In this document: in pieces, positions 1-64,000 of the stretch
How positions within the stretch are numbered: the first letter of the stretch is position 1
How the letters are laid out: the number at the start of each line of letters is the position of its first letter
DNA from: a virus
Lineage: Duplodnaviria > Caudoviricetes
DNA: 64,000 nucleotides
Direction: 5' to 3' (one strand)
Virus record (IMG/VR): IMGVR_UViG_3300021400_000045
Coordinates: 1 to 64,000 of that record
Notes under the pieces: generated by a model
Seen by the model: only the letters and a program-made list of their open reading frames with translations
What the model was told of the DNA's origin: nothing
The model's database searches: none
Position numbers and translations under genes: made by a program

Positions 1-797
1 TTCTCGTTCGCCTGATTCAGTTCGGCTTCCTTCGCGGCAACGTTTTCGTTCAGCGAATTCAGTTCGTTCGTGAGATTTGCCTTATCGTCAAGAACGGCGT
101 GCAGTTCCGTCTTAATTTCATCAACAAATCCACGGAGCTTGGTTTCATCCATGCTACCATCCTCCTTGTTGTTTATTTCGAGTACATGACACGCGTCGTC
201 TGCGGGCGGTACTGCACCGCTCAGAATGGCATAGCCAGAATACTCATATTGCATCGGGACGCGTCCGTGTTCTTTGTACCCGTCCTCGTACACAATCACA
301 TTGTTGTTTTCGGGAGTGCCGACGATCTCGACGCTCCCCATCACGGTGCCTTCCGGCACATGCTGTTTCAGGTAGTCCACCAGTCCGGGGCATCTGTGTT
401 CATACAGTACGCCGTCGGCCATCAGTACCTTGGTCGGCACACCGTTGAGTTCAACTGTGGTGATCTCGCCGCCGGTAATGCTACCGACCACCTCAGATGA
501 TGTGCTGAATACAGGCATCGGCCTGCCGTCATAGTCCACGCCCTGTCCTACCAGTCCGTGGCCGCTGATCTCTGTGTCATCGGCTGTCATGCCCTTGTCC
601 AGATAATCGACCACGATCTCTGCCGGGGCCAGCCGTTTCAGCGCCTCGCGCACGTATTCCTCTTTCCAGGAAATACCGTTGTCCTGATAGTCTTCGGGCG
701 TATCCATGATCCTGTGCATGATCAGCTTGATAGGACGCTTGCCGCCACGCGCCGCCGACTCGCTGAGTTCATAGATTCTTGTCTGAATAGTCTCCAT
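1..797 (-). CDS. Prohead protease/scaffold protein (runs off the window edge)
   Basis: Hand translation from ATG 797 (RBS GGAGGTG): METIQTRIYELSE...NGISWKEEY...GHG...GSVEIVG...FSGYAIL-like YSGYAIL, then a coiled-coil tail. Directly downstream of portal. Absent from the ORF track because it is open at the edge. Confidence 0.7.
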   Translation of the reverse strand, partial: METIQTRIYELSESAARGGKRPIKLIMHRIMDTPEDYQDNGISWKEEYVREALKRLAPAEIVVDYLDKGMTADDTEISGHGLVGQGVDYDGRPMPVFSTSSEVVGSITGGEITTVELNGVPTKVLMADGVLYEHRCPGLVDYLKQHVPEGTVMGSVEIVGTPENNNVIVYEDGYKEHGRVPMQYEYSGYAILSGAVPPADDACHVLEINNKEDGSMDETKLRGFVDEIKTELHAVLDDKANLTNELNSLNENVAAKEAELNQANE

Positions 798-812
798 CCA
801 GAATCACCTCCC

Positions 813-2372
813 TCAGTCGCTGGGGCTCGGTATGGCGTTCGCGCCGTTCGAGCGTGTGGTCAGCGTCTTCGGGTTGTGCGTGTCCTCGTCCACGGGGCGT
901 CCGCCGTCGCTGTCCCCGTCAGCGCCATAGGTGAATGACGTCTGATGCACAGGATACTTGTGTTCAATGTCGTCCTCCAACTCTGTATCAAGCATGTCGA
1001 AGAACGCGTCGGCACCGATGCCGACAGCAGTCGCCCACAGCGACAGTGAACCCTTGCCTTGCAGGTACAAGTCTTTGACCATCTCCACAAACTGCTTGCG
1101 GTTGCAGTAGGTGATCGGCAGATACCTGACCTCGGTGCGGTAGTTCGGGTTCTGTATGATGTTCGCGTTGATCACCTTGTTCAGCTCTTCGACCACCATA
1201 TCCACGATGTTGAAGATCTCGGCGGTGATCAGTTGCAGGTTGTTCTCCTGCGCACTGAAGGATGATGTGCCCTCGCCCGTCAGCAGGCTCGCCGCAAAGC
1301 CCAGGCCCAGAGAGATGTTCTTTCTCAGGTCAGAGCTATTGCTCTCGTCCAGAATGCTCACGTCCGGCTTCAGCACATCGATCTTCGTTCCGGCAGCCAC
1401 CGAGAAGAAGGTCGTAGCGCCGCTCGAACCATTCGTGTTCTTTATCGCGTCGCGCACGGTGTCATGCTGGTCTTGCTGCTGTTTTCCTGTCAGGGCACTC
1501 TCGCCCTTCTGCTTGCCTTCGGGGAAGGTTTCATAAATGATGCGCTTATTGATCTCGTCCACGGCCAGCCGCTTTGACTTGGTCATCAGCGCGTCGTACA
1601 GGATGTCGTCGATAGCGGCCAGCGCCAATGGCCTGCCGTAGGGCTCAGAGCGCTTCGCTCTGAACTTCACAGCGATCGTCTTGTTGGTGTCCAACACCAC
1701 CCACTGCTTACCCTTCCCGCTTCGCCACTGCGCATACGCGTCCCGGATCTCCTTGGGATACCGGCGAAGCTTGCTCTCGGCAGGCTCGTTGCCGTTGTTA
1801 TAGAAATACTCCAGATTGAACGACAGCACGTACGCGCCGTTCCTGATACCCACGATGCGGGTATAGTCCGGGTCGAGATAGATGACCGAGGCGTTCATCA
1901 CCGTGTCCTCATTGATCTCCACGATGTTGTTGACCTGCCAGTCGCTCATCCACTTGTCGTTGCTCAGCGGGCGTTTCTTTGTCTCGAAGTAGGCGAAGTA
2001 CACGCCGTCGACCAGCACGTTGTGCAGTGCGTCGCGCACCAGTTCACGGTCGCGAATCAGTCGCAGGACTTCGGTCACGATCTGTTTGTTCTTCTTCTTT
2101 TTGTTCGCGCTCTCTCCGTGCGGCACGATCACATGGTTCAGGGTGGGCAGTGATGTGCAGTAGTCCACAACATTGGTCACGATGCCGTTGCAGGAGTACA
2201 GCGCCCTGCTGAGTTCCCTGATCTCGTGATGATAGATCATCGGCTCCTGCACGATCTCCTTGATGCGATCCACGTCATACATATCGAGGATGTTACATCC
2301 AACGGGGTACGGTCGCCACGATACGTTCGACCATCGTGCGTTCGCCTCATAACTGACTGCTTCATCAGCCAT
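813..2372 (-). CDS. Portal protein (SPbeta-like)
   Basis: About 520 aa, between terL and protease; EPYGRPLALAA motif and C-terminal GGRP low-complexity tail typical of portals; RBS AAGGAGGTG. Confidence 0.8.
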   Translation of the reverse strand: MADEAVSYEANARWSNVSWRPYPVGCNILDMYDVDRIKEIVQEPMIYHHEIRELSRALYSCNGIVTNVVDYCTSLPTLNHVIVPHGESANKKKKNKQIVTEVLRLIRDRELVRDALHNVLVDGVYFAYFETKKRPLSNDKWMSDWQVNNIVEINEDTVMNASVIYLDPDYTRIVGIRNGAYVLSFNLEYFYNNGNEPAESKLRRYPKEIRDAYAQWRSGKGKQWVVLDTNKTIAVKFRAKRSEPYGRPLALAAIDDILYDALMTKSKRLAVDEINKRIIYETFPEGKQKGESALTGKQQQDQHDTVRDAIKNTNGSSGATTFFSVAAGTKIDVLKPDVSILDESNSSDLRKNISLGLGFAASLLTGEGTSSFSAQENNLQLITAEIFNIVDMVVEELNKVINANIIQNPNYRTEVRYLPITYCNRKQFVEMVKDLYLQGKGSLSLWATAVGIGADAFFDMLDTELEDDIEHKYPVHQTSFTYGADGDSDGGRPVDEDTHNPKTLTTRSNGANAIPSPSD

Positions 2373-2385
2373 CGCTGTCACCTCC

Positions 2386-4155
2386 TTAGTTTACATATGT
2401 GTGGTATTCATATTGGTTCGACGTTGACAGCAGGTCGTGTTCCAGCAGGGAGGCGAAGTACACGCCGTAGCTGACAGAGGTATATCTATCCTTCGTATTC
2501 TTCCCCTGCTCCGCGATCCTGATGATGCCGGTGTCCGGCATGCGGTCATACGTCAGGTTGATCATTTCATTGATGAGCGCCCGCGTCTCAATGTACGGGC
2601 CTTCATAGAACATCTGTGTGTCCAGCTCGATGGCGTCGGCATATCCCTTCACCTTCGGCAGGATCTCGTCCACGGCGATGTCGTACTGCGCCAGCAGGTA
2701 CATGCGGTGCTCCGCAAACTCGCGGCGGGTCACCTGTGCGATCTCGCTGTTGATCTTCGCCGTCGCGTTCACCGCGAACAGCACGTCAATCGCGCCTTCC
2801 ACGCGCACACGGTTCGCCGTGTTCTCGTCGTTCATGCACCTGAAGGCGGGCATCTCTGTCTGGGTCGTCTCGTCATAGGTCGGTCTCGCCAGCATATCGT
2901 AGATGGCAGAGCCGCCGTTGCGCATATCCAGTACGATATAGTCACATCCGGTATCAAAGAAAATGCTCTTGATACGCCGCGCCTGCTCCATCGTGTCGCC
3001 GCCGTGGATGTGTTCCATATACACAACATGCTTCTGGTAGTACATGGAGCCGTTATCAAAGTATTCAGGGATGAGCCTGATGATCGAGAACACCGAGTTG
3101 TCGTTGTCCTTCTTGTCCACGAAGGCCATATCGCAGCTCATGATGCGCACCTCGCCGTCCTGGTGCTTCAGGATGTCGCCCTTCTTGACTGGGTTGTAGT
3201 TATCCTTGCGCGGGTAGATGGGCGGTTGCTTGATCAGCTGAGCCGCTGCTAGCATCTCGTAGTCGAAGTACGCGTTCTCGTTCTCGCCGACCATGATGTT
3301 TTCGCTTTCAATCATCCATGTGGTCGGGTCATCGCGGCGCTTATCCTTGATCAGCTGGTTGCGCGTTTTGATCTTGTGAAACAGTGTCAGCACGTAATCG
3401 AACGCCAGCAGTGAGTAGCGCATGTTCCCGTGCGCCACCTGCATGGCCATATCCTTGATCGATTTCCACATCCAGTGCGACCGGTACCACGCAGACGAGA
3501 TATAGATCGTCTTGCTCTCCTCAGGCTCGATATCCTGATATTCCGGCCTGTCCTTGTACGGCGCGTTGCGCACATGCTGAAACTTGCTGAGTACTGAGTC
3601 GATAACGAACTTCTTGATCATGCGGCACTCTTCCAGTATCAGTATGGTAGAGCGGTATCCGCGTGCGTTATCATTACCGACCACGACGATGATCGAGCTC
3701 TCGTTTCTGAACATGACCTCGATGTCGTCGCCGCGTGTCTTGATATACTTGATCTCGGCCCGCAGGTTGGGCGACGCAGGCATGAGCTCCTTCTCGATCT
3801 TTTCGGATACGATCAGCTTCGCTTGCTTCAGGGTACCGGACGCGATCACGATCTGGCTCTTCGGCCTGAGGATCGCCTCACAGCATGCGAAGATGGCCAA
3901 TACGTAGGACTTCGCCGAGGCACGGGCCGCGATGCACATGCTCTCGTCAGCGTTCCCCAGCTCATACAGCATCAGCCGCTGATACGGGTACAGCTTCAGT
4001 CCAAGGTAGTGCTCCGCGAACCGGTGGATGTTGTGCCTGTAAAAGTCACACCAGTCGATCAGCGCGTTAATATGCTTCTGGTCGCTCAGCCAGCCCTCGG
4101 TGAAGTGCTCAGCCAAAGTCCGCTGGTTCTTGTCCAGCAGCTTCTCGTTAGCCAT
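2386..4155 (-). CDS. terL: Terminase large subunit
   Basis: LYPYQ adenine-binding motif, ARASAKS Walker A, ILILEE Walker B, YISSA motif III, RNase H-like nuclease (SCDMA, VLDMRNGG, KDRYTS). Confidence 0.9.
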   Translation of the reverse strand: MANEKLLDKNQRTLAEHFTEGWLSDQKHINALIDWCDFYRHNIHRFAEHYLGLKLYPYQRLMLYELGNADESMCIAARASAKSYVLAIFACCEAILRPKSQIVIASGTLKQAKLIVSEKIEKELMPASPNLRAEIKYIKTRGDDIEVMFRNESSIIVVVGNDNARGYRSTILILEECRMIKKFVIDSVLSKFQHVRNAPYKDRPEYQDIEPEESKTIYISSAWYRSHWMWKSIKDMAMQVAHGNMRYSLLAFDYVLTLFHKIKTRNQLIKDKRRDDPTTWMIESENIMVGENENAYFDYEMLAAAQLIKQPPIYPRKDNYNPVKKGDILKHQDGEVRIMSCDMAFVDKKDNDNSVFSIIRLIPEYFDNGSMYYQKHVVYMEHIHGGDTMEQARRIKSIFFDTGCDYIVLDMRNGGSAIYDMLARPTYDETTQTEMPAFRCMNDENTANRVRVEGAIDVLFAVNATAKINSEIAQVTRREFAEHRMYLLAQYDIAVDEILPKVKGYADAIELDTQMFYEGPYIETRALINEMINLTYDRMPDTGIIRIAEQGKNTKDRYTSVSYGVYFASLLEHDLLSTSNQYEYHTYVN

Positions 4156-5146
4156 CGTCATCACCGCCGAGACTGTCGAACGACGCCGCCTCTTCGTCTG
4201 TGATAGACAGCTCGTCGTCCACTTTCTGCGATGCCCTGTTCATCAGGTTCATCAGCGGCCTGCGGCAGAAGCGGTCATAGTATGTCCCCTGCTTGTCCAC
4301 GTCCTTGTACGGCGTGTTCTTCACATACTGCGCTGGGGTCAGCGTCTCGATCTGCTGTAGCAGTACGCCCAGCGGCATATCGTTATCGTCGCCCTTCTTG
4401 ACCACGGTATCAAAGCCGCTCTCGGCAATGGACTTCCGCAGTGTCGATGACAGGGCCGACGCGTTCGGCTTGTCGTTCTTGATCGCTTCCATACACCGGT
4501 ATTCCAGTGCCGCCAGAAAGCGGGCGCTCTTCAGCTGGCCTGCGGTGGCTGTGTCGCCCAGCGGCAGGATGTACCCGCGATAAATGCGCAGCATATCCCC
4601 GTAGGCGTTCTCCTCGAAGCCCTCGCCAAAAATGTCGACAGCCTCCAGTAGGTCGGTGGTTGACAGGCCGCTGTTCCCGCTGGTGATCACATTGGTCAGG
4701 CGCTTGTCCTCTTCCTCGGTGATGGTGTCGTCCCACCATTTGTTCATCGTGGTCTTCAGCTGTCTGACCTTCCTGAAGTAGTCGGCCACCGTATATTCAT
4801 CGCCCAGCTTCTCCATTACAGCGGGGCTGTAGTAACCGTCCAGCCACTCACATGTCCTGCGCAGGGCTTTCGGTTTATCGTTATATTGCTTTATATGGTC
4901 TTGAAAGAACTGCTCGACGCATTCATTACACACATGTACGTAGTTGTAATTGTGCGCGTACATCGGGCTCTCCACCTGAACAAAGTTCCCCTGTTGGTAG
5001 GGATACTCTTTCCCGCACATCGAGCAAACAGATGGAAGTTCCGGTGCCTTCACCACCCTTGGTTTCTTGGGCTTCTGCTTCGGCTTCGGCTTTACTTCTT
5101 TCACAACGACCCGTTCCTCTTTGATTACAACTGGTATCGCTGGCAT
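4148..5146 (-). CDS. Probable terminase small subunit with N-terminal Zn finger
   Basis: Overlaps terL start; CSMC...CNEC; assignment is mainly positional. Confidence 0.55.
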   Translation of the reverse strand: MPAIPVVIKEERVVVKEVKPKPKQKPKKPRVVKAPELPSVCSMCGKEYPYQQGNFVQVESPMYAHNYNYVHVCNECVEQFFQDHIKQYNDKPKALRRTCEWLDGYYSPAVMEKLGDEYTVADYFRKVRQLKTTMNKWWDDTITEEEDKRLTNVITSGNSGLSTTDLLEAVDIFGEGFEENAYGDMLRIYRGYILPLGDTATAGQLKSARFLAALEYRCMEAIKNDKPNASALSSTLRKSIAESGFDTVVKKGDDNDMPLGVLLQQIETLTPAQYVKNTPYKDVDKQGTYYDRFCRRPLMNLMNRASQKVDDELSITDEEAASFDSLGGDDDG

Positions 5147-5171
5147 ATATACGTCCTCTCTCCCAAAAATA

Positions 5172-5197
5172 CAAAAGGCCAGCGGTTTCCCGCTGGC
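5172..5197 (-). terminator. Intrinsic terminator-like hairpin upstream of the terS candidate
   Basis: Minus strand GCCAGCGG-GAAA-CCGCTGGC followed by CTTTTGT. Confidence 0.55.
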
Positions 5198-5283
5198 TCA
5201 CTTTATAATGCGGTCTAACTAAGACGCAGGCGTACACGCGTCTTTACAACTCCCACAACGACAGTTCTGTTCTGATAAGCATA

Positions 5284-5802
5284 TTAAGGCCAGTACCGGT
5301 CGAACTCCCCGGTCAGCAGTCCGGCATCATCCTTGTCTGTGCAGAAGTACACGCCGTCGGCCTCGGTGAAGATGTCCTGCGCCAGATCCTGATACAGGCA
5401 GGAGCGCTGACCGTAGACGTCACCCAGGTCGTCGTTGTAGTACTGCACCACTGTGCGGTCAAACACGACATAGTGAATATCGTTGCTGAACAGGCCGTGG
5501 ATGGTCTGAACAAAGGACAGCGCCTCATTGCTGTCAAAGGCGTCCAGGCACAGGTCTCCGCAGGACTTTTCATTGGTGTTGGCAGGGACGACGTTGATCT
5601 GCACCTTGACATTGCCGAATTTGCGCTCGGTGGGCAGCATCATCGCCAGAGCCTCGGCCTTCGCCTCGCCCTCCACATACAGGTCGATATGCTTGGTGTC
5701 ATCGTCATACAGCACACGCACCTTCGGGTCGCGGCTGAAGAACTCTTCAACCTCGCGGTAGAAATTGATCCACGGGGATACGAACATCGTCGCCATAATC
5801 AT
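5284..5802 (-). CDS. Hypothetical phage protein
   Basis: ORF with RBS, coupled to neighbours. Confidence 0.7.
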   Translation of the reverse strand: MIMATMFVSPWINFYREVEEFFSRDPKVRVLYDDDTKHIDLYVEGEAKAEALAMMLPTERKFGNVKVQINVVPANTNEKSCGDLCLDAFDSNEALSFVQTIHGLFSNDIHYVVFDRTVVQYYNDDLGDVYGQRSCLYQDLAQDIFTEADGVYFCTDKDDAGLLTGEFDRYWP

Positions 5803-5812
5803 GTACCTCTCT

Positions 5813-7042
5813 TTACTCTTCAAATGGATATACACACTCATCGTCCAAAGAAACATTATAGATGCACTCGACCGTCTTCCGGCCTGATGTGATGATCACT
5901 GTCTGCTCCACCGGCGCGAACAGCCGCTTGTTGAAAGCGTACCCGTCCGTCCCGCACAGGCATCCGCACTGGATAACCCTGGTCTTGCCCACCGTGTTCA
6001 GTGCGCTGTGGTGCATATGCCCCATCAGCACGATGTCCGGTGTCTCGCCGTAAAGCTGGGTCATGTTGGTGACCACATTGTTCGGGTTGTCCAGATCGCC
6101 GTGCACCGCCACCACCATGCGTCCAGCGTCTGTGTAGAACATCCGCGAGTAATCATAGAAGTTGGCGATGTCATTGCTGTTGTATATTTTTACACGCGGG
6201 TTGTTGCCCAGCGCCGCCTCCAGATAAAACGCGATCAGCGAGTCCAGGTTGTCGCCGGGGATATTGTCCTCCTTGTTGGCATTCACACGGCTGTGGTTCC
6301 CGCTCACGCTGTAGATGTTCACGCGGTCAAAGATCTCCGCCAGTCCTTCCACAAACTGGCTGATGGCTGTGCAGGCCAGCTTGATCTGCTGAACCGTGTT
6401 CACTGAGTTCGTCGCCGTGATCGATGCGTGAATGCTCCCGCTGATCTGGTCTCCCAAAAGACAGAGGTGGCAGGTGTGGGCGTGATGCCGGTTCTGGATG
6501 ATCTTGATCTCGTCAAGGTAATCGCTCAGCCGTTCCAGCATGACGTCCGTGCTGTACTCGTTCTGCGCATTGCTCGTCGCTACGCCGACATGCATGTCAG
6601 ACAGGCAGACGATGGCGTCGATGTACGCGCTTCCGGTCTCCTTCTTCTTCTCCACCTTGATGGGGATCTGTTCGGCCAGCGAGTTCTTGAGCTCTTCCAT
6701 GAACGCTTCCTTACGCGCCTCTTCCCGGAGCTGACGGTTCAGCTGGTTGCGTTCATCGCGCAGGCGGGTGCGTTCCTTGTACAGCTCCTGCCTCGCCTTG
6801 CGCAGCTCCTGCGCTTCCTCGCTCTCGTTCTGGTTGGCGAAGACCTCGTTGTAAAACGTCATCGCCTGCGTATACGGCTTACGATAAGCAGAGCTCCCGT
6901 AGCTCAAGCCAAGCTCCTCGTTCAGCACCTTGGCCAGCTCGTCCCATGTCATGTCCAGCTCTCCACGGTCTTTCATGGTCGCGAGCCTGAAGATGTATTG
7001 CGTTCTGCTCTCGTCATCTCTTTTCTTCAATTCAACTTCCAA
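5813..7042 (-). CDS. Calcineurin-like metallophosphoesterase with N-terminal HTH/coiled coil
   Basis: DMH, LGD, GNH, HGD, GHMH motifs. Confidence 0.85.
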   Translation of the reverse strand: MEVELKKRDDESRTQYIFRLATMKDRGELDMTWDELAKVLNEELGLSYGSSAYRKPYTQAMTFYNEVFANQNESEEAQELRKARQELYKERTRLRDERNQLNRQLREEARKEAFMEELKNSLAEQIPIKVEKKKETGSAYIDAIVCLSDMHVGVATSNAQNEYSTDVMLERLSDYLDEIKIIQNRHHAHTCHLCLLGDQISGSIHASITATNSVNTVQQIKLACTAISQFVEGLAEIFDRVNIYSVSGNHSRVNANKEDNIPGDNLDSLIAFYLEAALGNNPRVKIYNSNDIANFYDYSRMFYTDAGRMVVAVHGDLDNPNNVVTNMTQLYGETPDIVLMGHMHHSALNTVGKTRVIQCGCLCGTDGYAFNKRLFAPVEQTVIITSGRKTVECIYNVSLDDECVYPFEE

Positions 7043-7049
7043 AACTTCT

Positions 7050-7805
7050 TCACCCTTTGCTATTGATTTCGTCTGCCCACTCCGCGACCTGTCCGCGCCT
7101 CGACTGCGTCAGCTGGGTGTAGTCACTCAGGTCTGGCCGTTTGGCGAAGTGCTCGATGTACGGCACAAAGCCGCTCAGCTTTTTGTTCGGCAGGTCGATC
7201 TGCTCACGATGTCCGATGACCACCACCAGACTGTTGTCGAACACACGGGTCAGCAACAGCCGCATCTCGTCGATGGTCGCGTTCTGCGCCTCGTCGATGA
7301 TCACGATCGAGCGGTTGCTGTTGTCATTACTGCCCAGGTTGCACCCGCGCATGTACATCTGCCCGCTGCAATAGATCGGGTTGTCAATGCTCGTCTCCTC
7401 GTCGATATCGCCGTAGCAGATCTTGCGTTCAGGGCTGATACCGGCCACGAGCAGTGCCTGCTCTACCGGTATGAAATAAGGTTTTGTCTTTTCGAGAAGG
7501 CCAGGGCGGTAGCCTACTTTCGATTCAGCTGAACCGCCCATAGCCCGGATATAGTATGTCCTGTTGGCCAGCCCGTAATCCATTGCCAGCACAGCCAGCA
7601 GAACGGCCAATGTCGTTTTGCCAGAGCCGCTCTTGCCCTCCACGAATATCACGCGTCCGGTCTTTGCGCCCTGCCACATCAGGTCAACGTACTTGCGCTG
7701 CTCATCGTTCATGGTCTTTGCCAGACCGTAGAACGGTGAGTCATCCAAAGTCTCCGGCGGTGTATCGCGTTCAGGATAGCGTGTTACGTTCTTCTTGGTT
7801 GCCAA
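7050..7805 (-). CDS. phoH: PhoH-family ATPase
   Basis: GKSGSGKT, YMRG, IIDEAQN, LLTR, EQID motifs. Confidence 0.85.
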   Translation of the reverse strand: MATKKNVTRYPERDTPPETLDDSPFYGLAKTMNDEQRKYVDLMWQGAKTGRVIFVEGKSGSGKTTLAVLLAVLAMDYGLANRTYYIRAMGGSAESKVGYRPGLLEKTKPYFIPVEQALLVAGISPERKICYGDIDEETSIDNPIYCSGQMYMRGCNLGSNDNSNRSIVIIDEAQNATIDEMRLLLTRVFDNSLVVVIGHREQIDLPNKKLSGFVPYIEHFAKRPDLSDYTQLTQSRRGQVAEWADEINSKG

Positions 7806-7825
7806 GCCATCGCCCCCAGTAAGAT

Positions 7826-8521
7826 TTATTCTTCGACGATCTCCTCATCGACCTTCGCCGCCAGCAAGTCCTCGATGCTCACGATGATCTCATCAATGAT
7901 GCCGAGCTTGTATGCGTCGGACGCGTCGAAGTAGGTGTCGGTCTGGATGTACCTCTCGGCGTCATCCTGGGTGATCTTCGTGCGCGACCGCACGATGTCC
8001 ACCATATCTCTTACCTGCCATCCCCAATGAATCACTCCGTTGTACGCCGCCTTGTAGCCGACGCTGAATGATTCAGAAGAGCCGCTGTGCATCATGTACG
8101 CGCTGTACGGCATGCCAAACCTGCGGTGGCAGGCAAGCAGTACGATGAACGCCGCACTGAAGGCATAGCTCATGTTGATGCCGTATACCGGCGTCTTGCT
8201 GGTAATGATCGTATTGTACAGCGCGAATGCCGCGCTCATCTCTCCGCCCACGGAGTTGATGAACAGGTAGATCGGCTGGCGCTGTTCCACTGGTACGTCG
8301 CGGTCATCTCTGTTCCACTGGATGATACTGCGCATGACCATGCCGTTCGTCTGCTGGTCGATGTCATCATCGATCCAGAGCACGCGGTTGCAGAAGTCCT
8401 CCATGTTCTGGATGGCTTCGGGGTTCATCATGGAGATGTCCGCCGTCTGCGCTTCTTCCACCGGCACGAACCCGGCCTCACGCAGCTGTTCCTCGGTTAT
8501 GACCTGCTCGCAATTACTCAT
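7826..8521 (-). CDS. ClpP-like serine protease
   Basis: INSVGG, AFSAA (Ser), MMHSG (His), DTYF (Asp), LGIIDEI. Confidence 0.85.
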   Translation of the reverse strand: MSNCEQVITEEQLREAGFVPVEEAQTADISMMNPEAIQNMEDFCNRVLWIDDDIDQQTNGMVMRSIIQWNRDDRDVPVEQRQPIYLFINSVGGEMSAAFALYNTIITSKTPVYGINMSYAFSAAFIVLLACHRRFGMPYSAYMMHSGSSESFSVGYKAAYNGVIHWGWQVRDMVDIVRSRTKITQDDAERYIQTDTYFDASDAYKLGIIDEIIVSIEDLLAAKVDEEIVEE

Positions 8522-8690
8522 CACTGCGCATCCTCTCCTTCTCATAATATTTCAGGGCGTTCAGCACCTTGTTGCTCTCCTCCACATAATAGCGGTGGCG
8601 CTGGCTGTGTGCTTTCATTGTCCTGACGATATTAAGATTGGGAAACCTGCGCCGCAGATATTCAGCTTCGTCCTTGCCAATAAGTACCAT
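8514..8690 (-). CDS. Small basic hypothetical protein (58 aa)
   Basis: Hand translation MVLIGKDEAEYLRRRFPNL...; RBS GAGGAG; overlaps the ClpP start. Confidence 0.65.
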   Translation of the reverse strand: MVLIGKDEAEYLRRRFPNLNIVRTMKAHSQRHRYYVEESNKVLNALKYYEKERMRSDE

Positions 8691-8717
8691 GCTTTAATAC
8701 TCCTCTTGATTAAATTT

Positions 8718-8775
8718 GTGATACAGTTTGGGTGATACAGCTATGATGATACCATGTAGGTGATACATAATAATT
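8718..8775 (-). promoter_or_regulatory. AATTATTATGTATC plus tandem TGTATCAC element upstream of the late operon
   Basis: A near-identical element lies at 45163-45202 on the + strand. Confidence 0.6.
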
Positions 8776-8805
8776 ATCATAGTTTCCTATAACAGCCGCA
8801 ATTCC

Positions 8806-9429
8806 TTACTGTGCCTTGAATATCGCGTGATACAGGGAGTTGATGTCATTGTCTTTGAGCGCGTATTTGCCTGTATTCTCATAGGGCACCAGTATCTTGA
8901 AGCACGACACGCCACGGCTGTACTTGGTGAACCTGCCGGAGGTCTTCCCCTTGCCGGTGTCGATCTTGTCGATGTACCGCCACTCGACCAGACGGCGCAG
9001 GTTGCGCCCGCGCACATTCGGCCCCTTCATCCCCAGCCAGCTCGCCAGTCCTTCGGTCGAAGCCTGAAACACGCCGCGCCGGTCGGCAAACGCCTTCGCG
9101 TTGCAGAGCAGGGCCAGCGCTACCTTCCTGTCCGTCTCCGTCGGCGAGTGCTCAATGATGGCCTCTACATCCGCGTCAGAGATGTATACCTGTCCGCCGC
9201 GCCTCAGTTTGTTCTCATTGGTGTAGGCAGCATTCACGCATTGGAGGAGGTTCACGCCCCTCGTCGACCGCCCCGACCACTCGTTCAAGAAGGAGACGGT
9301 GTCCACTGGGGACTTGCCGTCTTCCTTCATGTACTTGGCGATCATATAGCAGGCGCGGTACATCTGCTGTCTGTCTTCCGGCGGTTCGCCTGCCATGTAG
9401 TTCTTTACTTCAGCTATCTCATCAATCAT
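8806..9429 (-). CDS. Hypothetical DNA-binding protein (wHTH-like C-terminus) downstream of the RNA polymerase
   Basis: Overlaps the RNAP stop; STEGLASWLGM...RNLRRLVEWRYI helix-turn-helix pattern. Confidence 0.6.
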   Translation of the reverse strand: MIDEIAEVKNYMAGEPPEDRQQMYRACYMIAKYMKEDGKSPVDTVSFLNEWSGRSTRGVNLLQCVNAAYTNENKLRRGGQVYISDADVEAIIEHSPTETDRKVALALLCNAKAFADRRGVFQASTEGLASWLGMKGPNVRGRNLRRLVEWRYIDKIDTGKGKTSGRFTKYSRGVSCFKILVPYENTGKYALKDNDINSLYHAIFKAQ

Positions 9430-10132
9430 AGAAACCGTCCTCCAGAAAATCAAACATTCCGGGTTCGATCGTGATGTCGATGTCATCGCTGTTCATCGGC
9501 ACCATCGTGTACCGTCGGCCCAGATACGACTCATCGCCGTTGTCGTCGCGGCTCGGCACCATGATGCCCGCCTGCGGCTTCACGTTCTCGATAATCCCCT
9601 CCGGGGCCACGATCCACGGGAACTTCCTACCACGGCCTTTGTACACCTCGTGCACCAGTTTGGTGGCAATGTTGGCCACCACGCGCTGGTCGTCGCAAAC
9701 GTCAGCGCACAGCTTCTTGTATTTCTGGTACAGCTCGTCCCAGTCGGCGATGTAGGTGGTGGCCTCGTACTTCGTGTACTGCTGTCTGATCTCGCGGTCA
9801 GCGTATCGCCTCACCTTCGTCTGGTACTTCTGAAGCTCATTGCTCTCTTTGCAGAACTCCTTGAAGATCCTGGCAATAGCGTCGAACTGCTCCTGCGTAT
9901 ACTCTATGCTCTCGTCATACATGACGTGATAATCGAATCGTTCCTTGCGCCGCCACTTGATCTCGCGCTCCCACTTCTCTATCTCGCGGCACAGCCTGTT
10001 CATATTGCTCGGCGCTTTTGAAAGTTCCATCCTCGCATAGTACGGCGACCGATACCGCATGAAATATGGGAGGGGTCTGCCCCACTTGCTGATCACGCGG
10101 GGCATTGAATAAAGCACGCCGGTTTTTGCATA
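9422..10132 (-). CDS. YonO-like RNA polymerase, exon 2
   Basis: Begins YAKTG; splicing restores GKSID/YAKTG. Confidence 0.85.
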   Translation of the reverse strand, partial: YAKTGVLYSMPRVISKWGRPLPYFMRYRSPYYARMELSKAPSNMNRLCREIEKWEREIKWRRKERFDYHVMYDESIEYTQEQFDAIARIFKEFCKESNELQKYQTKVRRYADREIRQQYTKYEATTYIADWDELYQKYKKLCADVCDDQRVVANIATKLVHEVYKGRGRKFPWIVAPEGIIENVKPQAGIMVPSRDDNGDESYLGRRYTMVPMNSDDIDITIEPGMFDFLEDGFYD

Positions 10133-10435
10133 CGTTACTACCGTCTGTTTCCAGATACTTTAACACTGCTCGTGGCAGTCGGGCTGGACTATATCACCAT
10201 CTGCTCATCACAGATGTCTGGCACTTCGAGCGCCGGAGTTTCACCGCCGCCCTACTCCCGAAGGGATAGTCTCTACACCTGATCACTCAGGCACGGGATT
10301 ACCATGCGTTCAGTTTAGGCTTCCCCGTTAGCCGATCTAAAAGTGTATATATTATCATTGTGTTTTAGACCGACACCCAGCGCTTACTGGTTCACCAGAT
10401 TATTCGACACGCGTCACCGCGTGAAGCGACCATTG
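10133..10435 (-). ncRNA. Group I intron, ORF-less, 303 nt
   Basis: Exon ends in U (GAU); P1 with U-G wobble (CGAU/GUCG); P7 GACUA/UAGUC; terminal G; precise removal restores the frame. Confidence 0.9.
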
Positions 10436-12283
10436 ATCGATGCTCTTACCGACGATCACACTGATGATGTCCTCATACTTTTCGTAGCGCTCCACCTGCT
10501 CGTCCGTCTTGGGACAGCGGTTCAGGAAGACGCTGGCATAATTGCTGTACTCTCCGATCATGTTCTTCGTCGTCCGCGTCAACAGCAGTACGCGTCCGGC
10601 GGCGTCGTTCTTCTCCTCCAGTGCGGTGACCTTGTCCTCCATATCGATCACGATCGTGGCGTTCTCGTCAGACCCGTCCAGGAAGAGCGGGTTGTCATTG
10701 ACCAGTGCGATGTCACCGTCGAAGTCAGCACCGTTCAATCTCTGTGCTACCAGGCTTTTTATGTTCAGTATGGCCACGTTCGTCAGATGCCCGCACCATC
10801 TCCAGATCTCCGGGTCGTTGTTGATCCGAAGCACCACGTTCTCGCTGCGGCAGATGTGCGGGTTGCGCGTTACCACATATTTCCCGTCATAGGTGATGCC
10901 CTTCCCTTTCGTCCAGAACTCATCGGGGGCGAGACTGCCGACCACCGGCAGTCCCCCGATATGCTCCATCAGCGCGATCAGGTCAGGCGCAATAAACTTG
11001 AAACACGACTTGATGTACAGCTTGCCGCACTTCATATCGTTGATAAACTTGTCCAGCAGTGACATGATGTACTTGTTCACTGTCGGTTCTTTCATCATCG
11101 CGTCGTTCTTCGCGATGGCAGCCACATACGGGTTTAGCGCTTTGCACTTCCCGTCCACGATACCAAGAAAGCACTTGGTGTAAAGCTCGTCGCCGCTCAC
11201 GATCTTCTCTACCCACTCGGCAGACTTGTGGGCCAGCGTCTTGAACTCGTCATACGGCAAGTCCAGCGTCTGTAATACCTGGTAGTTGCTCCGGGTGTAC
11301 ACCGGTTCCTCGTCCTCGGTGAAATTGGTACGGGCGACCGAGATACAGTGGTCGTATTTACGAAACGCTTCCCAGTACCTGTCCCAGTCCCGGACGTCGC
11401 CGTACTTCTTGAAGTAGCCGAAGCCCTTGTACATGCTCATCGTCAGGATGATCATCTCGTCATGGATGCTGTGCCTCACGCCCCAGACGTCCGTTATATA
11501 TTCAACCCCGCGCTCCGACCAGAACCCCTCATAGTCAAACACATGCAGACAGCCCTTGATGAACGGCTGCCGGTAGATACATGACGTGATGGGCGTCGTG
11601 CTGTGGGTGATCTCCTCGATCCTCTTTGCTATGTTCCTGTGCATGATGCCGACGCCGTCGAAGGCGTTGATCTCGTAATCGAACCTGCCCTCGTCCACGT
11701 CCTTCTGCGTGAACTCGAACTCCTGTCCATCAGAGTTCGTATACTTCGTCACCTTGTCCACAAGGTGCTTGATGCGCTGGTCCGGGATAATGGTCTTGTA
11801 GTCCGGCACTACGATCATCTTGGGCACGAGCCCCTCTATACAGTGCGCTGACGACAGCGCCAGTCCGCGATATGCGTACCATTTGCTGAGTACCGTCTTC
11901 TCGATGGTCAGCCCCATCGTGATTCTTTCTTCAAGCTCGGCTGCGATCGACTCATCCACCATCGACAAAACGCCCTGGCGCACCATAGACGCGCTGCGCT
12001 CGCCGAGCACAAACCTGCGTCCGCGTATCCTAATGCCGTCAAATGCCAGCCTTGACAGTGTCACCGCAATGTCCTTGTGATAGTTGATGTCCACGAAAAT
12101 GATGTACGGGTTGTACTTCGATGACACGCCGGTGATCAGCCGTATCTGTCTCAGGTATTGGCTGTCTGTCTGTTTGATGAAATACTTCTTCTCTTCTTCG
12201 GGAGAAATGTTCAGGTTGAAATCAGCTCTCACGATCGTCCTCAGGTCGATTGACCTGACGATATACTGTGGTGGTGCCTGAAT
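10436..12283 (-). CDS. YonO-like single-subunit (cellular RdRP-fold) RNA polymerase, exon 1
   Basis: FDG, RQPFIKG, TRNPH and catalytic RLNGADFDGD; probable ATT start at 12283 after AAGGGGG. Confidence 0.88.
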
Positions 12284-12296
12284 GATTATCGCCCCC

Positions 12297-12491
12297 TTAT
12301 TGTGCTTTCAACTCCACTACACTGAATCCGATCTTCCCCCACGGGCAGTTGGTCTTCGGGTCATAGTCGCGTTCCGGCGGCTGGGAGAAGTCCTCGTCGT
12401 AGTCGTTGGGGAAGTAGTCCTCGCAATAGTTCTCCGTGCTCTTGCATCCTGTCAGCCGCCAGTAGCATGTGTCACAGCAGTAATTGCTCAC
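12297..12491 (-). CDS. Small Cys-rich hypothetical protein
   Basis: ORF coupled to neighbours. Confidence 0.55.
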   Translation of the reverse strand: MSNYCCDTCYWRLTGCKSTENYCEDYFPNDYDEDFSQPPERDYDPKTNCPWGKIGFSVVELKAQ

Positions 12492-12907
12492 TCAGCATCA
12501 CCGCCTGACGGGTCGTCCCCTTCCTCTGTGAAAGAGTTCGCGTTCAGGTAAGCCGTCACAGCGCTCTTCACCACATGGTTGTTCAGATCGAGGATGTACT
12601 CCTGTACCGCACTGAACGGGATATTGCCAAGCAGTCCGCTGGTCAGCGCCTGCATCAGGATGTCCGCTACCTTCGCGGGCTCCACCATCATCGGCTCCAT
12701 CGCAACCACGCGGGAGTTCCGCAGGATAAACGCCTTCTGCTGTGGCGTCAGCTTCTCCACGCCCAGGTTGACGAACACGTTCGCCAGATCAACAAGCACC
12801 TCATCATCGTTCACATATACACGCTGTACTCCGCGCAGCCGTGCGACCTCGCCCTCATTCTCCGGCTGCAACATCAAAGCCACTTTAAACCAATGCTTCA
12901 CTTCCAT
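12488..12907 (-). CDS. Hypothetical protein
   Basis: ORF with RBS in the operon. Confidence 0.65.
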   Translation of the reverse strand: MEVKHWFKVALMLQPENEGEVARLRGVQRVYVNDDEVLVDLANVFVNLGVEKLTPQQKAFILRNSRVVAMEPMMVEPAKVADILMQALTSGLLGNIPFSAVQEYILDLNNHVVKSAVTAYLNANSFTEEGDDPSGGDAE

Positions 12908-12922
12908 TCGTCATGTTCTCCT

Positions 12923-13159
12923 TTAGCTGAGCGTCACGCTGTCCTTCGTAACACAGGGGGCAGTGTTGCCGTAGGGCGTATTAGTAGTACAGGTGATCGG
13001 CCAGCTCGGCACAGTAATAGTGTTCCAGTTATTCTTGCCCTTCTCATAGCCGTCGTCGTACCCCTTGCGGTACGCGTCATCCAACATCTTCTGAAGCTCA
13101 CTGCGCGTCGTCTCGACATTGCCCTTGTCGTTCTCCTTTACACAAACAACGTACATCAT
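12923..13159 (-). CDS. Hypothetical protein (YRKGYDDGYEKG repeat)
   Basis: ORF with RBS GGAGG. Confidence 0.6.
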   Translation of the reverse strand: MMYVVCVKENDKGNVETTRSELQKMLDDAYRKGYDDGYEKGKNNWNTITVPSWPITCTTNTPYGNTAPCVTKDSVTLS

Positions 13160-13489
13160 TCATACCTCCTGATAATATTCAATGTCTCTCAACAGGCTGT
13201 GCCGCCTGTAGTAGTTTTCAAGATGCGCTCTGATCACGTCCCGGCGTCCAACGTCCGTGATCTGTTGGTTAGCCTCACCCAGAGCATCACTGATCAGGGC
13301 CTGCACCTCCATTGCCAGCATGGCCGGTGGCACGACCAACCGTGCCGCCGTTATCTTCACGATGTCCGCGATGCACGACGGGTCTTTCAGCACGATCTGC
13401 TGGCCAAACTCAACGCTGTCCATCAGTGCGTCCACGAAGTGCTCTACGTCCCAGCACTCCCAGTTGCCGGTCACGACGTCGTCACTCAT
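13160..13489 (-). CDS. Hypothetical protein
   Basis: Coupled ORF. Confidence 0.6.
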   Translation of the reverse strand: MSDDVVTGNWECWDVEHFVDALMDSVEFGQQIVLKDPSCIADIVKITAARLVVPPAMLAMEVQALISDALGEANQQITDVGRRDVIRAHLENYYRRHSLLRDIEYYQEV

Positions 13490-13859
13490 CCTTCTTCCCT
13501 TTCCGCAGAGTCGCAATCATCGCCTCATCGATCTCATGGATCCGCTTGCCAAACTTCACCATCTCCTCCATCAGGTCTTGCAGTGTCTTGGTCTTGGCCT
13601 TGTTGATCGTCTCGCGCATGTGCGTCCGGCCTACCGCGTCAAATACTCCGTCCAGCGTGGTGTAGTATCCGACGGCGTTGTAGTTGTACGTCCCGATGTT
13701 CTCCTGCTTCACCTGCTTGCCGCCCACGCCGCTCCCGGTCACCTTCTTGCGCCGGTACAGTATCAGGCAGTAGTTGTCCGCGCCAAGGTACCAGTCATCC
13801 ACGATCGGCAATACCTTGGGCTCCTTCTCCTTCTTCGCGGCCTCTTCCTCAGTTTTCAA
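13482..13859 (-). CDS. Hypothetical protein
   Basis: TTG start with RBS GAGGAG. Confidence 0.65.
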   Translation of the reverse strand: MKTEEEAAKKEKEPKVLPIVDDWYLGADNYCLILYRRKKVTGSGVGGKQVKQENIGTYNYNAVGYYTTLDGVFDAVGRTHMRETINKAKTKTLQDLMEEMVKFGKRIHEIDEAMIATLRKGKKDE

Positions 13860-13985
13860 TCAGCTCAACTCCTCTCGATCAATTCTAAGCAATGTTTAAG
13901 CAATGCCAGAGCCCGTCCACGGGTCGCCCCTATAACTTGTGAGGGTAAAAATATAAGCCCTCTGTAGGCTCGTAAACATTGCTTG

Positions 13986-14555
13986 TTATTCATCGTTGGT
14001 TTCAGGGGCGGGCTCGGCGTCCGGCTTGGGGTATTTGCGCGGGCGTCCCGGCGGGCGTCCTGTGGGCACGTACTTAGGCGCGTAGTCGTCGCCGATCATG
14101 GGTCGGCCCACCTTGGGGTGCAGCATTTCGTACTGCGACTTGGTCGGTTTATTGTACCCGCTCTCGCGGTAGGCCTTGATGGCCCTGGCGTCGTTATACT
14201 CCTGCTCGGTCAAAGGGCCGATATACATCGTGTCCTTCTTGTGCTCTCTGCGGTTGCTGTCTGTGGGCTTGGCGTCAATGGTCTTGAGCCCGTCAGGGCG
14301 CGTGATCTCGACAGCGTGTATGCTTCCGTTCCATGCGCGGGCGGCGACGTCAGGGTCTTCATACGCCGGTGTAGAAAGGCCGCATACCTTGCACTGTATC
14401 CAGCAGGCATGTAGGCTCCTGAACTCAGCCTCGCCGCCGCAGCATGGGCATTCCAATATCGGCGGCAGTTTATCGGGGAGCGGCTGGTAGCCGGTAGCGA
14501 GCGGGCTGACGAGCTCTATCTGCTTGCTGCTCCTGGACTGTACGATCCTGATCAC
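13986..14555 (-). CDS. Lar-like (restriction alleviation) Zn-finger protein with C-terminal AT-hook
   Basis: CPCCGGEA...IQCKVCG...AARAWN; GRPPGRPRK. Confidence 0.6.
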   Translation of the reverse strand: MIRIVQSRSSKQIELVSPLATGYQPLPDKLPPILECPCCGGEAEFRSLHACWIQCKVCGLSTPAYEDPDVAARAWNGSIHAVEITRPDGLKTIDAKPTDSNRREHKKDTMYIGPLTEQEYNDARAIKAYRESGYNKPTKSQYEMLHPKVGRPMIGDDYAPKYVPTGRPPGRPRKYPKPDAEPAPETNDE

Positions 14556-14848
14556 TCGGCATCACCCTCTGCTGTGTATTGCTCAATATACTCTATCGTG
14601 CTCTCCATGAACTTTTTCACATACCGGTCGAAGTCCGTCTTGTCGTGGATGCTGTCGATGTTCTCCCTGAGGTAGATCTCCAGCATACTGTGCACCCAGA
14701 GCGGTCGGGTGCCCGTCGTGTCAGACCCCAGCTTCCGGCAGCTGTTGATACGCCCGATGACGAACTCGATGGGCAGCCACCACTCGCTGTTCCCCCAGCC
14801 GTTGCCCACGCCCAGGTGCTCACCGAGCCCTTTGAAGAACTCAATCAT
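14552..14848 (-). CDS. Hypothetical protein
   Basis: Coupled ORF. Confidence 0.6.
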   Translation of the reverse strand: MIEFFKGLGEHLGVGNGWGNSEWWLPIEFVIGRINSCRKLGSDTTGTRPLWVHSMLEIYLRENIDSIHDKTDFDRYVKKFMESTIEYIEQYTAEGDAE

Positions 14849-15116
14849 TCTTGCTCTCCTTCACCAGCCAGTCGTTGAACATATCCCCGGCGAGCCAGAG
14901 CTGTTTCCAGATGCACCCGATGTCGATATCAGCGATATCTCTGAACGGCCTGTCTCCCACAAAGCGGAGTTCCGCGCCATTCTCATCGATAGCCCAGTAC
15001 GCCAGTGTGTAGCAACAGCGCCTGCCGCTTCTGTCGTAGTACCATTTGACCAGCTCTACATACGGTCGGTCGCTGACGATGTTTGTTGTGGTACGTATTT
15101 CAATAGTCTGTTCCAT
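14841..15116 (-). CDS. Hypothetical protein
   Basis: Coupled ORF. Confidence 0.6.
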   Translation of the reverse strand: MEQTIEIRTTTNIVSDRPYVELVKWYYDRSGRRCCYTLAYWAIDENGAELRFVGDRPFRDIADIDIGCIWKQLWLAGDMFNDWLVKESKND

Positions 15117-15304
15117 TCCCTGACCCCCTCTCTGTCGATCTCCAGCATCAGCGCCCCACACTCAGGGCAGTACTTCGTCATGGCGTAATCTCCGGCGGTG
15201 TCCTCCAGGGCAAACGTCATGCACTCCGAGCAGTACGGCGGGTCAGGAGATCCGTCCACTACCCAACGCGCCGTCGGCGGGCTCCATACAATGCTCATGC
15301 TCAC
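15056..15304 (-). CDS. Zn-ribbon phage protein
   Basis: CSEC...YCPECGA. Confidence 0.65.
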   Translation of the reverse strand: MSMSIVWSPPTARWVVDGSPDPPYCSECMTFALEDTAGDYAMTKYCPECGALMLEIDREGVREWNRLLKYVPQQTSSATDRM

Positions 15305-15606
15305 TCATCCCTCTCCATCATTGCCTTGATGAACCTGTCCCTGAACTCCAGCGCCGCCCGTGCCATGTACACAGCGCCGTCACCGGCCTCGTCCACAGTG
15401 TCCGCCAAGCGTCCGGCCACGAACTCGATAAACAGGTTATACACACCAATCATCATCAGCGCCCGCTTCTTGTCCCTCGGCCTCGTCTTCCGCACCGCGT
15501 AGCTCGCGGCTTCCTCTACGTATTCGTTCCACGGCTTGTACATGTCCGGCGTCCCAGGTTTCTTAAAGCCGCATGCATCCATCAGTTGATCAAGCTTTCC
15601 TGCCAT
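15301..15606 (-). CDS. Hypothetical protein
   Basis: Coupled ORF. Confidence 0.6.
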   Translation of the reverse strand: MAGKLDQLMDACGFKKPGTPDMYKPWNEYVEEAASYAVRKTRPRDKKRALMMIGVYNLFIEFVAGRLADTVDEAGDGAVYMARAALEFRDRFIKAMMERDE

Positions 15607-15926
15607 GCCTCAAACTCCTTCCCACACTCGTACAGTGTCTCTCTCACATACTTCATCAGGCGCTCCACACACGAGGGGTCACAGTCAAGCACCCCGCCAG
15701 TCAGGCAGCCCTGACACATCTCATCCGCGTCTTCTACCGGCGAGAAGCAGATGTCTATGCTCTCAATGCTCTCGTTCACACGGTGAAGCAAGCCATCGAT
15801 CCTCTTGAACTCAGGCAATGCCTGCTTGAGCTTCTTGCCGCGTCTGCCCGTCAGCTGAAGCACCACCCACAGCATGCACATGCACACGGCGGCGACCAGC
15901 AGGTACAGCAGTGTCGTATTGTCCAT
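15582..15926 (-). CDS. Membrane-anchored hypothetical protein
   Basis: N-terminal hydrophobic helix; RBS GGAGGTG. Confidence 0.6.
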   Translation of the reverse strand: MDNTTLLYLLVAAVCMCMLWVVLQLTGRRGKKLKQALPEFKRIDGLLHRVNESIESIDICFSPVEDADEMCQGCLTGGVLDCDPSCVERLMKYVRETLYECGKEFEAWQESLIN

Positions 15927-16585
15927 TAAAACTCACCTCCACACTTTCTAAGTACTTTCTTGTGCGGCTCCCAGTCGAACGTCTTATCGACCTTGCGCAC
16001 GATGGCCCGCTGTTCCCCGCGTGAGGTCTCGCAGACCACTACATCACCAGGGCTCAGTGTCTCAGCCAGCGCCTTGTCAGCGTACCAGCAGTAGTCGACC
16101 GTGTCGTCGGCCTTGTGTGAAGCATGCACCAGCCACATACAGCGCTCTTCTTCCGGGTACTGCATCAGCTTCTGGTCGATCTCCCACAGTCTCAGCTTTG
16201 CTTTTCCCCTGCGGTCGGACAACCGACCCACCTCTTCCATCAGGCTGCTAATCTTATTGTCGGTGTGCCAGATATCGGCCTTGAGATCTGCCCGCTGCCG
16301 GAGAAGGTCGCCGACTTCGCGCTTGCGGTGTAGCACCGTGTCATCCGGTGCGCTGAACTGCAAACACTTGATGGCCTCTTCCGTGGTCAGCTCCAGCGTC
16401 AGCACCCAGTCCTTCATATAGCCGTCTGTGTTTGTGTCAGTGATCGTCGTGCTGTCAACCCACTCCCCCGTCTCCATGTCGAGATAAGCGGGACGCCCAG
16501 CGCCGCCTGGAGCTCTCACCTTCCACAGCCACCGGCTATCGCCCGTGACCTTGTTCTCAAACTTCCCGATGCTTCCCTGATACAT
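15926..16585 (-). CDS. Hypothetical coiled-coil protein
   Basis: RBS AAGGAGG; C-terminal GDVVVCETSRG beta domain. Confidence 0.65.
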   Translation of the reverse strand: MYQGSIGKFENKVTGDSRWLWKVRAPGGAGRPAYLDMETGEWVDSTTITDTNTDGYMKDWVLTLELTTEEAIKCLQFSAPDDTVLHRKREVGDLLRQRADLKADIWHTDNKISSLMEEVGRLSDRRGKAKLRLWEIDQKLMQYPEEERCMWLVHASHKADDTVDYCWYADKALAETLSPGDVVVCETSRGEQRAIVRKVDKTFDWEPHKKVLRKCGGEF

Positions 16586-16745
16586 CGTCTTCCTCCTTAC
16601 CGAATGCTTCGTAGAATTGCCTGACCATCTCGCGCCAGGTGTCGTCATAGCCGTAATGGGCTGAGTACCAGTTGATGAAGTACGCCATCGTAAGCTTTGT
16701 CTTTGACATCCCGCGACTCAGGATCCAGTACACGCCATCAGCCAT
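16557..16745 (-). CDS. Small hypothetical protein
   Basis: RBS GGAGGAG. Confidence 0.55.
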   Translation of the reverse strand: MADGVYWILSRGMSKTKLTMAYFINWYSAHYGYDDTWREMVRQFYEAFGKEEDDVSGKHREV

Positions 16746-16997
16746 TGCCTACAGTCTCCTCCCGTCATGCCAGTCCATCCATATGCTCATCAACACCGCT
16801 GTCGCAAACAGTAGCAGACAGAACCAAATCTCCATCGCACCAGATCACCTCCCCACCGGTAAAATAAAAAAGACGAGCGCCGTCCGTGAAGGACGCACTC
16901 ATCCCGGCCACTGCTCTCAGCGGCAAGATCAATATACCATACTGTGGCCGATACGTCAAATCACATAGCCGATCCCCGCCGGTTAGAGGCATACAAC

Positions 16998-17016
16998 TTG
17001 TGACATTATGTCACAA
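16998..17016. promoter_or_regulatory. Palindromic operator TTGTGACAT-T-ATGTCACAA
   Basis: Perfect 9+1+9 palindrome; recurs at 36317-36333. Confidence 0.6.
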
Positions 17017-17129
17017 AACGCCCAACCGTAAACCTACTTGATCTCTTCTGGTTTACATTTGCATTGCCTGGGGCGCGGGATCATGGCGGGAAAGCAACAT
17101 GAAGGCCTGTACAAATCATCTGTAAAATC

Positions 17130-17750
17130 AGATATATTTATTTGTTTTATTCCCGAAAATCAGAAAAATTCTCTATCATTAGTATATTATATAATATTAT
17201 GTATACGTATAGTAATAGTAATCTTTGTAATACTAAGATTTATTGTGTCTATAATTTACTACTACAAAAAGAATCGATATACATAATCTCCGTATACAAA
17301 GGTATCAGATAATAATTTATGTATCTAAGAGAAGGATATACATAATCTTTGTAATCGAAAGGTATTAATAATAATCTCTGTACCAAAGGTATTATTTAAT
17401 AACTTATGTATCTAAGAGAAGGATCTACATATCTTTGTACTACAAAGATTAGACTCCACTAAATAATATCTTTGTAGACGATAGTAGAAGCATAGATGTA
17501 CAACGTTTTACCGGTTACATCTACAACATAGCTTACGACACTGTTCTAAGCTGTTTACATAACGAAAATGTAAACAGCTTAGAACAGGTAAAAGAGAAAA
17601 TATATTATATATATAATAATAAAAGCCGTTTAGTAACGGCTTAGAAGTACATCCCGTTTACAAAATAGTGACGTATACATTTCAGTCACTAAATGGCTTC
17701 TATTACCGTCACTAAGTAGTTATATGCTCAATTCTCTACACAGCTTAATA
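17130..17750. repeat. AT-rich non-coding block with degenerate palindromic iterons and a 20-bp perfect inverted repeat (candidate origin or att/res region)
   Basis: ATCTTTGTA..TACAAAGAT-like units at about 17220, 17285, 17344, 17373, 17431; inverted repeat 17541-17560/17568-17587. Confidence 0.7.
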
Positions 17751-17979
17751 GATAAGGGGTCTCCGCGTTTGAATTTCTTCGGGCCTATACAAACAAAAAG
17801 GAGCCGTCACATCCCTGGAGATGCAGCGGCCCGCCCGTAAGGGCGAACGGTGAAATCGCGGTTTATTGTTTTTTAATATTTATTTGAATCTCAAGGCCTG
17901 TCTAAAATTACCCTAACAAGTACCCAACCTTCTGCCTGGACACGGTCTGGGATTGCGTAAACATTGCTTGAAATTGAAA

Positions 17980-18864
17980 TTACTCTTCATCAGCCATCTC
18001 GTAAGTGTACGACAGCTTCATGTCCTTTACCTTCGTCTTGCCCAGGATGAAGTCACTGATCCCGCGACGCAGGCTGGTAGTCCTCGGAAGCCGGACGCCA
18101 ACATACGTCATCGTAGTGGCCTGACTCGCGTGGCGAAGCATGATCGATGTATCGGCCATCGCTAAACAGCTGTTCTGGATGTCTTTGCTCGTAGAGGCCA
18201 GAGTGTTCGCGATCGTCGCAAACGTCTTGCGCATCGTGTGGCTCGAACAACGCAGCCACGGAGCCGCTGCCTTCATCGCTGGCTTCAGCATCCGGTTCGC
18301 ATACTCCGGGTTCATCGGGGTAGTCCCGTGGCCTTTGTTGCTCGCGAACAGGTAGTCGCTGGGAGCAAACCCGTACTGACACTTGCACTTGTTGATGTAG
18401 CGGCTGATGTAAATCTGCATCGCTTCCGTGATCAGCATCTCGTCGTCGGCGCTGCACGTACGCTTGCCCGTCTTCTGCTCCCGGATGTCGATCACCCGCT
18501 TGAACTTCAGCCCGTTGCCGTCTGAGTAGTTGATCCCGTACTGTACAGGCACTATGCTCTCCAGGACGTCACTCACCCTCAGGTGACACAGGTCACTGAT
18601 GCGGAGTCCTGTACAAAGCCCGGTCACGAACATCGCGGCACCACGGGCGTCGCCCTTGGCCTCAAAGAACTCGATCACTTTCTGGATCTGCTCTCGGCTC
18701 TCAAGTGGCTGGGAGGTGCGGATCGTCGTAGTGGCCTTTGCTAATTCACGGGCGCGGGGAGTTGTGGATTCCTCTGCATCGCTCTGCCACGCGCCGGGGA
18801 AGAAGACCAGGTTGCTCTTCGCGGGGGCTTCGTACGTTGAATAGCTGTAGGCTGTACTCTGCAT
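17980..18864 (-). CDS. Tyrosine recombinase (integrase/Xer family)
   Basis: TGLRISDL (R), EQKTGK (K), SHTMRKTF (HxxR), LRHAS (H), TMTYV (Y): full catalytic set. Confidence 0.9.
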   Translation of the reverse strand: MQSTAYSYSTYEAPAKSNLVFFPGAWQSDAEESTTPRARELAKATTTIRTSQPLESREQIQKVIEFFEAKGDARGAAMFVTGLCTGLRISDLCHLRVSDVLESIVPVQYGINYSDGNGLKFKRVIDIREQKTGKRTCSADDEMLITEAMQIYISRYINKCKCQYGFAPSDYLFASNKGHGTTPMNPEYANRMLKPAMKAAAPWLRCSSHTMRKTFATIANTLASTSKDIQNSCLAMADTSIMLRHASQATTMTYVGVRLPRTTSLRRGISDFILGKTKVKDMKLSYTYEMADEE

Positions 18865-18924
18865 AAAATACCCTCCTCGGATAATGTAGAATCCGGTATG
18901 CCAGTCGGTCTCCCGACTAAGATT

Positions 18925-18953
18925 ATTATATCAGAAAATGTCGGTTTTGTAAA
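18925..18953 (-). promoter_or_regulatory. SigA-type promoter of the recombinase
   Basis: TTTACA-17 nt-TATAAT with extended TG. Confidence 0.7.
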
Positions 18954-19033
18954 TAGCTAAACGCTTATTTTACCAGGGCTTTCGCGGTTCTTGTAATTAC
19001 AAAATGTCTACTTTCCAGTGATGTATAATCAGG

Positions 19034-19118
19034 TGTAGCGGCTACGAAAAATAGGGCGCGATGCGTCATAGATCCTGGTGATGTAGAGGCTACGAAAAAT
19101 AGTGAACGATGGGTCACT
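19034..19118. repeat. Direct repeat TGTAG(C/A)GGCTACGAAAAATAG...CGATG(C/G)GTCA, two copies, 48-bp period
   Basis: Copies start at 19034 and 19082. Confidence 0.7.
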
Positions 19119-19473
19119 TTTATTCTACATGTTGTAGAATGAGAACGGGACGGGAAAATTTTGCAGGGGTTTTGGGACTGTGGGGACTGGAGTTTTTTGG
19201 GACTGTAGGAAGGGGCAGCTACAGCCAGGCGGTCGGGCGGTCGCGGTGGCCGGGATGTAAACGGGGGCGGGGCGTCTGTCGCTGAAAATGTCTGTTTTCT
19301 GATGGACTCTGACATTTCCCATGAGGTGGTACGCGCCTCCGCTGGTGCGCTCTCGCTCTCGCGGTCACGGTGTGCGAATTATGACGGGGGTCAGGGCTTA
19401 CACCTACATAAAAAGAAGGGCGCTCGGTGGCGTCCCTCTCTCGTTGTCGTGCTTTTTGCGCTCTTCTCACTTG

Positions 19474-20292
19474 TCAATCCGTCACAAGCTCTATGTGTCC
19501 GTCCTCCGCTCTCTTGATCAGTCCCTCAAGCGTCAAGATATGCGCAAGGTGCTTTCTGACTGCATCAAGCTGATTAACGCGCTCGGCGTGTCCTCTGACA
19601 AGGTGCTTCATGTTCTCGGCTTGTTTCGCTGTGATGCGCTTCATACGCTCGGCTGTGCTGATTGCTTCAATTACTCGGCGTGTCCAGTCCTTCACGGCTT
19701 CGCGCTCGGTGATGGCTTTTTCCTGTCCGCTGGTGGTGGCGTGTTCGCTGATATGCTCTATCGGTGTGCCTTCCTTAGCGCTCCTACTGGTGTACCACTT
19801 CTCAAGCCTTCCGCATGCGCGGCATGCTTCAATGAAGGGGCTGAGACGGTCTGTGTAATAGTCCTGTTCATACTCGGCGGGGTTCGTGGCGGTATATTGC
19901 ATGGCTTCCGCTTCCGCTTCCTGCAGGGCCTTCGATGCTTCCTGTACCATGTCCGCATAGTGGGCGATATAAGCATTCTTGTCGGCGGTCGCTCCTCGTC
20001 TGATCGCCCCTTTGATTTTCGCGCCAACTACGCGCTTAGCAAGGTTGTATGCGCTGTCAGAAAATACGGCTTTCCGCTCGGCGCTCTCTTCCGCTCGGTG
20101 ATTAAGGGGGGCGGTTCGTGCGGTTCTCTCGGTCGCGGTCGTGGTTGGGGTGTCCGTGGGGCGCGTTCCGTTGTGGTGGTGGTTGGGGGCGATGATGGCA
20201 AGGGTTCGTGCTATGCGCTCGGCTACGGTGGCGGGGGTGCGGGTGTCGTTCATGCGTTCAAATGCTCGTTCGATGCGTTCGCGGTTCTTCAT
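19474..20292 (-). CDS. Divergent sigma-factor-like / helical regulatory protein
   Basis: RBS GGAAGGAAGG; ADMVQEA (region 2-like) and ITAKQAENMKHL...VRKHL (region 4-like); weak similarity. Confidence 0.4.
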   Translation of the reverse strand: MKNRERIERAFERMNDTRTPATVAERIARTLAIIAPNHHHNGTRPTDTPTTTATERTARTAPLNHRAEESAERKAVFSDSAYNLAKRVVGAKIKGAIRRGATADKNAYIAHYADMVQEASKALQEAEAEAMQYTATNPAEYEQDYYTDRLSPFIEACRACGRLEKWYTSRSAKEGTPIEHISEHATTSGQEKAITEREAVKDWTRRVIEAISTAERMKRITAKQAENMKHLVRGHAERVNQLDAVRKHLAHILTLEGLIKRAEDGHIELVTD

Positions 20293-20599
20293 GGTGTTCC
20301 TTCCTTCCTGCGCTCGTGGCGCTCTCGTGTGGTGGTCTGTACTTCATTGGAAGTACTATAGTAGTATTCGACACGATTTCCCGAATTCCTGCTATATTTT
20401 CAGATTGACATAATTTTGACACTGTCTGTTTACAATTTAGTCACGGTATATCGGGCTTCTCGGGTGCTGTGGGGGTGTAATCGTTCAATGATTGATGTGG
20501 TCAATTGTTGGTGATTATGTTCTCGGTCATCGTCTGAAATGATCGGGTTCGTACTGGTCTATTGTCTCTCGTTCCCTTTTCAACGTCTCTCGTTTGCGT

Positions 20600-20980
20600 T
20601 GGCGCGGTTCGATTGCTATGCATGGTACGTTCCGCGCTGGTGCGATGACCGGCAACGGTCACAGGGTAGCTGGAGATCCTGACATTGAACCCCAGCGCAT
20701 TACCTCTGACATGCAGGATGAAGGGGATACAGCAGCGCGACACTTGCAGGCGCTCAGCCAGGCCGATAGCCTTCGGTGATTCGGCATTACGGGCCTGTCC
20801 TTCGGCCAGGTCTGCTGGGGCACTGTGCGCGTGTACGTCCACCGAGCTGTGGTATAAGGCCATGACAGATATTCGCAGTCGCAAGACTGACTTTGCCCGC
20901 AGTGCAAGCCTGCGGGCCTTATGCCAGCGCCGACCGCACGAGGTCAGCGCGGTAAAATAATTAGCTGGCAAAGCCAGCAG
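20600..20980 (+). ncRNA. Candidate large structured RNA / leader of the early operon
   Basis: Two cUUCGg loops, GCAA-capped stems and long-range helices (see findings). Confidence 0.6.
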
Positions 20981-20993
20981 AAAGAGGTACACT

Positions 20994-21914
20994 ATGTACA
21001 ATGCCACTGATTACACCGAGAAGAAGTCTGTCGCTCAGTCTAAGCTCAACGCCTACGTTGAAAAGGTCAACGCCAACAAGCCCGCAGCTAACGAAGTCGC
21101 TGGCGCGAAAGAAGCGCTCGACAAGGCCATCGGCGATTACAACGCGCTTGTCATCTCCGACGCCTATGAGCGCCTGTTCCTGCTGACCGCCGACGCCACT
21201 GAGGTCGGCCCGCTGACCGATCCCGCCGAGCACCTGAAGCAGGTCGATCCCATTGGCCGCGCTCTCCGCGCCTATCGCTTCGCGGGCCTGATGAAGGTCA
21301 GCATCAAGCGCGAGAAAGACACGGGCCGCATCACGACGGCGTCGCTGGCCTTTGTGGCTGACGATGACGCCGACGACAAGAAGCAGGTCTACCACCTGCG
21401 CGACATTGAAGCAAAGTGGGACGAGCTTCAGAAGGCCGCAGAGGTGCCGCAGAAGGTTTCGCTCATGGCGTCGCCTGAGTGGTCTGCGCTCGTGTACCGT
21501 ATGCAGCGCCTGTTTACGGCTCGCTCGCTGTCGCTGGGCGGGTATGCCGTCCCGTCCGGACTGACTGCCGATTACATCGTGTATACGGCTGACGGGCAGG
21601 CTGTCGCGGTCGGTGACCTGACCGACGAGCAGCGGAAGGCGCTTGATGACAAGGTGAGCATCAAGAAGCTCAAGGAAGAGCTCCAGGCGCTTGTGGACGC
21701 CGTGTACTTTGACAGCACGGGCCGGAAGAACGGCTCCAACAAGTACCGTGTCGCGGAAAAGGACGTGAAATGGGTCACGGACAACGCGCAAAAGTTCGAC
21801 GAGCGCAGGCACAAGACGGTCATGATGACTGAAGCTCTGGCCTTCGAGCTGACCTTCTGCCTGACCGCGCACATCGTGACCGGCAAGGCATACGACGCGA
21901 TTCTGGGGGAGTAA
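20994..21914 (+). CDS. First gene of the early operon, unknown function
   Basis: 306 aa, RBS AGAGG, strongly biased codon usage. Confidence 0.8.
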   Translation: MYNATDYTEKKSVAQSKLNAYVEKVNANKPAANEVAGAKEALDKAIGDYNALVISDAYERLFLLTADATEVGPLTDPAEHLKQVDPIGRALRAYRFAGLMKVSIKREKDTGRITTASLAFVADDDADDKKQVYHLRDIEAKWDELQKAAEVPQKVSLMASPEWSALVYRMQRLFTARSLSLGGYAVPSGLTADYIVYTADGQAVAVGDLTDEQRKALDDKVSIKKLKEELQALVDAVYFDSTGRKNGSNKYRVAEKDVKWVTDNAQKFDERRHKTVMMTEALAFELTFCLTAHIVTGKAYDAILGE

Positions 21915-21983
21915 CACTCCCCTTTGCTCCGCATGACTCAAGCCTCCACGCGGCGCGGGGTGGGTAACGCTGATTGAGTCCAC

Positions 21984-22012
21984 TTGTCAACAGATCTGAA
22001 ACGTGCTACAAT
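21984..22012 (+). promoter_or_regulatory. SigA-type promoter
   Basis: TTGTCA-17 nt-TACAAT with extended TG. Confidence 0.6.
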
Positions 22013-22030
22013 GACACAGGGGTGGTGATA

Positions 22031-22234
22031 GTGCCAGGAAAGTACAAAAATCCGAACTATGTATCCGAGTACAAGCGTGCAAAATACGAAAGTATCATGC
22101 TCCAGTACAACCATGAGCGCAGATACAAAGAACGTGTAAAAGCTCAAGCCGATGACGACGGGCTGTCCATAACCGCGTGGATCCTCCGCGCTATCGACCG
22201 AGAGCTTGCCCGCGAGAGCGGGAGAGAGGAGTGA
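22031..22234 (+). CDS. Ribbon-helix-helix (Arc/HicB-C-like) DNA-binding protein
   Basis: YKERVKAQADDDGLSITAWILRAIDREL. Confidence 0.65.
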   Translation: MPGKYKNPNYVSEYKRAKYESIMLQYNHERRYKERVKAQADDDGLSITAWILRAIDRELARESGREE

Positions 22235-22240
22235 TAGCAT

Positions 22241-22942
22241 TTGAAAGTCCCCCGTTACCTTGACGAGATCGACCCTAAGACCCTGACCGACGAGCAGCGC
22301 GAAAAGCTCCGCCACATTTACGAGACTGACCCGTATACGTTTTATAACATGTGGCGGGATCCTGCGCAGGCCCAGATCTGGGCTGAAGGCGAAAATTTCG
22401 CGACTGAGCCAGCCAGCGACTACTTCGCCAAGATTGGTGCGCTGAGACTCGCGAGAGCGCCGGAGGCTGTCGTTGACTTCTGGAAGGACGTGCTTGAGCA
22501 CAAAGCCCGCGACGAGAGCGACGATTTGTTGCCGCCCGCGAAGAAGCCAGTGGTCGAGAAGCTCCAGCAAATCGAAGACCTGTGCGAGTATCTCGACGGC
22601 CTGCTGAACTGGGTCGAAGACAACACCGAACCAGACACGCCTGAGGACGATTTCCCAGAAAACATCCCGTTTTCCGGCAAATGGACACGCCTGATGCAAC
22701 GCGCCACCGGCAATATGATAGCCGAGCATCACGACGGCACCGTCCAGCATTTCAGATCCACCGACGTGGTGCAGGCGAACATGGGCGTGGAAGTTGTCGA
22801 AGTGGAACTGGAACCGGAATCAGAAATGATTTTGGATCTGGAAGACTGGGACAAGAATTATATCAAGCCAGAAGCCTGTTCTATCAGCAGAAATGGAACC
22901 AGAACCAGGATCAGATTAGAGTTTTATCACTGCTACGAATAA
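22241..22942 (+). CDS. Acidic hypothetical protein
   Basis: TTG start with RBS GAGGAG. Confidence 0.7.
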   Translation: MKVPRYLDEIDPKTLTDEQREKLRHIYETDPYTFYNMWRDPAQAQIWAEGENFATEPASDYFAKIGALRLARAPEAVVDFWKDVLEHKARDESDDLLPPAKKPVVEKLQQIEDLCEYLDGLLNWVEDNTEPDTPEDDFPENIPFSGKWTRLMQRATGNMIAEHHDGTVQHFRSTDVVQANMGVEVVEVELEPESEMILDLEDWDKNYIKPEACSISRNGTRTRIRLEFYHCYE

Positions 22943-22961
22943 CCGAATACTCATCACTGCG

Positions 22962-22984
22962 ACCGCCTTCGGGCGGTTTTTTTA
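22962..22984 (+). terminator. Intrinsic terminator
   Basis: ACCGCC-TTCG-GGCGGT plus T run. Confidence 0.85.
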
Positions 22985-24897
22985 TGCCCAAAAATCCCGC
23001 ATGAGGGGTTTGCGAGCAACGTTTTTTGCGATCACTGGTCAGACGGAACCAGAAAAGAAAGGAGAATGCAACCTTGAAGAACATCATCATGGTTACAGGC
23101 AAGACCCGTCGCTACATCATCAATCACGTCCGTAAGAACCGCACCCTCCAGCGGAAAGCCGAACGGAACAGGAAACATCTGGATCGGAAGATCTGGGAGG
23201 CGCTGTATGCCTAACTGGATTATTCTCGCGATCCCGCTGGCACTTCTGTACGCCATCGGAACCATAATTGAAGCCGTAAAGGAGCATCACGAACGTGTGA
23301 TGCTCCATTTCATTATCGACGGTGACCGTCTCCAGTCTGAGCGCTGGAATCGGAACCAGAAGCCGAAAATGAACCATGAGCGTCGGTATTGCTGACGCGG
23401 AACCAGAAAGGAGCACAGAATGTACGACGCCAAAACTTGCCACATGATTTGGTCGAATCAGTATCTGGATTATAAGGATTGGAAGGACTGGCTGGAAGAA
23501 GACTATCCAGACCTGACGGAATCGGAACGCGAATCGCTCATGTACGAGCTGAATGACGAGTATCTTGAGGACGAACGCACCAACCTGAACATCTCGCTCG
23601 GAATGCCGATTATCGTCATCGCGGACTTGGGGCTCTGGGACGGACGGCGATCCGGTTACAAGGTTATCGGAACCGGAAATATTTCCGATTGCCTGTACGA
23701 CGATTGCGATTACCTGACGTGGTATGTGGACGGAGTCGGGGATCTGAACTGTGACGCCAGCCATCACGATGGAACAAATCACTACCTGTATAGGGTGTTT
23801 CGCGGCGGAACCACACCGGAACAGATGCGGAATTTGGAACAGAAGATCTACAACGGAACCGCAACCTGGAAGGACATCGCCGGAATCACAACCAAGATCG
23901 GGCCCGCCATCGCGAAAGTATACGGGTGGTGACGGAATGAAAAAGCTACTCTCACTGTTCCTGGTCGTGATTGGATTCACAGCCGGATGGTTGATCACCA
24001 TCCATACTGCGATCCCGCTCACGGAACCGGAAACGAAACACATTCTGATTGTAGACTGGGCAGGACTCGTATGGGAATATGAGCCATAACGGAACCAGAA
24101 AGGAGAACGGAATATGAAGCGCGTTTTTGAGTGGCATGGCAGGAAATACTACCTGCTCGGAACCGGAGCGGATGGCCAAAACCTATGGCTTGAGGAAGCC
24201 AGATTTGATTGCGGATGGTACTGGGGCGTTGGGTACATCGAGAGCTTCACAAATAACAGAGCCCCGTGGAACAGCAAAGATATCGAAATGCATACGCACT
24301 TCGATTACCAGATGGAGAATCAGACGGATGAGTATGGTTGCGCTATGAACTGGCACGACGGATTCAAAAAGATGTGCCCAGAAACCCCGCTGACGGATAA
24401 GGAAATCTGGACGGTTGTCGAGCTCATGCGGAGCCTGTACACAATGCGGCGCTATTCAGACATGATTCATCGCGGAGGGTCGTACTACACCACAAACCCG
24501 CTGTGGAACCAAATCAAGGATCCGACGGAATACGAGTACAACAGAATTAACAAAACACTGATTCCCGCTTTGCTCACGAAGCTGTATAGTATCCTGGACG
24601 GAACCGCGAGGAAGGAAGAAAAGGAGGCCGAACGGAATGGAAAGCAAACTTAAACCCACGATGTACTTTGTGCGAGTCTATGAAGGCTCGTGCAACTTCG
24701 AGTACGAGTACGCCGGATTCGAGCAGGCGGAATCTCATCTGGAATGGGAATTGGAATCCGGTCACTGTGCCTCGCTGTTCGCCCACTACTGGGACGGACA
24801 CGCAGGCTGGGATGAATTCATCCGGTAAAACCAAATACGATTCTTACAGGGACGGAACAGAACACCGCCCCTGTTTTATTTGAAAGGAGAAAATACT

Positions 24898-25599
24898 ATG
24901 GCGTACAAACTTGCTCTCGGCATTACTCAAACGGAACACGAAGGAAAATTGCTTGGGATACCGAGCATTTCCACCTGCTGCCTGACGAACCCCATCTGCC
25001 TGGCACGGATGCAAAACGGAGACAGCGTTTGCGCTCATTGCTATGCCGCAACACTGATGAAAATCAGAAAAGCGCTCAAAGAAGCGATGATCAGAAACAT
25101 GGATATTCTGACGGATCATGTTCTCACAATCGACGAGCTGGACGGAATGGAGATTAAATTCACGCCGAAGATGCGCGAGCTTAATCCCGAAATGTTCGCC
25201 CGCGAAGAGAGCTTCGGAGATGTGTCGAACGTGACTCAGGCCATCAATTACTTCTTGATTGCCAAACGGAACGGCGCTTTCAAGTGGGCAATATGGACTA
25301 AAAACCATTGGATCGTAGCGGAAGCGTATCGGATCCTCGGCTGGAAGCCGGACAATCTTAGCATCGGGTATAGTTCGCCGAAACTCAACGAGGTTGTCGA
25401 TTTGTCTACACTGGATCCAGACTTCGTGAAAATCTGTGACTTTGTTTTCACTGTCTTCACCAAGCAGTTCGCGAAGGAGCACGGAATCAAGATCAACTGC
25501 GGTGGTCGCGCTTGCCGGAAATGCGGGCAGTGCTACAAGTCCAATAAGACCAAGGCCGAGACTGGTCGGATCGTGTATGTCAACGAAGAGTTGAAGTGA
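24898..25599 (+). CDS. GP88-like Cys-rich protein
   Basis: C...C...VCAHCYA, ESFGD, AIWTKN, CGGRACRKCGQCY. Confidence 0.6.
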   Translation: MAYKLALGITQTEHEGKLLGIPSISTCCLTNPICLARMQNGDSVCAHCYAATLMKIRKALKEAMIRNMDILTDHVLTIDELDGMEIKFTPKMRELNPEMFAREESFGDVSNVTQAINYFLIAKRNGAFKWAIWTKNHWIVAEAYRILGWKPDNLSIGYSSPKLNEVVDLSTLDPDFVKICDFVFTVFTKQFAKEHGIKINCGGRACRKCGQCYKSNKTKAETGRIVYVNEELK

Positions 25600-26452
25600 G
25601 GTGGAATCAGAATGGCGCGGAGAATGTATACGGTTAGTGCAATCAATGGTCTCATCAGTGAGGCCGTTGATGCCGGTTATGACGTCGTGACGGTCGAGGA
25701 AGGCGTTCTCGGATTTGGAACCACAGTTCTGATCGCACCGAGGGAAGGCTATTACAATTTCATCGTTCAGGAGCGATACTTGAACGAGTGGTCGAGCGGA
25801 CACACCGTCCGCCGGACTCAGAAGCTGAGCAAGGCGATGATCAAGCAAATCGACGCTGTAATGGAACAGCAAGCGAAAGGAGCATAGTCATGAAATGCCG
25901 TGCTTATTCTGTCGCCTTCAACCGCCAAGAGGACTCTGGCGGAATGAGCGTCATGAAAACCAAGACCGTCGCGGAACCGATATGCGTCGTACCGACGGCA
26001 CAAAATATCAAGGCGGTAATCTGCCTCTTCACTGACCTGCCAATCGACACCCGCTACATGTCCATAGCGGAACAGATTCGGGACGGACTTGACTGCGGAT
26101 TATTCATCATCAGTCTGCGGAGCGATGAGGATCTTGTCAGTTATAGCTTGAGCTTTCTGGAGGTGTGAGGAATGAAAATCGTTTATCAGATCATCATTAC
26201 GGACGAGGATGTCCGGCACGATGTTGAGAGTATCGTCAAAGAAAACTGCGACAACGAATGGATTGAATTTCCAAACAAAAAAGCGCGTGCCGAATTCATC
26301 GACGACTGTGTGGAATACTTTTGCGACCAGTATGAAGATGGATTCTATGACCGTGTAATGGAACGCAATGAATATGAGGCCGTAATAATCGAGTTCGCGG
26401 ACGATTACGGATACAGACTGTATGACATGACGATTGATGAAGGAGTGAAACC

Positions 26453-26845
26453 ATGATCGGAATCTACGTCCACAACAGCATCGGTGTCCCCTATGCGGAC
26501 GCAATCGTGAACGGCGGCAAGACCGTGGAAACTCGGACGCGTGACGTTCTCGGAAGGTTCGTTGGCGAGCCTGTGGCAATAGTACGGACTCGCGACCGGC
26601 ACCCGGCGGACATCATCGGAATCGTGGCAATCGTGCATAAAAAATTCTGTACAAAAGAAGAGCTGGACGGAATGCGGGATGAAACCTGCATTCCACCTGG
26701 ATCGAAGTTCGACTGTAATGGAAAAGGAAAGTGGTGTTACTTCCTGACGAACCCGATGAAGCTGACCACGCCGATTCCGCTGAGTGATGTAAAAATCATC
26801 AAGCGGAATATGAGCTGGTGTGAGTTTGAACTGAAAGGAGAATAA
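26453..26845 (+). CDS. ASCH-domain protein
   Basis: PYADAIVNGGKTVETR motif. Confidence 0.75.
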   Translation: MIGIYVHNSIGVPYADAIVNGGKTVETRTRDVLGRFVGEPVAIVRTRDRHPADIIGIVAIVHKKFCTKEELDGMRDETCIPPGSKFDCNGKGKWCYFLTNPMKLTTPIPLSDVKIIKRNMSWCEFELKGE

Positions 26846-27318
26846 CAATGGCCCTGGCTACAAAGGAACAGGAGCGGCAGGCACTCCAGAAGATCAGAAA
26901 GATCGTTGCAGACCTTGGCGATCAGTCTTATATCGGAATGGCGTTTGAGGGCTGTTTCGAGATTGCCGAAGAGAATATCGAAAATGACTTCGGCTGCTCG
27001 ATGAAGGAGCGGGCGGAAGCCGCCGAAAAGAACATCGAGCTTGCGCGGAAGAAATGCGAGGAGCTGAAAGCCAAGCTGGATCAGGCAGAAGAATGGAACG
27101 AAGGCTGGCATCGAAAGTGTGACGCGATGCAGGAAACGATCGATAAAATGCAGGAGCGGATCGACGAAAAAGACGCTGAATTGCACGAAGAAAAGGTTGC
27201 GCGTGGAATGACGGAAATCGACCGGATCAAGACCGATGATGAGATCAAGAGTCTGAAGGCCGAGATCATTAAACTGAAAGCGAAACTGTACGACCTGATG
27301 GTGGAGGAGGAATAACAA

Positions 27319-27717
27319 ATGAAAATTGCCCGTGAAGTATTCGGAACAAAATTCGAAATTGAACTCACGGAACAGGAGGTCGTGCAGGCGCACATCTCAT
27401 ACATGGAAAAAGCAACTGGCAGTAAGGTCGGGATTGGCGACACTGTGATGCCTCGCAAGCCCAAGATCCTGTACAACGACGGACTGCTGAAGGCGCGGGA
27501 CGAGATTGACAAGTATAGGCACTGCCCGTTCGTAGTTGGACGGATCATTGATGAATATCTTGACGATATATGTTTAGCCTATCTGGACGGAATGTCGTCC
27601 AGCAAGCTCGCCGCTCTACTGAACGTATCGCCGCTGACAATACGTCGGCACATTCAGAAAGCTGGATTAGAGATCAAGCCGAGGGTTCGGGATCTTTACG
27701 CTATGCAAATCGCCTGA
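27319..27717 (+). CDS. Protein with C-terminal HTH
   Basis: YLDGMSSSKLAALLNVSPLTIRRHI. Confidence 0.7.
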   Translation: MKIAREVFGTKFEIELTEQEVVQAHISYMEKATGSKVGIGDTVMPRKPKILYNDGLLKARDEIDKYRHCPFVVGRIIDEYLDDICLAYLDGMSSSKLAALLNVSPLTIRRHIQKAGLEIKPRVRDLYAMQIA

Positions 27718-28164
27718 CGGAAGGAGAAATGAAAATGATTTATACGGATGAAGAGCTCGCCATCCTGAGAGAGAACACCAAGCAGATCGAGGGCTACCTT
27801 CGGAACCTGATGCCGCGCCTCAGGGAAAGCATTCACATTGAGTTCGGCGATACTGTTGTTCGCAGAGGGGATTATGGGTGCAGAGCTTATGAAAAGGAGT
27901 TCGATTTATGGGTAAGTAAGAACGATATCTTCGGCGGGTCTGGCGGATTGAGATACAGCTTTGAACCCGTGGAGGGATATCACTGCGGCCTGATTGAGAT
28001 CTACAAAGACAGGGGTTACGGCGGCAAGTATATGGCCTCGCTGTGCAATAACTGGCAGAGCGTCAAATGGAATATCAATCAGGCGATTGGCAGGCAGGAA
28101 GCCAAGGTCGCCAACATCCACAGCTTTGTTTTGTGACTTGTCAACCGGACTGAGAGGTGATATC

Positions 28165-28488
28165 ATGAAAGCGAAAGAGCTGACCAAGCTCGACCGGAGC
28201 GTGAACTACATCCTGTTCGCTCTGGACGAGTACATGCTGAACCTGTGCGGAAAGAGGTACGATTGGAACACGATCAACCTCTATCACATCCCGCTGATCA
28301 ACGGGAACTACAAAGGGAACCAAGTGCAGGTCACGTTCAACCTGCCAGGAAGGAAGGTGAAGTACTGGCTGAACGGAAAAAACGTGGAGGTGGACAACTA
28401 CTACAGCTACGACAGTGAGGACATGGCGATGGCCGTTTCGGAATGGAATGGACGGAACTTCCTCGGCGAGTTCGACTTCTTTATCTGA
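28165..28488 (+). CDS. Hypothetical protein
   Basis: RBS GAGGTG; TTGTCA...TATCAT promoter-like sequence overlaps the RBS. Confidence 0.6.
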   Translation: MKAKELTKLDRSVNYILFALDEYMLNLCGKRYDWNTINLYHIPLINGNYKGNQVQVTFNLPGRKVKYWLNGKNVEVDNYYSYDSEDMAMAVSEWNGRNFLGEFDFFI

Positions 28489-28499
28489 GAGGTGATCGA

Positions 28500-29186
28500 A
28501 TGGATCCAAGAGACGTTATATGGCTGATCCTCATCGGACTGTTCTTCCTGATCCGGTGGTTCAATGGCTTTGTTCACAGGCAGGAAGCTGTGCAGGGTGC
28601 CAAGGACATGGATATGGCGTTGGCCAAGTATGGTGAGCTGACGCCGGAACTGAAAGAACAGCTCGAAAAGACCACAGAGGACATAATGGAAACCTATTAC
28701 TGGCGTGGCATCAAGTGGGCAACCGATCCGTATCACAACTGGCTCGGCTATCAACCGCCACAGTTTGACTGGATGGATTGCTACAAGGATCCCGATGCCA
28801 TGAAAGCGCACATGATGCAACTGTTCAGTAGCGGCTACTATAACCTGTACGGAACCGGAAAGCTGGCATTCATCACGATCGCGGAAACGCAACGCGAATA
28901 TATGACACCGCTTGCCAAGCGTTGCATCGACAAGATGTTACCCTATCTTCCAAAGAGGAACATGCCGCCGGACTGGAGAACGAAATTCAATCCGCCGTGC
29001 GAGAACGTAGAGTGCCGCAAGAAAATTGCGGAGATGACCAACACGATGGCCCGGAGCTGGCTGTGCGTTACGGACGAACAGCTACAACTGAGCAAAGAAC
29101 AGGAGCGCTATGTGGAATCACAAGCGCCAAGAAGACACTGGACTGACAACAATAACAACTTCAACGATACCTTCAGGATGGACTGA
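28500..29186 (+). CDS. Membrane-anchored hypothetical protein
   Basis: N-terminal VIWLILIGLFFLIRW; followed by a terminator. Confidence 0.65.
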   Translation: MDPRDVIWLILIGLFFLIRWFNGFVHRQEAVQGAKDMDMALAKYGELTPELKEQLEKTTEDIMETYYWRGIKWATDPYHNWLGYQPPQFDWMDCYKDPDAMKAHMMQLFSSGYYNLYGTGKLAFITIAETQREYMTPLAKRCIDKMLPYLPKRNMPPDWRTKFNPPCENVECRKKIAEMTNTMARSWLCVTDEQLQLSKEQERYVESQAPRRHWTDNNNNFNDTFRMD

Positions 29187-29225
29187 CAATTGAATAAGTA
29201 ACCGCGACGAATATTGAAAACGATT

Positions 29226-29254
29226 AGGACTGTGAGTTGTTCGCAGTCCTTTTC
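29226..29254 (+). terminator. Intrinsic terminator
   Basis: AGGACTGTGA...TCGCAGTCCT followed by TTT. Confidence 0.6.
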
Positions 29255-29830
29255 ATTTAGAAAGGATGGACGGAATGATTAACACATTTGGATTAAAGAT
29301 GACCGGACTGAGCGAAGCCGCGAAGTCCACCAACGAGTATCCGTGGTGCGGACTGCACTACGACGAGCTGTTCTACAACATTCGCACCGGCAAGGTATGG
29401 ACGGTGCATCAGGTTTCCCTGAATCATGCTTCGGAAACGGAATATGATAATCCGTCCATCATCAAGGTCGGAAATTGCACGAGCCGACTGACGGAACAGC
29501 AGTTGGCCGTGAAGATATATCGTGGTCTTCAGAAGGCAGGCCGCATCACGAGAGCGTGAAAGGAGCAGGAACTATGAAGATGACGCCGAGAGAATTGTAT
29601 GAAGCCCTGGTCACCGCAATGCCAGAGGATCAGATCGACCACCATGAATCAGACCTGTATGTGAAAGTCACGAACACCAGTATGAAAATCATCCATCAGT
29701 CTGGATTGATTCGTGGACATGGGTACACAACGTTCGTGGATCAGATTACGAATACGTTATGGTACGATATCGCTTTCTGCTACTCACCGTTCTGGGAGGA
29801 GCATGCACGGAAACAGGAAGGAGAACAGGT

Positions 29831-30163
29831 ATGAAGACATTTGAAGTGAAGACGCCCTACAGTTACGAGCCAGAATGCGTCCTGGTTCTGAACAAGTACG
29901 CCAACAATCAGCACATCGCCCTGAGTGTATGGTGTGAGGACGGGCCGTTCGCTGACATCACGGTAAATCTACCGGAAACAAAGCGGCATCCGAATAACTT
30001 CGGATTTGTGGACACCAACAACTTTCCGCAGGCACATAGGTTGATCAAGGAACTTGGAATCGGAAAGCCCACTGGAACATATGCTCAGAGCGGCTGGTGC
30101 TACTACCCCTTGTACGAGTTCGACCTTGACAAAATCAAAGAGTGGACGGAAGGAGAAGAATGA
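29831..30163 (+). CDS. DUF4313-like protein
   Basis: PFADITVNL, FVDTNN, QSGWCYYPLYEFD. Confidence 0.65.
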   Translation: MKTFEVKTPYSYEPECVLVLNKYANNQHIALSVWCEDGPFADITVNLPETKRHPNNFGFVDTNNFPQAHRLIKELGIGKPTGTYAQSGWCYYPLYEFDLDKIKEWTEGEE

Positions 30164-31564
30164 TGAAGCTGATCGACCTGAATGACGACCGCGTCTATAC
30201 CATCGAAGACCTGAAGCGGGAATGGGAAACCTTCCGCAAGGAAGAACCTTGGAATCACGCCGAGGACTTCAAGACGGAATTGTTCGAGATCCTGATGGCG
30301 ACCGTCAACGGACGGAATGACATGGAGATCCTGGACGCGACGCCGGACGAGGTGGAACAGTACATCAACAACCTGAGAAAGGAAATCGGATTATGATTCT
30401 GGGTGACTTCCTGAAGGTCTGGTATGGGCATATCGTGGTGAAGACATCGGCTCCGAAAAGATCGCTGGTACCGTATGTGACGCTCTATGATTCATGGGAG
30501 AATCCAGACATCCCGCCGGACATCATGCTGCGGAAGATCAAACTGATTGAGTTTATGGACAACGGTATGTCCGAGATCGCATACATTATCGTAAAGGAGG
30601 ATAAAGAATGAGAGTGCACATCACCGCCGATTACACCTACTCAAAGCACAATGACGTGACCCTCACCTATACGGAAGAGGATTCCAGAACTGAGATCCAG
30701 CTGAGCTACGATGGCTACGGCGAGTACGGTTACATGCCGGAGACGCTGGTCATGGGAGCGGACAGCGAAATGCGTCTGACCGATCTCCTGAAGGAACAGC
30801 TGGCGGAACTCAAGGCGTTTCTGGATTACGACTTCGAGGATCAGGAATTGCTGAGCGAAGAGGATTGGGAGCGGTACGATGATTACCCAAGAGGCGCTCT
30901 GTACGCGTTTGAATATGTGATAACCCACATACTGCAAGGAGAAAACTGATATGGTAAACGGAAAGTGTTACGGAAGCGAGCCGGATTTCACCCAGCGTTA
31001 CATGATTGGGCTCGGAACCGGAACCCTCGCCACGATGGATCACGCCAATGAGGTCACGGTATATCTCTACCGTGATATGGACAGCATGGACGCACACTTC
31101 TGCCACATCTACGACAGGAAGGAAGGCCGCATGACGAGCGGTTGCCGCTGGAAGTGGACGTTCCACTGTGACCTGATGAACCCTGAAGACAGGGCCGATA
31201 TCTGGGCCGAATGGAAGTGAGGTAGGGAATATGAAACGGAAACCGTTTAAGGAACTGAGCCGTGACGAGCGAATGAATGAGCTGCTGGAGCACGTGAACT
31301 CCATCATGCACCGCATCCATCCGAAGAGAGAGCTGTGGGTAGACTACATTAAGTTCGACGATGAGAACATCAAGCGCTTCAGTGACTGGACTTGCCAGCG
31401 GCTTGGCCTCCTGACTGGTCTGGAATACATGATCGTCAGCGAAGGTACTCATATGGAGAACGTACTGTATGCGGTCAATGTTTCGGCGGACTCGGAACTG
31501 ACGGCAATGTATGAGCTGTTCGACTTGCTGAGTCGGAAGTTTTAAGGGGTTATGGAGGGGTTAT

Positions 31565-31738
31565 ATGAAACTGGCTGTGGTGTGCGAGGATGACAACGGA
31601 ATCATTTCTGTGTGGTTCCCCGATGTGACCGGCGAGCAGTGGGGCGAGGCGATCGACCCATTCATACACACCGGCTGTTCTACGGCTGGAACATTGGATG
31701 ACGTGATGGATGAACTGCGTGAAGCGTTCGAGGAATGA
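31565..31738 (+). CDS. Small acidic protein resembling a HicB N-terminal domain
   Basis: Hand translation ...ISVWFPDV...GCSTAGTLDDVMDELREAF; RBS GGAGGG. Confidence 0.4.
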   Translation: MKLAVVCEDDNGIISVWFPDVTGEQWGEAIDPFIHTGCSTAGTLDDVMDELREAFEE

Positions 31739-32336
31739 AAGGAGAAGCACAAATGGAAATCGAGACCAAGCTTGGAACCCTGAAGGCGAGACTGATCAAT
31801 TCAAAGAACTATCCCGCAATCAGCGTTGGACTGAAGACCGACGAAGGCTGGACGGAATACGCTGTCCTTGAGGTTGATCAAAACCCGTGGGATGAACCGA
31901 AGCTGAAGGTTCGTGTGTACAATCCCACGGAAGATGAACCTGTAGTCAATCTTCAACTGAAAGAAGATGGACTCTTGTCGACCCCATACTGGAGGGAAGA
32001 AGACTGAAAGGAGACAGAATATGAAACTTGGTGACTATGAATGCATGACGACATTCTGGGATGATTTCACCATCGCGGAGAAGTTCGGTACGGGCGCAAT
32101 TATCGATACCTATAACCGGGCGTTCGATGAATGGAAATCGAATTTCATGTACCTGACGGAGCTGGTGATGGTGCTGAACCACAAGCTCTGGTGGTGGTAC
32201 GAGCATGGCAATGATCCCGGCTATACGGAACTGTACAATATCTTCTATGACGAGACGTCCCGTTATGCGGAAGAGAACCTGAATGGGGAGCAGTTCGATT
32301 ATTACTGGCGGATCACGGACTGAAAGGAGAATGATT

Positions 32337-32630
32337 ATGACACCTAAAGAACGTTTTAATCTCATCGTCAAGATTGTGGAACGCGCAGATGAACTTAAAA
32401 TCGGGGTCGGCACTCGCATTACGCAGATGATGGACATCGAGAATGCGGACAAGCAGTTCAACCTGAGACTCGAAGAGTTCCTAAACGCCGACTCGATGGA
32501 CTTCTGCCACGACTTCTGCGGCATCCAGCGCCACATGGATCGGACACTCGGAGTGTGCAAGGTGGTTGATTTCTTTGTGCCGAGGTTCGCTGGTCTCACG
32601 AAAGAAGAGATCGTGTTCTGGGAGGAATGA
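32337..32630 (+). CDS. DUF6874-like protein
   Basis: MDI...LRLEEFLNAD..DFCHDFCGIQRHMDR...FVPRFA. Confidence 0.6.
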   Translation: MTPKERFNLIVKIVERADELKIGVGTRITQMMDIENADKQFNLRLEEFLNADSMDFCHDFCGIQRHMDRTLGVCKVVDFFVPRFAGLTKEEIVFWEE

Positions 32631-33277
32631 GTATGGAATACCATAATCTCTACGACCACATCTGTGCCGTACTGACAAACTATGAAGGGTATGGGAACGA
32701 CTACGACAAAGGAAATCCCGAACCGCTGTATGAACTGCTGGTGGACATCTGTAACATGATGTCCGGTGGCGAACTGATAGTGAGGACGGAAGGAGAATAA
32801 GTATGTTTGATTGGACTGGAGACTGCGCTTGCAAGTATGGATTTGATGATATGTATGATGATTTTGAGTACGCGCTGCGGAAAGCGATTGACGATGGTGA
32901 TCCGTTTGATACTGGATGGGTCGGCTCTGCTAAAGAGCTCATGTCTTTTCACTTGTGTTATGACGGAGACAGACTCCAAATCGAAACCCATGCCGAGATG
33001 GATGACGTCGATGATCTGATCAGCCTCGACTGTGAACAAGGCTACAAGCTGAATGAGAAACAGTATAAGGCCGTGCGGAGAATATGGGATCAGAATGATG
33101 AATGGGCAACGGAAACCAATAACATCCGCATTATTGAATTGACAACATATGAAGACATTCTCGGTAATCTCGTGGAGATGGCCGGAGAGGATGACAATGT
33201 TTTGAGCGATGTGTTCAATCAACTCAATGAAACAATCAATTGGGTGCTTGAAAACAATTACATGGAGGAAGAATAAT

Positions 33278-33685
33278 ATGAACAATGGTTTCAATCGTCG
33301 TCTGGGTCTGGATATCTCCCCTGCCGAAATGCTCTCCATGCGTGAGAGCGGGCTGAATAACAAACGCATTGCCGAGCGGCTTGGCGTGTCAATCAACACT
33401 GTCTACCGTTACATCGGCAAACAGCCGAAGGGTATGCCCCGTGAGCGCAAGCCGGAGCCGGAACTGGAACCGGTTTCGATCAAGGTCACAAACGCTCCTG
33501 CGCTGAAGCTGGTCAGTACCGTGTCGCTCCTGAAGGGCGAGACGTCGGAGTACAAGATCGACAGCGTGAAGAACATGGTCGAGATCAGCGGCTTGCTGAA
33601 CGGAGTGCTCGACCAGCACACCATTGACCAGACCATCCGCGAACTAAATGAGGTCAAGCGGGTGTTCGCCAGCATGAAACTGTGA
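33278..33685 (+). CDS. HTH DNA-binding protein
   Basis: GLNNKRIAERLGVSINTVYRYI. Confidence 0.8.
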   Translation: MNNGFNRRLGLDISPAEMLSMRESGLNNKRIAERLGVSINTVYRYIGKQPKGMPRERKPEPELEPVSIKVTNAPALKLVSTVSLLKGETSEYKIDSVKNMVEISGLLNGVLDQHTIDQTIRELNEVKRVFASMKL

Positions 33686-36316
33686 GGTGATTGGAATGAC
33701 GATTGCGGAAGCGATTGTAAAGCTAATGAACACGGAAAACACTCTGGAGAATATCTGGGGCTGGTCTGCCACAGATCCCCATGCGCAGGAATTCAGGGGC
33801 ATGGTTGATGCACTCAATGAGTGTATCGAGTATCTGGATGGGAATCTGGAACTCTTCCAGAAAACCGAAGGGAGGTAACAGGAATGAAAACCCATTACGA
33901 TTATACAAAGACTTTCCTCGGAGAGTCTGACGCCGCAAGGCTGATTGTCGAGTCCTGCGTGGATGGGCACAGCGTTCTTGAATACCTGAAGTTCGGACAG
34001 GACGGCGGTTACCACGCCTATGTGGTGGATGTGGACTGCGAGATCCCGAATGGTTACGTCTGTGCCGTTCACCGCAATGGCGCTGGCTGGCTGAAGACAT
34101 ACGATGATATTGGAACAGTAAACAAGTTCAGTTTCGAGACCGGCGTCAGGATCTACCGGCGCGGCGAGTTCGGCTGCATTATCCAGCTGATGTGAAAGGA
34201 GAAAGAAAATGACATTTGTTGACATGATGATGAAGCACGACGTGGATGAAGACAAGATGTACGGACTTCTTGGGAAATTCATTGCCACCGGAATCGGCGA
34301 GAAAGAAGTCTTGCGTGATATCAGGGATGACATCATGACGATTATCAATTACATCAATAACGAGCCGATCACCGTCGACAACTATGACGTTGCGGATCAT
34401 GCGATCGCAGTCGTGTTCGGCGAGTCACAGCGCTTGCTGGGGAAGTGTCAGGCGCTATGGAATCTGCACATCATATCAGACAAACTGTACAATGAGGCGG
34501 AAGTTATTTGCATGTCCATCGAGGAAGCGTTCTGGCGCTGGGCCGACAGCAAGAACATCATCCTGCTGGACGACGAGGACGACGAGGAGGAACAGAAATG
34601 AATAATGATTTCGCTCAGAAGCTGACGGAAGCGGGAGTGACGCCCGCCCGTCTGGACGCGCTGCTGGAAAGACTGGACGATGAGGACGGCGGTGATTTCC
34701 TGTACAGCCACCCTGGACGGTACATCAAGCGTCTGATCAGAGTGATCAAGCATGTCTTCGATGACCCCGATATTGCCAGCGACGTGGAAGGAATTATGAC
34801 AACAGCCTACGAGCTGCTGGGTGCTGTGTGTGTGCTGTATGAGGATGATATGGTAAGCAACTCTCGGATCAGCGATGAGACGATGGATGAGGTCGATGAT
34901 CTCTCCGGTGCAATTGCCACAGTGTGCAGAAAGGAGCTGCAAAATGAATAAGGAACGCCGTCGTGAGCTGCGGGTGGCCATCACCCGTCTGGAGGAAGCG
35001 TACGAGCATCTGAATGAGGTGCTGGCGGATGAGCAGGACGCCTTCGATAATCTGCCGGAAGGGCTTCAGGCGTCGGAGCGGGGCGAGGCAATGGAAGAAG
35101 GGATCTCCACGATGGAAGACGCGCTGGAAGCTCTGGACGAGATCAGGGAAAGCCTTGAGGAACTGATGTGAAAGGAGCAGAAACCATGACGAAGGAAGAA
35201 GCGAAGCAGGAGCTGTTCAAACGGCTGGATCTGGACGGAAGCATCATCTTTCATGTGTACGAGCTGAATGACAAGTATCTGGTTGGATCTGGAATCATCG
35301 GAAACGAGGACGACCTGTACAACAGCGACCGCCTCTATGATTACGGGTACGATTACTATCATGAGGAATCGTTTGATGTCGGAATCGTGAACACATACAT
35401 GATCGGGGAGGGCGAGGCTGACCATGCATACGCATCTGACTGCGCTATTATCGAGGACATGCTGAACAGCAAGAGCTACGGCGAAGCGTTGTGGAAGTAT
35501 CTAGAAGAAGACGCCGACTTCATCAATGCCTGTATGTGTGGGACGGTGAACAATCCGTGCTATGAGCCTGACGAAGAGGAGGGAGAATAAGAAATGATCA
35601 GCGGAATCAAATCGAACCAGCGCATCATGAGCTATCGTTTCGTCATTGACCCGAACTTCAGACCGATCTATGGGGAGGACAATGGCCGCCCGATGGTCAA
35701 GCTCTTCCTACAAGACACAGAATACCTGACACGCCAGTTCGACCATGTCAGAACGGAGCATGGTTTTCTCCCGATGATCCCACCCAAAGACAGCCGTGGG
35801 GAGTTCGACGACGAGGGTTGGTACTTCATCACTGCTGAAGTCGTCTCTCTTCCCAGCGGCATTGACATCAACGTCTGGGCAGAAGTCAGAAGCTACGGGG
35901 CCGAGGACGACGGAACCATGTACAAGCTCGACATGTCTGTCTCGGACACTCTGATGGTAGCGCTCACGCTGAACGACCAATGCGTCAACCTGTGGGACGA
36001 CAACCTCGTGACCATGCTGAAAGAGTGCAAGGAAAGCCTGTAAGGAGGGAATCAGAATGAAGACCTACATTTCCAAGATCGATGGTAAGTACTATGCCTT
36101 CGCCGGTGACATGATCAACAACCAGGTGGTATCGATCGGTGCGGACAACCCACCATCCGGGCAATGGTGCGCGAAATGGACGGATGCCGGAATCAAGTAT
36201 GTCTCTACGTGGTCACCCTCCCGGGAGGCCGCACGGAAAAAGGCCCAGTGCCACGGCGAGTATGTCGGTGAGGTGTGACCCGTTCGACATATATATAGGA
36301 AAGAACCAGAAATTTC

Positions 36317-36333
36317 TGTGACATAATGTCACA
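36317..36333. promoter_or_regulatory. Second copy of the operator TGTGACATAATGTCACA
   Basis: Matches 16998-17016 in reverse orientation. Confidence 0.6.
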
Positions 36334-36551
36334 AATCGAAAGGAACAGGAACCATGATTCACATGCATATCGTCTGGTACGACCGGAAGGAAGACTTTAC
36401 GCCCAACTATGACGCTGACCATCATGGTACGATTGCCGGAGCCACGCCGCAGGAATGTATGCGGCAGTTCTTTGAACTCAGAAGCAATCACGACCTCGCG
36501 AAGTACACCTGCATGGAGATCAGCTTCATCTACTGACGGAAGGAGAACAGC

Positions 36552-37121
36552 ATGGAAACAGTATTCAAGGCCGACGATTTCAACACCATCCTCAAGTCCT
36601 GCGGACTGGCAGTCACTGACAAATACGATGGGCGGGTGGTTCTGCGGAACATCTGCCTCGACATCTGGCGTGACCACTGTGTGGCGGTGGCGTTGGATGG
36701 AACCATCCTGATGCAAGTCACTGTTCCCTGCGAGTCGGATGTGACGGAGAAGACGCGCATCCTGCTCCAGCCCCTGAAGCCGGTGCCCAAGATGACCCAT
36801 GTCGTCATCACATCGCCGGACTCCAGCCCCAGACCGGAGCGGATCGAGATCAACTTCAACCGCTATTCCTACACGGAGTTGACGGTCGTGCAGTATCCCG
36901 TGAAGGGCGATTACGTTGACTACGAGAAGATCATCCCAGCGGAACGCACGGAGTACAGGATCGCTGTCAGCCCGAAGAAGCTGATGACCGTCCTCAAGGG
37001 GATCGACTCCAAGTATGTGTGGCTCTCCTTCGGCAAGCCGCTGGAATCATTCCTCGTCACGCCCACGGATGAAGAGCATGACATCACAGGCCTGGTGCTT
37101 CCGGCTCGGATCAGCTCCTGA
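36552..37121 (+). CDS. Truncated beta-sliding-clamp-like protein
   Basis: LRNI...AVALDG, GDYVDYEKIIP, C-terminal GLVLPAR; 189 aa versus about 370 for a full clamp. Confidence 0.6.
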   Translation: METVFKADDFNTILKSCGLAVTDKYDGRVVLRNICLDIWRDHCVAVALDGTILMQVTVPCESDVTEKTRILLQPLKPVPKMTHVVITSPDSSPRPERIEINFNRYSYTELTVVQYPVKGDYVDYEKIIPAERTEYRIAVSPKKLMTVLKGIDSKYVWLSFGKPLESFLVTPTDEEHDITGLVLPARISS

Positions 37122-37122
37122 T

Positions 37123-37151
37123 TTGACAGGCCAGAACACGGGCAGTATAAT
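37123..37151 (+). promoter_or_regulatory. Perfect consensus SigA promoter
   Basis: TTGACA-17 nt-TATAAT. Confidence 0.85.
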
Positions 37152-37177
37152 GGTCGCACGAAAGGAGGGAATATCGC

Positions 37178-37384
37178 TTGTACATTTGCACGGTTGAAAG
37201 CAACTCGACCAGCCCTCGTGAGTACGAGGTGGACACCAAGTCTGCGATGCGATGTGCCAGGAAGTACGGACGCTGCGAAGGCGATGAGACCGTGACCGTC
37301 CGCACCAAGTCCGGCAGAATCGTATCGTGTGTGAAGTGGACGCCGCAGGACGGCGGACAGTACTACTACGCTCACACCATGTGA
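37178..37384 (+). CDS. Small protein in a stand-alone transcription unit
   Basis: TTG start, RBS AAGGAGG, own promoter and terminator. Confidence 0.7.
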   Translation: MYICTVESNSTSPREYEVDTKSAMRCARKYGRCEGDETVTVRTKSGRIVSCVKWTPQDGGQYYYAHTM

Positions 37385-37395
37385 GCAGAACAGGA

Positions 37396-37421
37396 ACCGC
37401 CATTGACGGCGGTGTTTTTTA
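37396..37421 (+). terminator. Intrinsic terminator
   Basis: ACCGCC-loop-GGCGGT-GTTTTTT. Confidence 0.75.
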
Positions 37422-37776
37422 TTGGAGGGAATATGGCGTTAGTTGTGTATTCATGTGAGACCTGTGGCCGTGTCTGGGCCACGGAGGAGGAAGCGAACAC
37501 CTGTCAGGCCACGCACCAGCTGGTGACAGCCGTCAAGGAATGCCGGTTCAAGAAGAGGGCCGACCCTGAAAAGTATCCCAGCAGTCTCGTCTGCACAATG
37601 GCCGATGGAGCGGAGCTCATCTACTACATCGGACGTGCGGAAAACCAGACGGCGAAAGCGCTGGATTACAAGTCCCAGCGGCGGGCACAGAACCAGCCCA
37701 GCGTAAGAGCTTAACGATCATACGGATTAAACCATGACAGCGATCTGGAATCCGTTTACAGAAAGGAAAATTGAAT

Positions 37777-38934
37777 ATGAAGTTGGGGAGTTTGTTCTCC
37801 GGTTCCGGCAGCTTTGAGCTCGCCGGACTTTTTAATGGGATCGAACCCGTGTTTAATTCGGAAGTAGATGCCTTCCCTGTAGCAGTCACGGATAAACGGC
37901 TCCCCAACGTCAAGCAGTTGGGCGACGTAACGAAGATCAGCGGAGCGAAAGTCGAGCCGGTGGACATCATCACCTTCGGTTCGCCGTGTCAGGATCTGTC
38001 CATCGCCGGTAATCAGGCTGGCATCCATGAAGGAACCAGAAGCTCCCTGTTCTTTGAAGCCATCAGGATCATTAAGGAGATGCGGAATGCAACATCAAAT
38101 CAGTTTCCAAGATTTGCTGTCTGGGAAAACGTCAAGGGATCTCTCAGCTCCCACAGCGGAGCAGACTTCAAAGCCGTCCTCGAAGCGTTCTGCGAAGCCG
38201 CAGGAGCCGACGTTCATGTACCTCTCCCTGAAGTCAACAAAGGGAAATGGGCCACAGCCGGAACCGTCGTGGGAGATGGTTTCTCGATTGCCTGGCGTGT
38301 CTACAACGCCGTCGGTTGGGGCGTTCCCCAGCGCCGTGAGAGAGTCTACCTTGTCGCAGATTTTGGAAGCGAACGTGCCGGAGAAATACTCTTTGAGTCC
38401 GAGAGCGGCGACGGGTATTCAACGCAGAGCTACGAGGCGTGGCAAGCCTTTGCCTTCGGTACTGAAGGAAGCGCTGGACGAAGTGATAGCCAGTGCATGA
38501 TCTGGGATGCCCGTGGCAATGGCGACGGACTCACTTCCCCCACCATCACCGGCGACCACAACAACCGGATCACCGACTATACCGCCGTCATTGTAGAACC
38601 GAGACCTGCGACCCACTACTTCTCCATGCAGCGCTTCGATGAGTTCAAGGAGAGCGATGCGGCATCCACCCTCAAACAGCGTGACTACAAAGATGTAACA
38701 GACATCGTGGTCGAGGAACGGGAACCAATACAGGAACGCAAGTACATCGTCCGGCGGCTGACGCCCACGGAAAGCCTGATTCTTCAGGGCTTGCCGAAAT
38801 GGTGGTGCGATGATGTGAAAGGTCGGTCGGACACAAAGGTCTATCGTCTCAGTGGGAACGGCATCGCTCTCCCCTGCGCGATCGATGTCCTCTATAAAAT
38901 CACCAAAGCATACGACATGAAAGGAGCGGCGTAA
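37777..38934 (+). CDS. C5 cytosine DNA methyltransferase (alpha polypeptide)
   Basis: LFSGSG (motif I), GSPCQD (IV), WENV (VI), PQRRER (VIII), RRLTPTE, GNGI (X). Confidence 0.9.
   Translation: MKLGSLFSGSGSFELAGLFNGIEPVFNSEVDAFPVAVTDKRLPNVKQLGDVTKISGAKVEPVDIITFGSPCQDLSIAGNQAGIHEGTRSSLFFEAIRIIKEMRNATSNQFPRFAVWENVKGSLSSHSGADFKAVLEAFCEAAGADVHVPLPEVNKGKWATAGTVVGDGFSIAWRVYNAVGWGVPQRRERVYLVADFGSERAGEILFESESGDGYSTQSYEAWQAFAFGTEGSAGRSDSQCMIWDARGNGDGLTSPTITGDHNNRITDYTAVIVEPRPATHYFSMQRFDEFKESDAASTLKQRDYKDVTDIVVEEREPIQERKYIVRRLTPTESLILQGLPKWWCDDVKGRSDTKVYRLSGNGIALPCAIDVLYKITKAYDMKGAA
38087..38500 (+). CDS. Nested alternative-frame methyltransferase beta polypeptide (M.EcoHK31I-type)
   Basis: Own RBS AAGGAG; STLSQILEANVPEKYSLSPRAATGIQRRATRRGKPLP. 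Confidence 0.7.
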   Translation: MQHQISFQDLLSGKTSRDLSAPTAEQTSKPSSKRSAKPQEPTFMYLSLKSTKGNGPQPEPSWEMVSRLPGVSTTPSVGAFPSAVRESTLSQILEANVPEKYSLSPRAATGIQRRATRRGKPLPSVLKEALDEVIASA

Positions 38935-40010
38935 TGAGAAAACTTGCAAGCGTTCAGGTCATCTGGAATGTGGAACCCATCGAGGGTGCGGACAGGATCG
39001 AGCTTGTCCATGTCCTCGGCTGGCAGTGCGTGGCCAACAAGGGCCAGTTCAAGAAGGGCGATGTCGGAGTGTATTTCGAGATCGATTCCTTCCTCCCCAT
39101 CCGTGAGGAGTTTGAGTTCCTGCGGGCTTCCTCATACAAGAAGACGGACATCATGGGCGAGGGCTTCAGACTGCGGACTCAGAAATTCCGTGGCCAGCTC
39201 TCTCAGGGACTGGTGCTTCCGCTGTCTGTCTTCCCTGAGATCCCGGCGGACACGCCTGTCGGAACCAGCGTAGCGGAACAGCTCGGTGTCATAAAGTGGG
39301 AGATTGAGGAACGCGCCACCACTGGAGGCACTGTTGCCGGAGTACTCCCCGCCTGTGTGCCTCATACAGACGAGACGCGAGTGCAGAACGAGCCGGATCT
39401 CCTTCAGGAGTTTGCCGGACTGGAATACTACATCACAACCAAGATGGACGGCTCGTCTCATTCGATTGCCATTGACGAGGACGGAATGCACGTCACCGGA
39501 CACAACTTCGAGTACAAGGACGATGGTTCAAGTGCCTTCTACGAGTTCGTGAAGAAGACCGGTATTCTGGAACGGGTCAAAACACTTCACGATATTGTTC
39601 GCGACAGGCACTGGTTCTGTGATGACGGAGAGGAATTGGAATCTCTGGTCGTTCAGGGTGAGTTCTGTGCTCCCGGCATCCAGAGGAACCGCCTGAAGCT
39701 GACGAAGCCGGAATGGTACGTGTTCACCATTATCGTGAACGGCAACCGCCTTGGAATGAAGGATATGGTCATGCTGTGTGACGCCGCTTCCCTGACATAC
39801 GTGCCGATCGATGAAGTGGACACTGATCTTCCATCCAAGTATCCCACGGTGGAAGCCATACTGGAACGAGCGGACGGGCAGTATCCCAACGGCGGGCCGA
39901 ATGAGGGGCTGGTCATCAGGCCGACTGTACCGGTCATATCCAAGACAATCGGAACCTGGCTTTCCATGAAGGCCATCAACAACAAATACCTGCTGAAGAA
40001 TAAGGAGTGA
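38934..40010 (+). CDS. RNA ligase, DRB0094/Rnl5 family
   Basis: RKLASVQ...IEGADRIE N-terminus; KMDGS (motif I), QGEF, EGLV, SMKAIN. Confidence 0.85.
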   Translation: MRKLASVQVIWNVEPIEGADRIELVHVLGWQCVANKGQFKKGDVGVYFEIDSFLPIREEFEFLRASSYKKTDIMGEGFRLRTQKFRGQLSQGLVLPLSVFPEIPADTPVGTSVAEQLGVIKWEIEERATTGGTVAGVLPACVPHTDETRVQNEPDLLQEFAGLEYYITTKMDGSSHSIAIDEDGMHVTGHNFEYKDDGSSAFYEFVKKTGILERVKTLHDIVRDRHWFCDDGEELESLVVQGEFCAPGIQRNRLKLTKPEWYVFTIIVNGNRLGMKDMVMLCDAASLTYVPIDEVDTDLPSKYPTVEAILERADGQYPNGGPNEGLVIRPTVPVISKTIGTWLSMKAINNKYLLKNKE

Positions 40011-40014
40011 GCCT

Positions 40015-40263
40015 ATGAACATGGAATACGCGGCAATGCGGATCGTGCGTGAATATGCGCTGGAACACCTCGACAAGTCCGACTCCGTGCCGGACTTCGA
40101 TGTGTTCACGGTCTGGAAATGCAAGACGTTGCAGAACTGGAAGTTTCTGATCAGCACGAGCCTGTACGACGGAATGTACTATGAGCTGACCTACAACGGT
40201 GACCAGCAGGAATGGTATCTGGACGCCTACAAGAAGTTCGAGAACAGGGTGGTGAAACTGTGA
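40015..40263 (+). CDS. DUF6275-like protein
   Basis: VWKCKTLQNWK..ST...DGMYYELTYNGD..EWYLDAYKKFEN. Confidence 0.75.
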   Translation: MNMEYAAMRIVREYALEHLDKSDSVPDFDVFTVWKCKTLQNWKFLISTSLYDGMYYELTYNGDQQEWYLDAYKKFENRVVKL

Positions 40264-42884
40264 TGGATCGTGATGAATTGATTGAGGCCCTCAAACATTG
40301 TGCACTAGATAAGGAAGAACAGTGCGATGGCTGCCCCGGCGAGAACGGTATATGTTGCAGGTATATGAAGGATGGCTCGTGGGCCGAGGTTCCTCAGAGT
40401 CTGGTGAAACAGGTACTGAGTGAACTCGGAAACGCTACTGCGGACTATGAGCGCGGGCAGAGGGACGCGTGGGAGCTGGCCCAGAAGATCCTAAAACCTG
40501 TCATCGACGGCGGGTATTCGCATCAGCAACTGCTGGATATCTTTGGGGATCACGACGCAACAGCTGCTGATATCATAACAGAACTAGCGATCGATCGCGC
40601 CGTCGCAAGAGTCAAGGAATACGAAAAAAGAATTGCCCTCCATGTCGGCGATGAAGTGCTGAACTTGGCGGGTGTACGCCTGGTAGTGCTCAAGCGGCGG
40701 GAGGATGGATTGGTCTATACGTCTTCGGCGAACGGCGATGTGGACATGTACAAGCGTGATCATCTGACCAAGACGGGGAGGCACTTCGACGAATTGGAAC
40801 AGCTGATGAAGAAGATGCAGAAGGAGTGAGGCTGCGCACGATGGAGATGGTGAATAAGGTTTGCCCAAGGTGCGGCAATGCCAATTACGTAGTGAGCATC
40901 GGTGAATTCAGCAAAGCATTTCCTTACAAGTGTATAAACTGCAACTCTTATTTGACGGACGAAGATTTTGCCGTGAACAGCAGAGAGCTGAAGGAACATG
41001 TGATGGTCACACCCGAAAGGCGTTACATCAATCCCGACCCGCATTTTGATACATACAGGTGTATGGGGTGTGATTACATGCGTCTGCATTATGGTCAGCG
41101 TTATTGCGGTGGGTGCGGGAATGAGGTGAAGTGGGATGAGACCGATTGACGCGGACACGCTAAAAAAAGACCTGACACGGTTCTACTACGGCGATGTAAC
41201 AGCAAGAGAGCTTATTGACGAACAGCCGACCATTGGCTGGATCAGCGTCAAGGATCGCAAGCCGCCAGCGATTCCTGGTACCGGCGAGCACTTCAGGAAA
41301 GAGAACAAGCCCGTACTGTTGCTTGCTGGCAAGCAGGGCTCCGTCTATGTCGGCTGGTACATCGGCGAAGATTACAGAGGGATCGACTGCTACATCTCCC
41401 GTACCAGCCTGAACGCTTTCCAGTACATCACCAGGAAGATCACCCACTGGATGCAGATACCGGAATTGTGTGAGGAGGATCAGCAATGATAACAGTAACG
41501 TTTGACGCGACCGCCCTGTTCATAGGCTTCTTCATCGGAATGTTTGTCGGTGCACTGCTTTCCCTCTTTATCGAAACGCGAGAGGGCGGGCCGTGGAGCG
41601 ATGGATACACAACTGGATACCGTAGCGGAACGGAGCTGCGGAAGTATATTGAAGAGTCAGTAAGAAAAGAATTGTCGAAGGAGTGATGAGCATGACCGTG
41701 CGCGACTTGATGGAAGACCTGCTGGACGCGGAATGCCGCGACAGCATAGTGATTACGATCCCCTTGTTGGACGGGACGGAAGCAGTAACGGAAATTGCCG
41801 ACGTGCACGTTCGCAACTGGGGAGTCGAGATCGTGACGGGGATGATCGACGCTGCGCCGAACCCGTGCGCGAACTGTCAGGAGTTCTCCTGCGATGGGTG
41901 TGCGCATGCGAAGGAGTAGCCTGTGGACTTGAAAGATTTTGTGATTGATAAGGTGCTTGGCCTGAAATGCGAACCCGTTATAAAAGGAAATGGTACACAA
42001 ATGAGCTTTCAGGAATATGCTGACTGGATTCACGATGACATCACCTGGTGCAGTGACATCGGGTGCGCGTTCATCAACTGTGTGCGGAACCAGGTCAACC
42101 GCCGTAGCAAGGACGGCCCCTATTCGATGGCTGACTTCGCCGGAACGGACGAGTGTCCGCTGGAACACATGAAGAACCAGAGATGGGAGATGACCTATGA
42201 GACTGATCGATAAGGACGCGCTGATCGAGGCCATCGGCGAGGAACCGGAAGTCTGGATACCGGACGATTATACACAGGGCCTCCACGACCAGTGGATCTG
42301 TGATCTGGAAGCGATCAACTCCCTACCGGAGATCAACGCGTGGAACCGCGTCGCCCACTGGACATATGATCGGCCTCACCACTGGTTCTGCTCTTCCTGC
42401 AAGACCATGCAGGGCTTAACGGCGCGGATCATGAACTTCTGTCCCCAGTGCGGAGCGAAAATGGAAGGCGGTGCTACCGAATGAGTCCGCTGGCTGTCGT
42501 CGCGTTGTTGTTTCTGATACTGCTCGCCCTGCTCGTCGGCTTTATGGGCGGAGTGATCTACTCTGTCGACCATAATGTAAAGGAGATTTTGAAATGAGTA
42601 TTGTTGCTGTCGTGATTATCTGCTCCCTGCTGTTCCTGCTCGGCTTCACCACCACCGCCGCCATGTTCTGCATGCGTGAACGGAATACCGCCAATGACCG
42701 TTACAACCGTCTGTACGAGGCGTGGCACAATCAGGTCGAAGAGATCACCAATCTTCAGTCCGACATCGCCTGGGCGGAATCGCAGAGGGACTACTGGTGT
42801 GACAAGTATAACGACATCGTCGCTCCCGAACCTTCCAAGACCAGCATCGCCGTGCCCGCCACGAAGGAAGGTGATGTGGCTTGA
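40263..42884 (+). other. Run of small accessory genes (Zn ribbons, DUF551-like, membrane proteins)
   Basis: 40263-40829, 40826-41149, 41136-41489 (WISVKDR...ITHW), 41486-41686, 41683-41919, 41923-42213, 42197-42484 (MRLID...CPQCGA), 42594-42884. Confidence 0.75.
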
Positions 42885-42984
42885 TCAGTGTCTGGCATCT
42901 CGTGTGGATCATGCCGCTGTCTGCGGTCTTCGGTCTCTTCGTCGCAGTGCTTGCGATCGCGGCGAAATTCAGAGGTGATGCGGA

Positions 42985-43845
42985 ATGAATATGCCATTGC
43001 TGCGTGCAGAGCAGATCTGGGAAATCCTCATTGAGTTCATCAGGAATCCCTACGGCGTTGCCGGTGTAATATGCAACCTGTATGCGGAGTCTGGTTTGAA
43101 CCCGAAAAACCTGCAAAACAGCTACGAGCGCCGCCTTGAAATGTCGGACGATGAATACACCAAAGCAGTGGATGAAGGCCGGTACAAGGATTTTGCCACG
43201 GACTCGGCGGGCTATGGTCTGGCTCAGTGGACGTACCGTTCACGGAAGCAGAACCTGCTGGCCTTCGCCAAAGCTGTCGGCCAATCCATTGGCAACATGA
43301 ATATGCAGTGCCTCTTCCTCTGTCTGGAGCTGTACAATTACTCCATCGTGCTGGCCAAGCTCAAGAACGCCACGTCCGTCCGCGAAGCGTCCGACGCCTT
43401 CTACTATCAGTACGAGAAGCCATCGTCCTCGTCAAGCGACGACACGTCCTCTGCGGACAACCGCGCTGCATTTGGTGAGGAATTCTATCGGGCCTTCGGT
43501 AATATCGGGCCGAAGCAGGATCTGTCCGGTCTGGAGTACCGGGTTCTGAAGCGCGGAAGTAAGGGCGACGATGTGGCGAAGCTGCAGCGCGGACTGAAAA
43601 ATCTGGGTTACACGCTGGATGTGGACGGCGGGTACGGCGTTCTCACGGAACGTCAGGTGATGCAGTTCCAGTCCGACCACGGGCTGGCGGTGGATGGCAA
43701 GGCCGGTGCTTTCACACAGGTCATCGTGAGCCATCTGTTGGAAATGCAGAACGACAAGTACTACACCGTGCGCGTCAAAGGACTCACAGAGACGGAGGCG
43801 ATGGATCTCAAGGCCCGGTATCCCGACGCCGAAATTATTAACTAA
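42985..43845 (+). CDS. Phage tail-lysozyme-like muramidase with peptidoglycan-binding domain
   Basis: GVICNLYAESGLNP, GYGLAQWT, YEKP; LKRGSKGDDVAKLQ...FQSDHGLAVDG. Confidence 0.8.
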   Translation: MNMPLLRAEQIWEILIEFIRNPYGVAGVICNLYAESGLNPKNLQNSYERRLEMSDDEYTKAVDEGRYKDFATDSAGYGLAQWTYRSRKQNLLAFAKAVGQSIGNMNMQCLFLCLELYNYSIVLAKLKNATSVREASDAFYYQYEKPSSSSSDDTSSADNRAAFGEEFYRAFGNIGPKQDLSGLEYRVLKRGSKGDDVAKLQRGLKNLGYTLDVDGGYGVLTERQVMQFQSDHGLAVDGKAGAFTQVIVSHLLEMQNDKYYTVRVKGLTETEAMDLKARYPDAEIIN

Positions 43846-44050
43846 TTGTTAAGTTCGGTTCACAAAATGTTTCAGTTTGACGGACACGTTCCCAAATTTT
43901 GGGATTGCGCCGAAAACGTCTGATAATACATCAGATTTATCATATAGTTCTTCCCGTTTTCCGGTCAAAAGTTGTCCTTTACAGGAACGCGATTGGCCGT
44001 TATCATAGATGTGCGATCGCTACCAAATGCATTGAAAGAGGAGTAAGTGA

Positions 44051-45130
44051 ATGAACGATTGTTTTGTTGTACGCAAGGTGGCCGAGCTGAAACCGCATCC
44101 CAAGAATGATTACTTCTTCGACGCGATCGAAGGCGACAAGTGGGTCGAGTTCGTCGAGTCGGTCAAGCTCCACGGCGTCATCAATCCCATAGTCATCGCT
44201 CCTGATGGAACCATCATCAGCGGGCACATGCGGGTGAGCGCGTGTAAAGCACTCGGAATCGAAACCATCAAGTGCTTCGTTCTGGATGTCGATGAGGACG
44301 ACCAGGAAGTCGCCCTGATTGAGAGCAACATCCGCCAACGTGGCGTGGTCAACAGCCCGTCGGTCAAGCTGGGGCGTGTCATTAAGGCGCTTGAAAAGTA
44401 CAAGTCAAAGAATGAGGTACGCAATGAGCTTCGGATCGACCGCAAGACAGTCAGCCGTTCCAAGTGCCTCGCCGACCTGCCGGAAGAGGTGCAGGAGCTG
44501 GTGGATCTGGAGGTGATCACGCCGACCACAGCGCTGAAAGTAGTACGAAAGCTCACGCCTGAACAGCAGGTGGAGCTCGCCAAGCAGCTCGATCCCATCC
44601 GTCAGTACACGGAGCGGGAGATCTCAGCCGCTATTGCGGAGCAGTTCACGTCACGGGAAAAGATCGAGGAGCTGGAGAACCGCCTCGTCGAGTTCCAGAA
44701 CAGCGCTGGCGAGGATGAGCTGGCACTCCGGCAGAAGATCAACGAGCTGACCGAGCGTGAGCGTAAGGCGTATGAAGACCTTCAGGCGGAGAAGAAGTCA
44801 AAGAAGCATCTGATCGCGGACTATGAACGCCGCATCGAGAATGTGGAGTCCCTGCTGGAAGGTGCGGCTAACAACACCCTTGACCTAGCGACCCTGGTCG
44901 AGGAACGGGATGAGTATCAGCAGAGCGCTGAGTCCGCGCAACGAGACGCAGACCTGATGCTCCTCTGCTCTCTGGTGGAGACGGCGGCAAACGGTCTGGC
45001 TGAAGTCTCCAATGACCCCACGCCGCTGTACGGCGGCTTGTCAGACCGGGCTATCAACGGAATAAACAGATTGCAGGACACTCTGGCGCGGATCACATCC
45101 CGCCTTCAGGCAGTCCACGGAGCGGCGTAA
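44051..45130 (+). CDS. ParB/Spo0J N-domain protein with HTH and coiled coil
   Basis: LKPHPKN, GVINPIV, ISGHMRV, ESNIRQR. Confidence 0.8.
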   Translation: MNDCFVVRKVAELKPHPKNDYFFDAIEGDKWVEFVESVKLHGVINPIVIAPDGTIISGHMRVSACKALGIETIKCFVLDVDEDDQEVALIESNIRQRGVVNSPSVKLGRVIKALEKYKSKNEVRNELRIDRKTVSRSKCLADLPEEVQELVDLEVITPTTALKVVRKLTPEQQVELAKQLDPIRQYTEREISAAIAEQFTSREKIEELENRLVEFQNSAGEDELALRQKINELTERERKAYEDLQAEKKSKKHLIADYERRIENVESLLEGAANNTLDLATLVEERDEYQQSAESAQRDADLMLLCSLVETAANGLAEVSNDPTPLYGGLSDRAINGINRLQDTLARITSRLQAVHGAA

Positions 45131-45162
45131 AATCGCCGCTCTTTCCTATATTGGGTTTACCC

Positions 45163-45202
45163 AATTATTATGTATCGATGATGCTGTATCACCCTGTATC
45201 AC
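45163..45202 (+). promoter_or_regulatory. AATTATTATGTATC plus tandem CTGTATCAC element upstream of the replication operon
   Basis: Shared with 8718-8775. Confidence 0.6.
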
Positions 45203-45214
45203 GAAAGGAGTCAC

Positions 45215-45946
45215 ATGGAAAAGAAAGACGAAGTCGCCGAGCTGAATTTGTATCAGCGTCTGGCAAAGGTGCGCGATATCGCCGATGTCGTACAGAAGAA
45301 CAAGAGTGGGTATGGCTACAAGTACACATCGGAGGACGAGATCCTCGCAAAGGTCAAGGCCGGTATGTCCAAGTACCGTGTGTCTGTGTATCCGCGAGTG
45401 GACACGGAGTCCTTTGAAAACGTGCCGCGAGAGTATGAGAAGAGCAAGTACGACAAGTCCGCTGGGAAGATGGTCACCACCAAGGAAGTGGAATGGGTCG
45501 TGCGCGGGGTCGTCATGTACAAGATCCTGAATGACGATAACCCCGAAGAGTTCTTCGAGGTTGCGTGGCCCATGTGCGGAACGCAGTCGGACATGTCTCA
45601 GGCTTTCGGCTCCGCGCTGACCTACGCCAACCGCTACTTCTATCTGAAGTTCTTCAACATCGCCACGTCCGAGGATGATCCCGATGAGTGGAAGCGCAAG
45701 AAGATGGAAGCCGCAGAAGCGGAAGACAAGGAAGCCGCCGACGCTATGATCCAGCGGATCGACGACCTCTGCAAAGAGATGGTCACGGACGCGAACAAGG
45801 CCGAGGTGACCAGCCTGATCAAGAAGTACGCCACCGACGGCGGCAAGCCGACGGCCAATTACAAGCGGATCAGGAAGCTCGACGAGGCCACCAAACTGTA
45901 CACCGCACTGACGAACTACTTTAATGATGTCAAGGAGGAAAAGTAA
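45215..45946 (+). CDS. ERF-family single-strand annealing protein
   Basis: KNKSGYGYKY, SQAFGSALTYANRY, DDPD. Confidence 0.85.
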   Translation: MEKKDEVAELNLYQRLAKVRDIADVVQKNKSGYGYKYTSEDEILAKVKAGMSKYRVSVYPRVDTESFENVPREYEKSKYDKSAGKMVTTKEVEWVVRGVVMYKILNDDNPEEFFEVAWPMCGTQSDMSQAFGSALTYANRYFYLKFFNIATSEDDPDEWKRKKMEAAEAEDKEAADAMIQRIDDLCKEMVTDANKAEVTSLIKKYATDGGKPTANYKRIRKLDEATKLYTALTNYFNDVKEEK

Positions 45947-45947
45947 T

Positions 45948-46394
45948 ATGGGATTTCGTGATGGCGCTTATTGCAAACTGTGGAAGCTGGATACTTCCCG
46001 CAAGTTCCCTCAGGGGCAGATCTCTATCTCACGCAAGGACAAGCAGACGGGCGAGTATGTGGATGACTTCAGCGGCTATGTAGACTTCATGGGCGAAGCC
46101 GCGAACGCGATCCAGAAGATCCCTGCCCAGGGCCGGTTCAAGATCAAGGGCTGTGATGTCTCCCGTATCTGGAGCAAGGAAAAGCAGCGCGAGTTCATCA
46201 ACTTCCGTATCTTCGATCTGGAACCGGTCGAGCAGAACAGTGCCGCTCCCGCCCAGCGCTCAGCCAAGAGCAAGACCAACGATGACATGAGCGTCGCCGA
46301 ACTGGAAGCCCGTCTCGCGGAGGCGAAGATGAAGGCGGCTGGCAAGAAAGTGGCGACTGATAATGAGGATGAGGATGAACTCCCTTTTGATTGA
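45948..46394 (+). CDS. ssb: Single-stranded DNA-binding protein
   Basis: OB-fold-sized; RKDKQTGEY; acidic tail DEDELPFD. Confidence 0.8.
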   Translation: MGFRDGAYCKLWKLDTSRKFPQGQISISRKDKQTGEYVDDFSGYVDFMGEAANAIQKIPAQGRFKIKGCDVSRIWSKEKQREFINFRIFDLEPVEQNSAAPAQRSAKSKTNDDMSVAELEARLAEAKMKAAGKKVATDNEDEDELPFD

Positions 46395-46434
46395 CGGGTT
46401 AGCCTTCCCAACACAAAAAGGTGGGTGTTAAATC

Positions 46435-47184
46435 ATGAGTTCAGTCTTGTTTTCAGACTGGGTCTGGAGCTACAGCCGTCTCACTCTGTATGAACAGTGC
46501 CCCTATGCGTTCGCGCTCAAGTACATCTACGGCGAGCCTAACGGCCAGACCAACTTCTACGCCGGGTTCGGTACGTACATGCACCGCATACACGAGCTGT
46601 TCTATACCGGAGTCCTGAAGCAGGAAGACCTCGTCCCCTACTACATCGAGCACTTCGATGAAGTCGGGTATCACAAGGGCCGCAGCAAGTACTTCGTGGA
46701 AGGCCTCAATTATCTGGAGGGCGGGATACAGGTTGTCCCGTCCTCTGTTCTTGGGGTGGAGCAGGTGATCAACTTCAAGGTTGACAAATACGACTTCACC
46801 GGCGTCATCGACCTGCTGTACAAAAACGCAGATGGAACGCTCACGATCTGTGACCACAAGTCCCACCCGCTCCAGCCGCGCTCGAACCGGAAGAAGCCAA
46901 CGGCCAGCGACCGCGAACTGGACTCCTATCTAAAACAGCTTTATCTCTATGCCCACGGCGTTCATCAGCTGGGGTTAGGAGATGTAGGGGTGCTCCAGTT
47001 CAACTGCTTCAGGATTGCTAAAACATTGGATAATATTTATTTGAAAGAGAAGGAAGAGGAAGCCGTGGCGTGGGCGGTCGACACCATCAGGTCAGCCGAA
47101 AACGCGGAGCGGTTTCCTCCGTTCCAGGACTGGTTCTATTGCCATAATCTGTGCGACCACCGTGAGGTGTGTGAATACAAATAA
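46435..47184 (+). CDS. PD-(D/E)XK exonuclease (AddB/Cas4-like, Fe-S Cys)
   Basis: WSYSRL..YEQCP, GVIDL, DHKS, QLYLY, C..LC.....C. Confidence 0.8.
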   Translation: MSSVLFSDWVWSYSRLTLYEQCPYAFALKYIYGEPNGQTNFYAGFGTYMHRIHELFYTGVLKQEDLVPYYIEHFDEVGYHKGRSKYFVEGLNYLEGGIQVVPSSVLGVEQVINFKVDKYDFTGVIDLLYKNADGTLTICDHKSHPLQPRSNRKKPTASDRELDSYLKQLYLYAHGVHQLGLGDVGVLQFNCFRIAKTLDNIYLKEKEEEAVAWAVDTIRSAENAERFPPFQDWFYCHNLCDHREVCEYK

Positions 47185-47189
47185 GGGGG

Positions 47190-49163
47190 ATGGGTATGGA
47201 GCAGATATCGAAAGAGTCTATACAGGAAGCAAAGGAAAAGCTCGGAGACAGACAGGCGGACATGATCGCCGATATCCTCTCCCTCAAGCAGTATAACCCG
47301 TCCAGGCACATCGCCTGCTGTCCTCTGCACGACGACAAGACACCGTCCTTCAGTTACAACGCCCGGAGCGGAAGCTATTTCTGCTTCGGGTGTCATCGTT
47401 CTGTGGACATCCTTGACGCGTGGATGATGAAGGGCGACACGTTCCTGCAAGCGGTGGAAAAACTGTTTCAGGAAGCGGAGATGCCGCACAACTTCTCCTA
47501 TCGTGGCGTCAGGGATAATGAGGAGACGGAGTTCTGCTACCCTGAACCGAAGTACGCCCCGTCCAAGGAGCATGTGTACGCCTACTGGAAGAAGCGCTGT
47601 ATCTCCCCTGAGACCATCGACGCGATGGACGTGCAGGAAGATCCCGACGGCAACACTTTGTTTCAGTTCTACGACTCGGCAGATGTGCTCCGCGCCGTCA
47701 AGTTCCGCCCCTCCCGCCCTGTGCCCCACGGCGAGCGCAAGTGCTGGTGGATGAAGGACGAGAAGAACCGTGACCTCAAACCCTATGTCGGGCTCCTGTT
47801 CAATCAGCACAAGCTTAACATCTCGGAGCCAATCATCATCTGCACCGGCGAGGGTGACGCGATGGCGGCGTATGAGTGCGGCTTTCACAACGCCTCCAGC
47901 ATTCCCGGCGGCGATCAGAACCTGAACTGGGTCTCCTATCAGTGGGGCTTTCTGGACAAGTGCCACCAGTTCGTCCTCGTCTATGACAACGATGACTCCG
48001 GCAGGAAGTACATCAAGGAGATTACGCGCCGCCTCGGCGAGGAACGCTGCAAGGTGGTAGATCTCCCGGAGACCTGGGAAATGCCAGACGGCTCCACAAA
48101 GCGCATCAAAGACCTGAACGAGCTCTTGTTCTACGGCGGCAAGGACGCCGTCATTAACGCCATCAACAATGCGCAGGAGCGGCAGATCGAGTCTGTCATC
48201 GACTGCTCCGACGTGCAGGATATCGACATGGACGGCATCGACGGCATGAAGACCGGCTTCAAGGAGCTGGACTCCTGCATCAACCGCTCCTACTGTGGCA
48301 CAGTGTCAATCGTCACCGGCGTCCCCGGCGCTGGCAAAACGTCCTTCCTCTCCACCATCATCAATGAGGGCGTGGATCAGGGCTTCCCCACCTGGGTCTA
48401 CTCCGGCGAGCTTTCCAATAACGCGCTCAGAAACTGGACGATCAAGTGCCGCGCCGGTCAGTACTGGCTGGACAAGGTGGAGCGTGACGGATTCACTTCC
48501 TACCAGATCAGGCCCGAAGCCATCAAAAAGATGGACGAGTTCTACCGTGACAAGCTCCTCTTCTTCAAGGACACCTACGACGCCACGCCTGATGCGCTCT
48601 TCCACTCGCTGGAGTCCTGCGTCAGAAAGTACGGTGTGAAGATGGCTGTGATCGACAACCTGTCTTCCGTCAACCTCGGCTCCTTCGGTGACAAGTACTG
48701 GGACATGCAAAACCAGTTCATCCGCGATTGCATTGCCACGGCGAAGCGGCTGGATGTGGTCATGTGGATCGTCCTGCACCCCAAGAAGATGGTGGAGTTC
48801 AACCACGCGCCCGAACTGTATGATCTGTCCGGCTCTGTTTCGGCGGCGAACCTCGCGCACCGCGTGTTCTCCCTGTACAGGGTCAAGGAGGAGGATCGCC
48901 AGCCCGACAAGAACGGCAAACGCCGCCCGTACACGGACTGCTCCGTCCAGCTGCACATCATCAAAGACCGCTTCACCAGCGCTCTGGGCCGCGTCTATCC
49001 CCTGTACTATGATCCCAGCAGTCGCCGCTTCTACGATAATCTGGATACCCTCAGGAAAAACTATGCGTGGGATACGCAGGAGCACAAGGAGCCTCTGCCT
49101 TATCTGACTGAGGAACAGCTGCGCATGGCCAGCGGGGAAGCCGACGATAGCGATCCGTTTTAA
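47190..49163 (+). CDS. Primase-helicase (CHC2 Zn finger, TOPRIM, SF4 helicase)
   Basis: CPLHDDKTPS..CFGC; GEGDA, YDNDDSG; GVPGAGKT, IDNL, LHPKK. Confidence 0.9.
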   Translation: MGMEQISKESIQEAKEKLGDRQADMIADILSLKQYNPSRHIACCPLHDDKTPSFSYNARSGSYFCFGCHRSVDILDAWMMKGDTFLQAVEKLFQEAEMPHNFSYRGVRDNEETEFCYPEPKYAPSKEHVYAYWKKRCISPETIDAMDVQEDPDGNTLFQFYDSADVLRAVKFRPSRPVPHGERKCWWMKDEKNRDLKPYVGLLFNQHKLNISEPIIICTGEGDAMAAYECGFHNASSIPGGDQNLNWVSYQWGFLDKCHQFVLVYDNDDSGRKYIKEITRRLGEERCKVVDLPETWEMPDGSTKRIKDLNELLFYGGKDAVINAINNAQERQIESVIDCSDVQDIDMDGIDGMKTGFKELDSCINRSYCGTVSIVTGVPGAGKTSFLSTIINEGVDQGFPTWVYSGELSNNALRNWTIKCRAGQYWLDKVERDGFTSYQIRPEAIKKMDEFYRDKLLFFKDTYDATPDALFHSLESCVRKYGVKMAVIDNLSSVNLGSFGDKYWDMQNQFIRDCIATAKRLDVVMWIVLHPKKMVEFNHAPELYDLSGSVSAANLAHRVFSLYRVKEEDRQPDKNGKRRPYTDCSVQLHIIKDRFTSALGRVYPLYYDPSSRRFYDNLDTLRKNYAWDTQEHKEPLPYLTEEQLRMASGEADDSDPF

Positions 49164-49217
49164 CTTTCGTTTATCTTATGACTTGAATCAAGTTACGATA
49201 CATTTTGAGGTTAAGAT

Positions 49218-49445
49218 ATGAAAAAAGAAGAACGCGATATCATGGCCGATATGTTCTACTTCCTGCGCGACTTCGGCGATCCTCCCCCTCCCGGCACAAA
49301 GGAGAGTGCCCCCTTCTGGGAGAAGGCATCTGACTCCATCGCCTCCGTCGTGGGCAAGAAGTGGCAAAACCATCCACTTGCCATGCAGGTCGGTATCACC
49401 ATGTACAACTACATCGTGGACAAGAGCAAGGGTGTGATCGGGTGA
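49218..49445 (+). CDS. Hypothetical protein
   Basis: RBS GAGG. Confidence 0.65.
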   Translation: MKKEERDIMADMFYFLRDFGDPPPPGTKESAPFWEKASDSIASVVGKKWQNHPLAMQVGITMYNYIVDKSKGVIG

Positions 49446-49491
49446 TGGATAAGTGGACAGAACTGCGGGAGACCATATAGGAGAACAAAGT

Positions 49492-49836
49492 ATGATAGAT
49501 TATAGTCTTGCCAAACAGACAGACGAACTCAAAAGGCTGATCACAGAGCATCCAGATTATCAAATCGTTGTGCTTGCTGGTGAGGAGGCAAACGGCGGCG
49601 ATTATACGTGGATGTGCTGTAGCGATGTCAGGTTTGCTACCGGTGAAATCTTAGACACAGACTATTACGATTATAACGATACCATTATTACCGATAGAGA
49701 GCGTCTTGAAGAAATAATAGAAGATCGTCTTTATGATGAGTTAAAAGGCGATGAGCTTGACAAAGCCGTGAAAGACAAGATGGCAGAGCTTGAACCGTAT
49801 TGGAAGAATGTTATTTTTATATACGCAACAAACTAA
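49492..49836 (+). CDS. Cassette gene 1, acidic hypothetical protein
   Basis: ATG after TAGGAG; stop lies inside the next site. Confidence 0.7.
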   Translation: MIDYSLAKQTDELKRLITEHPDYQIVVLAGEEANGGDYTWMCCSDVRFATGEILDTDYYDYNDTIITDRERLEEIIEDRLYDELKGDELDKAVKDKMAELEPYWKNVIFIYATN

Positions 49837-49852
49837 AATAGGAGGATAACGT

Positions 49853-49987
49853 ATGAACGTGTTCTTTGCTATGTTTGGTGTTGCGATTGGAGTGTTGCTA
49901 TATCGCCTGATTATCGCACCAATTGAACGCAAAAAGGCCAGAGAAGAATGTATCCGTAAAGGCCTTGTGCCGCGTGGCAAGACTTAA
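49853..49987 (+). CDS. Cassette gene 2, 44-aa membrane peptide
   Basis: MNVFFAMFGVAIGVLLYRLII...; hand translated. Confidence 0.6.
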   Translation: MNVFFAMFGVAIGVLLYRLIIAPIERKKAREECIRKGLVPRGKT

Positions 49988-50002
49988 ATAGGAGTTTAGA
50001 AG

Positions 50003-50110
50003 ATGATTGAATGGCTTATGGCACATATCATCGAGGTGTATTACAAGATAGTTGAGATCGCATATGGAAAGTATACTTTTAAGAAATGCTATCGTATTCA
50101 TTTGCGTTAA
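50003..50110 (+). CDS. Cassette gene 3, 35-aa peptide
   Basis: MIEWLMAHIIEVYYKIVE...; fills the interval between sites exactly. Confidence 0.55.
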   Translation: MIEWLMAHIIEVYYKIVEIAYGKYTFKKCYRIHLR

Positions 50111-50126
50111 ATAGGAGGTTTAGTGC

Positions 50127-50438
50127 ATGAGTAGTATGCCATTTACTATTGGGCTTTCGGTTGTTGACCGTCTGGAGCCAGTGGATGGTAGTGTAATACT
50201 TCGGACGAAAACCCGTGATGAAATGAGCGATGAAGTAAACCGTATTCAGGAAATGCTATCAAAGAACGACTTAATTAAGGTGTGCCCTATTGGTTTAAGG
50301 CCGGATAAGCCGATACCAACAGCGATGTATTTTACTGAAATTTGTATTAGCAAAAACAAGGCCGAAGAATGGATGTTTTCATTAGGACTATTTAGCGGTG
50401 CCTGGCCTTGTGTTGTCACGGGGAGAGCGGTAACTTAA
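50127..50438 (+). CDS. Cassette gene 4, hypothetical protein
   Basis: ORF track; stop inside the next site. Confidence 0.65.
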   Translation: MSSMPFTIGLSVVDRLEPVDGSVILRTKTRDEMSDEVNRIQEMLSKNDLIKVCPIGLRPDKPIPTAMYFTEICISKNKAEEWMFSLGLFSGAWPCVVTGRAVT

Positions 50439-50454
50439 ATAGGAGAATAAGACA

Positions 50455-50628
50455 ATGACCGTAAATGATGCCATGCGTGAGTTCCGAAAAGCCAAAGATG
50501 CAATCGACACACTCGACCGATACAGTCACGGCGAAATGCCAAACATAGCGGAACAGCACGTTGACGAGATACGCGAAATGCTGGAACATTATATGGATAT
50601 GATTGCAAAACTGAAGATAGTCGAATGA
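50455..50628 (+). CDS. Cassette gene 5, 57-aa helical protein
   Basis: MTVNDAMREFRKAKDAIDTL...; hand translated. Confidence 0.6.
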   Translation: MTVNDAMREFRKAKDAIDTLDRYSHGEMPNIAEQHVDEIREMLEHYMDMIAKLKIVE

Positions 50629-50648
50629 CTTAAATAGGAGTTTAATAC

Positions 50649-50849
50649 ATGACGAATGAAGAAGCGATAAAAGCTATAAGGGCAAATTGGCCACCAGAAA
50701 ATTACTCTATACTTCGTGAAGCATTGACGCTTTCCATTCGTGCTCTTAGTGAAGAAGATCAACATTCAAAAAGTTGCTCTTACTATGCAGAGAACGGCAA
50801 GAAACCTTGTTGCACTCATGATTGTGATGGGTGTGTGTGGTATGTTTAA
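50649..50849 (+). CDS. Cassette gene 6, Cys-rich small protein
   Basis: MTNEEAIKAIRANWP...CCTHDCDGC. Confidence 0.65.
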   Translation: MTNEEAIKAIRANWPPENYSILREALTLSIRALSEEDQHSKSCSYYAENGKKPCCTHDCDGCVWYV

Positions 50850-50876
50850 GGTTGACTTAAATAGGAGTTTAAGACA

Positions 50877-51197
50877 ATGGGAACCGTACAAATAAACAGA
50901 CAGGCAAAGTATAAGTCAGAGGAATATACAGATCTGGAGATGCCGTCTGATGATATGGATGACTATCTGGAAAACTATCACAGCAAACTTGTTAAGGCAA
51001 GAAAAGAAACCAAGTGTCATTACTGCGGAACAACTATCAAAGCAGGCGATCAAGCGCTGAGTGAAAAGTGCTTTATCGATGGCAAGCCTTATTACATCCA
51101 TGACTGTCTTGACTGCGTGGAAGACGTCATAAAAGGATGGGATGACGAGGCACAGACCAGATGGGAGCAGAGAGCAAAGGAATCGGGATATATTTAA
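50877..51197 (+). CDS. Cassette gene 7, Zn-finger protein
   Basis: KARKETKCHYCG...CLDC. Confidence 0.7.
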   Translation: MGTVQINRQAKYKSEEYTDLEMPSDDMDDYLENYHSKLVKARKETKCHYCGTTIKAGDQALSEKCFIDGKPYYIHDCLDCVEDVIKGWDDEAQTRWEQRAKESGYI

Positions 51198-51226
51198 TGA
51201 TCGTAATCAAAATAGGAGGTTAAATC

Positions 51227-51349
51227 ATGGAGAAAGTAGCAATCGAGTTCACGAAAGAAGAGTTCGACAAAATCATTGAGTTTATGGATGGTGGCGAATA
51301 TGAAACCGTCCAGCAGGCTATTATGGCGGCAGTCGAAAACGCAGGATAA
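51227..51349 (+). CDS. Cassette gene 8, 40-aa acidic peptide
   Basis: MEKVAIEFTKEEFDKII...; hand translated. Confidence 0.6.
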   Translation: MEKVAIEFTKEEFDKIIEFMDGGEYETVQQAIMAAVENAG

Positions 51350-51368
51350 CTAAAATAACACTTTTATA

Positions 51369-51444
51369 CGCGGTGCCTGGTTCTCAGCAAGTTCGTTCGC
51401 ACTACTGGGCTTAATTTTACGTTCGATTCGTAAAGCCGCAGTCA
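51369..51444 (+). ncRNA. tRNA-like element (acceptor stem plus T arm, no canonical D or anticodon arms)
   Basis: 76 nt; TTACG-TTCGATT-CGTAA T arm; GCGGT/GCCGC acceptor-like helix. Confidence 0.35.
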
Positions 51445-51461
51445 ATTCTATGAGGTGAAAC

Positions 51462-52634
51462 ATGCCAAACTACACCATGTATCACTGTCACAGCGATTAC
51501 AGTCTGCTGGACAGCTGCACCAAGTTCGATGATTACATCGCGCTTGCCAAGCGGGACGGCATGACGGCTATCGGGTCTACGGAGCACGGTCTCCCCAGGG
51601 GCAACATTCATAAGATGATCGCCTGTCAGGAGGCTGGCCTCAAGTTTCTCTACGGCGTCGAGGTCTATCTGACCAGATCGCTGTCGGGGGACAAGGTCAG
51701 GGATAACTACCACACCGTGCTGATCGCGAAGAACCATGATGGCATGAAGGAGATCAACCTGGCCGTCAAGCTGGCGTCCAGAGACGACCACTTCTATTAC
51801 CAGCCGCGCATGACCTTCGATGAGCTGACCCGGCTGTCAAAAAACGTCATCGTGATCTCGGCCTGTATCGCGTCGCCCATGAGCAAGCTACCCGTCAGCG
51901 ATCCTGACTATCAGAAACTGCTCAACCGTTACGATTATCTGGAGATCCAGCACCACGATAACCCCGATCAGGCGGCGTACAACCAGCACCTGTACCAGCT
52001 GTCGCTGGAGACGGGCAAACCACTCATCGCTGGGACAGACACCCACTCTTCCACACCGTACAAGGCAGAGTGCCGCGACCTGCTGATGCTTGCCAAGGGC
52101 AAGTCCTTCCCCGATGAGGAGACATTCGACCTGACCTACAAGACCTACGATGAGCTGGTGGCAGCCTACGAGAAGCAGGCCGCGCTCCCCCGTGATGTCT
52201 ACCTTCAGGCGCTGGAGAACACCAATGTCATGGCGGCAAGCGTAGAAGAGTTTACAGTGGACAGGAGCAATAAGTATCCCATCTCCTATGGCTCCGCCGA
52301 AGAGGATGTGCGGAGGTACAGAGAACTGACCTGGCAGATGTTTGAGGATAAGCTGAAGAACGGTGTGATACCGAGGAGCCAGGAAGATGCGTTCAGGAAG
52401 GCGATAGAAGAGGAGCTCGCTACGTTTGAAAAGCTTGGCATGTGCGGCTTCATGCTGTCAGAGAGCGAGCTCATTCAGTGGTGCCATGCCAACGGCATTC
52501 CGACCGGCCCTGCCCGTGGTTCTGTCGGCGGTTCGCGGGTAGCCTATGTCACGGACATTATCGATATGAACCCAGAAGACTACGGCACGATTTTCAGCAG
52601 GTTCTGTAACGAAAATCGTGTAGAAATCGGTGAT
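51462..52634 (+). CDS. dnaE: DNA polymerase III alpha (DnaE), exon 1
   Basis: PHP domain HCHSDYSLLD, TEHG, DTH; GPARGSVGGS; FSRF. Confidence 0.92.
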
Positions 52635-52959
52635 TAACCTTGGTCACCCTTTGCAGTAATGCATCGAAAATAAGCTGGTGAACCAACACATGTTGGGTGT
52701 GCGGCAATTGCCGTGCTAACGGTGAAAGCTAAACCGAGAGGCATGCTAATACCGTGGTAAGCCTTTGGGAAAGGAGGTAACCATAAGGTTAGCTGTGGTT
52801 ATCGGCTTATTAAGCTTCCGAAGGAAACTGTAACGACTATCCAGACAGGAGTAGCGTAACGGTGAAATTCCGTTATGTGAAGCGCCAGCCTCCGCAACTA
52901 TGCGGATGAAGATATAGTCTACTCCCCTAATAAATATCGGGAAACCGAGGGTATAAAGG
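52635..52959 (+). ncRNA. Group I intron, ORF-less, 325 nt
   Basis: P1 GGUGAU/GUCACC with U-G; P7 GACUA/UAGUC; terminal G; splicing restores catalytic GD/IDTD. Confidence 0.9.
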
Positions 52960-54972
52960 ATTGACACAGACCTGATCGACACCGATAGGACGAAGGTATT
53001 CCAGCATATCATTGAAAAGTTCGGCGAGCGCAAGACGGCCCGTGTTTCGGCCTATGGCACGGTCGCTGACAAGGGCGTGATCGACGACATCTGCCGTGGT
53101 CTCAAGACACGCTGGGTGAAGGAAAACCGGAAAGACCTGAACCCCAAGACATTCAAGGATGAGATGATTCCCGAGTGCCCGTTCACACTAAAATCGGCGG
53201 ATAAAATCAAGGCCGAGTATATGAGCAACCAGACAGCCGCCAGGCAGAAATATCCCGACGTCTTCTACTACTTCGATGGCACGGTCAACACCATCGTCAG
53301 CCAGTCCATCCACGCCGCAGGCATCGTCATCTCTCCGGTCACCCTGGACGACAACTACGGCACGTTCTGGAATAACGGTGAGCACTGCCTCCTGCTCGAT
53401 ATGGATGAGGCTCACGACGTGGGCATGTGCAAGTATGACATGCTGATCCTGACGAACGTGAAGATCATCGCCGATACCTACAAAGCGCTGGGGAAACCGT
53501 TCCCTAAAACGCACGAAATCGACTTCAATGATCAGGCTGTATGGGAAGACATGCGTCGAAGCCCTTACGGCATCTTCCAAATGGAGAGCTCGCTTGGGTA
53601 CAACTCCCTGTGCAAGATGAAACCGACCAGCATCAAAGAGATGGCGTTGTTGACTGCGTCAATCCGTCCGTCTGGAGCGTCATACAGGGACGATGTGTTT
53701 GCCCGAAAGGTACACGCCAACCCCACCAAGGAGATGGACGAACTCTTTAAGGACAACTTCGGCTTCTGCGTCTATCAGGAGGACATCCTGCGTGCTCTGA
53801 TCGAGCTTTGCGGATTCAGCGGCAGTCAGGCAGACACAGTGCGGCGAGATATCGCAAAGAAGAATCCTGAGAAGGTCGCCAAGGATATCGTACTAATCAA
53901 ACAGGGATATATCGAGCGTTCCAATAAACCGATGGAAGAGGCCGAACGCGATGTGGCAGACCTGCTTCAGGTCATTCAGGACGCCAGTGGGTACTCCTTT
54001 AATAGCTCGCACGCAGTCGCATATTCCATTGTGGGCTTCATGTGCGCCTATTGCCGCTACTACCACCCCCTTGAGTTCTGTACCGCCTACCTGAACGGTG
54101 CTCACTCACAGGACGATATCGCCCACGGCACACTGCTGGCACAGCTTTATGGCATCAAGGTGGCGTCGCCAACCTTCGGCCACTCCAGCAGTGAGTACAC
54201 CTTTGACAGGGCTACCAATACCATCTATCAGGGGCTGGAGTCAGTCAAGGATCTGTCGTCAGGTATCGGCGAGAAGCTGGCAGAGGTGGAGAGCACCTTT
54301 GCTCCTACCGGCAAAAACCGTTTTATGGACGTCGTCTGGGCGCTGAAACTTGCCGGTATCGGCAATAAGCAGATCGAGATACTGATCAGCATCGGGTACT
54401 TCAAGGATTTCGGCAACCCCAACAAATTACAGAAAATATTTGAGATCGCGTCCATGCTCAAGTTCGGCGAGCTGACCTGGCTCTCCAACGAGAAGAAGAT
54501 CACAATCTTCGGGAGCCGCGACGATGAGGTTTCCCAGTATGCCGAGCGCAGGACGGAGAAGAACTGGCGCGTTAAGGATGGCAAAGGCCTGATCGGTCTG
54601 GTCGAGGATATTATCCAGAAGCAGGACATCCAGCCGCCCGCCCTCAGTGACAGGCTCGCAACGTGGAAGGAATACCTGGGCTACGTCCCAGCGCTGGGCA
54701 GCAACTACCGCTCACTGCTCTATGTCTCCGAGCCTCCGCGCCCGCTATATGCCAAGAAGTCGGGTAAGCTCTGGGCGTACAGCGTTATGGCAATTTCGCT
54801 CAGAACTGCCGAAGTGCATGAGTGGACGATCCCCAGAGAGATGTACGTACACAACGTTCGCGAGGGCGATCTCCTGCGCGTCATCGGTGGTAAGAACGGG
54901 TATATGAAGAAAGAGTACATGGGCGTGATGCGATATCATCTGCTCGACTATCAAATCGTAGATAACTTATAA
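52960..54972 (+). CDS. dnaE: DnaE, exon 2
   Basis: IDTD, SIHAAGIVI, KYDML, GIFQME, YSFNSSHA. Confidence 0.92.
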   Translation: MDTDLIDTDRTKVFQHIIEKFGERKTARVSAYGTVADKGVIDDICRGLKTRWVKENRKDLNPKTFKDEMIPECPFTLKSADKIKAEYMSNQTAARQKYPDVFYYFDGTVNTIVSQSIHAAGIVISPVTLDDNYGTFWNNGEHCLLLDMDEAHDVGMCKYDMLILTNVKIIADTYKALGKPFPKTHEIDFNDQAVWEDMRRSPYGIFQMESSLGYNSLCKMKPTSIKEMALLTASIRPSGASYRDDVFARKVHANPTKEMDELFKDNFGFCVYQEDILRALIELCGFSGSQADTVRRDIAKKNPEKVAKDIVLIKQGYIERSNKPMEEAERDVADLLQVIQDASGYSFNSSHAVAYSIVGFMCAYCRYYHPLEFCTAYLNGAHSQDDIAHGTLLAQLYGIKVASPTFGHSSSEYTFDRATNTIYQGLESVKDLSSGIGEKLAEVESTFAPTGKNRFMDVVWALKLAGIGNKQIEILISIGYFKDFGNPNKLQKIFEIASMLKFGELTWLSNEKKITIFGSRDDEVSQYAERRTEKNWRVKDGKGLIGLVEDIIQKQDIQPPALSDRLATWKEYLGYVPALGSNYRSLLYVSEPPRPLYAKKSGKLWAYSVMAISLRTAEVHEWTIPREMYVHNVREGDLLRVIGGKNGYMKKEYMGVMRYHLLDYQIVDNL

Positions 54973-54976
54973 GGAG

Positions 54977-55189
54977 ATGGTGCCTATGCAGAGCCAGCGG
55001 GCAAGCCCTACTATCCAATCCCTGAAAGCCGAGATCAAACGGCACGAAGCGCTGGAGCGCAAGCTGTTTGAGGTGCTGGTCTGTGTCCCCATCCGAAAGA
55101 CGACAGACATATATGAGGAGCTCTGGAACTACGCAGAAGAACAGTCCGGCCTTGTGCCTGACGAGGAGGAATTCTATGACGACTATTGA
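54977..55189 (+). CDS. Small hypothetical protein
   Basis: RBS AAGGAG. Confidence 0.55.
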   Translation: MVPMQSQRASPTIQSLKAEIKRHEALERKLFEVLVCVPIRKTTDIYEELWNYAEEQSGLVPDEEEFYDDY

Positions 55190-55200
55190 GGTGATTATGT

Positions 55201-55908
55201 ATGATCAACGGCAAGCTCTATATCGGCGCTGACAACATCGCAAACGGTTGGTTCACGGCACGCAACATAAAGCCCGACGGCCACCGCAACAAGCTCCGCG
55301 TCGCCGCCAACGGCCAGAGCGTTTACTACGATCTCAGTCTCTACGGCGTTGACGGGGAGGAGACCTTTCCCCTTCAGTTCGGCGACGGGCGCTATACGGT
55401 GGAGCTTTACCGCAACACCAGCGGCTCGCGCTATGCCGTCATCGGCAAGGTGAACCTGAACGTCAAACTGTCCAGCCCCACAGCACCTTACCTCCACCCG
55501 AACCAGTACGTCGACTATACGTCTGAGTCCCCTTGCACCCTCAAGGCGGCGGAGCTGTGCAAAAATTGCACCTCGAGTGCCGAGCGCGTGACACAGGTCA
55601 GGAAATGGATAGAGTCCACTATCGTGTACGACTTTGTCAAAGCCGCCGTCGTGGGCAAGAGCGTCCTGCCTGATATCGACGACTGCTTCCGGCGGCACAT
55701 GGGCATCTGCCAGGATATCGCCGCGCTGATGGTAGCCATGCTCCGGTCTCAGGGCATTCCGGCCTCGCTGGTCATCGGGTACGCTGACACCAAGTATCAC
55801 GCCTGGGTCAGGGTATATATCGACGACGAGGTCAGGACGTATGACCCGTCCGCAACCATCATCCACAAGAAAAACGTGAAGAAGTACACCGCCCAGCGGT
55901 GGTATTGA
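55201..55908 (+). CDS. Transglutaminase-like cysteine protease fold protein
   Basis: GICQDIA (Cys), YHAW (His), YDPS (Asp). Confidence 0.8.
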   Translation: MINGKLYIGADNIANGWFTARNIKPDGHRNKLRVAANGQSVYYDLSLYGVDGEETFPLQFGDGRYTVELYRNTSGSRYAVIGKVNLNVKLSSPTAPYLHPNQYVDYTSESPCTLKAAELCKNCTSSAERVTQVRKWIESTIVYDFVKAAVVGKSVLPDIDDCFRRHMGICQDIAALMVAMLRSQGIPASLVIGYADTKYHAWVRVYIDDEVRTYDPSATIIHKKNVKKYTAQRWY

Positions 55909-55920
55909 TCGGAGGTTTGT

Positions 55921-56595
55921 ATGCAAGTAGAACTGCTTTCCCACACCATTGACCCGTTGTTTACCTGTGAAGAAGCGGCATGCGAGTGCTACGACTCCGT
56001 GCCGGACATCGAACATCCTACGCGCATCCTCAGTGCGTGTATCAAAAGCGGGCATCAGTCCGTCGCCGAACACGCCACATTTACCTTCAAGATCAGTGGC
56101 ATCAGCCGCGCCTGTCTGGCCCAGCTTACGCGCCACCGTCTCGCGGCGTTCTCCGTGCGCTCCCAGCGCTACTGCAAAGAGGATGATTTCGGCTACGTCA
56201 CGCCGCAAACCATCGCTGACAACCCCGACGCCGCAGAGATCTACCATGAGCTGATGAACACCATCAGCCACGCCTATACCTATCTCACGGACAAGTGCGG
56301 TATCCCCAATGAGGATGCCCGCTTCGTGCTTCCCAACGCCTGTGAGACATCGCTGACCATGACCGTCAACCTGCGCGAGCTCATCCACATCTGCCACGAA
56401 CGCCTGTGCAACCGCGCCCAGTGGGAGATCAGTGAGCTGGTACAGCGTATGGCAAATTGCGTGACTGATGTTGTCCCAGAAGCAGAGGTCTGGCTGGTGC
56501 CCAAGTGCGAGACAAACCCAGACTATCCCTTCTGCCCGGAGCGCAACAGCTGCGGTCGCCATCGCAAACTTTCGGAGGTGTACGAAGATGAGTGA
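55921..56595 (+). CDS. thyX: Flavin-dependent thymidylate synthase
   Basis: GHQSVAEH, RHR...SVRSQRY, EDARFVLP, AQWEI. Confidence 0.95.
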   Translation: MQVELLSHTIDPLFTCEEAACECYDSVPDIEHPTRILSACIKSGHQSVAEHATFTFKISGISRACLAQLTRHRLAAFSVRSQRYCKEDDFGYVTPQTIADNPDAAEIYHELMNTISHAYTYLTDKCGIPNEDARFVLPNACETSLTMTVNLRELIHICHERLCNRAQWEISELVQRMANCVTDVVPEAEVWLVPKCETNPDYPFCPERNSCGRHRKLSEVYEDE

Positions 56596-57040
56596 TGCTG
56601 TCAACCATCCCGCCTATTACAATCGCGGGAGCGTGGAAGTGATCGATTTTATTGAGGACTGGAGACTCGACTTTTCAATGGGCTCCTTCGTCAAGTATAT
56701 CAGCCGCGCCGGTCATAAGAAAGACGCCGTCGAAGACCTGAAGAAGGCAAAGTGGTATATCTGCCGCTTTGTGGATCATCCGTCTGAGCCAATGCCTGAT
56801 GAGTGGGGTACATATGACTGGCGTGAGTTCGCAGAGTCCCAGGGATGTGATCCGGAGCTCTGTGTGGCTATGGATATCGCGCACAAGATCTATCGCGGCG
56901 ACGACGCGTGGTGGCTCCGTCTGAATGACGTGACCGCCCTAATCGACGTGTGCATTGCTCGGTATGAGCATCCACAAAACAAAGAACGCTATAAAAATAT
57001 TGAGCACGGTGTGCTCGAAATGGGGAGTGATAACAAATGA
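56588..57040 (+). CDS. DUF3310 protein
   Basis: DAVNHPAYY..EVIDFI..KYISRAGHK..EDLKKAKWY. Confidence 0.85.
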   Translation: MSDAVNHPAYYNRGSVEVIDFIEDWRLDFSMGSFVKYISRAGHKKDAVEDLKKAKWYICRFVDHPSEPMPDEWGTYDWREFAESQGCDPELCVAMDIAHKIYRGDDAWWLRLNDVTALIDVCIARYEHPQNKERYKNIEHGVLEMGSDNK

Positions 57041-57240
57041 GTTACAAACTGTATGGTCTTCATGGGTGCGGTATGTGCTCCGCGCTCGAGCAGCGCATGA
57101 AGGTTAAGAAAATTCCTTATGAAAAGATTGAGGATATGGAGCAGATTAGGGCGCTGAACCTCGATAGCATCCCGGCGCTTGACGCTGGTGGCAAAATTAT
57201 GTATTTCCCCGAAGCAGTGAAATTTCTTCAAAACGCATAA
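57037..57240 (+). CDS. Glutaredoxin/NrdH-like protein
   Basis: CGMC active site, SIPAL; upstream of nrdD. Confidence 0.75.
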   Translation: MSYKLYGLHGCGMCSALEQRMKVKKIPYEKIEDMEQIRALNLDSIPALDAGGKIMYFPEAVKFLQNA

Positions 57241-57252
57241 TTTTCAGAAAGG

Positions 57253-58689
57253 ATGATTCAACAAATGGTTCCCGATAAATACGAAAGATACAGAGCTGAT
57301 TTGAATTTTATCAAGAAATACAGCAAGGCCGTCAATGCCGCTACTGGCAGCGAGGTCGATGCCAATTCCAATGTCAGCAACAAGAATATCGCCACGATGG
57401 CCACGGAGATTCACAAGAAGGCCAACATCTACGCCAATCGTCTGGCGATGCACGACAAAATCAAAGAGCTTTACGGCGAAGATCTCGCCGATGAATATAT
57501 CAGACAGCTTGAAAACCACGAGATATATAGACACGACGAGAGCGGCACGCCGATTGGAACGCCCTACTGCATCAGTATTACTATGTACCCGTTCCTGCTT
57601 AACGGTCTTAGTACTCTCGGCGGTTCCAGCACGGCTCCTAAGAACCTTGACTCTTTCTGCGGCGGTTTCTGCAACCTGGTGTTCCTGATTGCGGCGCAGT
57701 TCGCTGGGGCTGTGGCAACTCCAGAATGGCTGGCGTATATGTCTTACTTCCTGATCAAAGAATACGGTGAAGATTACTACAAACGCGCAGACGAGGTTGT
57801 AGAACTCGGCAATCATCCGCGTACGATCAAGGATATCATTCATGCGAAGTTCCAACAGGTAGTTTATACGCTTAATCAGCCCGCCGCCGCTCGTGGAAGT
57901 CAATCAGTCTTCTGGAACGTGGCCGTGTTCGATGAACCATATTTCAAGAGCCTGTTTGAAACATTCTACTTCCCGGACGGTACGGCGATGGTCGATATCT
58001 GGGACTCTGTCAATTGGCTTCAGAAGACATTTATGAAATGGCTGAACCACGAGCGCACAAAGAAAGTAATCACCTTTCCTGTTCTCAGTGCAAGCCTTTT
58101 AAACGATGGAGAGAAGTATGTCGATCAAGAAATGGCCGACTGGGTGGCTCAGATGTATTCCGAGGGAGATAGCTTTTTTACCTATACGAGCAATTCTGTT
58201 GATAGTCTGTCAAGCTGCTGCCGCTTGAAATCCGAGATCCATGAGAACACCTTCAGCTACACTCTCGGCGCTGGCGGCGTTGCCACTGGCTCCAAGTGTG
58301 TTATGACGATGAACCTGAACCGCCTGGTGCAGAACGTTGCACGGGCTAACCCTGAATGCATTGGCGATGAACTGTTCCCGAAAATCTCTGAAGCTGTAGC
58401 CATCCAGACAGAAAAGATCCACAAGTACCTGACTGCCTTTAACGAGATCCTCAAAGAGATGCTCGCCAACCATATGCTTCCTGTATATGAGGCTGAGTAC
58501 ATTTCTCTTGAAAAGCAGTATCTCACAGTCGGCACGAACGGTCTGAATGAGGCAGCTGAGTTCCTTGGCATCGAGATTTCTGACAACCAGCTTTACCGTG
58601 ACTTCGTCGAGGCTGTCTTCCGTCCAATCTCCGAGATCGATAAGAGGGACAAGACGAAGGAAATTATGTGGAATACAGAACAAGTGCCT
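57253..58689 (+). CDS. nrdD: Anaerobic ribonucleotide reductase, exon 1
   Basis: IYRHDE, PYC, RGSQSVFWN, TFPV, SSCCRL, TEQVP. Confidence 0.92.
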
Positions 58690-59559
58690 CGCCACTAATC
58701 TCAAGTGGGCACTATAAACCCGATCTAATTGACTTGGAACTCCCTCTGGGACAACAAGGGGCAAGCGTAATGGTAGCCTGAACGACTAAATGATTGGGCA
58801 CACGAAAGTGTGATGCGATAGTCTGAACTGCATGGCAACATGCAGAGGCGCGATCAGGTGTATCCAGACACCTTTGGAAGAACCGCGCCCGTCTGATAAT
58901 TATTATTCCATATAGAAGGAGGTGATATATATTGAAATGTAATTACTGCGACAGAACGGATAATGATTGCAGAATCCGTAGATTGCATGGCGAATATCTT
59001 TGCCCTAAACATTACTCGCGTCTCTATAGAAAAAGTGATATGCATGGCAGAAGTATATACGATGCTAATGATTATGTTTTATATGACGATCACGCAGAGA
59101 TAATCTTGAGAGACAAGAAGTGCAATGAGGTGGCACGAGCGATTATTGATCTTGATGACGTAGAAAAATGCAAGCAGTATAAGTGGCATGCAAGAAAAAG
59201 TCTGAACCACAAAGGCTACTATGTTATTGCATCATTGCACGGACAAAACAATGAAAAGCTTCACCTGCACAGACTTATACTTGATTATTACGGCGAATTA
59301 GACGTAGATCATATAAATAGAAATTCATTGGATAATCGTAAGTGTAATTTAAGGGCAGTAGACCATAGTACTAATGCTGCCAACAATAATCATACTGGTG
59401 TTAGGCAGGCTCCTAGCGGCAGATGGACGGCGTCTTGTACTCGAAATTATAAATCAATATATATCGGTACTTTCGATACTCAAGAAGAGGCGCTTGCAGC
59501 ACGCAGAAGCTTTGTTGCGGCACTCGCATCATAAACAATTATCAGATGGTAACAGATTG
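58690..59559 (+). mobile_element. Group I intron (870 nt) carrying a homing endonuclease
   Basis: P1 AGUGCCU/GGGCACU; P7 GACUA/UAGUC; ORF looped out by stem CCGTCTGATAATT/AATTATCAGATGG; terminal G; restores EQVP/AENLG. Confidence 0.9.
58932..59534 (+). CDS. HNH-AP2 homing endonuclease
   Basis: LHRLI, VDHINRNSLDNRKCNLR; AP2 domain GV...RW.A...YIGTFDTQEEA; AT-rich. Confidence 0.9.
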   Translation: MKCNYCDRTDNDCRIRRLHGEYLCPKHYSRLYRKSDMHGRSIYDANDYVLYDDHAEIILRDKKCNEVARAIIDLDDVEKCKQYKWHARKSLNHKGYYVIASLHGQNNEKLHLHRLILDYYGELDVDHINRNSLDNRKCNLRAVDHSTNAANNNHTGVRQAPSGRWTASCTRNYKSIYIGTFDTQEEALAARRSFVAALAS

Positions 59560-60030
59560 GCTGAGAACCTGGGGGTCAAAAATGCCTCATACGACAAGCG
59601 AGATGGCTATGTAGTCCCCCGCGATTGTTACAATTCTTATTTCTTCCTCTCCGAAGACACGACGCTCTCACCGATGGATAAGCTGAAGCTCCACGGCAGT
59701 GACTACACCAAGTACCTCGACGGTGGTTCTGCCTGTCACATCAATCTCTCGGAGCATCTGTCCAAGGAACAGTACAAATTCATTATGCAGAAGGCGATTG
59801 AATACGGGACACCGTATTTCACCTTCAACATCCCCAACACTGTCTGCCGCGACTGTGGGCATATTTCCAAGCACTACCTTGACAAGTGCCCAAAGTGCGG
59901 TAGCGATAACGTTGACTATGCGACACGCGTCATCGGCTACCTGACTCTGATTTCCAAATGGTCTTTAGACCGCCAGAAAGAAGGTGCGAAGCGGTATTAC
60001 GCCGGTGCAGACAAGGTGAAAGTAGTATGA
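59560..60030 (+). CDS. nrdD: NrdD, exon 2
   Basis: AENLG, LDGGSACH, CRDCG..CPKCG, glycyl-radical loop RVIGYL. Confidence 0.92.
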   Translation, partial: AENLGVKNASYDKRDGYVVPRDCYNSYFFLSEDTTLSPMDKLKLHGSDYTKYLDGGSACHINLSEHLSKEQYKFIMQKAIEYGTPYFTFNIPNTVCRDCGHISKHYLDKCPKCGSDNVDYATRVIGYLTLISKWSLDRQKEGAKRYYAGADKVKVV

Positions 60031-60524
60031 TCAAATACGTCAGTTATGCCGTGACGTTTGCTGAAGTCCCCGACGAGATCAGTCTGACTCTGGCCATCTC
60101 CAATTGCGGTGGTCATTGCCCAGGCTGTCACTCGCCGGAGCTCCGGCAGGATATCGGTCGTGACCTTGAGGCCGACCTCCCCGCCCTCCTGAAGAAGTAC
60201 AAGGGCCAGATCACCTGCGTCTGTTTCCTCGGCCAGGGCAACGACCCCGAAGCGCTCAAGGAGTGTCTTGAATACGTCAAGTATCACGGCCTCAAAACCT
60301 GTCTTTATACGGGTAGCGACAACTTCAGTCCCAATACTTCCCCGGCGTTCGGCTTTCTTGACTATATCAAGGTTGGGCCGTACATTGAGGGGCTTGGCGG
60401 GCTCGACAGCTCCACCACCAATCAGCGCATGTACAAGCGCTATTATAGCAAGAATATCGCCGGTGTCATCCTGCCCGATCAATGGCTTGACATCACGTCG
60501 GTGTTCCGTCGAAAAAAGCTATAA
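60027..60524 (+). CDS. nrdG: Anaerobic RNR activase (radical SAM)
   Basis: CGGHCPGCH, IKVGPY, TNQR. Confidence 0.92.
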   Translation: MIKYVSYAVTFAEVPDEISLTLAISNCGGHCPGCHSPELRQDIGRDLEADLPALLKKYKGQITCVCFLGQGNDPEALKECLEYVKYHGLKTCLYTGSDNFSPNTSPAFGFLDYIKVGPYIEGLGGLDSSTTNQRMYKRYYSKNIAGVILPDQWLDITSVFRRKKL

Positions 60525-60561
60525 GTTACCATTAACATGTGTGAACGCTAAGTTTGAGGAC

Positions 60562-60609
60562 ACAGTAAACGCACAGTAAAAGAATTTGAAACAGTAAACC
60601 GACAGTAAA
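60562..60609 (+). repeat. Four ACAGTAAA direct repeats (two pairs, 11-bp spacing)
   Basis: Start at 60562, 60573, 60591, 60602. Confidence 0.75.
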
Positions 60610-60621
60610 AGAGGTGAGACT

Positions 60622-61188
60622 ATGCATAAACCCAACCCGACCGCCATCTACTATTCCAAGAACAAGACGCGATACGACTACCCCAGCCGCAGCTACATCT
60701 GCCGCGAGGGCGAAAACGGGACGCTCTGGTCAATGGGCACTTACCCTACCAAGATCAGACCCAAAGACCTGCCCGACTATTACATATATGTTTACCTATA
60801 CGGCGGTTACAAGTACCTCCGCGCCACTCATGTCAAGGATATGATCTACAAGCCAAACATGTGGGTCAATCATTTCCTGAAGGACGACGTACTGTACATC
60901 TCCTATAACAAGCCGCTTGAAATGGTAGACACCAAGTGGGGCGGCAAGACCTGTGAGAACTACGATATCGCCCTGTTCGGCAATGATATCCTGATCTTCG
61001 TGGCGGCGGCCAAGTACTATTCCCATTACGACACAGCCGAGATCGAGCAGGCCATCAAGGACAAGTGGGAGCATTTCTGCAAGACCCACCCCGAAGAGCT
61101 TGAGCACTGGGCCAATAAGGACTGGCACTATGATCCGGCTGAATACGACGAGAAAGTGAGAGAGAACAAACTATGGCGCGGTACCTGA
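60622..61188 (+). CDS. Aromatic-rich hypothetical protein
   Basis: RBS GAGGTG. Confidence 0.7.
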   Translation: MHKPNPTAIYYSKNKTRYDYPSRSYICREGENGTLWSMGTYPTKIRPKDLPDYYIYVYLYGGYKYLRATHVKDMIYKPNMWVNHFLKDDVLYISYNKPLEMVDTKWGGKTCENYDIALFGNDILIFVAAAKYYSHYDTAEIEQAIKDKWEHFCKTHPEELEHWANKDWHYDPAEYDEKVRENKLWRGT

Positions 61189-61640
61189 AAAACGAACGGC
61201 AGAGCAAAGTCCTTGAGCTGATTGAAAAGTATGCCGTCCCCGACGCTGGCACACTCCAGCAGTTGCTGGCTGAAAACGGCTTCGTCTATGACGAGGCCAC
61301 CATCTACCGTGACATCACTGACCTGCATCTCGCCACCTCCGTACGCCCCGATGGCCGCATCGGCTTCGCGACGCCAGGTCAGATCGCCCACGAAAGTCTC
61401 GCCGAGCGCCTGTCCAAGCTGACCATTGAGGCCGCTATGCAGGTTGAGATGCTCAACATCTACGTCAAGATCCGCTGTATTCACGGCTGTGCGGAGGCGG
61501 TTGCCACATCCATCAACGCGCTGACCCTTGATCAGGTCTTCTGTTGTGTGGTGGCGCGTGACGACGTGCTCATCATATGCCGTTCTGAGGACGACGCCAA
61601 GTTTGTATTCAAAATTCTGGAGAAGGTGATAAACCAATGA
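61173..61640 (+). CDS. Divergent ArgR/AhrC-family regulator
   Basis: KNERQSKVLELI..LLAENGF..EATIYRDI; C-terminal GCAEAVA...RDDVLIICR. Confidence 0.75.
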   Translation: MARYLKNERQSKVLELIEKYAVPDAGTLQQLLAENGFVYDEATIYRDITDLHLATSVRPDGRIGFATPGQIAHESLAERLSKLTIEAAMQVEMLNIYVKIRCIHGCAEAVATSINALTLDQVFCCVVARDDVLIICRSEDDAKFVFKILEKVINQ

Positions 61641-62155
61641 TCAAGTTCGAGAAAGTCCCTTTCAATACATTTATTCAGAGCGGCGAAGTAGTCGAGTGGA
61701 TAGCGCCCGACGTGCTTGAAGACCAGGAGTTCTGGGTCTCTGCCTATCAGGCCTTCGACCTGCCCACCCGCGCCACCAAAGCCTCTGCCGGTTACGATAT
61801 CCACACGCCGTTCGCGTTCACGCTGAAACCTGGCAAGGCGATCACCGTTCCAACCGGCCTGCGTTGCATCATGCCTGAGGACAGAGTCCTGCTCATCGCC
61901 CCGCGCTCCGGCCTTGGCTTCAAGTTCCGCATCGGGCTGGCAAATACTTTAGCCGTGATCGACGCAGACTACGCGAACTCCGACAACTATGGCCACATCA
62001 TGCTGAAGCTGGTCAACGACGGCGACAAGCCCGTCTACTTCCGGCGTAACGACCGTATCTGTCAGGGCATCATCGTGCGCTATGACGTGACCGACGATGA
62101 CACGGCAGACGGCGTCCGCAACGGCGGCTTCGGCAGTACCGACAACGCCTCATAA
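61637..62155 (+). CDS. dut: Trimeric dUTPase
   Basis: AGYDI, PRSG, VIDADY, RICQ, RNGGFGST. Confidence 0.95.
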   Translation: MIKFEKVPFNTFIQSGEVVEWIAPDVLEDQEFWVSAYQAFDLPTRATKASAGYDIHTPFAFTLKPGKAITVPTGLRCIMPEDRVLLIAPRSGLGFKFRIGLANTLAVIDADYANSDNYGHIMLKLVNDGDKPVYFRRNDRICQGIIVRYDVTDDDTADGVRNGGFGSTDNAS

Positions 62156-62166
62156 GGAGTATATTT

Positions 62167-62937
62167 ATGAACGATATCACCGTATTATGCGCAAATATTC
62201 CGGCGCTGTGCTGCCTGCGCCTAACCTGCACCTATCCTCTGGATACGCTGGGCGGCATCACCAAGCTGGTCGTCACGCGCAGGAACGTGGCAACCGGCAC
62301 GGACACCATTGTCATCAACAAGGCCGTCGAGGAGGTCGCCGATCTCATCTTCTCCTATGATGATCTTGAGGTCGTGTCCGGCTGCAAGTACCGCTACACG
62401 GTCAACATGCTCAACGGCAGTCTTGAGGTCATCCAGAGCGGGTTTGCCACCGCCGAGTTCTCCTTCAGCGGTATCTCGCTGGCCGACAGCACCGGCTCCT
62501 GGCACACCAATTTCGGTACCAGCGCCAACCAGTACTCTGAGTCCTACAAGTACACGCGCCCGCTCCAGTACGTCAACACACTGAGTAGCAAGTTCCCGCA
62601 CCGTGTTTCCAACGGCGAGGCGAGCTACGCGGTGGGCTCCTGTAACGGCTGGTGGGTACCCATGACCAAGGACGACTGCGGTTCCCCCGACCTCACTCAG
62701 GACGTGGCCGGTTACCGTGACGCGTTCATCGCGTTCCTGCGCAACGGGCATAACAAGCTCATGCGCACCGGCGACGGCAAGGCCTACATCGTGTCCATCG
62801 ACAGCGATGTCACGGAGAACTGGAGCCCGCGCACCAAGCTCACTACGATCGCTTTTAACTGGACGCAGGTCGGCGAGGTTGACCGGCCTGCCTACACCAA
62901 CGACACACCCAAGTGGCAAGGCGAGGTGGGGTTATGA
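62167..62937 (+). CDS. Probable tail/baseplate-associated protein
   Basis: Beta-rich; FLRNGHNKLMRTGDG...FNWTQVG; precedes the DUF5048-like gene. Confidence 0.5.
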   Translation: MNDITVLCANIPALCCLRLTCTYPLDTLGGITKLVVTRRNVATGTDTIVINKAVEEVADLIFSYDDLEVVSGCKYRYTVNMLNGSLEVIQSGFATAEFSFSGISLADSTGSWHTNFGTSANQYSESYKYTRPLQYVNTLSSKFPHRVSNGEASYAVGSCNGWWVPMTKDDCGSPDLTQDVAGYRDAFIAFLRNGHNKLMRTGDGKAYIVSIDSDVTENWSPRTKLTTIAFNWTQVGEVDRPAYTNDTPKWQGEVGL

Positions 62938-64000
62938 ACGTCACTCAGGACGACATCAACGCTGTCAACCAGCTCGACCACGTCGTCAGGTACAAGCTGG
63001 AGCTGCTCGACGAGTATCTGCTCGTCACCAGCGAAGTGACAGCAAGTGCCAAAGATGTCACTTTCAACATCGACGCTGAGTCCAACATGCGCCGCACCGG
63101 CACACTCACCCTGATCGTCGATGACGCCGACTGGGTCAAGGAAAACTTCGAGCTCGGCTGGATGGACAAGTTCGTCCGTTTTAGCATAGGTCTCCTGTAT
63201 AACGGCGATTACCGCTGGTATGTCCTCGGCACGATGGTCGCGACCTCAGACGCCTTTACCTTTGACGAGACCACCAACGAGCTCCAGCTGACGCTCACCG
63301 ATATCATGGGCCTGCTCAACTCCGAGCGCGGCAGTCAGATCGGCTGGCCCGTCAAGGTCACCATGAACTCCGTCATCAAAGAACAGCTCGACGTCACTAT
63401 CTCCAGATGGTCTCTCCTAAAGCGCACCGACATCGAGGACTTCCCCGATGTCATCCCTTACGACCAGGAGTTCTCCGAGGGCGTCTACCCATACGACATC
63501 CTGAAGAAGATCCTCGACCTCTTCCCGTGGTACGAGCAGTACTTCGATGTTGACGGTGTCTACCACGCTGGCAAGATCCCGATGCGCTTCAGTGACCCGT
63601 GCGTCGTGAATGCCGCCGACATCAATGACCTGATCATCTCTGAAAAGCGTTCCCTCGACTTCGGCCAGATCAAGAACACCACCGAGATCTGGGGCAAAAG
63701 GATCGCGGCCAACTATACCTCCCAGACCTGTGAGCTCGACACGACGTCGAACACCTATAAGCTGGGCTTCCTCATGCAGCTCCAGACCGTCGAGCCCAAC
63801 AAGCGCTACTGCTTCACACCAGACAAGGTCTCCCCGACCAACCCGACGCTAACCTTCACTGTGGTCGATGAAGATGACGAAACCAAGACGAAAACCGTCA
63901 CGCTCCCGCTTCTCGACTCCGACGGCAACGCGCTCCAGGCTGGCGCTCTCGCCGCAGGCTACGCTTATGTCGCCCGATGCGTGGCGACCGTGGTCGACGG
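62934..64000 (+). CDS. DUF5048-like tail/baseplate hub protein (runs off the window edge)
   Basis: Hand translation MNVTQDDI...NIDAESNMRRTGTLTL...WYVLGTM...YEQYFDVDG...IKNTTEIWG. Confidence 0.55.
   Translation, partial: MNVTQDDINAVNQLDHVVRYKLELLDEYLLVTSEVTASAKDVTFNIDAESNMRRTGTLTLIVDDADWVKENFELGWMDKFVRFSIGLLYNGDYRWYVLGTMVATSDAFTFDETTNELQLTLTDIMGLLNSERGSQIGWPVKVTMNSVIKEQLDVTISRWSLLKRTDIEDFPDVIPYDQEFSEGVYPYDILKKILDLFPWYEQYFDVDGVYHAGKIPMRFSDPCVVNAADINDLIISEKRSLDFGQIKNTTEIWGKRIAANYTSQTCELDTTSNTYKLGFLMQLQTVEPNKRYCFTPDKVSPTNPTLTFTVVDEDDETKTKTVTLPLLDSDGNALQAGALAAGYAYVARCVATVVD

Follow-up and report, generated by a model that had tools for sequence, protein, structure and literature searches.

A conserved structured RNA leader, absent from Rfam, precedes the first rightward gene of a rumen-type phage genome

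Genomic context

The source phage is of rumen type, with a 116-kb Caudoviricetes genome, and the stretch analyzed here (the window) is the first 64 kb (64,000 nucleotides) of a 116,012-bp virus record that has direct terminal repeats and is rated complete. At about 21 kb the AT skew of the window is reversed in sign. On the - strand, the leftward arm (1-20300) carries genes for portal, terminase, protease, exonuclease, PhoH and a two-barrel-type RNA polymerase. The rightward arm begins with about 16 kb of small genes without assigned function, followed by genes for DNA methyltransferase, RNA ligase, endolysin, ParB, Erf, primase-helicase and DNA polymerase. No tRNA or tmRNA was detected. Divergent genes flank the 700-nt intergenic region in which the leader lies, namely a 272-aa gene (19474-20292, - strand) and a 306-aa gene on the + strand. 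Its DNA was compared at three distinct sequences: the window, L007 (a 110-kb metagenome contig) and L002 (a 107-kb viral contig; L009 is identical to it). The following features frame the leader:

20455-20485, + strand: conserved upstream block, TTCTCGGGTGC to GGGGTGTAATCGT, kept at the three loci although its flanks are not; unique in the window
20994-21914, + strand: gene for the 306-aa protein, found behind the leader wherever the leader region is seen

The block at 20455-20485 may be a promoter or regulatory site. It is followed, in all three phages, by repeated TGATTGA/TCAATCA-like words (20480-20550), and the interval 20455-20560 as a whole may combine a promoter for the leader transcript with operator sites. 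No sigma-70-like hexamer pair was found on either strand in 20200-21100, nor any sigma-70 site upstream of the leader that is conserved in position across the three loci, and the transcription start was not located.

The codon-position identities of the 306-aa gene (0.88/0.91/0.66) fit a coding gene. Its protein has 13 close clusters (52-100% identity) among 5.8 billion proteins and 21 clusters by profile among 1.8 billion representatives (50% identity). About a dozen 90%-identity protein clusters are expected to be close enough to carry the leader, so that the leader family would be a narrow one within a wider protein family of 21 clusters at 50% identity. The protein has no Pfam, PHROG or NCBIfam match, and nothing informative came from a PDB sequence search, Foldseek, VIA-align or the protein atlas. 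The AlphaFold model (pLDDT 76) yielded no informative fold match, and neither the model nor the fold searches disclosed a recognisable RNA-binding fold.

Architecture of the leader

From sequence comparison, positions 20601-20978 are assigned to a 5' untranslated leader, on the + strand, of the 306-aa gene; its predicted fold has at least 13 helices, arranged in two domains. P1 and P4 close the 5' domain, which holds two cUUCGg hairpins, and a three-way junction is the basis of the 3' domain. The elements of the leader are, in order:

20601-07 / 20632-38, + strand: P1, enclosing a variable hairpin and the invariant unpaired segment AUGGUACG (20622-29)
20646-20661, + strand: hairpin P2, with a GCAA loop in the window; different hairpins occupy this place in the relatives
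20662-20681, + strand: hairpin P3, with a conserved 8-nt loop AGCUGGNG that includes the invariant AGCUGG; all cells pair
20690-20820, + strand: domain closed by P4 (20690-96 / 20814-20), with P5, a central region, P8 plus P8a, and P9
20850-20926, + strand: three-way junction, P11 (20850-58 / 20918-26) around P11a and P11b
20876-89, + strand: P11a, with a conserved GCAA tetraloop and one compensatory pair
20895-20917, + strand: P11b, with the 9-nt loop GUGCAAGCC of T-loop pattern and two compensatory pairs
20927-20950, + strand: hairpin P12, with the loop GCACGA
20954-20963, + strand: single-stranded A/U-rich linker, A/U-rich at all three loci with differing sequence
20964-20978, + strand: hairpin P13, 5 nt 5' of the Shine-Dalgarno sequence, with one compensatory pair (CG to UA)
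20983-20996, + strand: Shine-Dalgarno GAGG and ATG (20994), with AGAAAGAGGTA invariant at all loci

The helices listed by the first-pass annotation, which had been made from the letters of the window, all lie where it placed them. They comprise GGCGCGG (20601) with CCGCGCT (20632), the hairpin TGACCG-GCAA-CGGTCA (20646-20661), the long-range helix of CCCCAGC (20690) with GCTGGGG (20814), both CUUCGG loops (20771 and 20800), TGGTATAAGGC (20850) with GCCTTATGCCA (20916), the hairpin CAGTC-GCAA-GACTG (20876-20889), GCCCGCAG with CTGCGGGC (20895-20917), and the hairpin GCTGGC-AAA-GCCAGC (20964-20978). The same annotation saw no credible ORF in the element. A 168-aa frame (- strand) and a 91-aa frame (+ strand) are in fact present, but neither is conserved: their length and sequence are not kept in the relatives, which have indels of 22, 12 and 6 bases. 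A protein-coding reading of the leader was rejected on the non-conserved frame and on the changes in L002, which are compensatory for RNA and non-conservative for protein.

Within the P4-closed domain, the two cUUCGg hairpins are P8a and P9, and the conserved central region contains UGCAGGAUGAAG and AGCGCGAC; L002 has an extra hairpin inserted in this domain. A variable region separates the P4 domain from P11. The A/U-rich linker has a predicted unpaired probability of 0.8-0.99 in the window and L007 and of 0.46-0.98 in L002, and the layout of P13, Shine-Dalgarno sequence and ATG is constant at all loci. No + strand intrinsic terminator was found within the leader or between it and the 306-aa gene. 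On the - strand, P13 followed by the T run of TAATTATTTT (20954-20978) scores as an intrinsic terminator, a reading that is probably a by-product of the A/U-rich linker, because no - strand promoter was found to its right.

Three minor features may be mentioned. In the window, GTCTCTCGTT is tandemly duplicated immediately 5' of P1. A candidate pseudoknot between CAUUGAA (20683-20689) and UUCGGUG (20772-20778) competes with the first cUUCGg hairpin; one of its pairs changes from AU to GC in L002, which is not decisive. A long-range GGUAC pairing of AUGGUACG with the spacer was rejected, as it has only 4-6 bp and is weakest in the window.

Comparative evidence for a conserved RNA

By folding energy the + strand of the element has a z-score of -2.16 (1 of 100 shuffles as stable) and the - strand one of -0.5. 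By itself the folding energy is only mildly unusual, and the case for a conserved RNA draws its strength from comparison. When viral, metagenome and genome collections were scanned with protein patterns, only L002/L009, L007 and L008 matched, the last being a relative of the 306-aa gene with just 65 nt upstream. Both full relatives (L007 and L002) have the same element 5' of the same 306-aa gene. Among GenBank phages there was no DNA match and no protein match, and a loose DNA pattern search for further leaders gave chance matches only. A 17-base match to HNH-endonuclease genes of other phages (L003, L004 and L006) was set aside as chance, as was L010, a chance match inside a gene.

Collecting homologues and examining covariation, as had been suggested for this element, revealed that the helices are kept through compensatory changes in L007 and L002. 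RNAalifold on the three sequences predicted 98 pairs, 17 of them changed on both sides. In the unedited MAFFT alignment (A5) the ten helices contain 13 doubly changed pairs, compared with 4.8 +/- 1.8 in shuffles (none of 500 reached this number) and 0-2 in a partner-sliding control on the same alignment. Registration by hand covers 12 helices with 74 pair positions, or 222 cells in the three sequences, of which 212 pair. With n=3 sequences, and helices partly selected for conservation, 15 doubly variable pairs remain paired throughout, compared with 2.4 +/- 1.4 (maximum 9 in 20,000) when substitutions are reshuffled among columns sharing the window base.

The individual changes are distributed over both domains. 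In P1, pair 2 changes from GC to CG, pair 6 from GC to UG and pair 5 from CG to UG across the three sequences, and in P3 two pairs are altered on both sides. P5, P8 and P9 show compensatory changes, and P4 is conserved with a single change from CG to UG. P11 (TGGTATAAGGC / GCCTTATGCCA) is kept in L007 with a GC to AU change and in L002 with two AU to GU changes and one UG to CG, in a register that MAFFT missed. One pair of P12 is AU, CG and GC in the three sequences and another changes from GC to UG. The hand-registered helices contain 22 G-U or U-G cells versus 3 A-C or C-A cells, and the folded molecule is therefore + strand RNA.

Window and L007 are 0.81 identical in the leader, compared with 0.59 at the four-fold degenerate sites of the adjacent gene, which argues for selection on the leader. 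The stems vary, and a set of unpaired segments is nearly or fully invariant, namely AUGGUACG, AGCUGG, ACAUUGA, UGCAGGAUGAAG, AGCGCGAC, GAUAGCCUUCGGUGAUUC and GUGCAAGCC. Such invariant loops joined to varying stems would fit a tertiary fold or a binding surface. The central proposal of the first-pass annotation, a large structured RNA on the + strand directly 5' of the ribosome-binding site of the first rightward-arm gene, is upheld: the leader is a real, conserved, structured + strand RNA whose family is absent from Rfam.

In predicted folding ensembles, the AUG and the 3' half of the Shine-Dalgarno sequence are also base-paired to leader positions, at probabilities of about 0.97-0.99 in the window and about 0.9 in L002. 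In L007 the predicted masking of the Shine-Dalgarno sequence is weak, and the pairing partners are non-homologous between phages. Relative to shuffled controls there is no excess of masking in two of the three phages (p = 0.39 and 0.22). The leader is thus predicted to mask the Shine-Dalgarno sequence, yet this masking was rejected as a conserved feature on its lack of significance and its non-homologous partners; what the models offer is a suggestive hint of start-site masking in two phages.

A predicted HDV-like ribozyme behind the 306-aa gene

Three further features lie at the other end of the 306-aa gene:

21906-21922, + strand: 7-bp hairpin that includes the stop codon, present at all three loci; changes in L002 keep the pairing
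21926-21980, + strand: predicted minimal HDV-like (theta-type) ribozyme, with its cleavage site predicted at 21925/21926
21984-22012, + strand: sigma-70-like promoter, TTGTCA-17-TACAAT with TG, hexamers conserved in L007 and L002

The predicted ribozyme begins 11 nt past the stop codon, at the same position in all three phages, and is present in a single copy in the genome. The Rfam model RF00094 scores 30.5, 37.4 and 29.7 bits at the three loci (the match in the window spans 21924-21983), against a gathering score of 50; it does not score the P2 pseudoknot, which has 7 bp (GACUCAA with UUGAGUC) and an AU to GU change in L002. All three loci share a P1 with a G1-U wobble, a P3 of GCC/GGC, the L3 sequence UCCACGC, GG for P1.1, a catalytic C in J4/2 and a minimal P4. 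On this pattern, 21926-21980 has the structure expected of an HDV-like (theta) ribozyme. The region is 90% identical among the phages, compared with 59% at four-fold sites.

Minimal HDV-like theta ribozymes are known from gut phages and include a non-tRNA class without an assigned role (PMC10879173). The predicted ribozyme shares with them the nested double pseudoknot, the minimal P4 and a gut-type Caudoviricetes genome. It stands behind a protein-coding gene and a simple hairpin, unlike tRNA-linked theta ribozymes, and is best placed in the non-tRNA class (PMC10879173). The DRB0094 family of RNA ligases is strongly enriched in phages with theta ribozymes (PMC10879173), and the present phage genome likewise has a ligase of this family (38934-40010; TIGR02306, E = 9e-39, slightly under the curated cut-off). 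The same ribozyme core was seen in five other large IMG/VR phages, 3' of a tRNA in L142 and L143 and 3' of a plain hairpin in L140, L141 and L144; L140 has a second BLAST match, 80% identical, about 1.2 kb away.

This companion ribozyme is the most useful new fact on the locus and alters its interpretation. The most likely end of the transcript is at the predicted HDV-like ribozyme behind the terminal hairpin, 11 nt past the stop codon. Given the ribozyme, the hairpin and the promoter downstream, the leader and the 306-aa gene therefore look like a separate ribozyme-bounded mRNA. If true, non-tRNA theta ribozymes would gain a role in making hairpin-capped 3' ends and in insulating transcription units. 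Comparable roles are played by RNase III sites in T7 early mRNAs and by the engineered ribozyme insulators of synthetic biology.

Antitermination and DNA-level readings

The element had been suggested to be an antitermination leader that lets transcription pass the terminators at 22962, 29226 and 37396. It would then be a processive RNA of the put or conAn kind, modifying RNA polymerase so as to pass the terminators at 22961, 29226 and 37396, and its position at the head of a rightward arm of small uncharacterised genes would suit this, as would the terminator-like sites at 22961, 23281, 29226 and 37396. Large antiterminator RNAs are known in conjugative plasmids (PMC8191782), and the leader resembles HK022 put and pLS20 conAn2 in being a cis RNA near the start of an operon with internal terminators.

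The conserved HDV-like ribozyme predicted 11 nt past the first gene, between that gene and the first terminator, weighs against this suggestion, since self-cleavage there would sever the leader from the nascent RNA. The put RNA is reported, in work by Sen, King and Weisberg from 2001, to need a tether to the polymerase via the nascent RNA, and to our knowledge it is the one characterised RNA antiterminator. Cleavage by the ribozyme before the 22961 terminator would therefore break a put-like tether and defeat antitermination. Read-through of the operon as a whole is further undercut by sigma-70-like promoters at 21984, 28138 and 37123, which would restart transcription and serve the downstream genes. 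Unlike put and conAn2, the leader has a predicted self-cleaving ribozyme and new promoters between it and the terminators. The leader is about five times larger than put. The analogy with conAn also fails on gene order, on which it was judged, as the conAn2 RNA lies 3' of the conAn1 gene at the start of the pLS20 conjugation operon (PMC8191782) and the present RNA lies 5' of its protein gene, in a phage. In Rfam there was no match to the EAR family; with put and conAn2 the leader was compared in size and layout. The antitermination reading is weakened and is not supported by these data, and we consider it improbable.

An effect at the level of DNA, as a Frpo-like single-stranded promoter, a replication or primosome site or an operator array, is scarcely probable at all. 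Frpo-type promoters consist of a hairpin that recreates the -35 and -10 hexamers in single-stranded plasmid DNA. The element does occupy the main divergent intergenic region, with the TGATTGA/TCAATCA-like repeats slightly upstream (20480-20550). The Frpo-like promoter raised by the first-pass annotation nevertheless lost its footing: -35/-10-like hexamers were not found, the genome is that of a phage with terminal repeats and not a conjugative plasmid, and the excess of G-U over A-C cells (22 vs. 3) fits + strand RNA. The UUCG and GNRA loops and the T-loop are likewise RNA motifs.

Rfam families and the resemblance to twister-sister

In the Rfam comparison the whole window gave no match at gathering thresholds, and 20300-21100 gave none at E <= 10. 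No Rfam 15 family, including ROOL, GOLLD, OLE, HEARO, T-box, EAR and the riboswitches, matched the leader in the window. The group I intron model RF00028 has no match at E <= 10 in the element, and there is no exon context for such an intron at the leader; the same search gives a 27-bit match at 52625-52941. With no Rfam match, the leader RNA family appears new.

Among the leaders of the relatives, the sole Rfam match is to twister-sister (RF02681), below threshold, in L002. Positions 2883-2949 of this contig score 28.5 bits over the full model (gathering threshold 34), with E = 0.0009 in 1.3 kb and 0.0099 in 13.8 kb. The window and L007 have no match to RF02681 at E <= 10. In twister-sister ribozymes the SL4 loop on P4 has the consensus GUGCAAGYC, and the internal loop L1 (GCAAG / GCUCAU), between P1 and P2, carries the C-A cleavage site; in the crystal structure SL4 docks into this catalytic loop (PMC5660989). 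The match in L002 rests on the P11b loop and the CCGCAAGGCUGA stretch, and arises because the 9-base P11b loop is identical to the SL4 loop.

A divergent ribozyme related to twister-sister in the 3' domain, trimming the leader so that the 306-aa mRNA would be ribozyme-processed at both ends, is on the sequences at hand very improbable. The full-model match in L002 speaks for it, as do the P11b loop GUGCAAGCC, which equals the SL4 consensus and is invariant in the three phages, the multi-helix junction adjoining this SL4-like loop, and the second predicted ribozyme at the 3' end of the same gene. The CCGCAAGGCUGA similarity and the gut or rumen phage context are further points of likeness. However, the score stays below the gathering threshold, only one of three homologues scores, and the CAU of the 3' strand of L1, which bears the C-A site (PMC5660989), is deleted in the RF02681 alignment. 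The GCAA is the loop of the covarying P11a and the would-be 3' strands form the covarying P12, so that covariation contradicts the P1 and P2 pairings of the model, and L007 breaks both. With the 3' strand of L1 missing, P1 and P2 contradicted and the window and L007 silent, the element is therefore not filed as twister-sister, and the resemblance is more simply read as a shared T-loop module.

Proposed role of the leader

We tentatively regard the leader as a cis-acting, factor-binding 5' leader that controls the stability or translation of the first gene, a reading that we prefer to the others and hold with low confidence. The leader and the 306-aa gene would form one discrete mRNA with protected ends, on which the leader would act in cis. 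Its invariant loops and junctions would give a compact tertiary fold that serves to bind a factor, for which the 306-aa protein, a host protein, the ribosome and a small ligand are the candidates, and binding would set stability and/or translation of the first gene. The leader would thus not be a polymerase-modifying antiterminator for the whole operon. Against simple 5' protection, an ornate structure of about 350 nt is more than this would need.

A long structured leader of 456 nt is known from the pLS20 conjugation operon (PMC13401043). Like it, the phage leader extends over several hundred nucleotides before a long one-directional gene block of a mobile element and has conserved stem-loops. 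Unlike it, the phage leader has neither a terminator/antiterminator alternative nor a + strand intrinsic terminator, has many helices and invariant loops instead of one long zipper stem, and belongs to a phage and not to a plasmid.

It is possible, though unlikely, that the RNA stands alone, as an 'ornate' phage RNA or as the RNA partner of the 306-aa protein in a complex. A cut within the A/U-rich linker would free it, giving it P12 as its 3' end and leaving P13 at the 5' end of the mRNA as a protective hairpin. In size, helix count and invariant loops the element is closer to large structured RNAs than to simple leaders, and the linker is a single-stranded A/U-rich stretch between two covarying hairpins. 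Nevertheless, the 3' end has no terminator or known processing site, and Rfam families of large RNAs gave no match. The constant co-occurrence with the 306-aa gene, which would suit a partner RNA, is equally expected of a cis leader. The element resembles ROOL, GOLLD and OLE (PMC12286853) in being large and helix-rich with conserved loops, in a rumen-type phage. It differs from them in its smaller size (~350-380 nt), the lack of an Rfam match and its fusion to an mRNA in place of a separate gene. Several of its invariant unpaired segments carry the palindromic tetranucleotides AGCU, GUAC and UGCA.

The cis leader thus ranks first, followed in descending order by the stand-alone RNA, antitermination, the divergent ribozyme and the DNA-level element, with part of the probability left to none of them. 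In a bolder reading, which we think quite unlikely, the leader would be a large structured phage RNA of a new class and would itself be active, through catalysis, binding to polymerase or ribosome, or formation of multimers through the palindromic invariant loops, and would make up, with the ribozyme, a self-processed early mRNA with protected ends. Such an mRNA might even be a substrate of the DRB0094-type RNA ligase.

If the leader is confirmed, a new and fairly large structured RNA family would be added to the few known from phages. It would offer a convenient genetic handle, consisting of one leader, one gene and one ribozyme.

Other features of the window

In the interval 37123-37413, about 250 nt are flanked by a promoter that matches the sigma-70 consensus perfectly (TTGACA-17-TATAAT) and by a terminator-like hairpin at 37396. 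A 68-aa frame with a TTG start lies inside, and the interval could be a gene for a small RNA or a small protein. The group I intron match at 52625-52941, sub-threshold in Rfam (27.3 bits, E = 0.006), adjoins the DNA polymerase gene.

What the first reader, a model, noticed from the sequence alone, without database searches (positions are those of the whole stretch)
22800..43000. Strong strand-specific CGGAA enrichment across the early region
Seen: in 23041-24060 I count about 27 GGAA (about 20 CGGAA) on the + strand against about 2 TTCC. A similar-sized + strand coding stretch at 62.2-63.2 kb has about 2 GGAA. The motif occurs in all frames (ACG GAA, CGG AAC, GGA ACC) and between genes, sets in near 22.8 kb and appears to fade toward 43 kb, so it is not simple amino-acid bias. 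Inference: a distributed polar signal overlaid on about 50 unrelated genes. Options are binding sites for a protein that coats or translocates first-injected DNA, RNA sites for a processive antiterminator or translational regulator (CsrA recognises GGA), or a Chi/KOPS-like motif.
Basis: partly seen in the sequence, partly recalled or inferred. Interest (0 to 1): 0.78.

Follow-up and report, generated by a model that had tools for sequence, protein, structure and literature searches.

The report
One-strand CGGAA word marks early genes
A large SPbeta-like gut/rumen phage and two diverged relatives write the five-letter word CGGAA about every 170 bases through one strand of their ~24-kb early-gene block and nearly erase it from that strand elsewhere. 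Selection keeps this label in place, but what reads it is unknown.

Summary
The window is bases 1-64000 of a 116-kb phage with a YonO-type RNA polymerase and SPbeta-like gene order.

- **Counts.** On the + strand of 22.8-47.2 kb, about 60 small + strand genes carry 141 CGGAA against 10 TTCCG.
- **Not a spelling effect.** CGGAA is the top-ranked of all 1024 5-mers under three nulls: synonymous-codon permutation (130 vs 74.7, z about 9), frame-specific dinucleotide models (130 vs 33) and frame-specific trinucleotide models (130 vs 75). It is enriched in all three frames and between genes. Codon choice bends towards it: Gly is GGA in 60% of C_A contexts against 29% elsewhere.
- **Purged elsewhere.** Outside the block, + strand CGGAA is 3-10 times rarer than base composition predicts, whichever strand codes. 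The - strand is near expectation.
- **Conserved.** Two diverged relatives show the same partition with the same boundaries. Only 25% of aligned sites keep their position, so density, not individual sites, is maintained.
- **Not explained by** repeats, a longer motif, predicted RNA loops, Shine-Dalgarno avoidance alone, or a foreign-block signature.
- **Absent from** SPbeta itself.

My best reading, at about 40%, is an orientation-specific label read during or after rightward early transcription. A DNA-level reading remains open. I found no paper describing it. The scan has noted comparable one-way word arrays on other phage DNA.

The parts
22800..47200 (+). Early-gene block carrying the oriented CGGAA overlay (about 60 small + strand ORFs, C5-methyltransferase, RNA ligase, endolysin-like, ParB-like, Erf, exonuclease)
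   Evidence: 141 CGGAA vs 10 TTCCG. CGGAA is rank 1 of 1024 5-mers under codon permutation. Per-gene counts. Annotation.
23040..24110 (+). Densest stretch. It includes three copies of CGGAACCAGAAAGGAG placed just before start codons.
   Evidence: 18 CGGAA in the 23001-24000 window; about 10-21 per kb in the first three called genes here. Repeat family D2. Upstream contexts.
22804..22825 (+). First cluster: three consecutive hexamer units GGAACT GGAACC GGAATC at the 3' end of gene 22241-22942
   Evidence: This cluster is not conserved in the relative G001.
22961..22985 (+). Intrinsic-terminator-like hairpin with a T run directly before the block; conserved in relative G001
22986..23073 (+). Leader of about 80 nt conserved with G001. 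It is a candidate early promoter or 5' UTR and ends in the first CGGAACCAGAAA.
   Evidence: Sequence comparison. Promoter function is not shown.
28138..28166 (+). Sigma-A-like promoter inside the block (TTGTCA-17-TATCAT with TG)
   Evidence: Consensus match only.
29226..29250 (+). Internal terminator-like hairpin in an intergenic gap
37123..37151 (+). Perfect sigma-A consensus promoter (TTGACA-17-TATAAT) inside the block
   Evidence: It suggests host RNA polymerase transcribes at least part of the block.
37396..37413 (+). Internal terminator-like hairpin
47200..64000 (+). Replication and nucleotide-metabolism block (same coding strand) from which CGGA(A) is purged
   Evidence: CGGAA 3 vs 13 expected. 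0.19 times the base-composition expectation. In the third phage CGGA is the single most depleted 4-mer.
1..17000 (-). Late structural block (genes on the - strand) whose + strand is almost free of CGGAA
   Evidence: 0 CGGAA on the + strand in 17 kb. TCCG is the most depleted 4-mer on the coding strand of the late genes (71 vs 150, z -9).

Best explanation
**Shown.** CGGAA is a selected, orientation-specific word. Its core is CGGA/GGAA, and it often occurs as two hexamer units, CGGAAY-CGGAA. It is written at high density through the sense (+) strand of the early-gene block, in all frames and between genes. It is kept off that strand in the rest of the genome. Selection maintains density, not individual sites.

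**Inferred.** The array is an address label for the early block, read in one direction. The most likely reading point is the nascent or finished rightward early transcripts, or the non-template DNA strand inside the transcribing polymerase. Examples are early-mRNA shut-off by a sequence-specific ribonuclease (as T4 RegB does at GGAG), or elongation/antitermination control across the terminators that punctuate the block.

Many weak, interchangeable sites would act additively. Their density is greatest in the promoter-proximal units, where it matters most.
For: 1. **Real and specific.** CGGAA ranks 1 of 1024 5-mers under codon permutation and under frame-specific di- and trinucleotide nulls. Among the 16 NGGAN words only CGGAA stands out, at z +8.4 here and +7.7 in G001.
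2. **Nucleotide-level selection.** Synonymous choice depends on context. Gly is GGA in 60% of C_A contexts against 29% elsewhere (p 1e-7). Thr is ACG in 78% of cases before GAA against 33% (p 4e-6). The sign is reversed in the other blocks. Enrichment is seen in all three frames and in intergenic DNA at 7.4 per kb.
3. **Conserved in diverged relatives.** In G001 (107 kb; early orthologues about 28-78% amino-acid identity) CGGAA is 118 vs 68, rank 1. In G002/G004 it is 81 vs 55, rank 2. Both have the same start and end relative to the gene map.
4. **Density kept, sites not.** 59 vs 55 copies lie in aligned orthologues, but only 15 of 59 keep their position.
5. **Block-specific overlay, not a foreign signature.** The general codon-context profile of the early block correlates with the other blocks (r 0.6-0.7) as well as they correlate with each other. 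CGGA and GGAA are the top differential words in both phages.
6. **Fits a transcription-linked reading.** In G001 the first CGGAA comes right after a conserved terminator and leader. Density falls roughly stepwise along successive gene groups. The word sits on the sense strand. It is purged from the sense strand of the replication block. Several sites abut the Shine-Dalgarno sequence, as CGGAAGGAG or CGGAACCAGAAAGGAG.
7. **Tandems.** Six-nucleotide tandems are enriched (20 vs 6.0, z 6.6; G001 11 vs 5.0). All 22 + strand GGAANNGGAA of the 116-kb genome lie in the block. This is natural for an oligomeric single-strand binder.
Against: - No reader protein was identified. Pfam and PHROGs scans of about 50 of the phage's proteins found no ribonuclease or RNA-binding domain beyond a weak ASCH hit.
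- CGGAA is not preferentially unpaired in predicted RNA structure: 0.083 against a mean of 0.119.
- The word is also strongly depleted on the + strand of the late region, where that strand is antisense. A purely sense-RNA model does not predict this. It points to a DNA-strand reading or to genome-long rightward transcripts. That depletion is broader, however, covering CGGAT, TGGAT and TGGAC too, and may have its own cause.
- The one divergently transcribed gene with a sense-strand excess (19474-20292: 6 vs 2.4) does not replicate in G001.
- The block has several promoters and terminators, so it is not one transcript.
- No expression data exist.
Confidence: 0.4

Rival explanations
1. The word is a DNA-level array of oriented protein-binding sites, stoperator-like or coat-like. 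A phage repressor or histone-like protein binds co-oriented CGGAA(Y) units on duplex DNA. This silences the early block in the lysogen or shuts it off late in infection.
For: - The phage looks temperate and SPbeta-like, with an integrase-fold gene at 17980-18864 beside the switch region.
- Oriented repressor-site arrays are known: L5 stoperators (my own knowledge) and SPBRE/MrpR (PMC10516654).
- The + orientation is purged in sense and antisense contexts alike outside the block.
- Tandem hexamer units are enriched.
- Small HTH proteins conserved in all three phages lie in the block, at 27319-27717 and 33278-33685.
Against: - A 5-bp word with no flanking information is far shorter than known operators of 13-15 bp.
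- The word has 141 copies, about 92% inside ORFs, with 75% positional turnover.
- No longer repeated element exists in the block.
- Simple duplex binding gives no reason for the 14:1 orientation bias.
- The integrase-fold protein shows no sequence similarity to MrpR.
- The switch-region genes differ in the third phage.
Confidence: 0.22
2. The word is a polar signal for a DNA-processing machine that reads one strand. Candidates are a Chi-like site for host AddAB, a loading or orientation site for a translocase or helicase during DNA entry or packaging, or a nicking or priming site.
For: - The partition follows the + DNA strand whatever the coding strand, in three phages.
- Density rises towards the end of the block that would enter the cell first, if the packaging start lies beside the RNA-polymerase/switch region as in SPbeta (inference).
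- The phage encodes a primase-helicase, a ParB-like nuclease, Erf and an exonuclease at the distal end of the block.
- Density-based selection with site turnover is typical of Chi and KOPS (the comparison is my own knowledge).
Against: - Chi, KOPS or primase sites should be useful genome-wide. Here the word is confined to 21% of the genome and removed from the same strand elsewhere.
- For AddAB entering at the near end of the block, the word lies on the 5'-ended strand, which is the wrong one. From the far end, 17 kb lacks it (reasoning).
- Known primase sites are trinucleotides.
- The physical ends and packaging direction are unknown.
- In two sampled Clostridia genomes both CGGAA and TTCCG are over-represented on coding strands, which is a symmetric pattern.
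Confidence: 0.15
3. The enrichment is a passive by-product with no signal function. It reflects amino-acid and codon usage of small acidic early proteins, Shine-Dalgarno-like (GGAG) avoidance pushing GGA into other contexts, or a host-like oligonucleotide signature retained only in the early genes.
For: - Part of the sixfold contrast is composition. Early proteins recoded with the codon usage of the rest of the genome would still give 40 CGGAA, or 1.7 per kb.
- Glu makes up 9.0% of residues, and GGA and CGG codons are commoner in the block.
- NGGAG words are depleted.
- Some Clostridia genomes reach 2.5-3.6 CGGAA per kb of coding strand, with z up to 16.
Against: - The enrichment survives every protein-, codon- and di/trinucleotide-preserving null at rank 1.
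- Only CGGAA among the NGGAN words gains. CGGAT, AGGAA and GGGAA do not.
- The same GGAG avoidance exists in the other blocks without any CGGAA gain.
- In the Clostridia genomes the reverse complement is enriched too, unlike in this block.
- The signal persists across relatives whose early proteins share only about 28-78% identity, where a passive signature should have decayed.
- The general context profile of the block matches the rest of the genome.
Confidence: 0.08
4. The pattern is shaped by a restriction or defence system that recognises an asymmetric short site containing CGGA. The phage avoids the site outside the early block. Inside the block, same-orientation sites are harmless or act as a decoy.
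For: - CGGA is depleted on both strands outside the block.
- The genome shows classical restriction avoidance. GGWCC is essentially absent (0-1 copies against tens expected per block), and GCWGC and CCWGG are depleted.
- Five-base asymmetric restriction sites exist, for example TspGWI at ACGGA, and T7 carries all its EcoP15I sites in one orientation (both from my own knowledge).
Against: - Avoidance does not explain an active 1.7- to 4-fold enrichment.
- About 100 copies in the opposite orientation remain elsewhere, so head-to-head pairs exist.
- The three phages avoid different palindromes (GGWCC here; GATC, CTAG and GGCC in G001), which implies different hosts or restriction sets, yet they share the same CGGAA pattern.
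Confidence: 0.07

Closest known systems
Stoperators of cluster A mycobacteriophages (L5 gp71) and SPBRE/MrpR of Bacillus phage SPbeta
   Same: Both are asymmetric repeated sites in a temperate phage, co-oriented with transcription, and used to control lytic genes. SPbeta has the same overall gene layout and a homologous YonO polymerase (25% identity over 514 residues, E 2e-24). SPBRE is described in PMC10516654. The L5 stoperator comparison rests on my own knowledge.
   Different: Those sites are 13-15 bp, number roughly 10-30, lie mostly in promoters or between genes, and are conserved in position. Here the word is 5 nt with no flanking information, has 141 copies, lies about 92% inside ORFs in all frames, and shows 75% site turnover. 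SPbeta itself has no comparable 5-mer overlay.
Chi (RecBCD/AddAB) and KOPS/SRS (FtsK/SpoIIIE) polar genome words
   Same: These are short oriented words kept by selection on density, not on individual sites. They are written through coding sequence and read from one direction.
   Different: They are distributed genome-wide and follow replication direction. Here the word is confined to one 24-kb block and purged from the same strand elsewhere. The word is 5 nt, A-containing and not G-rich. No link to a host enzyme has been shown.
T4 RegB endoribonuclease targets (GGAG in early-gene ribosome-binding sites)
   Same: A short purine word is concentrated in early transcripts and allows early messages to be handled as a class. 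Several sites here abut the Shine-Dalgarno sequence.
   Different: RegB sites are GGAG and sit mainly in translation-initiation regions. Here GGAG-type words are depleted inside genes, the word is spread evenly along ORFs, and no RegB-like or other ribonuclease gene was found in the proteins scanned.
One-orientation EcoP15I sites of phage T7 (Type III restriction evasion)
   Same: There is an extreme orientation bias of a short asymmetric word in a phage genome.
   Different: In T7 the whole genome carries one orientation, so no head-to-head pair exists, and the word is not enriched. Here the word is enriched in one block, and about 100 copies of the opposite orientation persist elsewhere.
CsrA/RsmA binding sites and sponge RNAs (GGA in hairpin loops)
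   Same: There are many GGA-containing sites on one RNA.
   Different: The excess is specific to CGGAA, not to A(N)GGA or to GGA in general. Total GGA is near the permutation expectation in G001 (757 vs 748). The sites are not preferentially unpaired.

Membership tests
Stoperator / SPBRE-type oriented repressor-site array | Asymmetric site of about 13-15 bp with a conserved consensus | tested here: not met
   There is no information outside the 5 fixed bases (at most 0.1 bit per flanking position). No longer repeat family was found in the block.
Stoperator / SPBRE-type oriented repressor-site array | Sites co-oriented with transcription | tested here: met
   141 sites on the sense strand against 10 on the antisense strand
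Stoperator / SPBRE-type oriented repressor-site array | Sites mainly in promoters or intergenic gaps, with a few tens of copies | tested here: not met
   130 of 141 copies lie inside the called ORFs, spread evenly along genes
Stoperator / SPBRE-type oriented repressor-site array | Bound by the phage master repressor | not testable with these tools
   This needs EMSA or ChIP. The integrase-fold protein 17980-18864 shows no sequence similarity to MrpR.
Chi site (AddAB/RecBCD) | Over-represented across the genome in the orientation that meets the enzyme entering from DNA ends | tested here: not met
   The word is confined to 22.8-47.2 kb. It is 3-10 times depleted on the same strand elsewhere.
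Chi site (AddAB/RecBCD) | Host genome shows one-sided over-representation that follows replication direction | tested here: inconclusive
   The host is unknown. In two sampled Clostridia genomes both CGGAA and TTCCG are over-represented on coding strands.
Chi site (AddAB/RecBCD) | Recognition by the host helicase-nuclease | not testable with these tools
   This is a biochemical assay.
KOPS/SRS translocase-guiding words | G-rich octamers whose skew flips at the terminus, genome-wide | tested here: not met
   The word is a 5-mer, limited to one block, with no flip.
CsrA/RsmA sites or sponge | GGA presented in single-stranded loops, in an A(N)GGA context | tested here: not met
   Unpaired probability is 0.083 against a mean of 0.119. 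The excess is specific to CGGAA. Only 40% of sites have A at position -1.
T4 RegB-type early-mRNA cleavage sites | The word is concentrated in early transcripts | tested here: met
T4 RegB-type early-mRNA cleavage sites | The word lies in ribosome-binding regions, and a RegB-like nuclease is encoded | tested here: not met
   There is only a twofold bump at -25 to -12. No nuclease of that kind was found in the proteins scanned. Not every ORF was scanned.
Type III restriction evasion by strand bias (T7/EcoP15I) | All copies in the genome share one orientation, so no head-to-head pairs exist | tested here: not met
   About 1.1 copies per kb in the opposite orientation across the late blocks
Primase recognition sites | Short sites, usually trinucleotides, spread along the lagging-strand template | tested here: not met
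   The word is block-limited and is purged in the replication and late blocks.

The most novel reading that the evidence does not exclude
CGGAA is a 'reserved word'. This phage clade keeps one pentamer off a whole DNA strand except in the early block, where it is written every ~170 nt through unrelated genes. It would serve as an address label for a dedicated one-way reader, either an early-transcript-specific nuclease or elongation factor, or a strand-tracking DNA motor. That would be a new class of temporal or regional control signal embedded in coding sequence. Different phage lineages may use different words.
Probability: 0.35. Interest if true: 0.85.

Novelty: new variant of a known kind. 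Interest (0 to 1): 0.68.

Why it matters
If a factor reads this word, it shows that phages can tag a whole temporal gene class with a dense, degenerate, orientation-specific code laid over protein-coding sequence. Discrete operators, promoters or nut-like sites would then not be the only way to do this.

It would also give a direct handle on how large SPbeta-like phages of gut and rumen Clostridia separate early from middle and late expression, or handle their first-entering DNA. Neither is known for this group.

The signal is easy to test.

The partition statistic used here (enriched in one block, purged from the same strand elsewhere) can be applied to other phage genomes. The scan has already noted other one-way words on other DNA: ATATT in Gordonia phages, ATAACAG in SPbeta-like Bacillaceae phages, and a GTTAG island. 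The phenomenon may therefore be general.

Tried and rejected
- **Longer motif or repeat family.** The context logo shows no flanking information. Self-BLAST of the block finds one 25-bp pair and no CGGAA in repeated DNA. The repeat finder finds only ribosome-binding-site contexts.
- **RNA-loop presentation (CsrA-like).** Not supported.
- **Gene-position effect.** The word is spread evenly along genes, with only a mild bump just upstream of the Shine-Dalgarno sequence.
- **By-product of Shine-Dalgarno avoidance.** NGGAG words are depleted, but the gain is concentrated in CGGAA alone.
- **Foreign-block signature.** Rejected by the profile correlation.
- **Sense-strand enrichment in divergently transcribed switch genes**, as a test of RNA versus DNA reading. 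It is 6 vs 2.4 in 19474-20292 but does not replicate in G001 or G004, so the test is inconclusive.
- **More relatives.**
  - Anchoring on the two switch-region proteins found only G001.
  - RNA-ligase anchors gave 14 loci, most from less related phages without the signal. Two of them (L005, L008) are instead enriched in CCGCA, GCGGC and GCCGC in both orientations.
  - A distant prophage relative in Clostridiales Family XIII bacterium PM5-7 (polymerase 52% identical) shows no clear enrichment.
  - SPbeta shows neither CGGAA nor ATAACAG enrichment. ATAACAG is at chance in this window.
- **Host identification.** The first genome scan found nothing.
- **RNA families.** Rfam gave no hit at gathering threshold in the window.
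- **Candidate reader proteins.** The protein atlas gave no usable hit for 20994-21914 or 22241-22942. Pfam at E up to 1 gave nothing meaningful.
- **Literature.** A search for CGGAA with bacteriophage and early genes found nothing relevant.

Full report
**What the sequence is.** The window is bases 1-64000 of a single 116,012-bp virus record. I divide the genome into five parts.
- Late genes on the - strand at 1-17 kb, continuing at 64.6-116 kb. These include a portal, a large terminase and a YonO/RdRP-type two-barrel RNA polymerase.
- A switch region at 17-22.9 kb with an integrase-fold gene.
- About 60 small + strand genes at 22.9-47.2 kb, called block E here. The larger genes are a C5-methyltransferase, an RNA ligase, an endolysin-like gene, a ParB-like gene, Erf and an exonuclease.
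- A + strand replication and nucleotide-metabolism block at 47.2-64.5 kb, called block M.
- Ribosome-binding sites of the GAAAGGAG type.

The polymerase is homologous to SPbeta YonO (E 2e-24), and the gene order matches SPbeta. A distant relative is a prophage in a Clostridiales Family XIII bacterium. I take this to be a temperate, SPbeta-like phage of a Clostridia host.

**Check of the observation.** Across 22801-47200 there are 141 CGGAA against 10 TTCCG, and 341 GGAA against 66 TTCC. CGGAA is the most strand-asymmetric 5-mer in the block. It is also the 5-mer that best separates block E from all other coding strands, with a ratio of 6.0 and z of 14. Density is highest in the 23-24 kb window and in its first genes. 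It then falls to about 8, then 4-5, then 2-3 per kb, and stops at the primase-helicase gene. Only 3 copies occur in the called genes from there to 64.5 kb.

**Is it more than coding bias?** Yes.
- Permuting synonymous codons within each gene gives 74.7 +/- 6.3 CGGAA, against 130 observed in ORFs.
- Recoding the same proteins with the codon usage of the rest of the genome gives 40.
- In an unbiased scan, CGGAA ranks first of 1024 5-mers and GGAA first of 256 4-mers.
- Frame-specific Markov nulls that keep codon-position dinucleotides or trinucleotides give 32.8 and 75.5. CGGAA is again rank 1. Only the order-3 model, which already contains CGGA and GGAA, absorbs the excess.
- All three frames are enriched, and intergenic DNA carries 7.4 per kb.
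- Codon choice depends on context. Gly is GGA in 60% of cases when preceded by C and followed by A, against 29% otherwise. Thr is ACG in 78% of cases before GAA, against 33%. The same tests have the opposite sign in the other blocks.
- Among the 16 NGGAN words only CGGAA stands out, at +8.4. NGGAG words are depleted, as expected from avoidance of internal Shine-Dalgarno sequences. That depletion cannot account for a gain concentrated in a single word.
- There is no flanking consensus, no repeated DNA and no longer element.
- Two-unit tandems (GGAANNGGAA, typically CGGAAY-CGGAA) are enriched at 20 vs 6.0. All 22 + strand copies in the 116-kb genome lie inside the block.

**The rest of the genome.** The table shows + strand CGGAA relative to base composition. 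The - strand stays between about 0.5 and 1.8 times expectation everywhere.

| Phage | Early block | Replication block | Late blocks |
|---|---|---|---|
| This genome | 4.0x | 0.19x | 0.00x and 0.19x |
| G001 | 3.5x | 0.62x | 0.35x |
| G002/G004 | 2.6x | 0.30x | 0.11x |

- Against codon permutation, TCCG (that is, + strand CGGA) is the single most depleted 4-mer on the coding strand of the late genes here: 71 vs 150, z -9.
- CGGA is the single most depleted 4-mer in the replication block of the third phage: 25 vs 62.
- The partition therefore follows the DNA strand, or rightward transcription, and not the coding strand.
- One caution applies. In the late genes the antisense depletion also covers CGGAT, TGGAT and TGGAC, and the Ser codon TCC is rare there. 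That part may have a separate cause.

**Relatives.**
- G001 (IMG/VR, 107,314 bp) is syntenic. It aligns only in patches at 67-80% nucleotide identity, apart from two short pieces near 90%. Its early-block orthologues run from about 28 to 78% amino-acid identity.
- G001 has the same regional profile. CGGAA is again rank 1 (118 vs 68), and CGGA and TCCG are depleted outside the block. It also has the same terminator and a conserved leader before the first copy.
- G002 and G004 appear to be two overlapping fragments of a third phage. They show the same start, the same end at the ParB/Erf/exonuclease genes, and rank 2 for CGGAA.
- In codon alignments of 27 orthologue pairs, 59 and 55 copies are present but only 15 share a position. 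That is 25%, against 14% for all 5-mers. Density is conserved and sites turn over.
- The general codon-context profile of block E correlates with blocks M and late (r 0.59-0.68) about as well as those correlate with each other (0.70). CGGA and GGAA are the largest differential words in both phages. Block E is therefore not a foreign block with a different signature.
- More distant relatives (the Family XIII prophage, most RNA-ligase-anchored loci) and SPbeta itself lack the signal.

**Could it mirror the host?** In 201 sampled Clostridia genomes the tandem CGGAAYCGGAA is often commoner than its reversed control. In two genomes I examined, CGGAA is over-represented on coding strands at 2.5-3.6 per kb. 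TTCCG is over-represented there too. That symmetric bias differs from the one-sided pattern here, and its density is below the first units of the block. The true host is unknown, so this rival is reduced but not eliminated.

**Mechanism.**

What is shown: a selected, oriented, density-type word confined to the early block, removed from that strand elsewhere, and shared by a clade.

What is inferred: the level at which it is read.

I favour a transcription-linked reading, on RNA or on the non-template strand, at about 40%. The reasons:
- The domain begins at a terminator and leader.
- The word lies on the sense strand of genes that look host-transcribed. There is a perfect sigma-A consensus promoter at 37123-37151, and there are internal terminators at 29226 and 37396.
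- Density declines roughly stepwise along successive gene groups.
- The word is removed from the sense strand of the next temporal class.
- It forms 6-nt tandems, which suit an oligomeric single-strand binder.

Against this reading:
- There is no preference for unpaired RNA.
- No candidate nuclease or RNA-binding protein turned up in the roughly 50 proteins scanned.
- The purge extends to the antisense strand of the late genes.
- There are no expression data.

The rivals:
- A duplex-DNA, stoperator- or coat-like array, at about 22%. It is attractive for a temperate SPbeta-like phage, because SPBRE/MrpR is a known oriented array in SPbeta (PMC10516654). A 5-bp word inside ORFs with 75% turnover is unlike any known operator set, however.
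- A one-strand DNA-processing signal (Chi-like, translocase, nick or primer), at about 15%. It fits the DNA-strand partition but not the confinement to one block. For AddAB the geometry is unfavourable.
- A passive origin, at about 8%.
- A restriction-driven origin, at about 7%.

**Comparison with what is known.** The signal works like a polar genome word of the Chi, KOPS or stoperator kind. It fails the defining features of each family that I could test (see the membership table). I found no paper describing a CGGAA or similar overlay in phage early genes.

Earlier notes of this scan, which are AI notes and not independent evidence, describe comparable one-way words on other phage DNA:
- ATATT in Gordonia phages.
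- ATAACAG in SPbeta-like Bacillaceae phages.
- A GTTAG island in a genome otherwise cleared of that word.
- 15-20-bp SPBRE-like arrays.

I tested two of these leads here. ATAACAG is at chance in this window and in SPbeta. No long SPBRE-like element exists in the block.

**Verdict.** The feature is real, conserved and under selection. It is a new variant of the oriented-word kind of signal, and its reader is unidentified. Interest is 0.68.

Noticed in passing
whole genome; counts from the coding sequences of blocks E, M and late: GGWCC is essentially absent. GGACC is 0 vs 29 expected in the early block, 1 vs 59 in the late genes and 0 vs 13 in the replication block; GGTCC is 0 in all three. GCWGC, CCWGG, CACGT and CTAAG are also depleted. 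This is classical restriction-site avoidance, beside a phage C5-methyltransferase gene at 37771-38934. The relative G001 instead avoids GATC, CTAG and GGCC, which suggests different hosts or restriction sets.
   Followed up: partly
window 51462-54972: The DNA polymerase gene is split into two ORFs, 51462-52637 and 53077-54972. The insert gives a full-length but sub-threshold match to the group I intron model (RF00028, 52625-52941, 27.3 bits, E 7e-5). About 140 bp of the insert (roughly 52.82-52.96 kb) matches many Firmicutes phages, including the SPbeta group.
   Followed up: partly
window 9422-12232 (- strand): The YonO-type RNA polymerase is in two ORFs. ORF 10400-12232 (610 aa) is the N-terminal part. 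ORF 9422-10117 (231 aa) aligns to residues 605-812 of the 819-aa single-ORF relatives (E 1e-46). The gap of about 280 nt gives a weak group I intron hit (16.4 bits, E 0.09). G001 has its polymerase split at a different place.
   Followed up: partly
window 57265-60030: The anaerobic ribonucleotide reductase (NrdD) is split by an HNH endonuclease gene. The N-terminal part is 57265-58698, the HNH gene is 58932-59534, and the C-terminal part is 59494-60030. G001 has a single 635-aa ORF.
   Followed up: no
window 49850-51350: A low-GC island (about 40-46%) holds seven or eight tiny ORFs of 35-106 aa. Each is preceded by the nearly identical context ACTTAAATAGGAG(T/G)TT. It looks like a cassette array with a shared translation-initiation or junction element.
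   Followed up: no
window 17276-17431 and 19034-19116: AT-rich direct repeats (units of about 54 and 87 nt) lie beside the integrase-fold gene. Two 35-nt direct repeats 48 nt apart lie in the switch region. These are candidate operator, attachment or origin elements. The 17-18 kb stretch is only 34% GC.
   Followed up: no
genome 67569-80204 and 87336-94625 (outside the window, - strand): Two giant ORFs of about 4211 and 2429 aa lie in the late region. A tape-measure-fused virion RNA polymerase is known in Thermus phage P23-45 (preprint 10.1101/2022.12.01.518664). I did not examine whether these giants carry such a domain.
   Followed up: no
loci L005 and L008 (other large phages found through the RNA ligase): In these loci the most over-represented 5-mers under codon permutation are CCGCA, GCCGC and GCGGC (z 6-8), apparently in both orientations. 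CGGAA is depleted. This may be a different repeated palindromic element.
   Followed up: no
window 19474-20292 (- strand): This divergently transcribed switch-region gene (272 aa, no family hit) carries 6 CGGAA on its own sense strand against 2.4 expected. Its G001 counterpart has a GGAA excess (12 vs 6.7) but no CGGAA excess.
   Followed up: partly

Follow-up and report, generated by a model that had tools for sequence, protein, structure and literature searches.

A shuffled array of small gene cassettes, bounded by a short repeated junction, between the helicase and dnaE genes of a rumen phage

Rumen phage G000 carries a shuffled cassette array between its primase-helicase gene and dnaE. The cassettes are promoterless, share one orientation and are gained or lost at a short repeated site. 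Single cassettes have been exchanged between different phage backbones, gut populations are polymorphic for them, and the breakpoints fall at the junction. With a probability of about 0.55, the block represents a hyperplastic accessory array of exchangeable cassettes in which the junction acts both as translation punctuation and as portable homology for general recombination. The exchange most likely proceeds by ordinary short-homology recombination rather than by an integron-like enzyme. A sequence-only reading of this locus had proposed a cassette-shuffling system driven by a tyrosine recombinase; the exchange of cassettes at junctions is borne out, whereas the dedicated tyrosine recombinase is not.

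The G000 genome measures 116,012 bp with direct terminal repeats, and the window refers here to the whole 64-kb stretch of it that was analyzed. The motif AAATAGGAG is found seven times in the window, always on the + strand (49836-51218), against 0.29 matches expected from shuffled sequences, and none of 100 shuffles reaches seven. The same seven are the only matches in the entire genome. An 18-mer junction consensus matches five sites with at most three mismatches, with zero expected. The sites bound small unrelated ORFs, as had been noticed from the sequence alone, and the block is indeed AT-rich, with a GC content of about 40% (0.38-0.45) compared to 0.55-0.60 in its flanks. It contains eight ORFs (c1 to c8) without mutual similarity, separated by intergenic gaps of 15-29 nt (Table 1). 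The stop codon precedes the AGGAG core by 2-16 nt and the next start codon follows AGGAG at the near-fixed distance of 8-9 nt that had been pointed out, so that stop, Shine-Dalgarno sequence and start lie close together at each boundary, the layout of translational coupling. No sigma-70-like promoter is found between 47 and 53 kb (5.6 expected from shuffles), in agreement with the claim that the genes are promoterless; a terminator-like site on the + strand is equally lacking in this region, and a search for att-like direct repeats flanking the block returned none.

Table 1. Features of the cassette array of phage G000 (49164-51461) and of the upstream recombination module; positions refer to the window.
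Feature	Position	Strand	Remarks
Recombination module	45215..47184	+	Erf-like annealing protein 45215-45946, exonuclease 46435-47184
Left edge of inserted block	49164..49491	+	absent from G001/G006
orf75	49218-49445	+	GC 0.54, no family; within left edge of block
First junction	AGGAG 49479-49483	+	left arm non-consensus; similarity to c1 cassette of G001b starts exactly at 49479
Cassette c1, 114 aa	49492..49836	+	weak match to phrog_23660
Junction 1	49831..49852, AGGAG 49840-49844	+	
Cassette c2, 44 aa	49853..49987	+	N-terminus hydrophobic
Junction 2	49981..50002, AGGAG 49990-49994	+	joint 49990>51358 in run X3
Cassette c3, 35 aa	50003..50110	+	missing from goat-gut contig, run X4
Junction 3	50104..50126, AGGAG 50113-50117	+	
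Cassette c4, 103 aa	50127..50438	+	
Junction 4	50432..50454, AGGAG 50441-50445	+	joint 50432>50855
Cassette c5, 57 aa	50455..50628	+	skipped along with c6, run X4
Junction 5	50627..50648, AGGAG 50636-50640	+	exact 18-mer consensus
Cassette c6, 66 aa	50649..50849	+	match to phrog_30902
Junction 6	50854..50876, AGGAG 50863-50867	+	exact 18-mer consensus; only site with clear hairpin
Cassette c7, 106 aa	50877..51197	+	Cys-rich (CxxC...CxxC)
Junction 7	51205..51226, AGGAG 51214-51218	+	joint 51208>51352 in run X4
Cassette c8, 40 aa	51227..51349	+	
Terminal junction, second class	51348..51369, core AACAC 51357-51361	+	left arm retained, AGGAG replaced
Non-coding tail	51370..51461	+	tRNA-like element B, then dnaE ribosome site

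The junction consensus spans about 16 nt (TTAAAT-AGGAG-nTTAA). A logo of 51 sites shows that, around the core, conservation is restricted to positions -6 to -1 and +6 to +9, and specific bases outside the stop codon and the Shine-Dalgarno sequence are 75-96% conserved across unrelated phages. The right arm is less uniform (65-86% conserved) and falls into two classes, as about 40% of the sites have a right arm of the GATAA or AATAA type. Of the inverted arms described earlier, a 5-bp A/T palindrome is present in the consensus, with conserved arms of 5-6 bp, but not at every site. The first site (49479) has no consensus left arm. The upstream stop codon, said to lie usually in the left arm, does so at four of the seven internal junctions and is located 7-16 nt before the core at the other three. 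Since the left arm is kept at these three junctions, where it is not the stop codon, it must be under a constraint beyond stop and Shine-Dalgarno function. Other genes in the array-bearing genomes have ordinary ribosome sites without junction arms. When folded as single strands, only three of the eight G000 sites form a hairpin of any kind (best -4.6 kcal/mol), while the other five show essentially no fold (0 to -0.2 kcal/mol).

A second class of junction, AAAT-AACAC-TTT, closes arrays or precedes non-coding tRNA-like cassettes. The terminal site of G000 belongs to this class and is no isolated case, as the AACAC variant also closes or interrupts arrays in G001 (in two places), G003, G009 and G011. 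These sites keep the arm bases, which agrees with the earlier claim that the motif is more than a Shine-Dalgarno sequence. The motif AAATAACAC occurs eight times in seven genomes, and six of these occurrences lie within arrays and share their strand. Ahead of non-coding cassettes, the core has lost its Shine-Dalgarno sequence and reads AACAC or, once, TATAC. In G000 the tRNA-like element B (about 72 nt, 51370-51441) follows the terminal site. A second array (L273) contains an 81% similar copy whose closing and T-like stems show paired changes. Structured tRNA-like elements with supported helices are located among the cassettes; the fold of element B is not significant when taken alone. In runs X2-X4, the non-coding tail also occurs in other surroundings, with loose ends at positions 51370 and 51408. 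No family was matched by an Rfam search of the arrays, ARAGORN predicted no tRNA in either the window or the arrays, even when introns were allowed or settings relaxed, and the G000 terminal module was not found in a scan of metagenome contigs.

Neither Pfam nor PHROGs assigns a function to c1-c8 or orf75. We considered c4 as a 2H phosphoesterase (Acb1), following an atlas lead, and rejected this reading because c4 has no histidine for the HxT motifs; scores were below 0.9 with few common features. Apart from the source assembly, exact protein look-ups of c4 and c7 matched a single short contig. A collection of cultured phages contains no c7 homologue and one weak c1 homologue. At the DNA level, the matches in this collection are confined to an intron in dnaE.

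The closest relatives, G001 and G006, lack the block altogether, and in them 14 nt separate the helicase stop codon from the start of dnaE. G002 and G007 have a different insert of 330 bp at this position, and relatives carry arrays at other loci. At least seven phage backbones, of 35-64% GC and with almost no other genes in common, contain small AT-rich genes bounded by this junction. In G000 no site lies outside the array, and the sites of six other genomes likewise fall in discrete arrays. Gene families in common with G000 number 187 in G001 but only 1-5 in G003, G004, G009 and G010, and yet single cassettes are common to G000 and such backbones at 79-97% nucleotide identity. These close homologues carry the same flanks, one of the checks suggested by the sequence-only reading. 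Cassettes c1, c7 and c8 recur elsewhere at 89-97% nucleotide identity, with similarity beginning and ending at the junction. Similarity ends within 10 nt of a junction core in 21 out of 32 cases, compared to 10% for random positions.

The counterpart of cassette c1 in G001/G006 belongs to another array and has different neighbours; it is 91% identical (nucleotides), and AGGAG cores bound the similarity on both sides. Cassette c7 has a copy at 96.7% nucleotide identity in the unrelated phage G009 (42 kb, 64% GC), as a solo cassette preceded by an AGGAG junction and followed by an AACAC one; at the same locus, the G009 relative L050 has a different cassette, which is non-coding. More distant c7 homologues (51-53% amino acid identity) have no junctions. 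The homologue of c8 in the 46-kb phage G003 is 95% identical at the amino acid and 89% at the nucleotide level, another in the 69-kb phage G004 is 70% identical (amino acids), and the upstream neighbours differ in both phages. The 18-mer has 18 scattered single matches in bacterial genomes, with about 17 expected from the size of the collection, and gives no host or prophage signal; the junction is thus not a general host-optimal initiation region. A 14-mer scan of viral contigs yielded mostly single chance matches among the matches listed.

Natural variants of the array were read from assembled contigs of public sequencing runs of other ruminant gut samples, and were found in independent data sets from cattle, sheep and goat. 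Arrays at the same locus lack c3, c5 and c6, or c8, and are joined in register at the junction. In a goat-gut contig of run X4, c2 is joined to c4 through the junction (joint 49972>50112). Also in run X4, c5 and c6 are skipped together through a joint with 13 shared letters, and a further joint concerns c8. In run X3, the junction after c2 is joined directly to the terminal AACAC site. Some joints, at c1, at c3-c8 and at c8, may reflect replacement by other sequence rather than simple loss. None of about 20 joints has scars, duplications or gene remnants. Hybrid joints between AGGAG and AACAC sites are as frequent as AGGAG-AGGAG joints among the observed variants, with an AGGAG-type left and an AACAC-type right side sharing only about 7 nt (TTAAATA) plus TTT. 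Gain, loss and reordering of cassettes across relatives, put forward earlier as a check, thus have their breakpoints at the junction.

An Erf-like annealing protein (phrog_155, 7.8e-30; PF04404, 7.8e-19) and an exonuclease (phrog_69, 6.2e-18) are encoded 2-4 kb upstream of the array, and this module of the phage itself is a candidate catalyst. Erf and RecT were found in G000 and G001 only and are absent from G003, G004 and G009, and the arrays as a whole can therefore not be put down to one phage annealing protein. Two tyrosine recombinases (PF00589) are encoded in G000 at 18.1 and 65.8 kb, located 31 and 15 kb from the array; the latter (65751-66962) lies outside the window. The former (17980-18864) had been nominated as a candidate enzyme of the system, which is not supported, as its homologue occurs only in the sister phage G001, and G009 has no tyrosine recombinase (PF00589) but a serine integrase only, though it carries a cassette. 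No recombinase family common to the array-bearing phages was found, no recombinase gene adjoins any array, and none of the genomes examined has a Y1 transposase; a serine recombinase is present in G009 only. A zinc-ribbon family (40826-41149 in G000) present in six out of seven array-bearing genomes was considered as a shared factor and rejected, since it has no recombinase features and is unrelated to c7; it looks like another accessory protein.

The precise and scar-free joints at the same position in many independent events could be the work of a dedicated system that recognizes TTAAAT...TTTAA, cuts next to the 5-nt core and inserts the excised circles elsewhere, using a phage or host tyrosine recombinase or an unrecognized nuclease or transposase. 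The left arm conserved apart from the stop codon, the retention of both arms in the AACAC class, hybrid joints with so little common sequence, the dyad in the consensus and the two tyrosine recombinases of G000 would fit such a system. We nevertheless consider it quite improbable given the enzyme distribution described above, the short arms with a right arm in two classes, and the five out of eight G000 sites without dyad or hairpin. In addition, AGGAG/AACAC hybrids conflict with the spacer identity that tyrosine recombinases need, and if TTAAATA is taken as the spacer, the left binding arm would come to lie in cassette sequence that is not conserved. One of the exchange boundaries falls within a gene body, and the link between a right arm and its cassette is not strict. 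The more general proposal that the junction is the recognition site of a trans-acting cassette-mobilizing activity cutting directly 3' of TTAAAT(A), whether the core is AGGAG before a gene or AACAC before a non-coding element or an array end, is about as improbable; if true, it would amount to integron-like but integrase-independent gene capture in rumen phages that also moves tRNA-like RNAs.

The junction might also be a pure expression signal for termination and reinitiation on a polycistronic early transcript, with illegitimate or microhomology-mediated exchange; joints would then look precise as selection removes products that lose the stop or the Shine-Dalgarno sequence. The stops, the strong Shine-Dalgarno sequence at a fixed distance from ATG, spacers so short that viable joints must fall there, and the destroyed cores before non-coding cassettes are consistent with this, as is an RNA-library contig spanning junctions 1 and 6, a weak indication with possible DNA carry-over. 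This explanation is unlikely in view of the conserved bases outside both signals, which AACAC sites keep, the clean joints, the lack of arms at the ribosome sites of other genes in the same genomes and the chance-level frequency of the 18-mer in bacteria. We give very little credence to a junction read at the RNA level, as an endoribonuclease target or translational-repressor site with tRNA-like cassettes as RNase P/Z punctuation and recombination as a by-product. T4 RegB does cleave GGAG-centered motifs in early mRNAs, tRNA-like elements with supported helices occur among the cassettes, and at some sites the AU-rich arms can pair so that a small loop holds the Shine-Dalgarno sequence. Against this, no candidate RNA-binding or RNase gene and no Rfam family was found, most sites have no hairpin, and an RNA reading alone does not explain DNA-level exchange.

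In the preferred explanation, exchangeable cassettes with a portable junction, the promoterless cassettes would comprise small protein genes and a non-coding tRNA-like element at the 3' end. With TAA/TAG stops in two frames, and with a strong Shine-Dalgarno sequence placed 8-9 nt ahead of ATG, the junction would allow any inserted gene to be expressed from read-through transcripts. It would also form a short in-register patch of identity common to many otherwise unrelated rumen phages, at which homology-guided general recombination could remove, add or exchange cassettes and leave no scars. Erf-like annealing with the exonuclease, host RecA and replication slippage between direct repeats are candidate routes. 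We infer general recombination rather than a dedicated enzyme from several observations. An exchange tract between G001b and G006 ends inside a homologous gene body, a 51-aa cassette, with about 85% identity before position 4120 of G001b (L019) and 100% after it; the joint at c5 and c6 shares 13 letters; and in a comparison of G000 with G009, the c7 gene body is 3.3% divergent and its right arm differs at three out of nine positions. On the other hand, the 7 nt of homology at hybrid joints is short for homologous recombination, the left join of c1 in G000 involves little more than AGGAG itself, the left arm is retained at the three G000 junctions where it does not supply the stop codon, and the limited distribution of Erf and RecT argues against one phage annealing route. 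The junction sequence probably stays uniform because a matching common junction makes a cassette transferable.

How phages cleanly acquire single small accessory genes (ORFans, host-takeover or anti-defence genes) is a long-standing question. Here, one short junction would unite termination, ribosome loading and the crossover point, and the same junction, in several cases with the same cassettes, circulates among phages with unrelated backbones in one habitat. This yields a concrete model, open to testing, of an accessory-gene pool that phages share, and the junction can serve as a sequence tag to locate such pools and collect candidate host-interaction genes from them. Should a dedicated enzyme drive the exchange, this would represent a new gene-capture system.

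The array resembles known systems to different degrees. Stop, Shine-Dalgarno sequence and next start lie within about 20-30 nt as in translational coupling, but ordinary coupling junctions neither show base-for-base conservation across unrelated genes and genomes nor coincide with mosaic breakpoints. Xer/dif and Cre/lox sites consist of two inverted arms of 11-13 bp around a spacer of 6-8 bp, which must be identical between partners. The G000 consensus similarly has a short inverted A/T repeat around an asymmetric 6-nt center, but its arms measure 5-6 bp and vary from site to site, different cores give hybrid junctions and there is no common recombinase; the assignment to an integron-like or Xer/Cre mechanism is thus not upheld. 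With integrons the array shares promoterless cassettes in one direction that are read through, and presence/absence polymorphism at a repeated site. The attC sites of integrons are imperfect palindromes of 57-141 nt that fold as single strands, for which the spacers of 15-29 nt are too short, and it was rightly stated before that the sites are no attC hairpins. In addition, no IntI is located next to any array, there is no attI or Pc, and the special site is at the 3' rather than the 5' end.

The best reading is that the G000 junction is a translational analogue of the promoter-early stem-loops (PeSLs) of T4-type phages, which are mobile regulatory cassettes in hyperplastic regions (Arbiol et al., 2010, PMC2839356; Comeau et al., 2014, PMC4122927). 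Recombination takes place between PeSL repeats, where one crossover has been located between the Shine-Dalgarno and -10 boxes, and homologous recombination between repeats leading to deletions and mini-circles is the proposed mechanism (PMC2839356; PMC4122927). In both systems, small non-essential ORFan genes flanked by short conserved repeats are located between core-gene blocks (here helicase and dnaE), and relatives differ by insertion, deletion or replacement of single genes with crossovers inside the repeats. Unlike the promoter and terminator stem-loop of a PeSL, the G000 repeat is a stop plus Shine-Dalgarno sequence of about 16 nt and the cassettes appear to be co-transcribed. Also unlike PeSLs, the junction and its cassettes are common to unrelated backbones of 35-64% GC, and a second class of core, devoid of the Shine-Dalgarno sequence, marks array ends and non-coding cassettes.

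The array block with its junctions is a real and well-supported feature of the rumen phage genome G000. Between the primase-helicase gene (47190-49163) and dnaE (from 51462), eight ORFs of 35 to 114 aa without similarity to one another lie in a block with a GC content of 38-45%, versus 55-60% in the flanking genes. The motif AAATAGGAG has seven matches in the 64-kb window versus 0.29 expected from shuffles, all on the plus strand between 49836 and 51218, and it occurs nowhere else in the complete genome of 116,012 bp, which has direct terminal repeats. The ORFs are separated by spacers of 15-29 nt and the ATG follows 8-9 nt past AGGAG. Neither a sigma-70-like promoter nor a terminator-like site on the plus strand was found in the region of 47-53 kb. 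The sequence-only reading, which described an AT-rich block of unrelated small, promoterless genes bounded by TAGGAG-type sites at a near-fixed distance to the ATG, is thus confirmed on these points. In a sequence logo built from 51 distinct sites of ten arrays, TTAAAT (left arm) is conserved at 75-96% before the AGGAG core and nTTAA (right arm) at 65-86% after it. The right arms fall into two classes, which corrects the description of the arms as imperfect inverted repeats. The upstream stop had been placed ‘usually’ in the left arm, whose TAA has this role at only four of the seven internal junctions.

Four viral contigs (G001, G002, G006, and G007) encode a helicase that is 86-88% identical. 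In G001 (complete, 107 kb) and G006, dnaE begins 14 nt past the helicase stop, and therefore the entire 2.3-kb block is absent there, while in G002 and G007 this place is taken by another insert, 330 bp long and with a single small gene. Close relatives show three states at the helicase-dnaE junction (14 nt, 330-bp one-gene insert, 2.3-kb array), which makes it an insertion hot spot. Arrays with the same junction are present at other loci, two in G001 and one each in G006 and G002. Among the matches listed, six further phages have small AT-rich genes bounded by the junction (see table), each with the motif restricted to a discrete array. In an all-against-all protein comparison, G000 has 187 gene families in common with G001, 19 with G011 and only one to five with each of G003, G004, G009, and G010. 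The cassette GC content is 31-47% irrespective of that of the backbone.

Two further observations concern these genomes. A zinc-ribbon protein family (~70-107 aa; about half of the members end in CxxCGxxVKW) is the only family present in six of the seven array-bearing genomes, often in multiple copies and a few kb from the arrays. In addition, the G000 dnaE gene (DNA polymerase III alpha) is split by 440 nt of lower GC content that match the Rfam group I intron model (27 bits, E-value 2e-4, below the gathering score); over 55-140 nt, the core of this segment shares 77-97% identity with phage sequences of Staphylococcus, Enterococcus, Listeria, and Bacillus.

Individual cassettes recur between phages. 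The first G000 cassette, c1, has 91% nucleotide identity to a cassette of the second array in G001 and G006; the identity begins at the upstream AGGAG and ends at the downstream AGGAG, with different neighbors on both sides. Cassette c8 recurs in G003 at 89% nucleotide identity, after a different cassette, and also in G004. Cassette c7 is a solo cassette in G009 (96.7%), flanked by an AGGAG-core junction on one side and an AACAC-core junction on the other, and a relative of G009 (L050) carries a different non-coding element between the same arms at this place. More cassettes are common to G001, G002, G003, G005, G010, G011, and metagenome contigs. Taking all pairs together, 21 of 32 similarity ends fall at most 10 nt from a junction core, versus 10% for random positions, as anticipated for cassette gain, loss, and reordering with breakpoints at the sites. 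The expectation that homologues elsewhere have the same flanks held for close copies of c1 and c7 but not for c7 homologues at 51-53% amino-acid identity, which lack junctions. Therefore, the junction is a mark of a recent, shared pool of cassettes rather than of gene families.

Public runs with parts of the window come from the gut metagenomes of three ruminants (cattle, sheep, and goats), and their contigs were aligned on positions 48800-51800. A goat run from another study contains the helicase gene, orf75 (directly before the array), c1, a diverged c2, and then c4, with c3 missing (joint 49972>50112). Next comes c7, with c5 and c6 missing (50432>50855, 13 shared letters), followed by the terminal site and dnaE, with c8 missing (51208>51352). 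In another sample from the source study, the junction behind c2 is joined with the terminal site (49990>51358). Loose contig ends reveal a different AACAC-type tail, which follows c3 in one run and c4 in a different run. At three of the variant joints, additional letters between both sides are possible. The contigs are Logan assemblies built with 31-mers, a word size with which a repeat of 13-18 nt cannot produce false joins.

The terminal site of the G000 array represents a second junction class. As had been noticed, it lacks the ribosome-binding site: it retains the left arm plus the TTT behind the core, and AACAC replaces AGGAG. AAATAACAC occurs eight times across seven whole genomes, six times inside arrays or at array 3' ends on the array strand. 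The AACAC site is followed either by a resident gene that has its own ribosome site or by a non-coding element starting with GCGGTG. Element A, a tRNA-like family among these non-coding elements, sits within cassette arrays and has 13 distinct copies in nine rumen-phage contig records. Its ends are almost invariant, with similarity to the acceptor and D arm of a tRNA-Leu at the 5' end and to a T arm and acceptor at the 3' end, and the anticodon arm is replaced by an insert that varies from 10 to 150 nt. The 6+6-bp acceptor/T-type helix stack is 96.8% paired with compensatory double changes in 5 of 12 pairs, a score reached by none of 500 shuffles; ARAGORN and Rfam do not recognize the element. 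It may serve as a mimic or decoy of tRNA, or as a processing signal. Element B, a second type represented by the ~72-nt tail between the terminal junction and dnaE, has a stem that closes it and a hairpin resembling a T arm, with the loop TTCGATT. Its fold is not significant for the single sequence taken alone; an 81% similar copy with paired changes is found in contig L273 and another copy in L204, both directly after an element A copy. The arrays thus contain RNA cassettes as well as protein cassettes, and cores that are Shine-Dalgarno sequences stand mostly in front of protein genes. One element A copy in the second G001 array is an exception, sitting behind an AGGAG core.

Downstream of the solo c7 in G009, a ~90-nt GC-rich non-coding segment lies between two TAACACCGT copies, the second preceded by a left-arm-like TTTAAGT, and AACAC-type junctions may enclose a further non-coding cassette here. 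G011 encodes an ARAGORN-predicted tRNA with anticodon CTA (labeled tRNA-Pyl) beside a tRNA-Leu, which may be an amber-suppressor tRNA. G000, whose relatives carry tRNA-like elements, encodes an RNA ligase (phrog_968, 1.4e-66), possibly linked to tRNA repair or counter-defense.

Coordinates of the arrays, elements, and side features
Feature	Record	Position	Remark
Helicase-dnaE hot spot	window	49164-51461	compared with L014 and L017
Helicase-dnaE hot spot	L014	11972-11984	
Helicase-dnaE hot spot	L017	11966-12296	
Junction bounding small AT-rich genes	G003		46 kb, 58% GC
Junction bounding small AT-rich genes	G004		69 kb
Junction bounding small AT-rich genes	G005		40 kb
Junction bounding small AT-rich genes	G009		42 kb, 64% GC
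Junction bounding small AT-rich genes	G010		70-kb fragment, 35% GC
Junction bounding small AT-rich genes	G011		116 kb, 45% GC
Element A	L019 (G001)	4544-4747	
Element A	L019 (G001)	2609-2777	
Element A	L273	908-1015	
Element A	L050	2870-2982	
Element A	L242 (G011)	2017-3011	
Element A	L229 (G004)	1686-2159	
Element A	L250 (G010)	611-817	directly upstream of tRNA-Cys gene
Element A	L204	2948-3121	minus strand
Element B	window	51370-51441	
GC-rich non-coding segment	L026 (G009)	3338-3440	
CTA-anticodon tRNA	L242 (G011)	19313-19389	G011 116 kb
dnaE, first part	window	51462-52637	
dnaE, second part	window	53077-54972	
dnaE interruption, intron match	window	52625-52941	
RNA ligase gene	window	38934-40010	
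Zinc-ribbon family	window	40826-41149	
Zinc-ribbon family	G001	78966-80094	
Zinc-ribbon family	G010	17462-18535	
Zinc-ribbon family	G011	51219-52213	
Zinc-ribbon family	G004	5837-6061	
Zinc-ribbon family	G003	9963-10494	

How the cassettes move can be weighed from these data. We slightly favor, with a probability of about 0.55, general short-homology recombination at a dual-use translational junction: the stop/Shine-Dalgarno junction would also serve as short homology, at which general recombination would exchange cassettes. This is supported by an exchanged tract between the second G001 array and G006 (99% identical otherwise) that ends inside a 51-aa cassette, with ~85% identity before L019 position 4120 and 100% after; by the right arm of c7, which in G009 departs from that of G000 at three of nine positions, with the gene itself only 3.3% different; by the 13-nt identical repeats flanking the c5+c6 deletion; and by the presence, a short distance upstream of the G000 array, of genes for an exonuclease and an Erf-like annealing protein. 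Three observations fit general recombination poorly, namely the AGGAG x AACAC joints, which are frequent though only ~7 nt are common, the left joint of c1 in G000, which rests on little beyond AGGAG, and the conservation of the left arm even where it is not a stop codon. Weighing the evidence for and against, we regard as rather improbable a purely translational signal, with illegitimate cassette exchange whose products are filtered by selection, and give hardly any weight to a function mainly at the RNA level.

A dedicated site-specific enzyme that moves the cassettes is unlikely too, a little more so than the purely translational signal. The protein at 17980-18864 (Pfam Phage_integrase), formerly the candidate enzyme, has a homologue only in G001, and no recombinase gene adjoins any array, which also speaks against the integron-like identity first proposed. 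G009 has a serine integrase only and no tyrosine recombinase, a Y1 transposase is present in none of the genomes, and the array-bearing phages have no common gene family with recombinase features. Tyrosine recombinases require spacer identity between partner sites, a rule contradicted by the AGGAG/AACAC hybrid sites, and the conserved arms are too short and inconsistent for the suggested Xer- or Cre-type core geometry.

The G000 array is thus not an integron and its junction is not an Xer- or lox-type site; nor are the sites attC hairpins, as was rightly stated, with a hairpin of any kind forming in only three of eight G000 sites when single-stranded. Among described systems, the PeSL of T4-type phages comes closest. 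PeSLs are conserved repeats, made of a promoter and a terminator, on either side of ORFans in hyperplastic regions, and recombination at them gives rise to indels, replacements, and mini-circles (PMC2839356, PMC4122927). By analogy, the G000-type array would work likewise. The array fails the defining composition test of a PeSL because it contains neither promoter nor terminator. Its repeat is instead a stop/Shine-Dalgarno junction that is common to unrelated backbones, and G000-type arrays add a second junction class without Shine-Dalgarno sequence as well as RNA cassettes.
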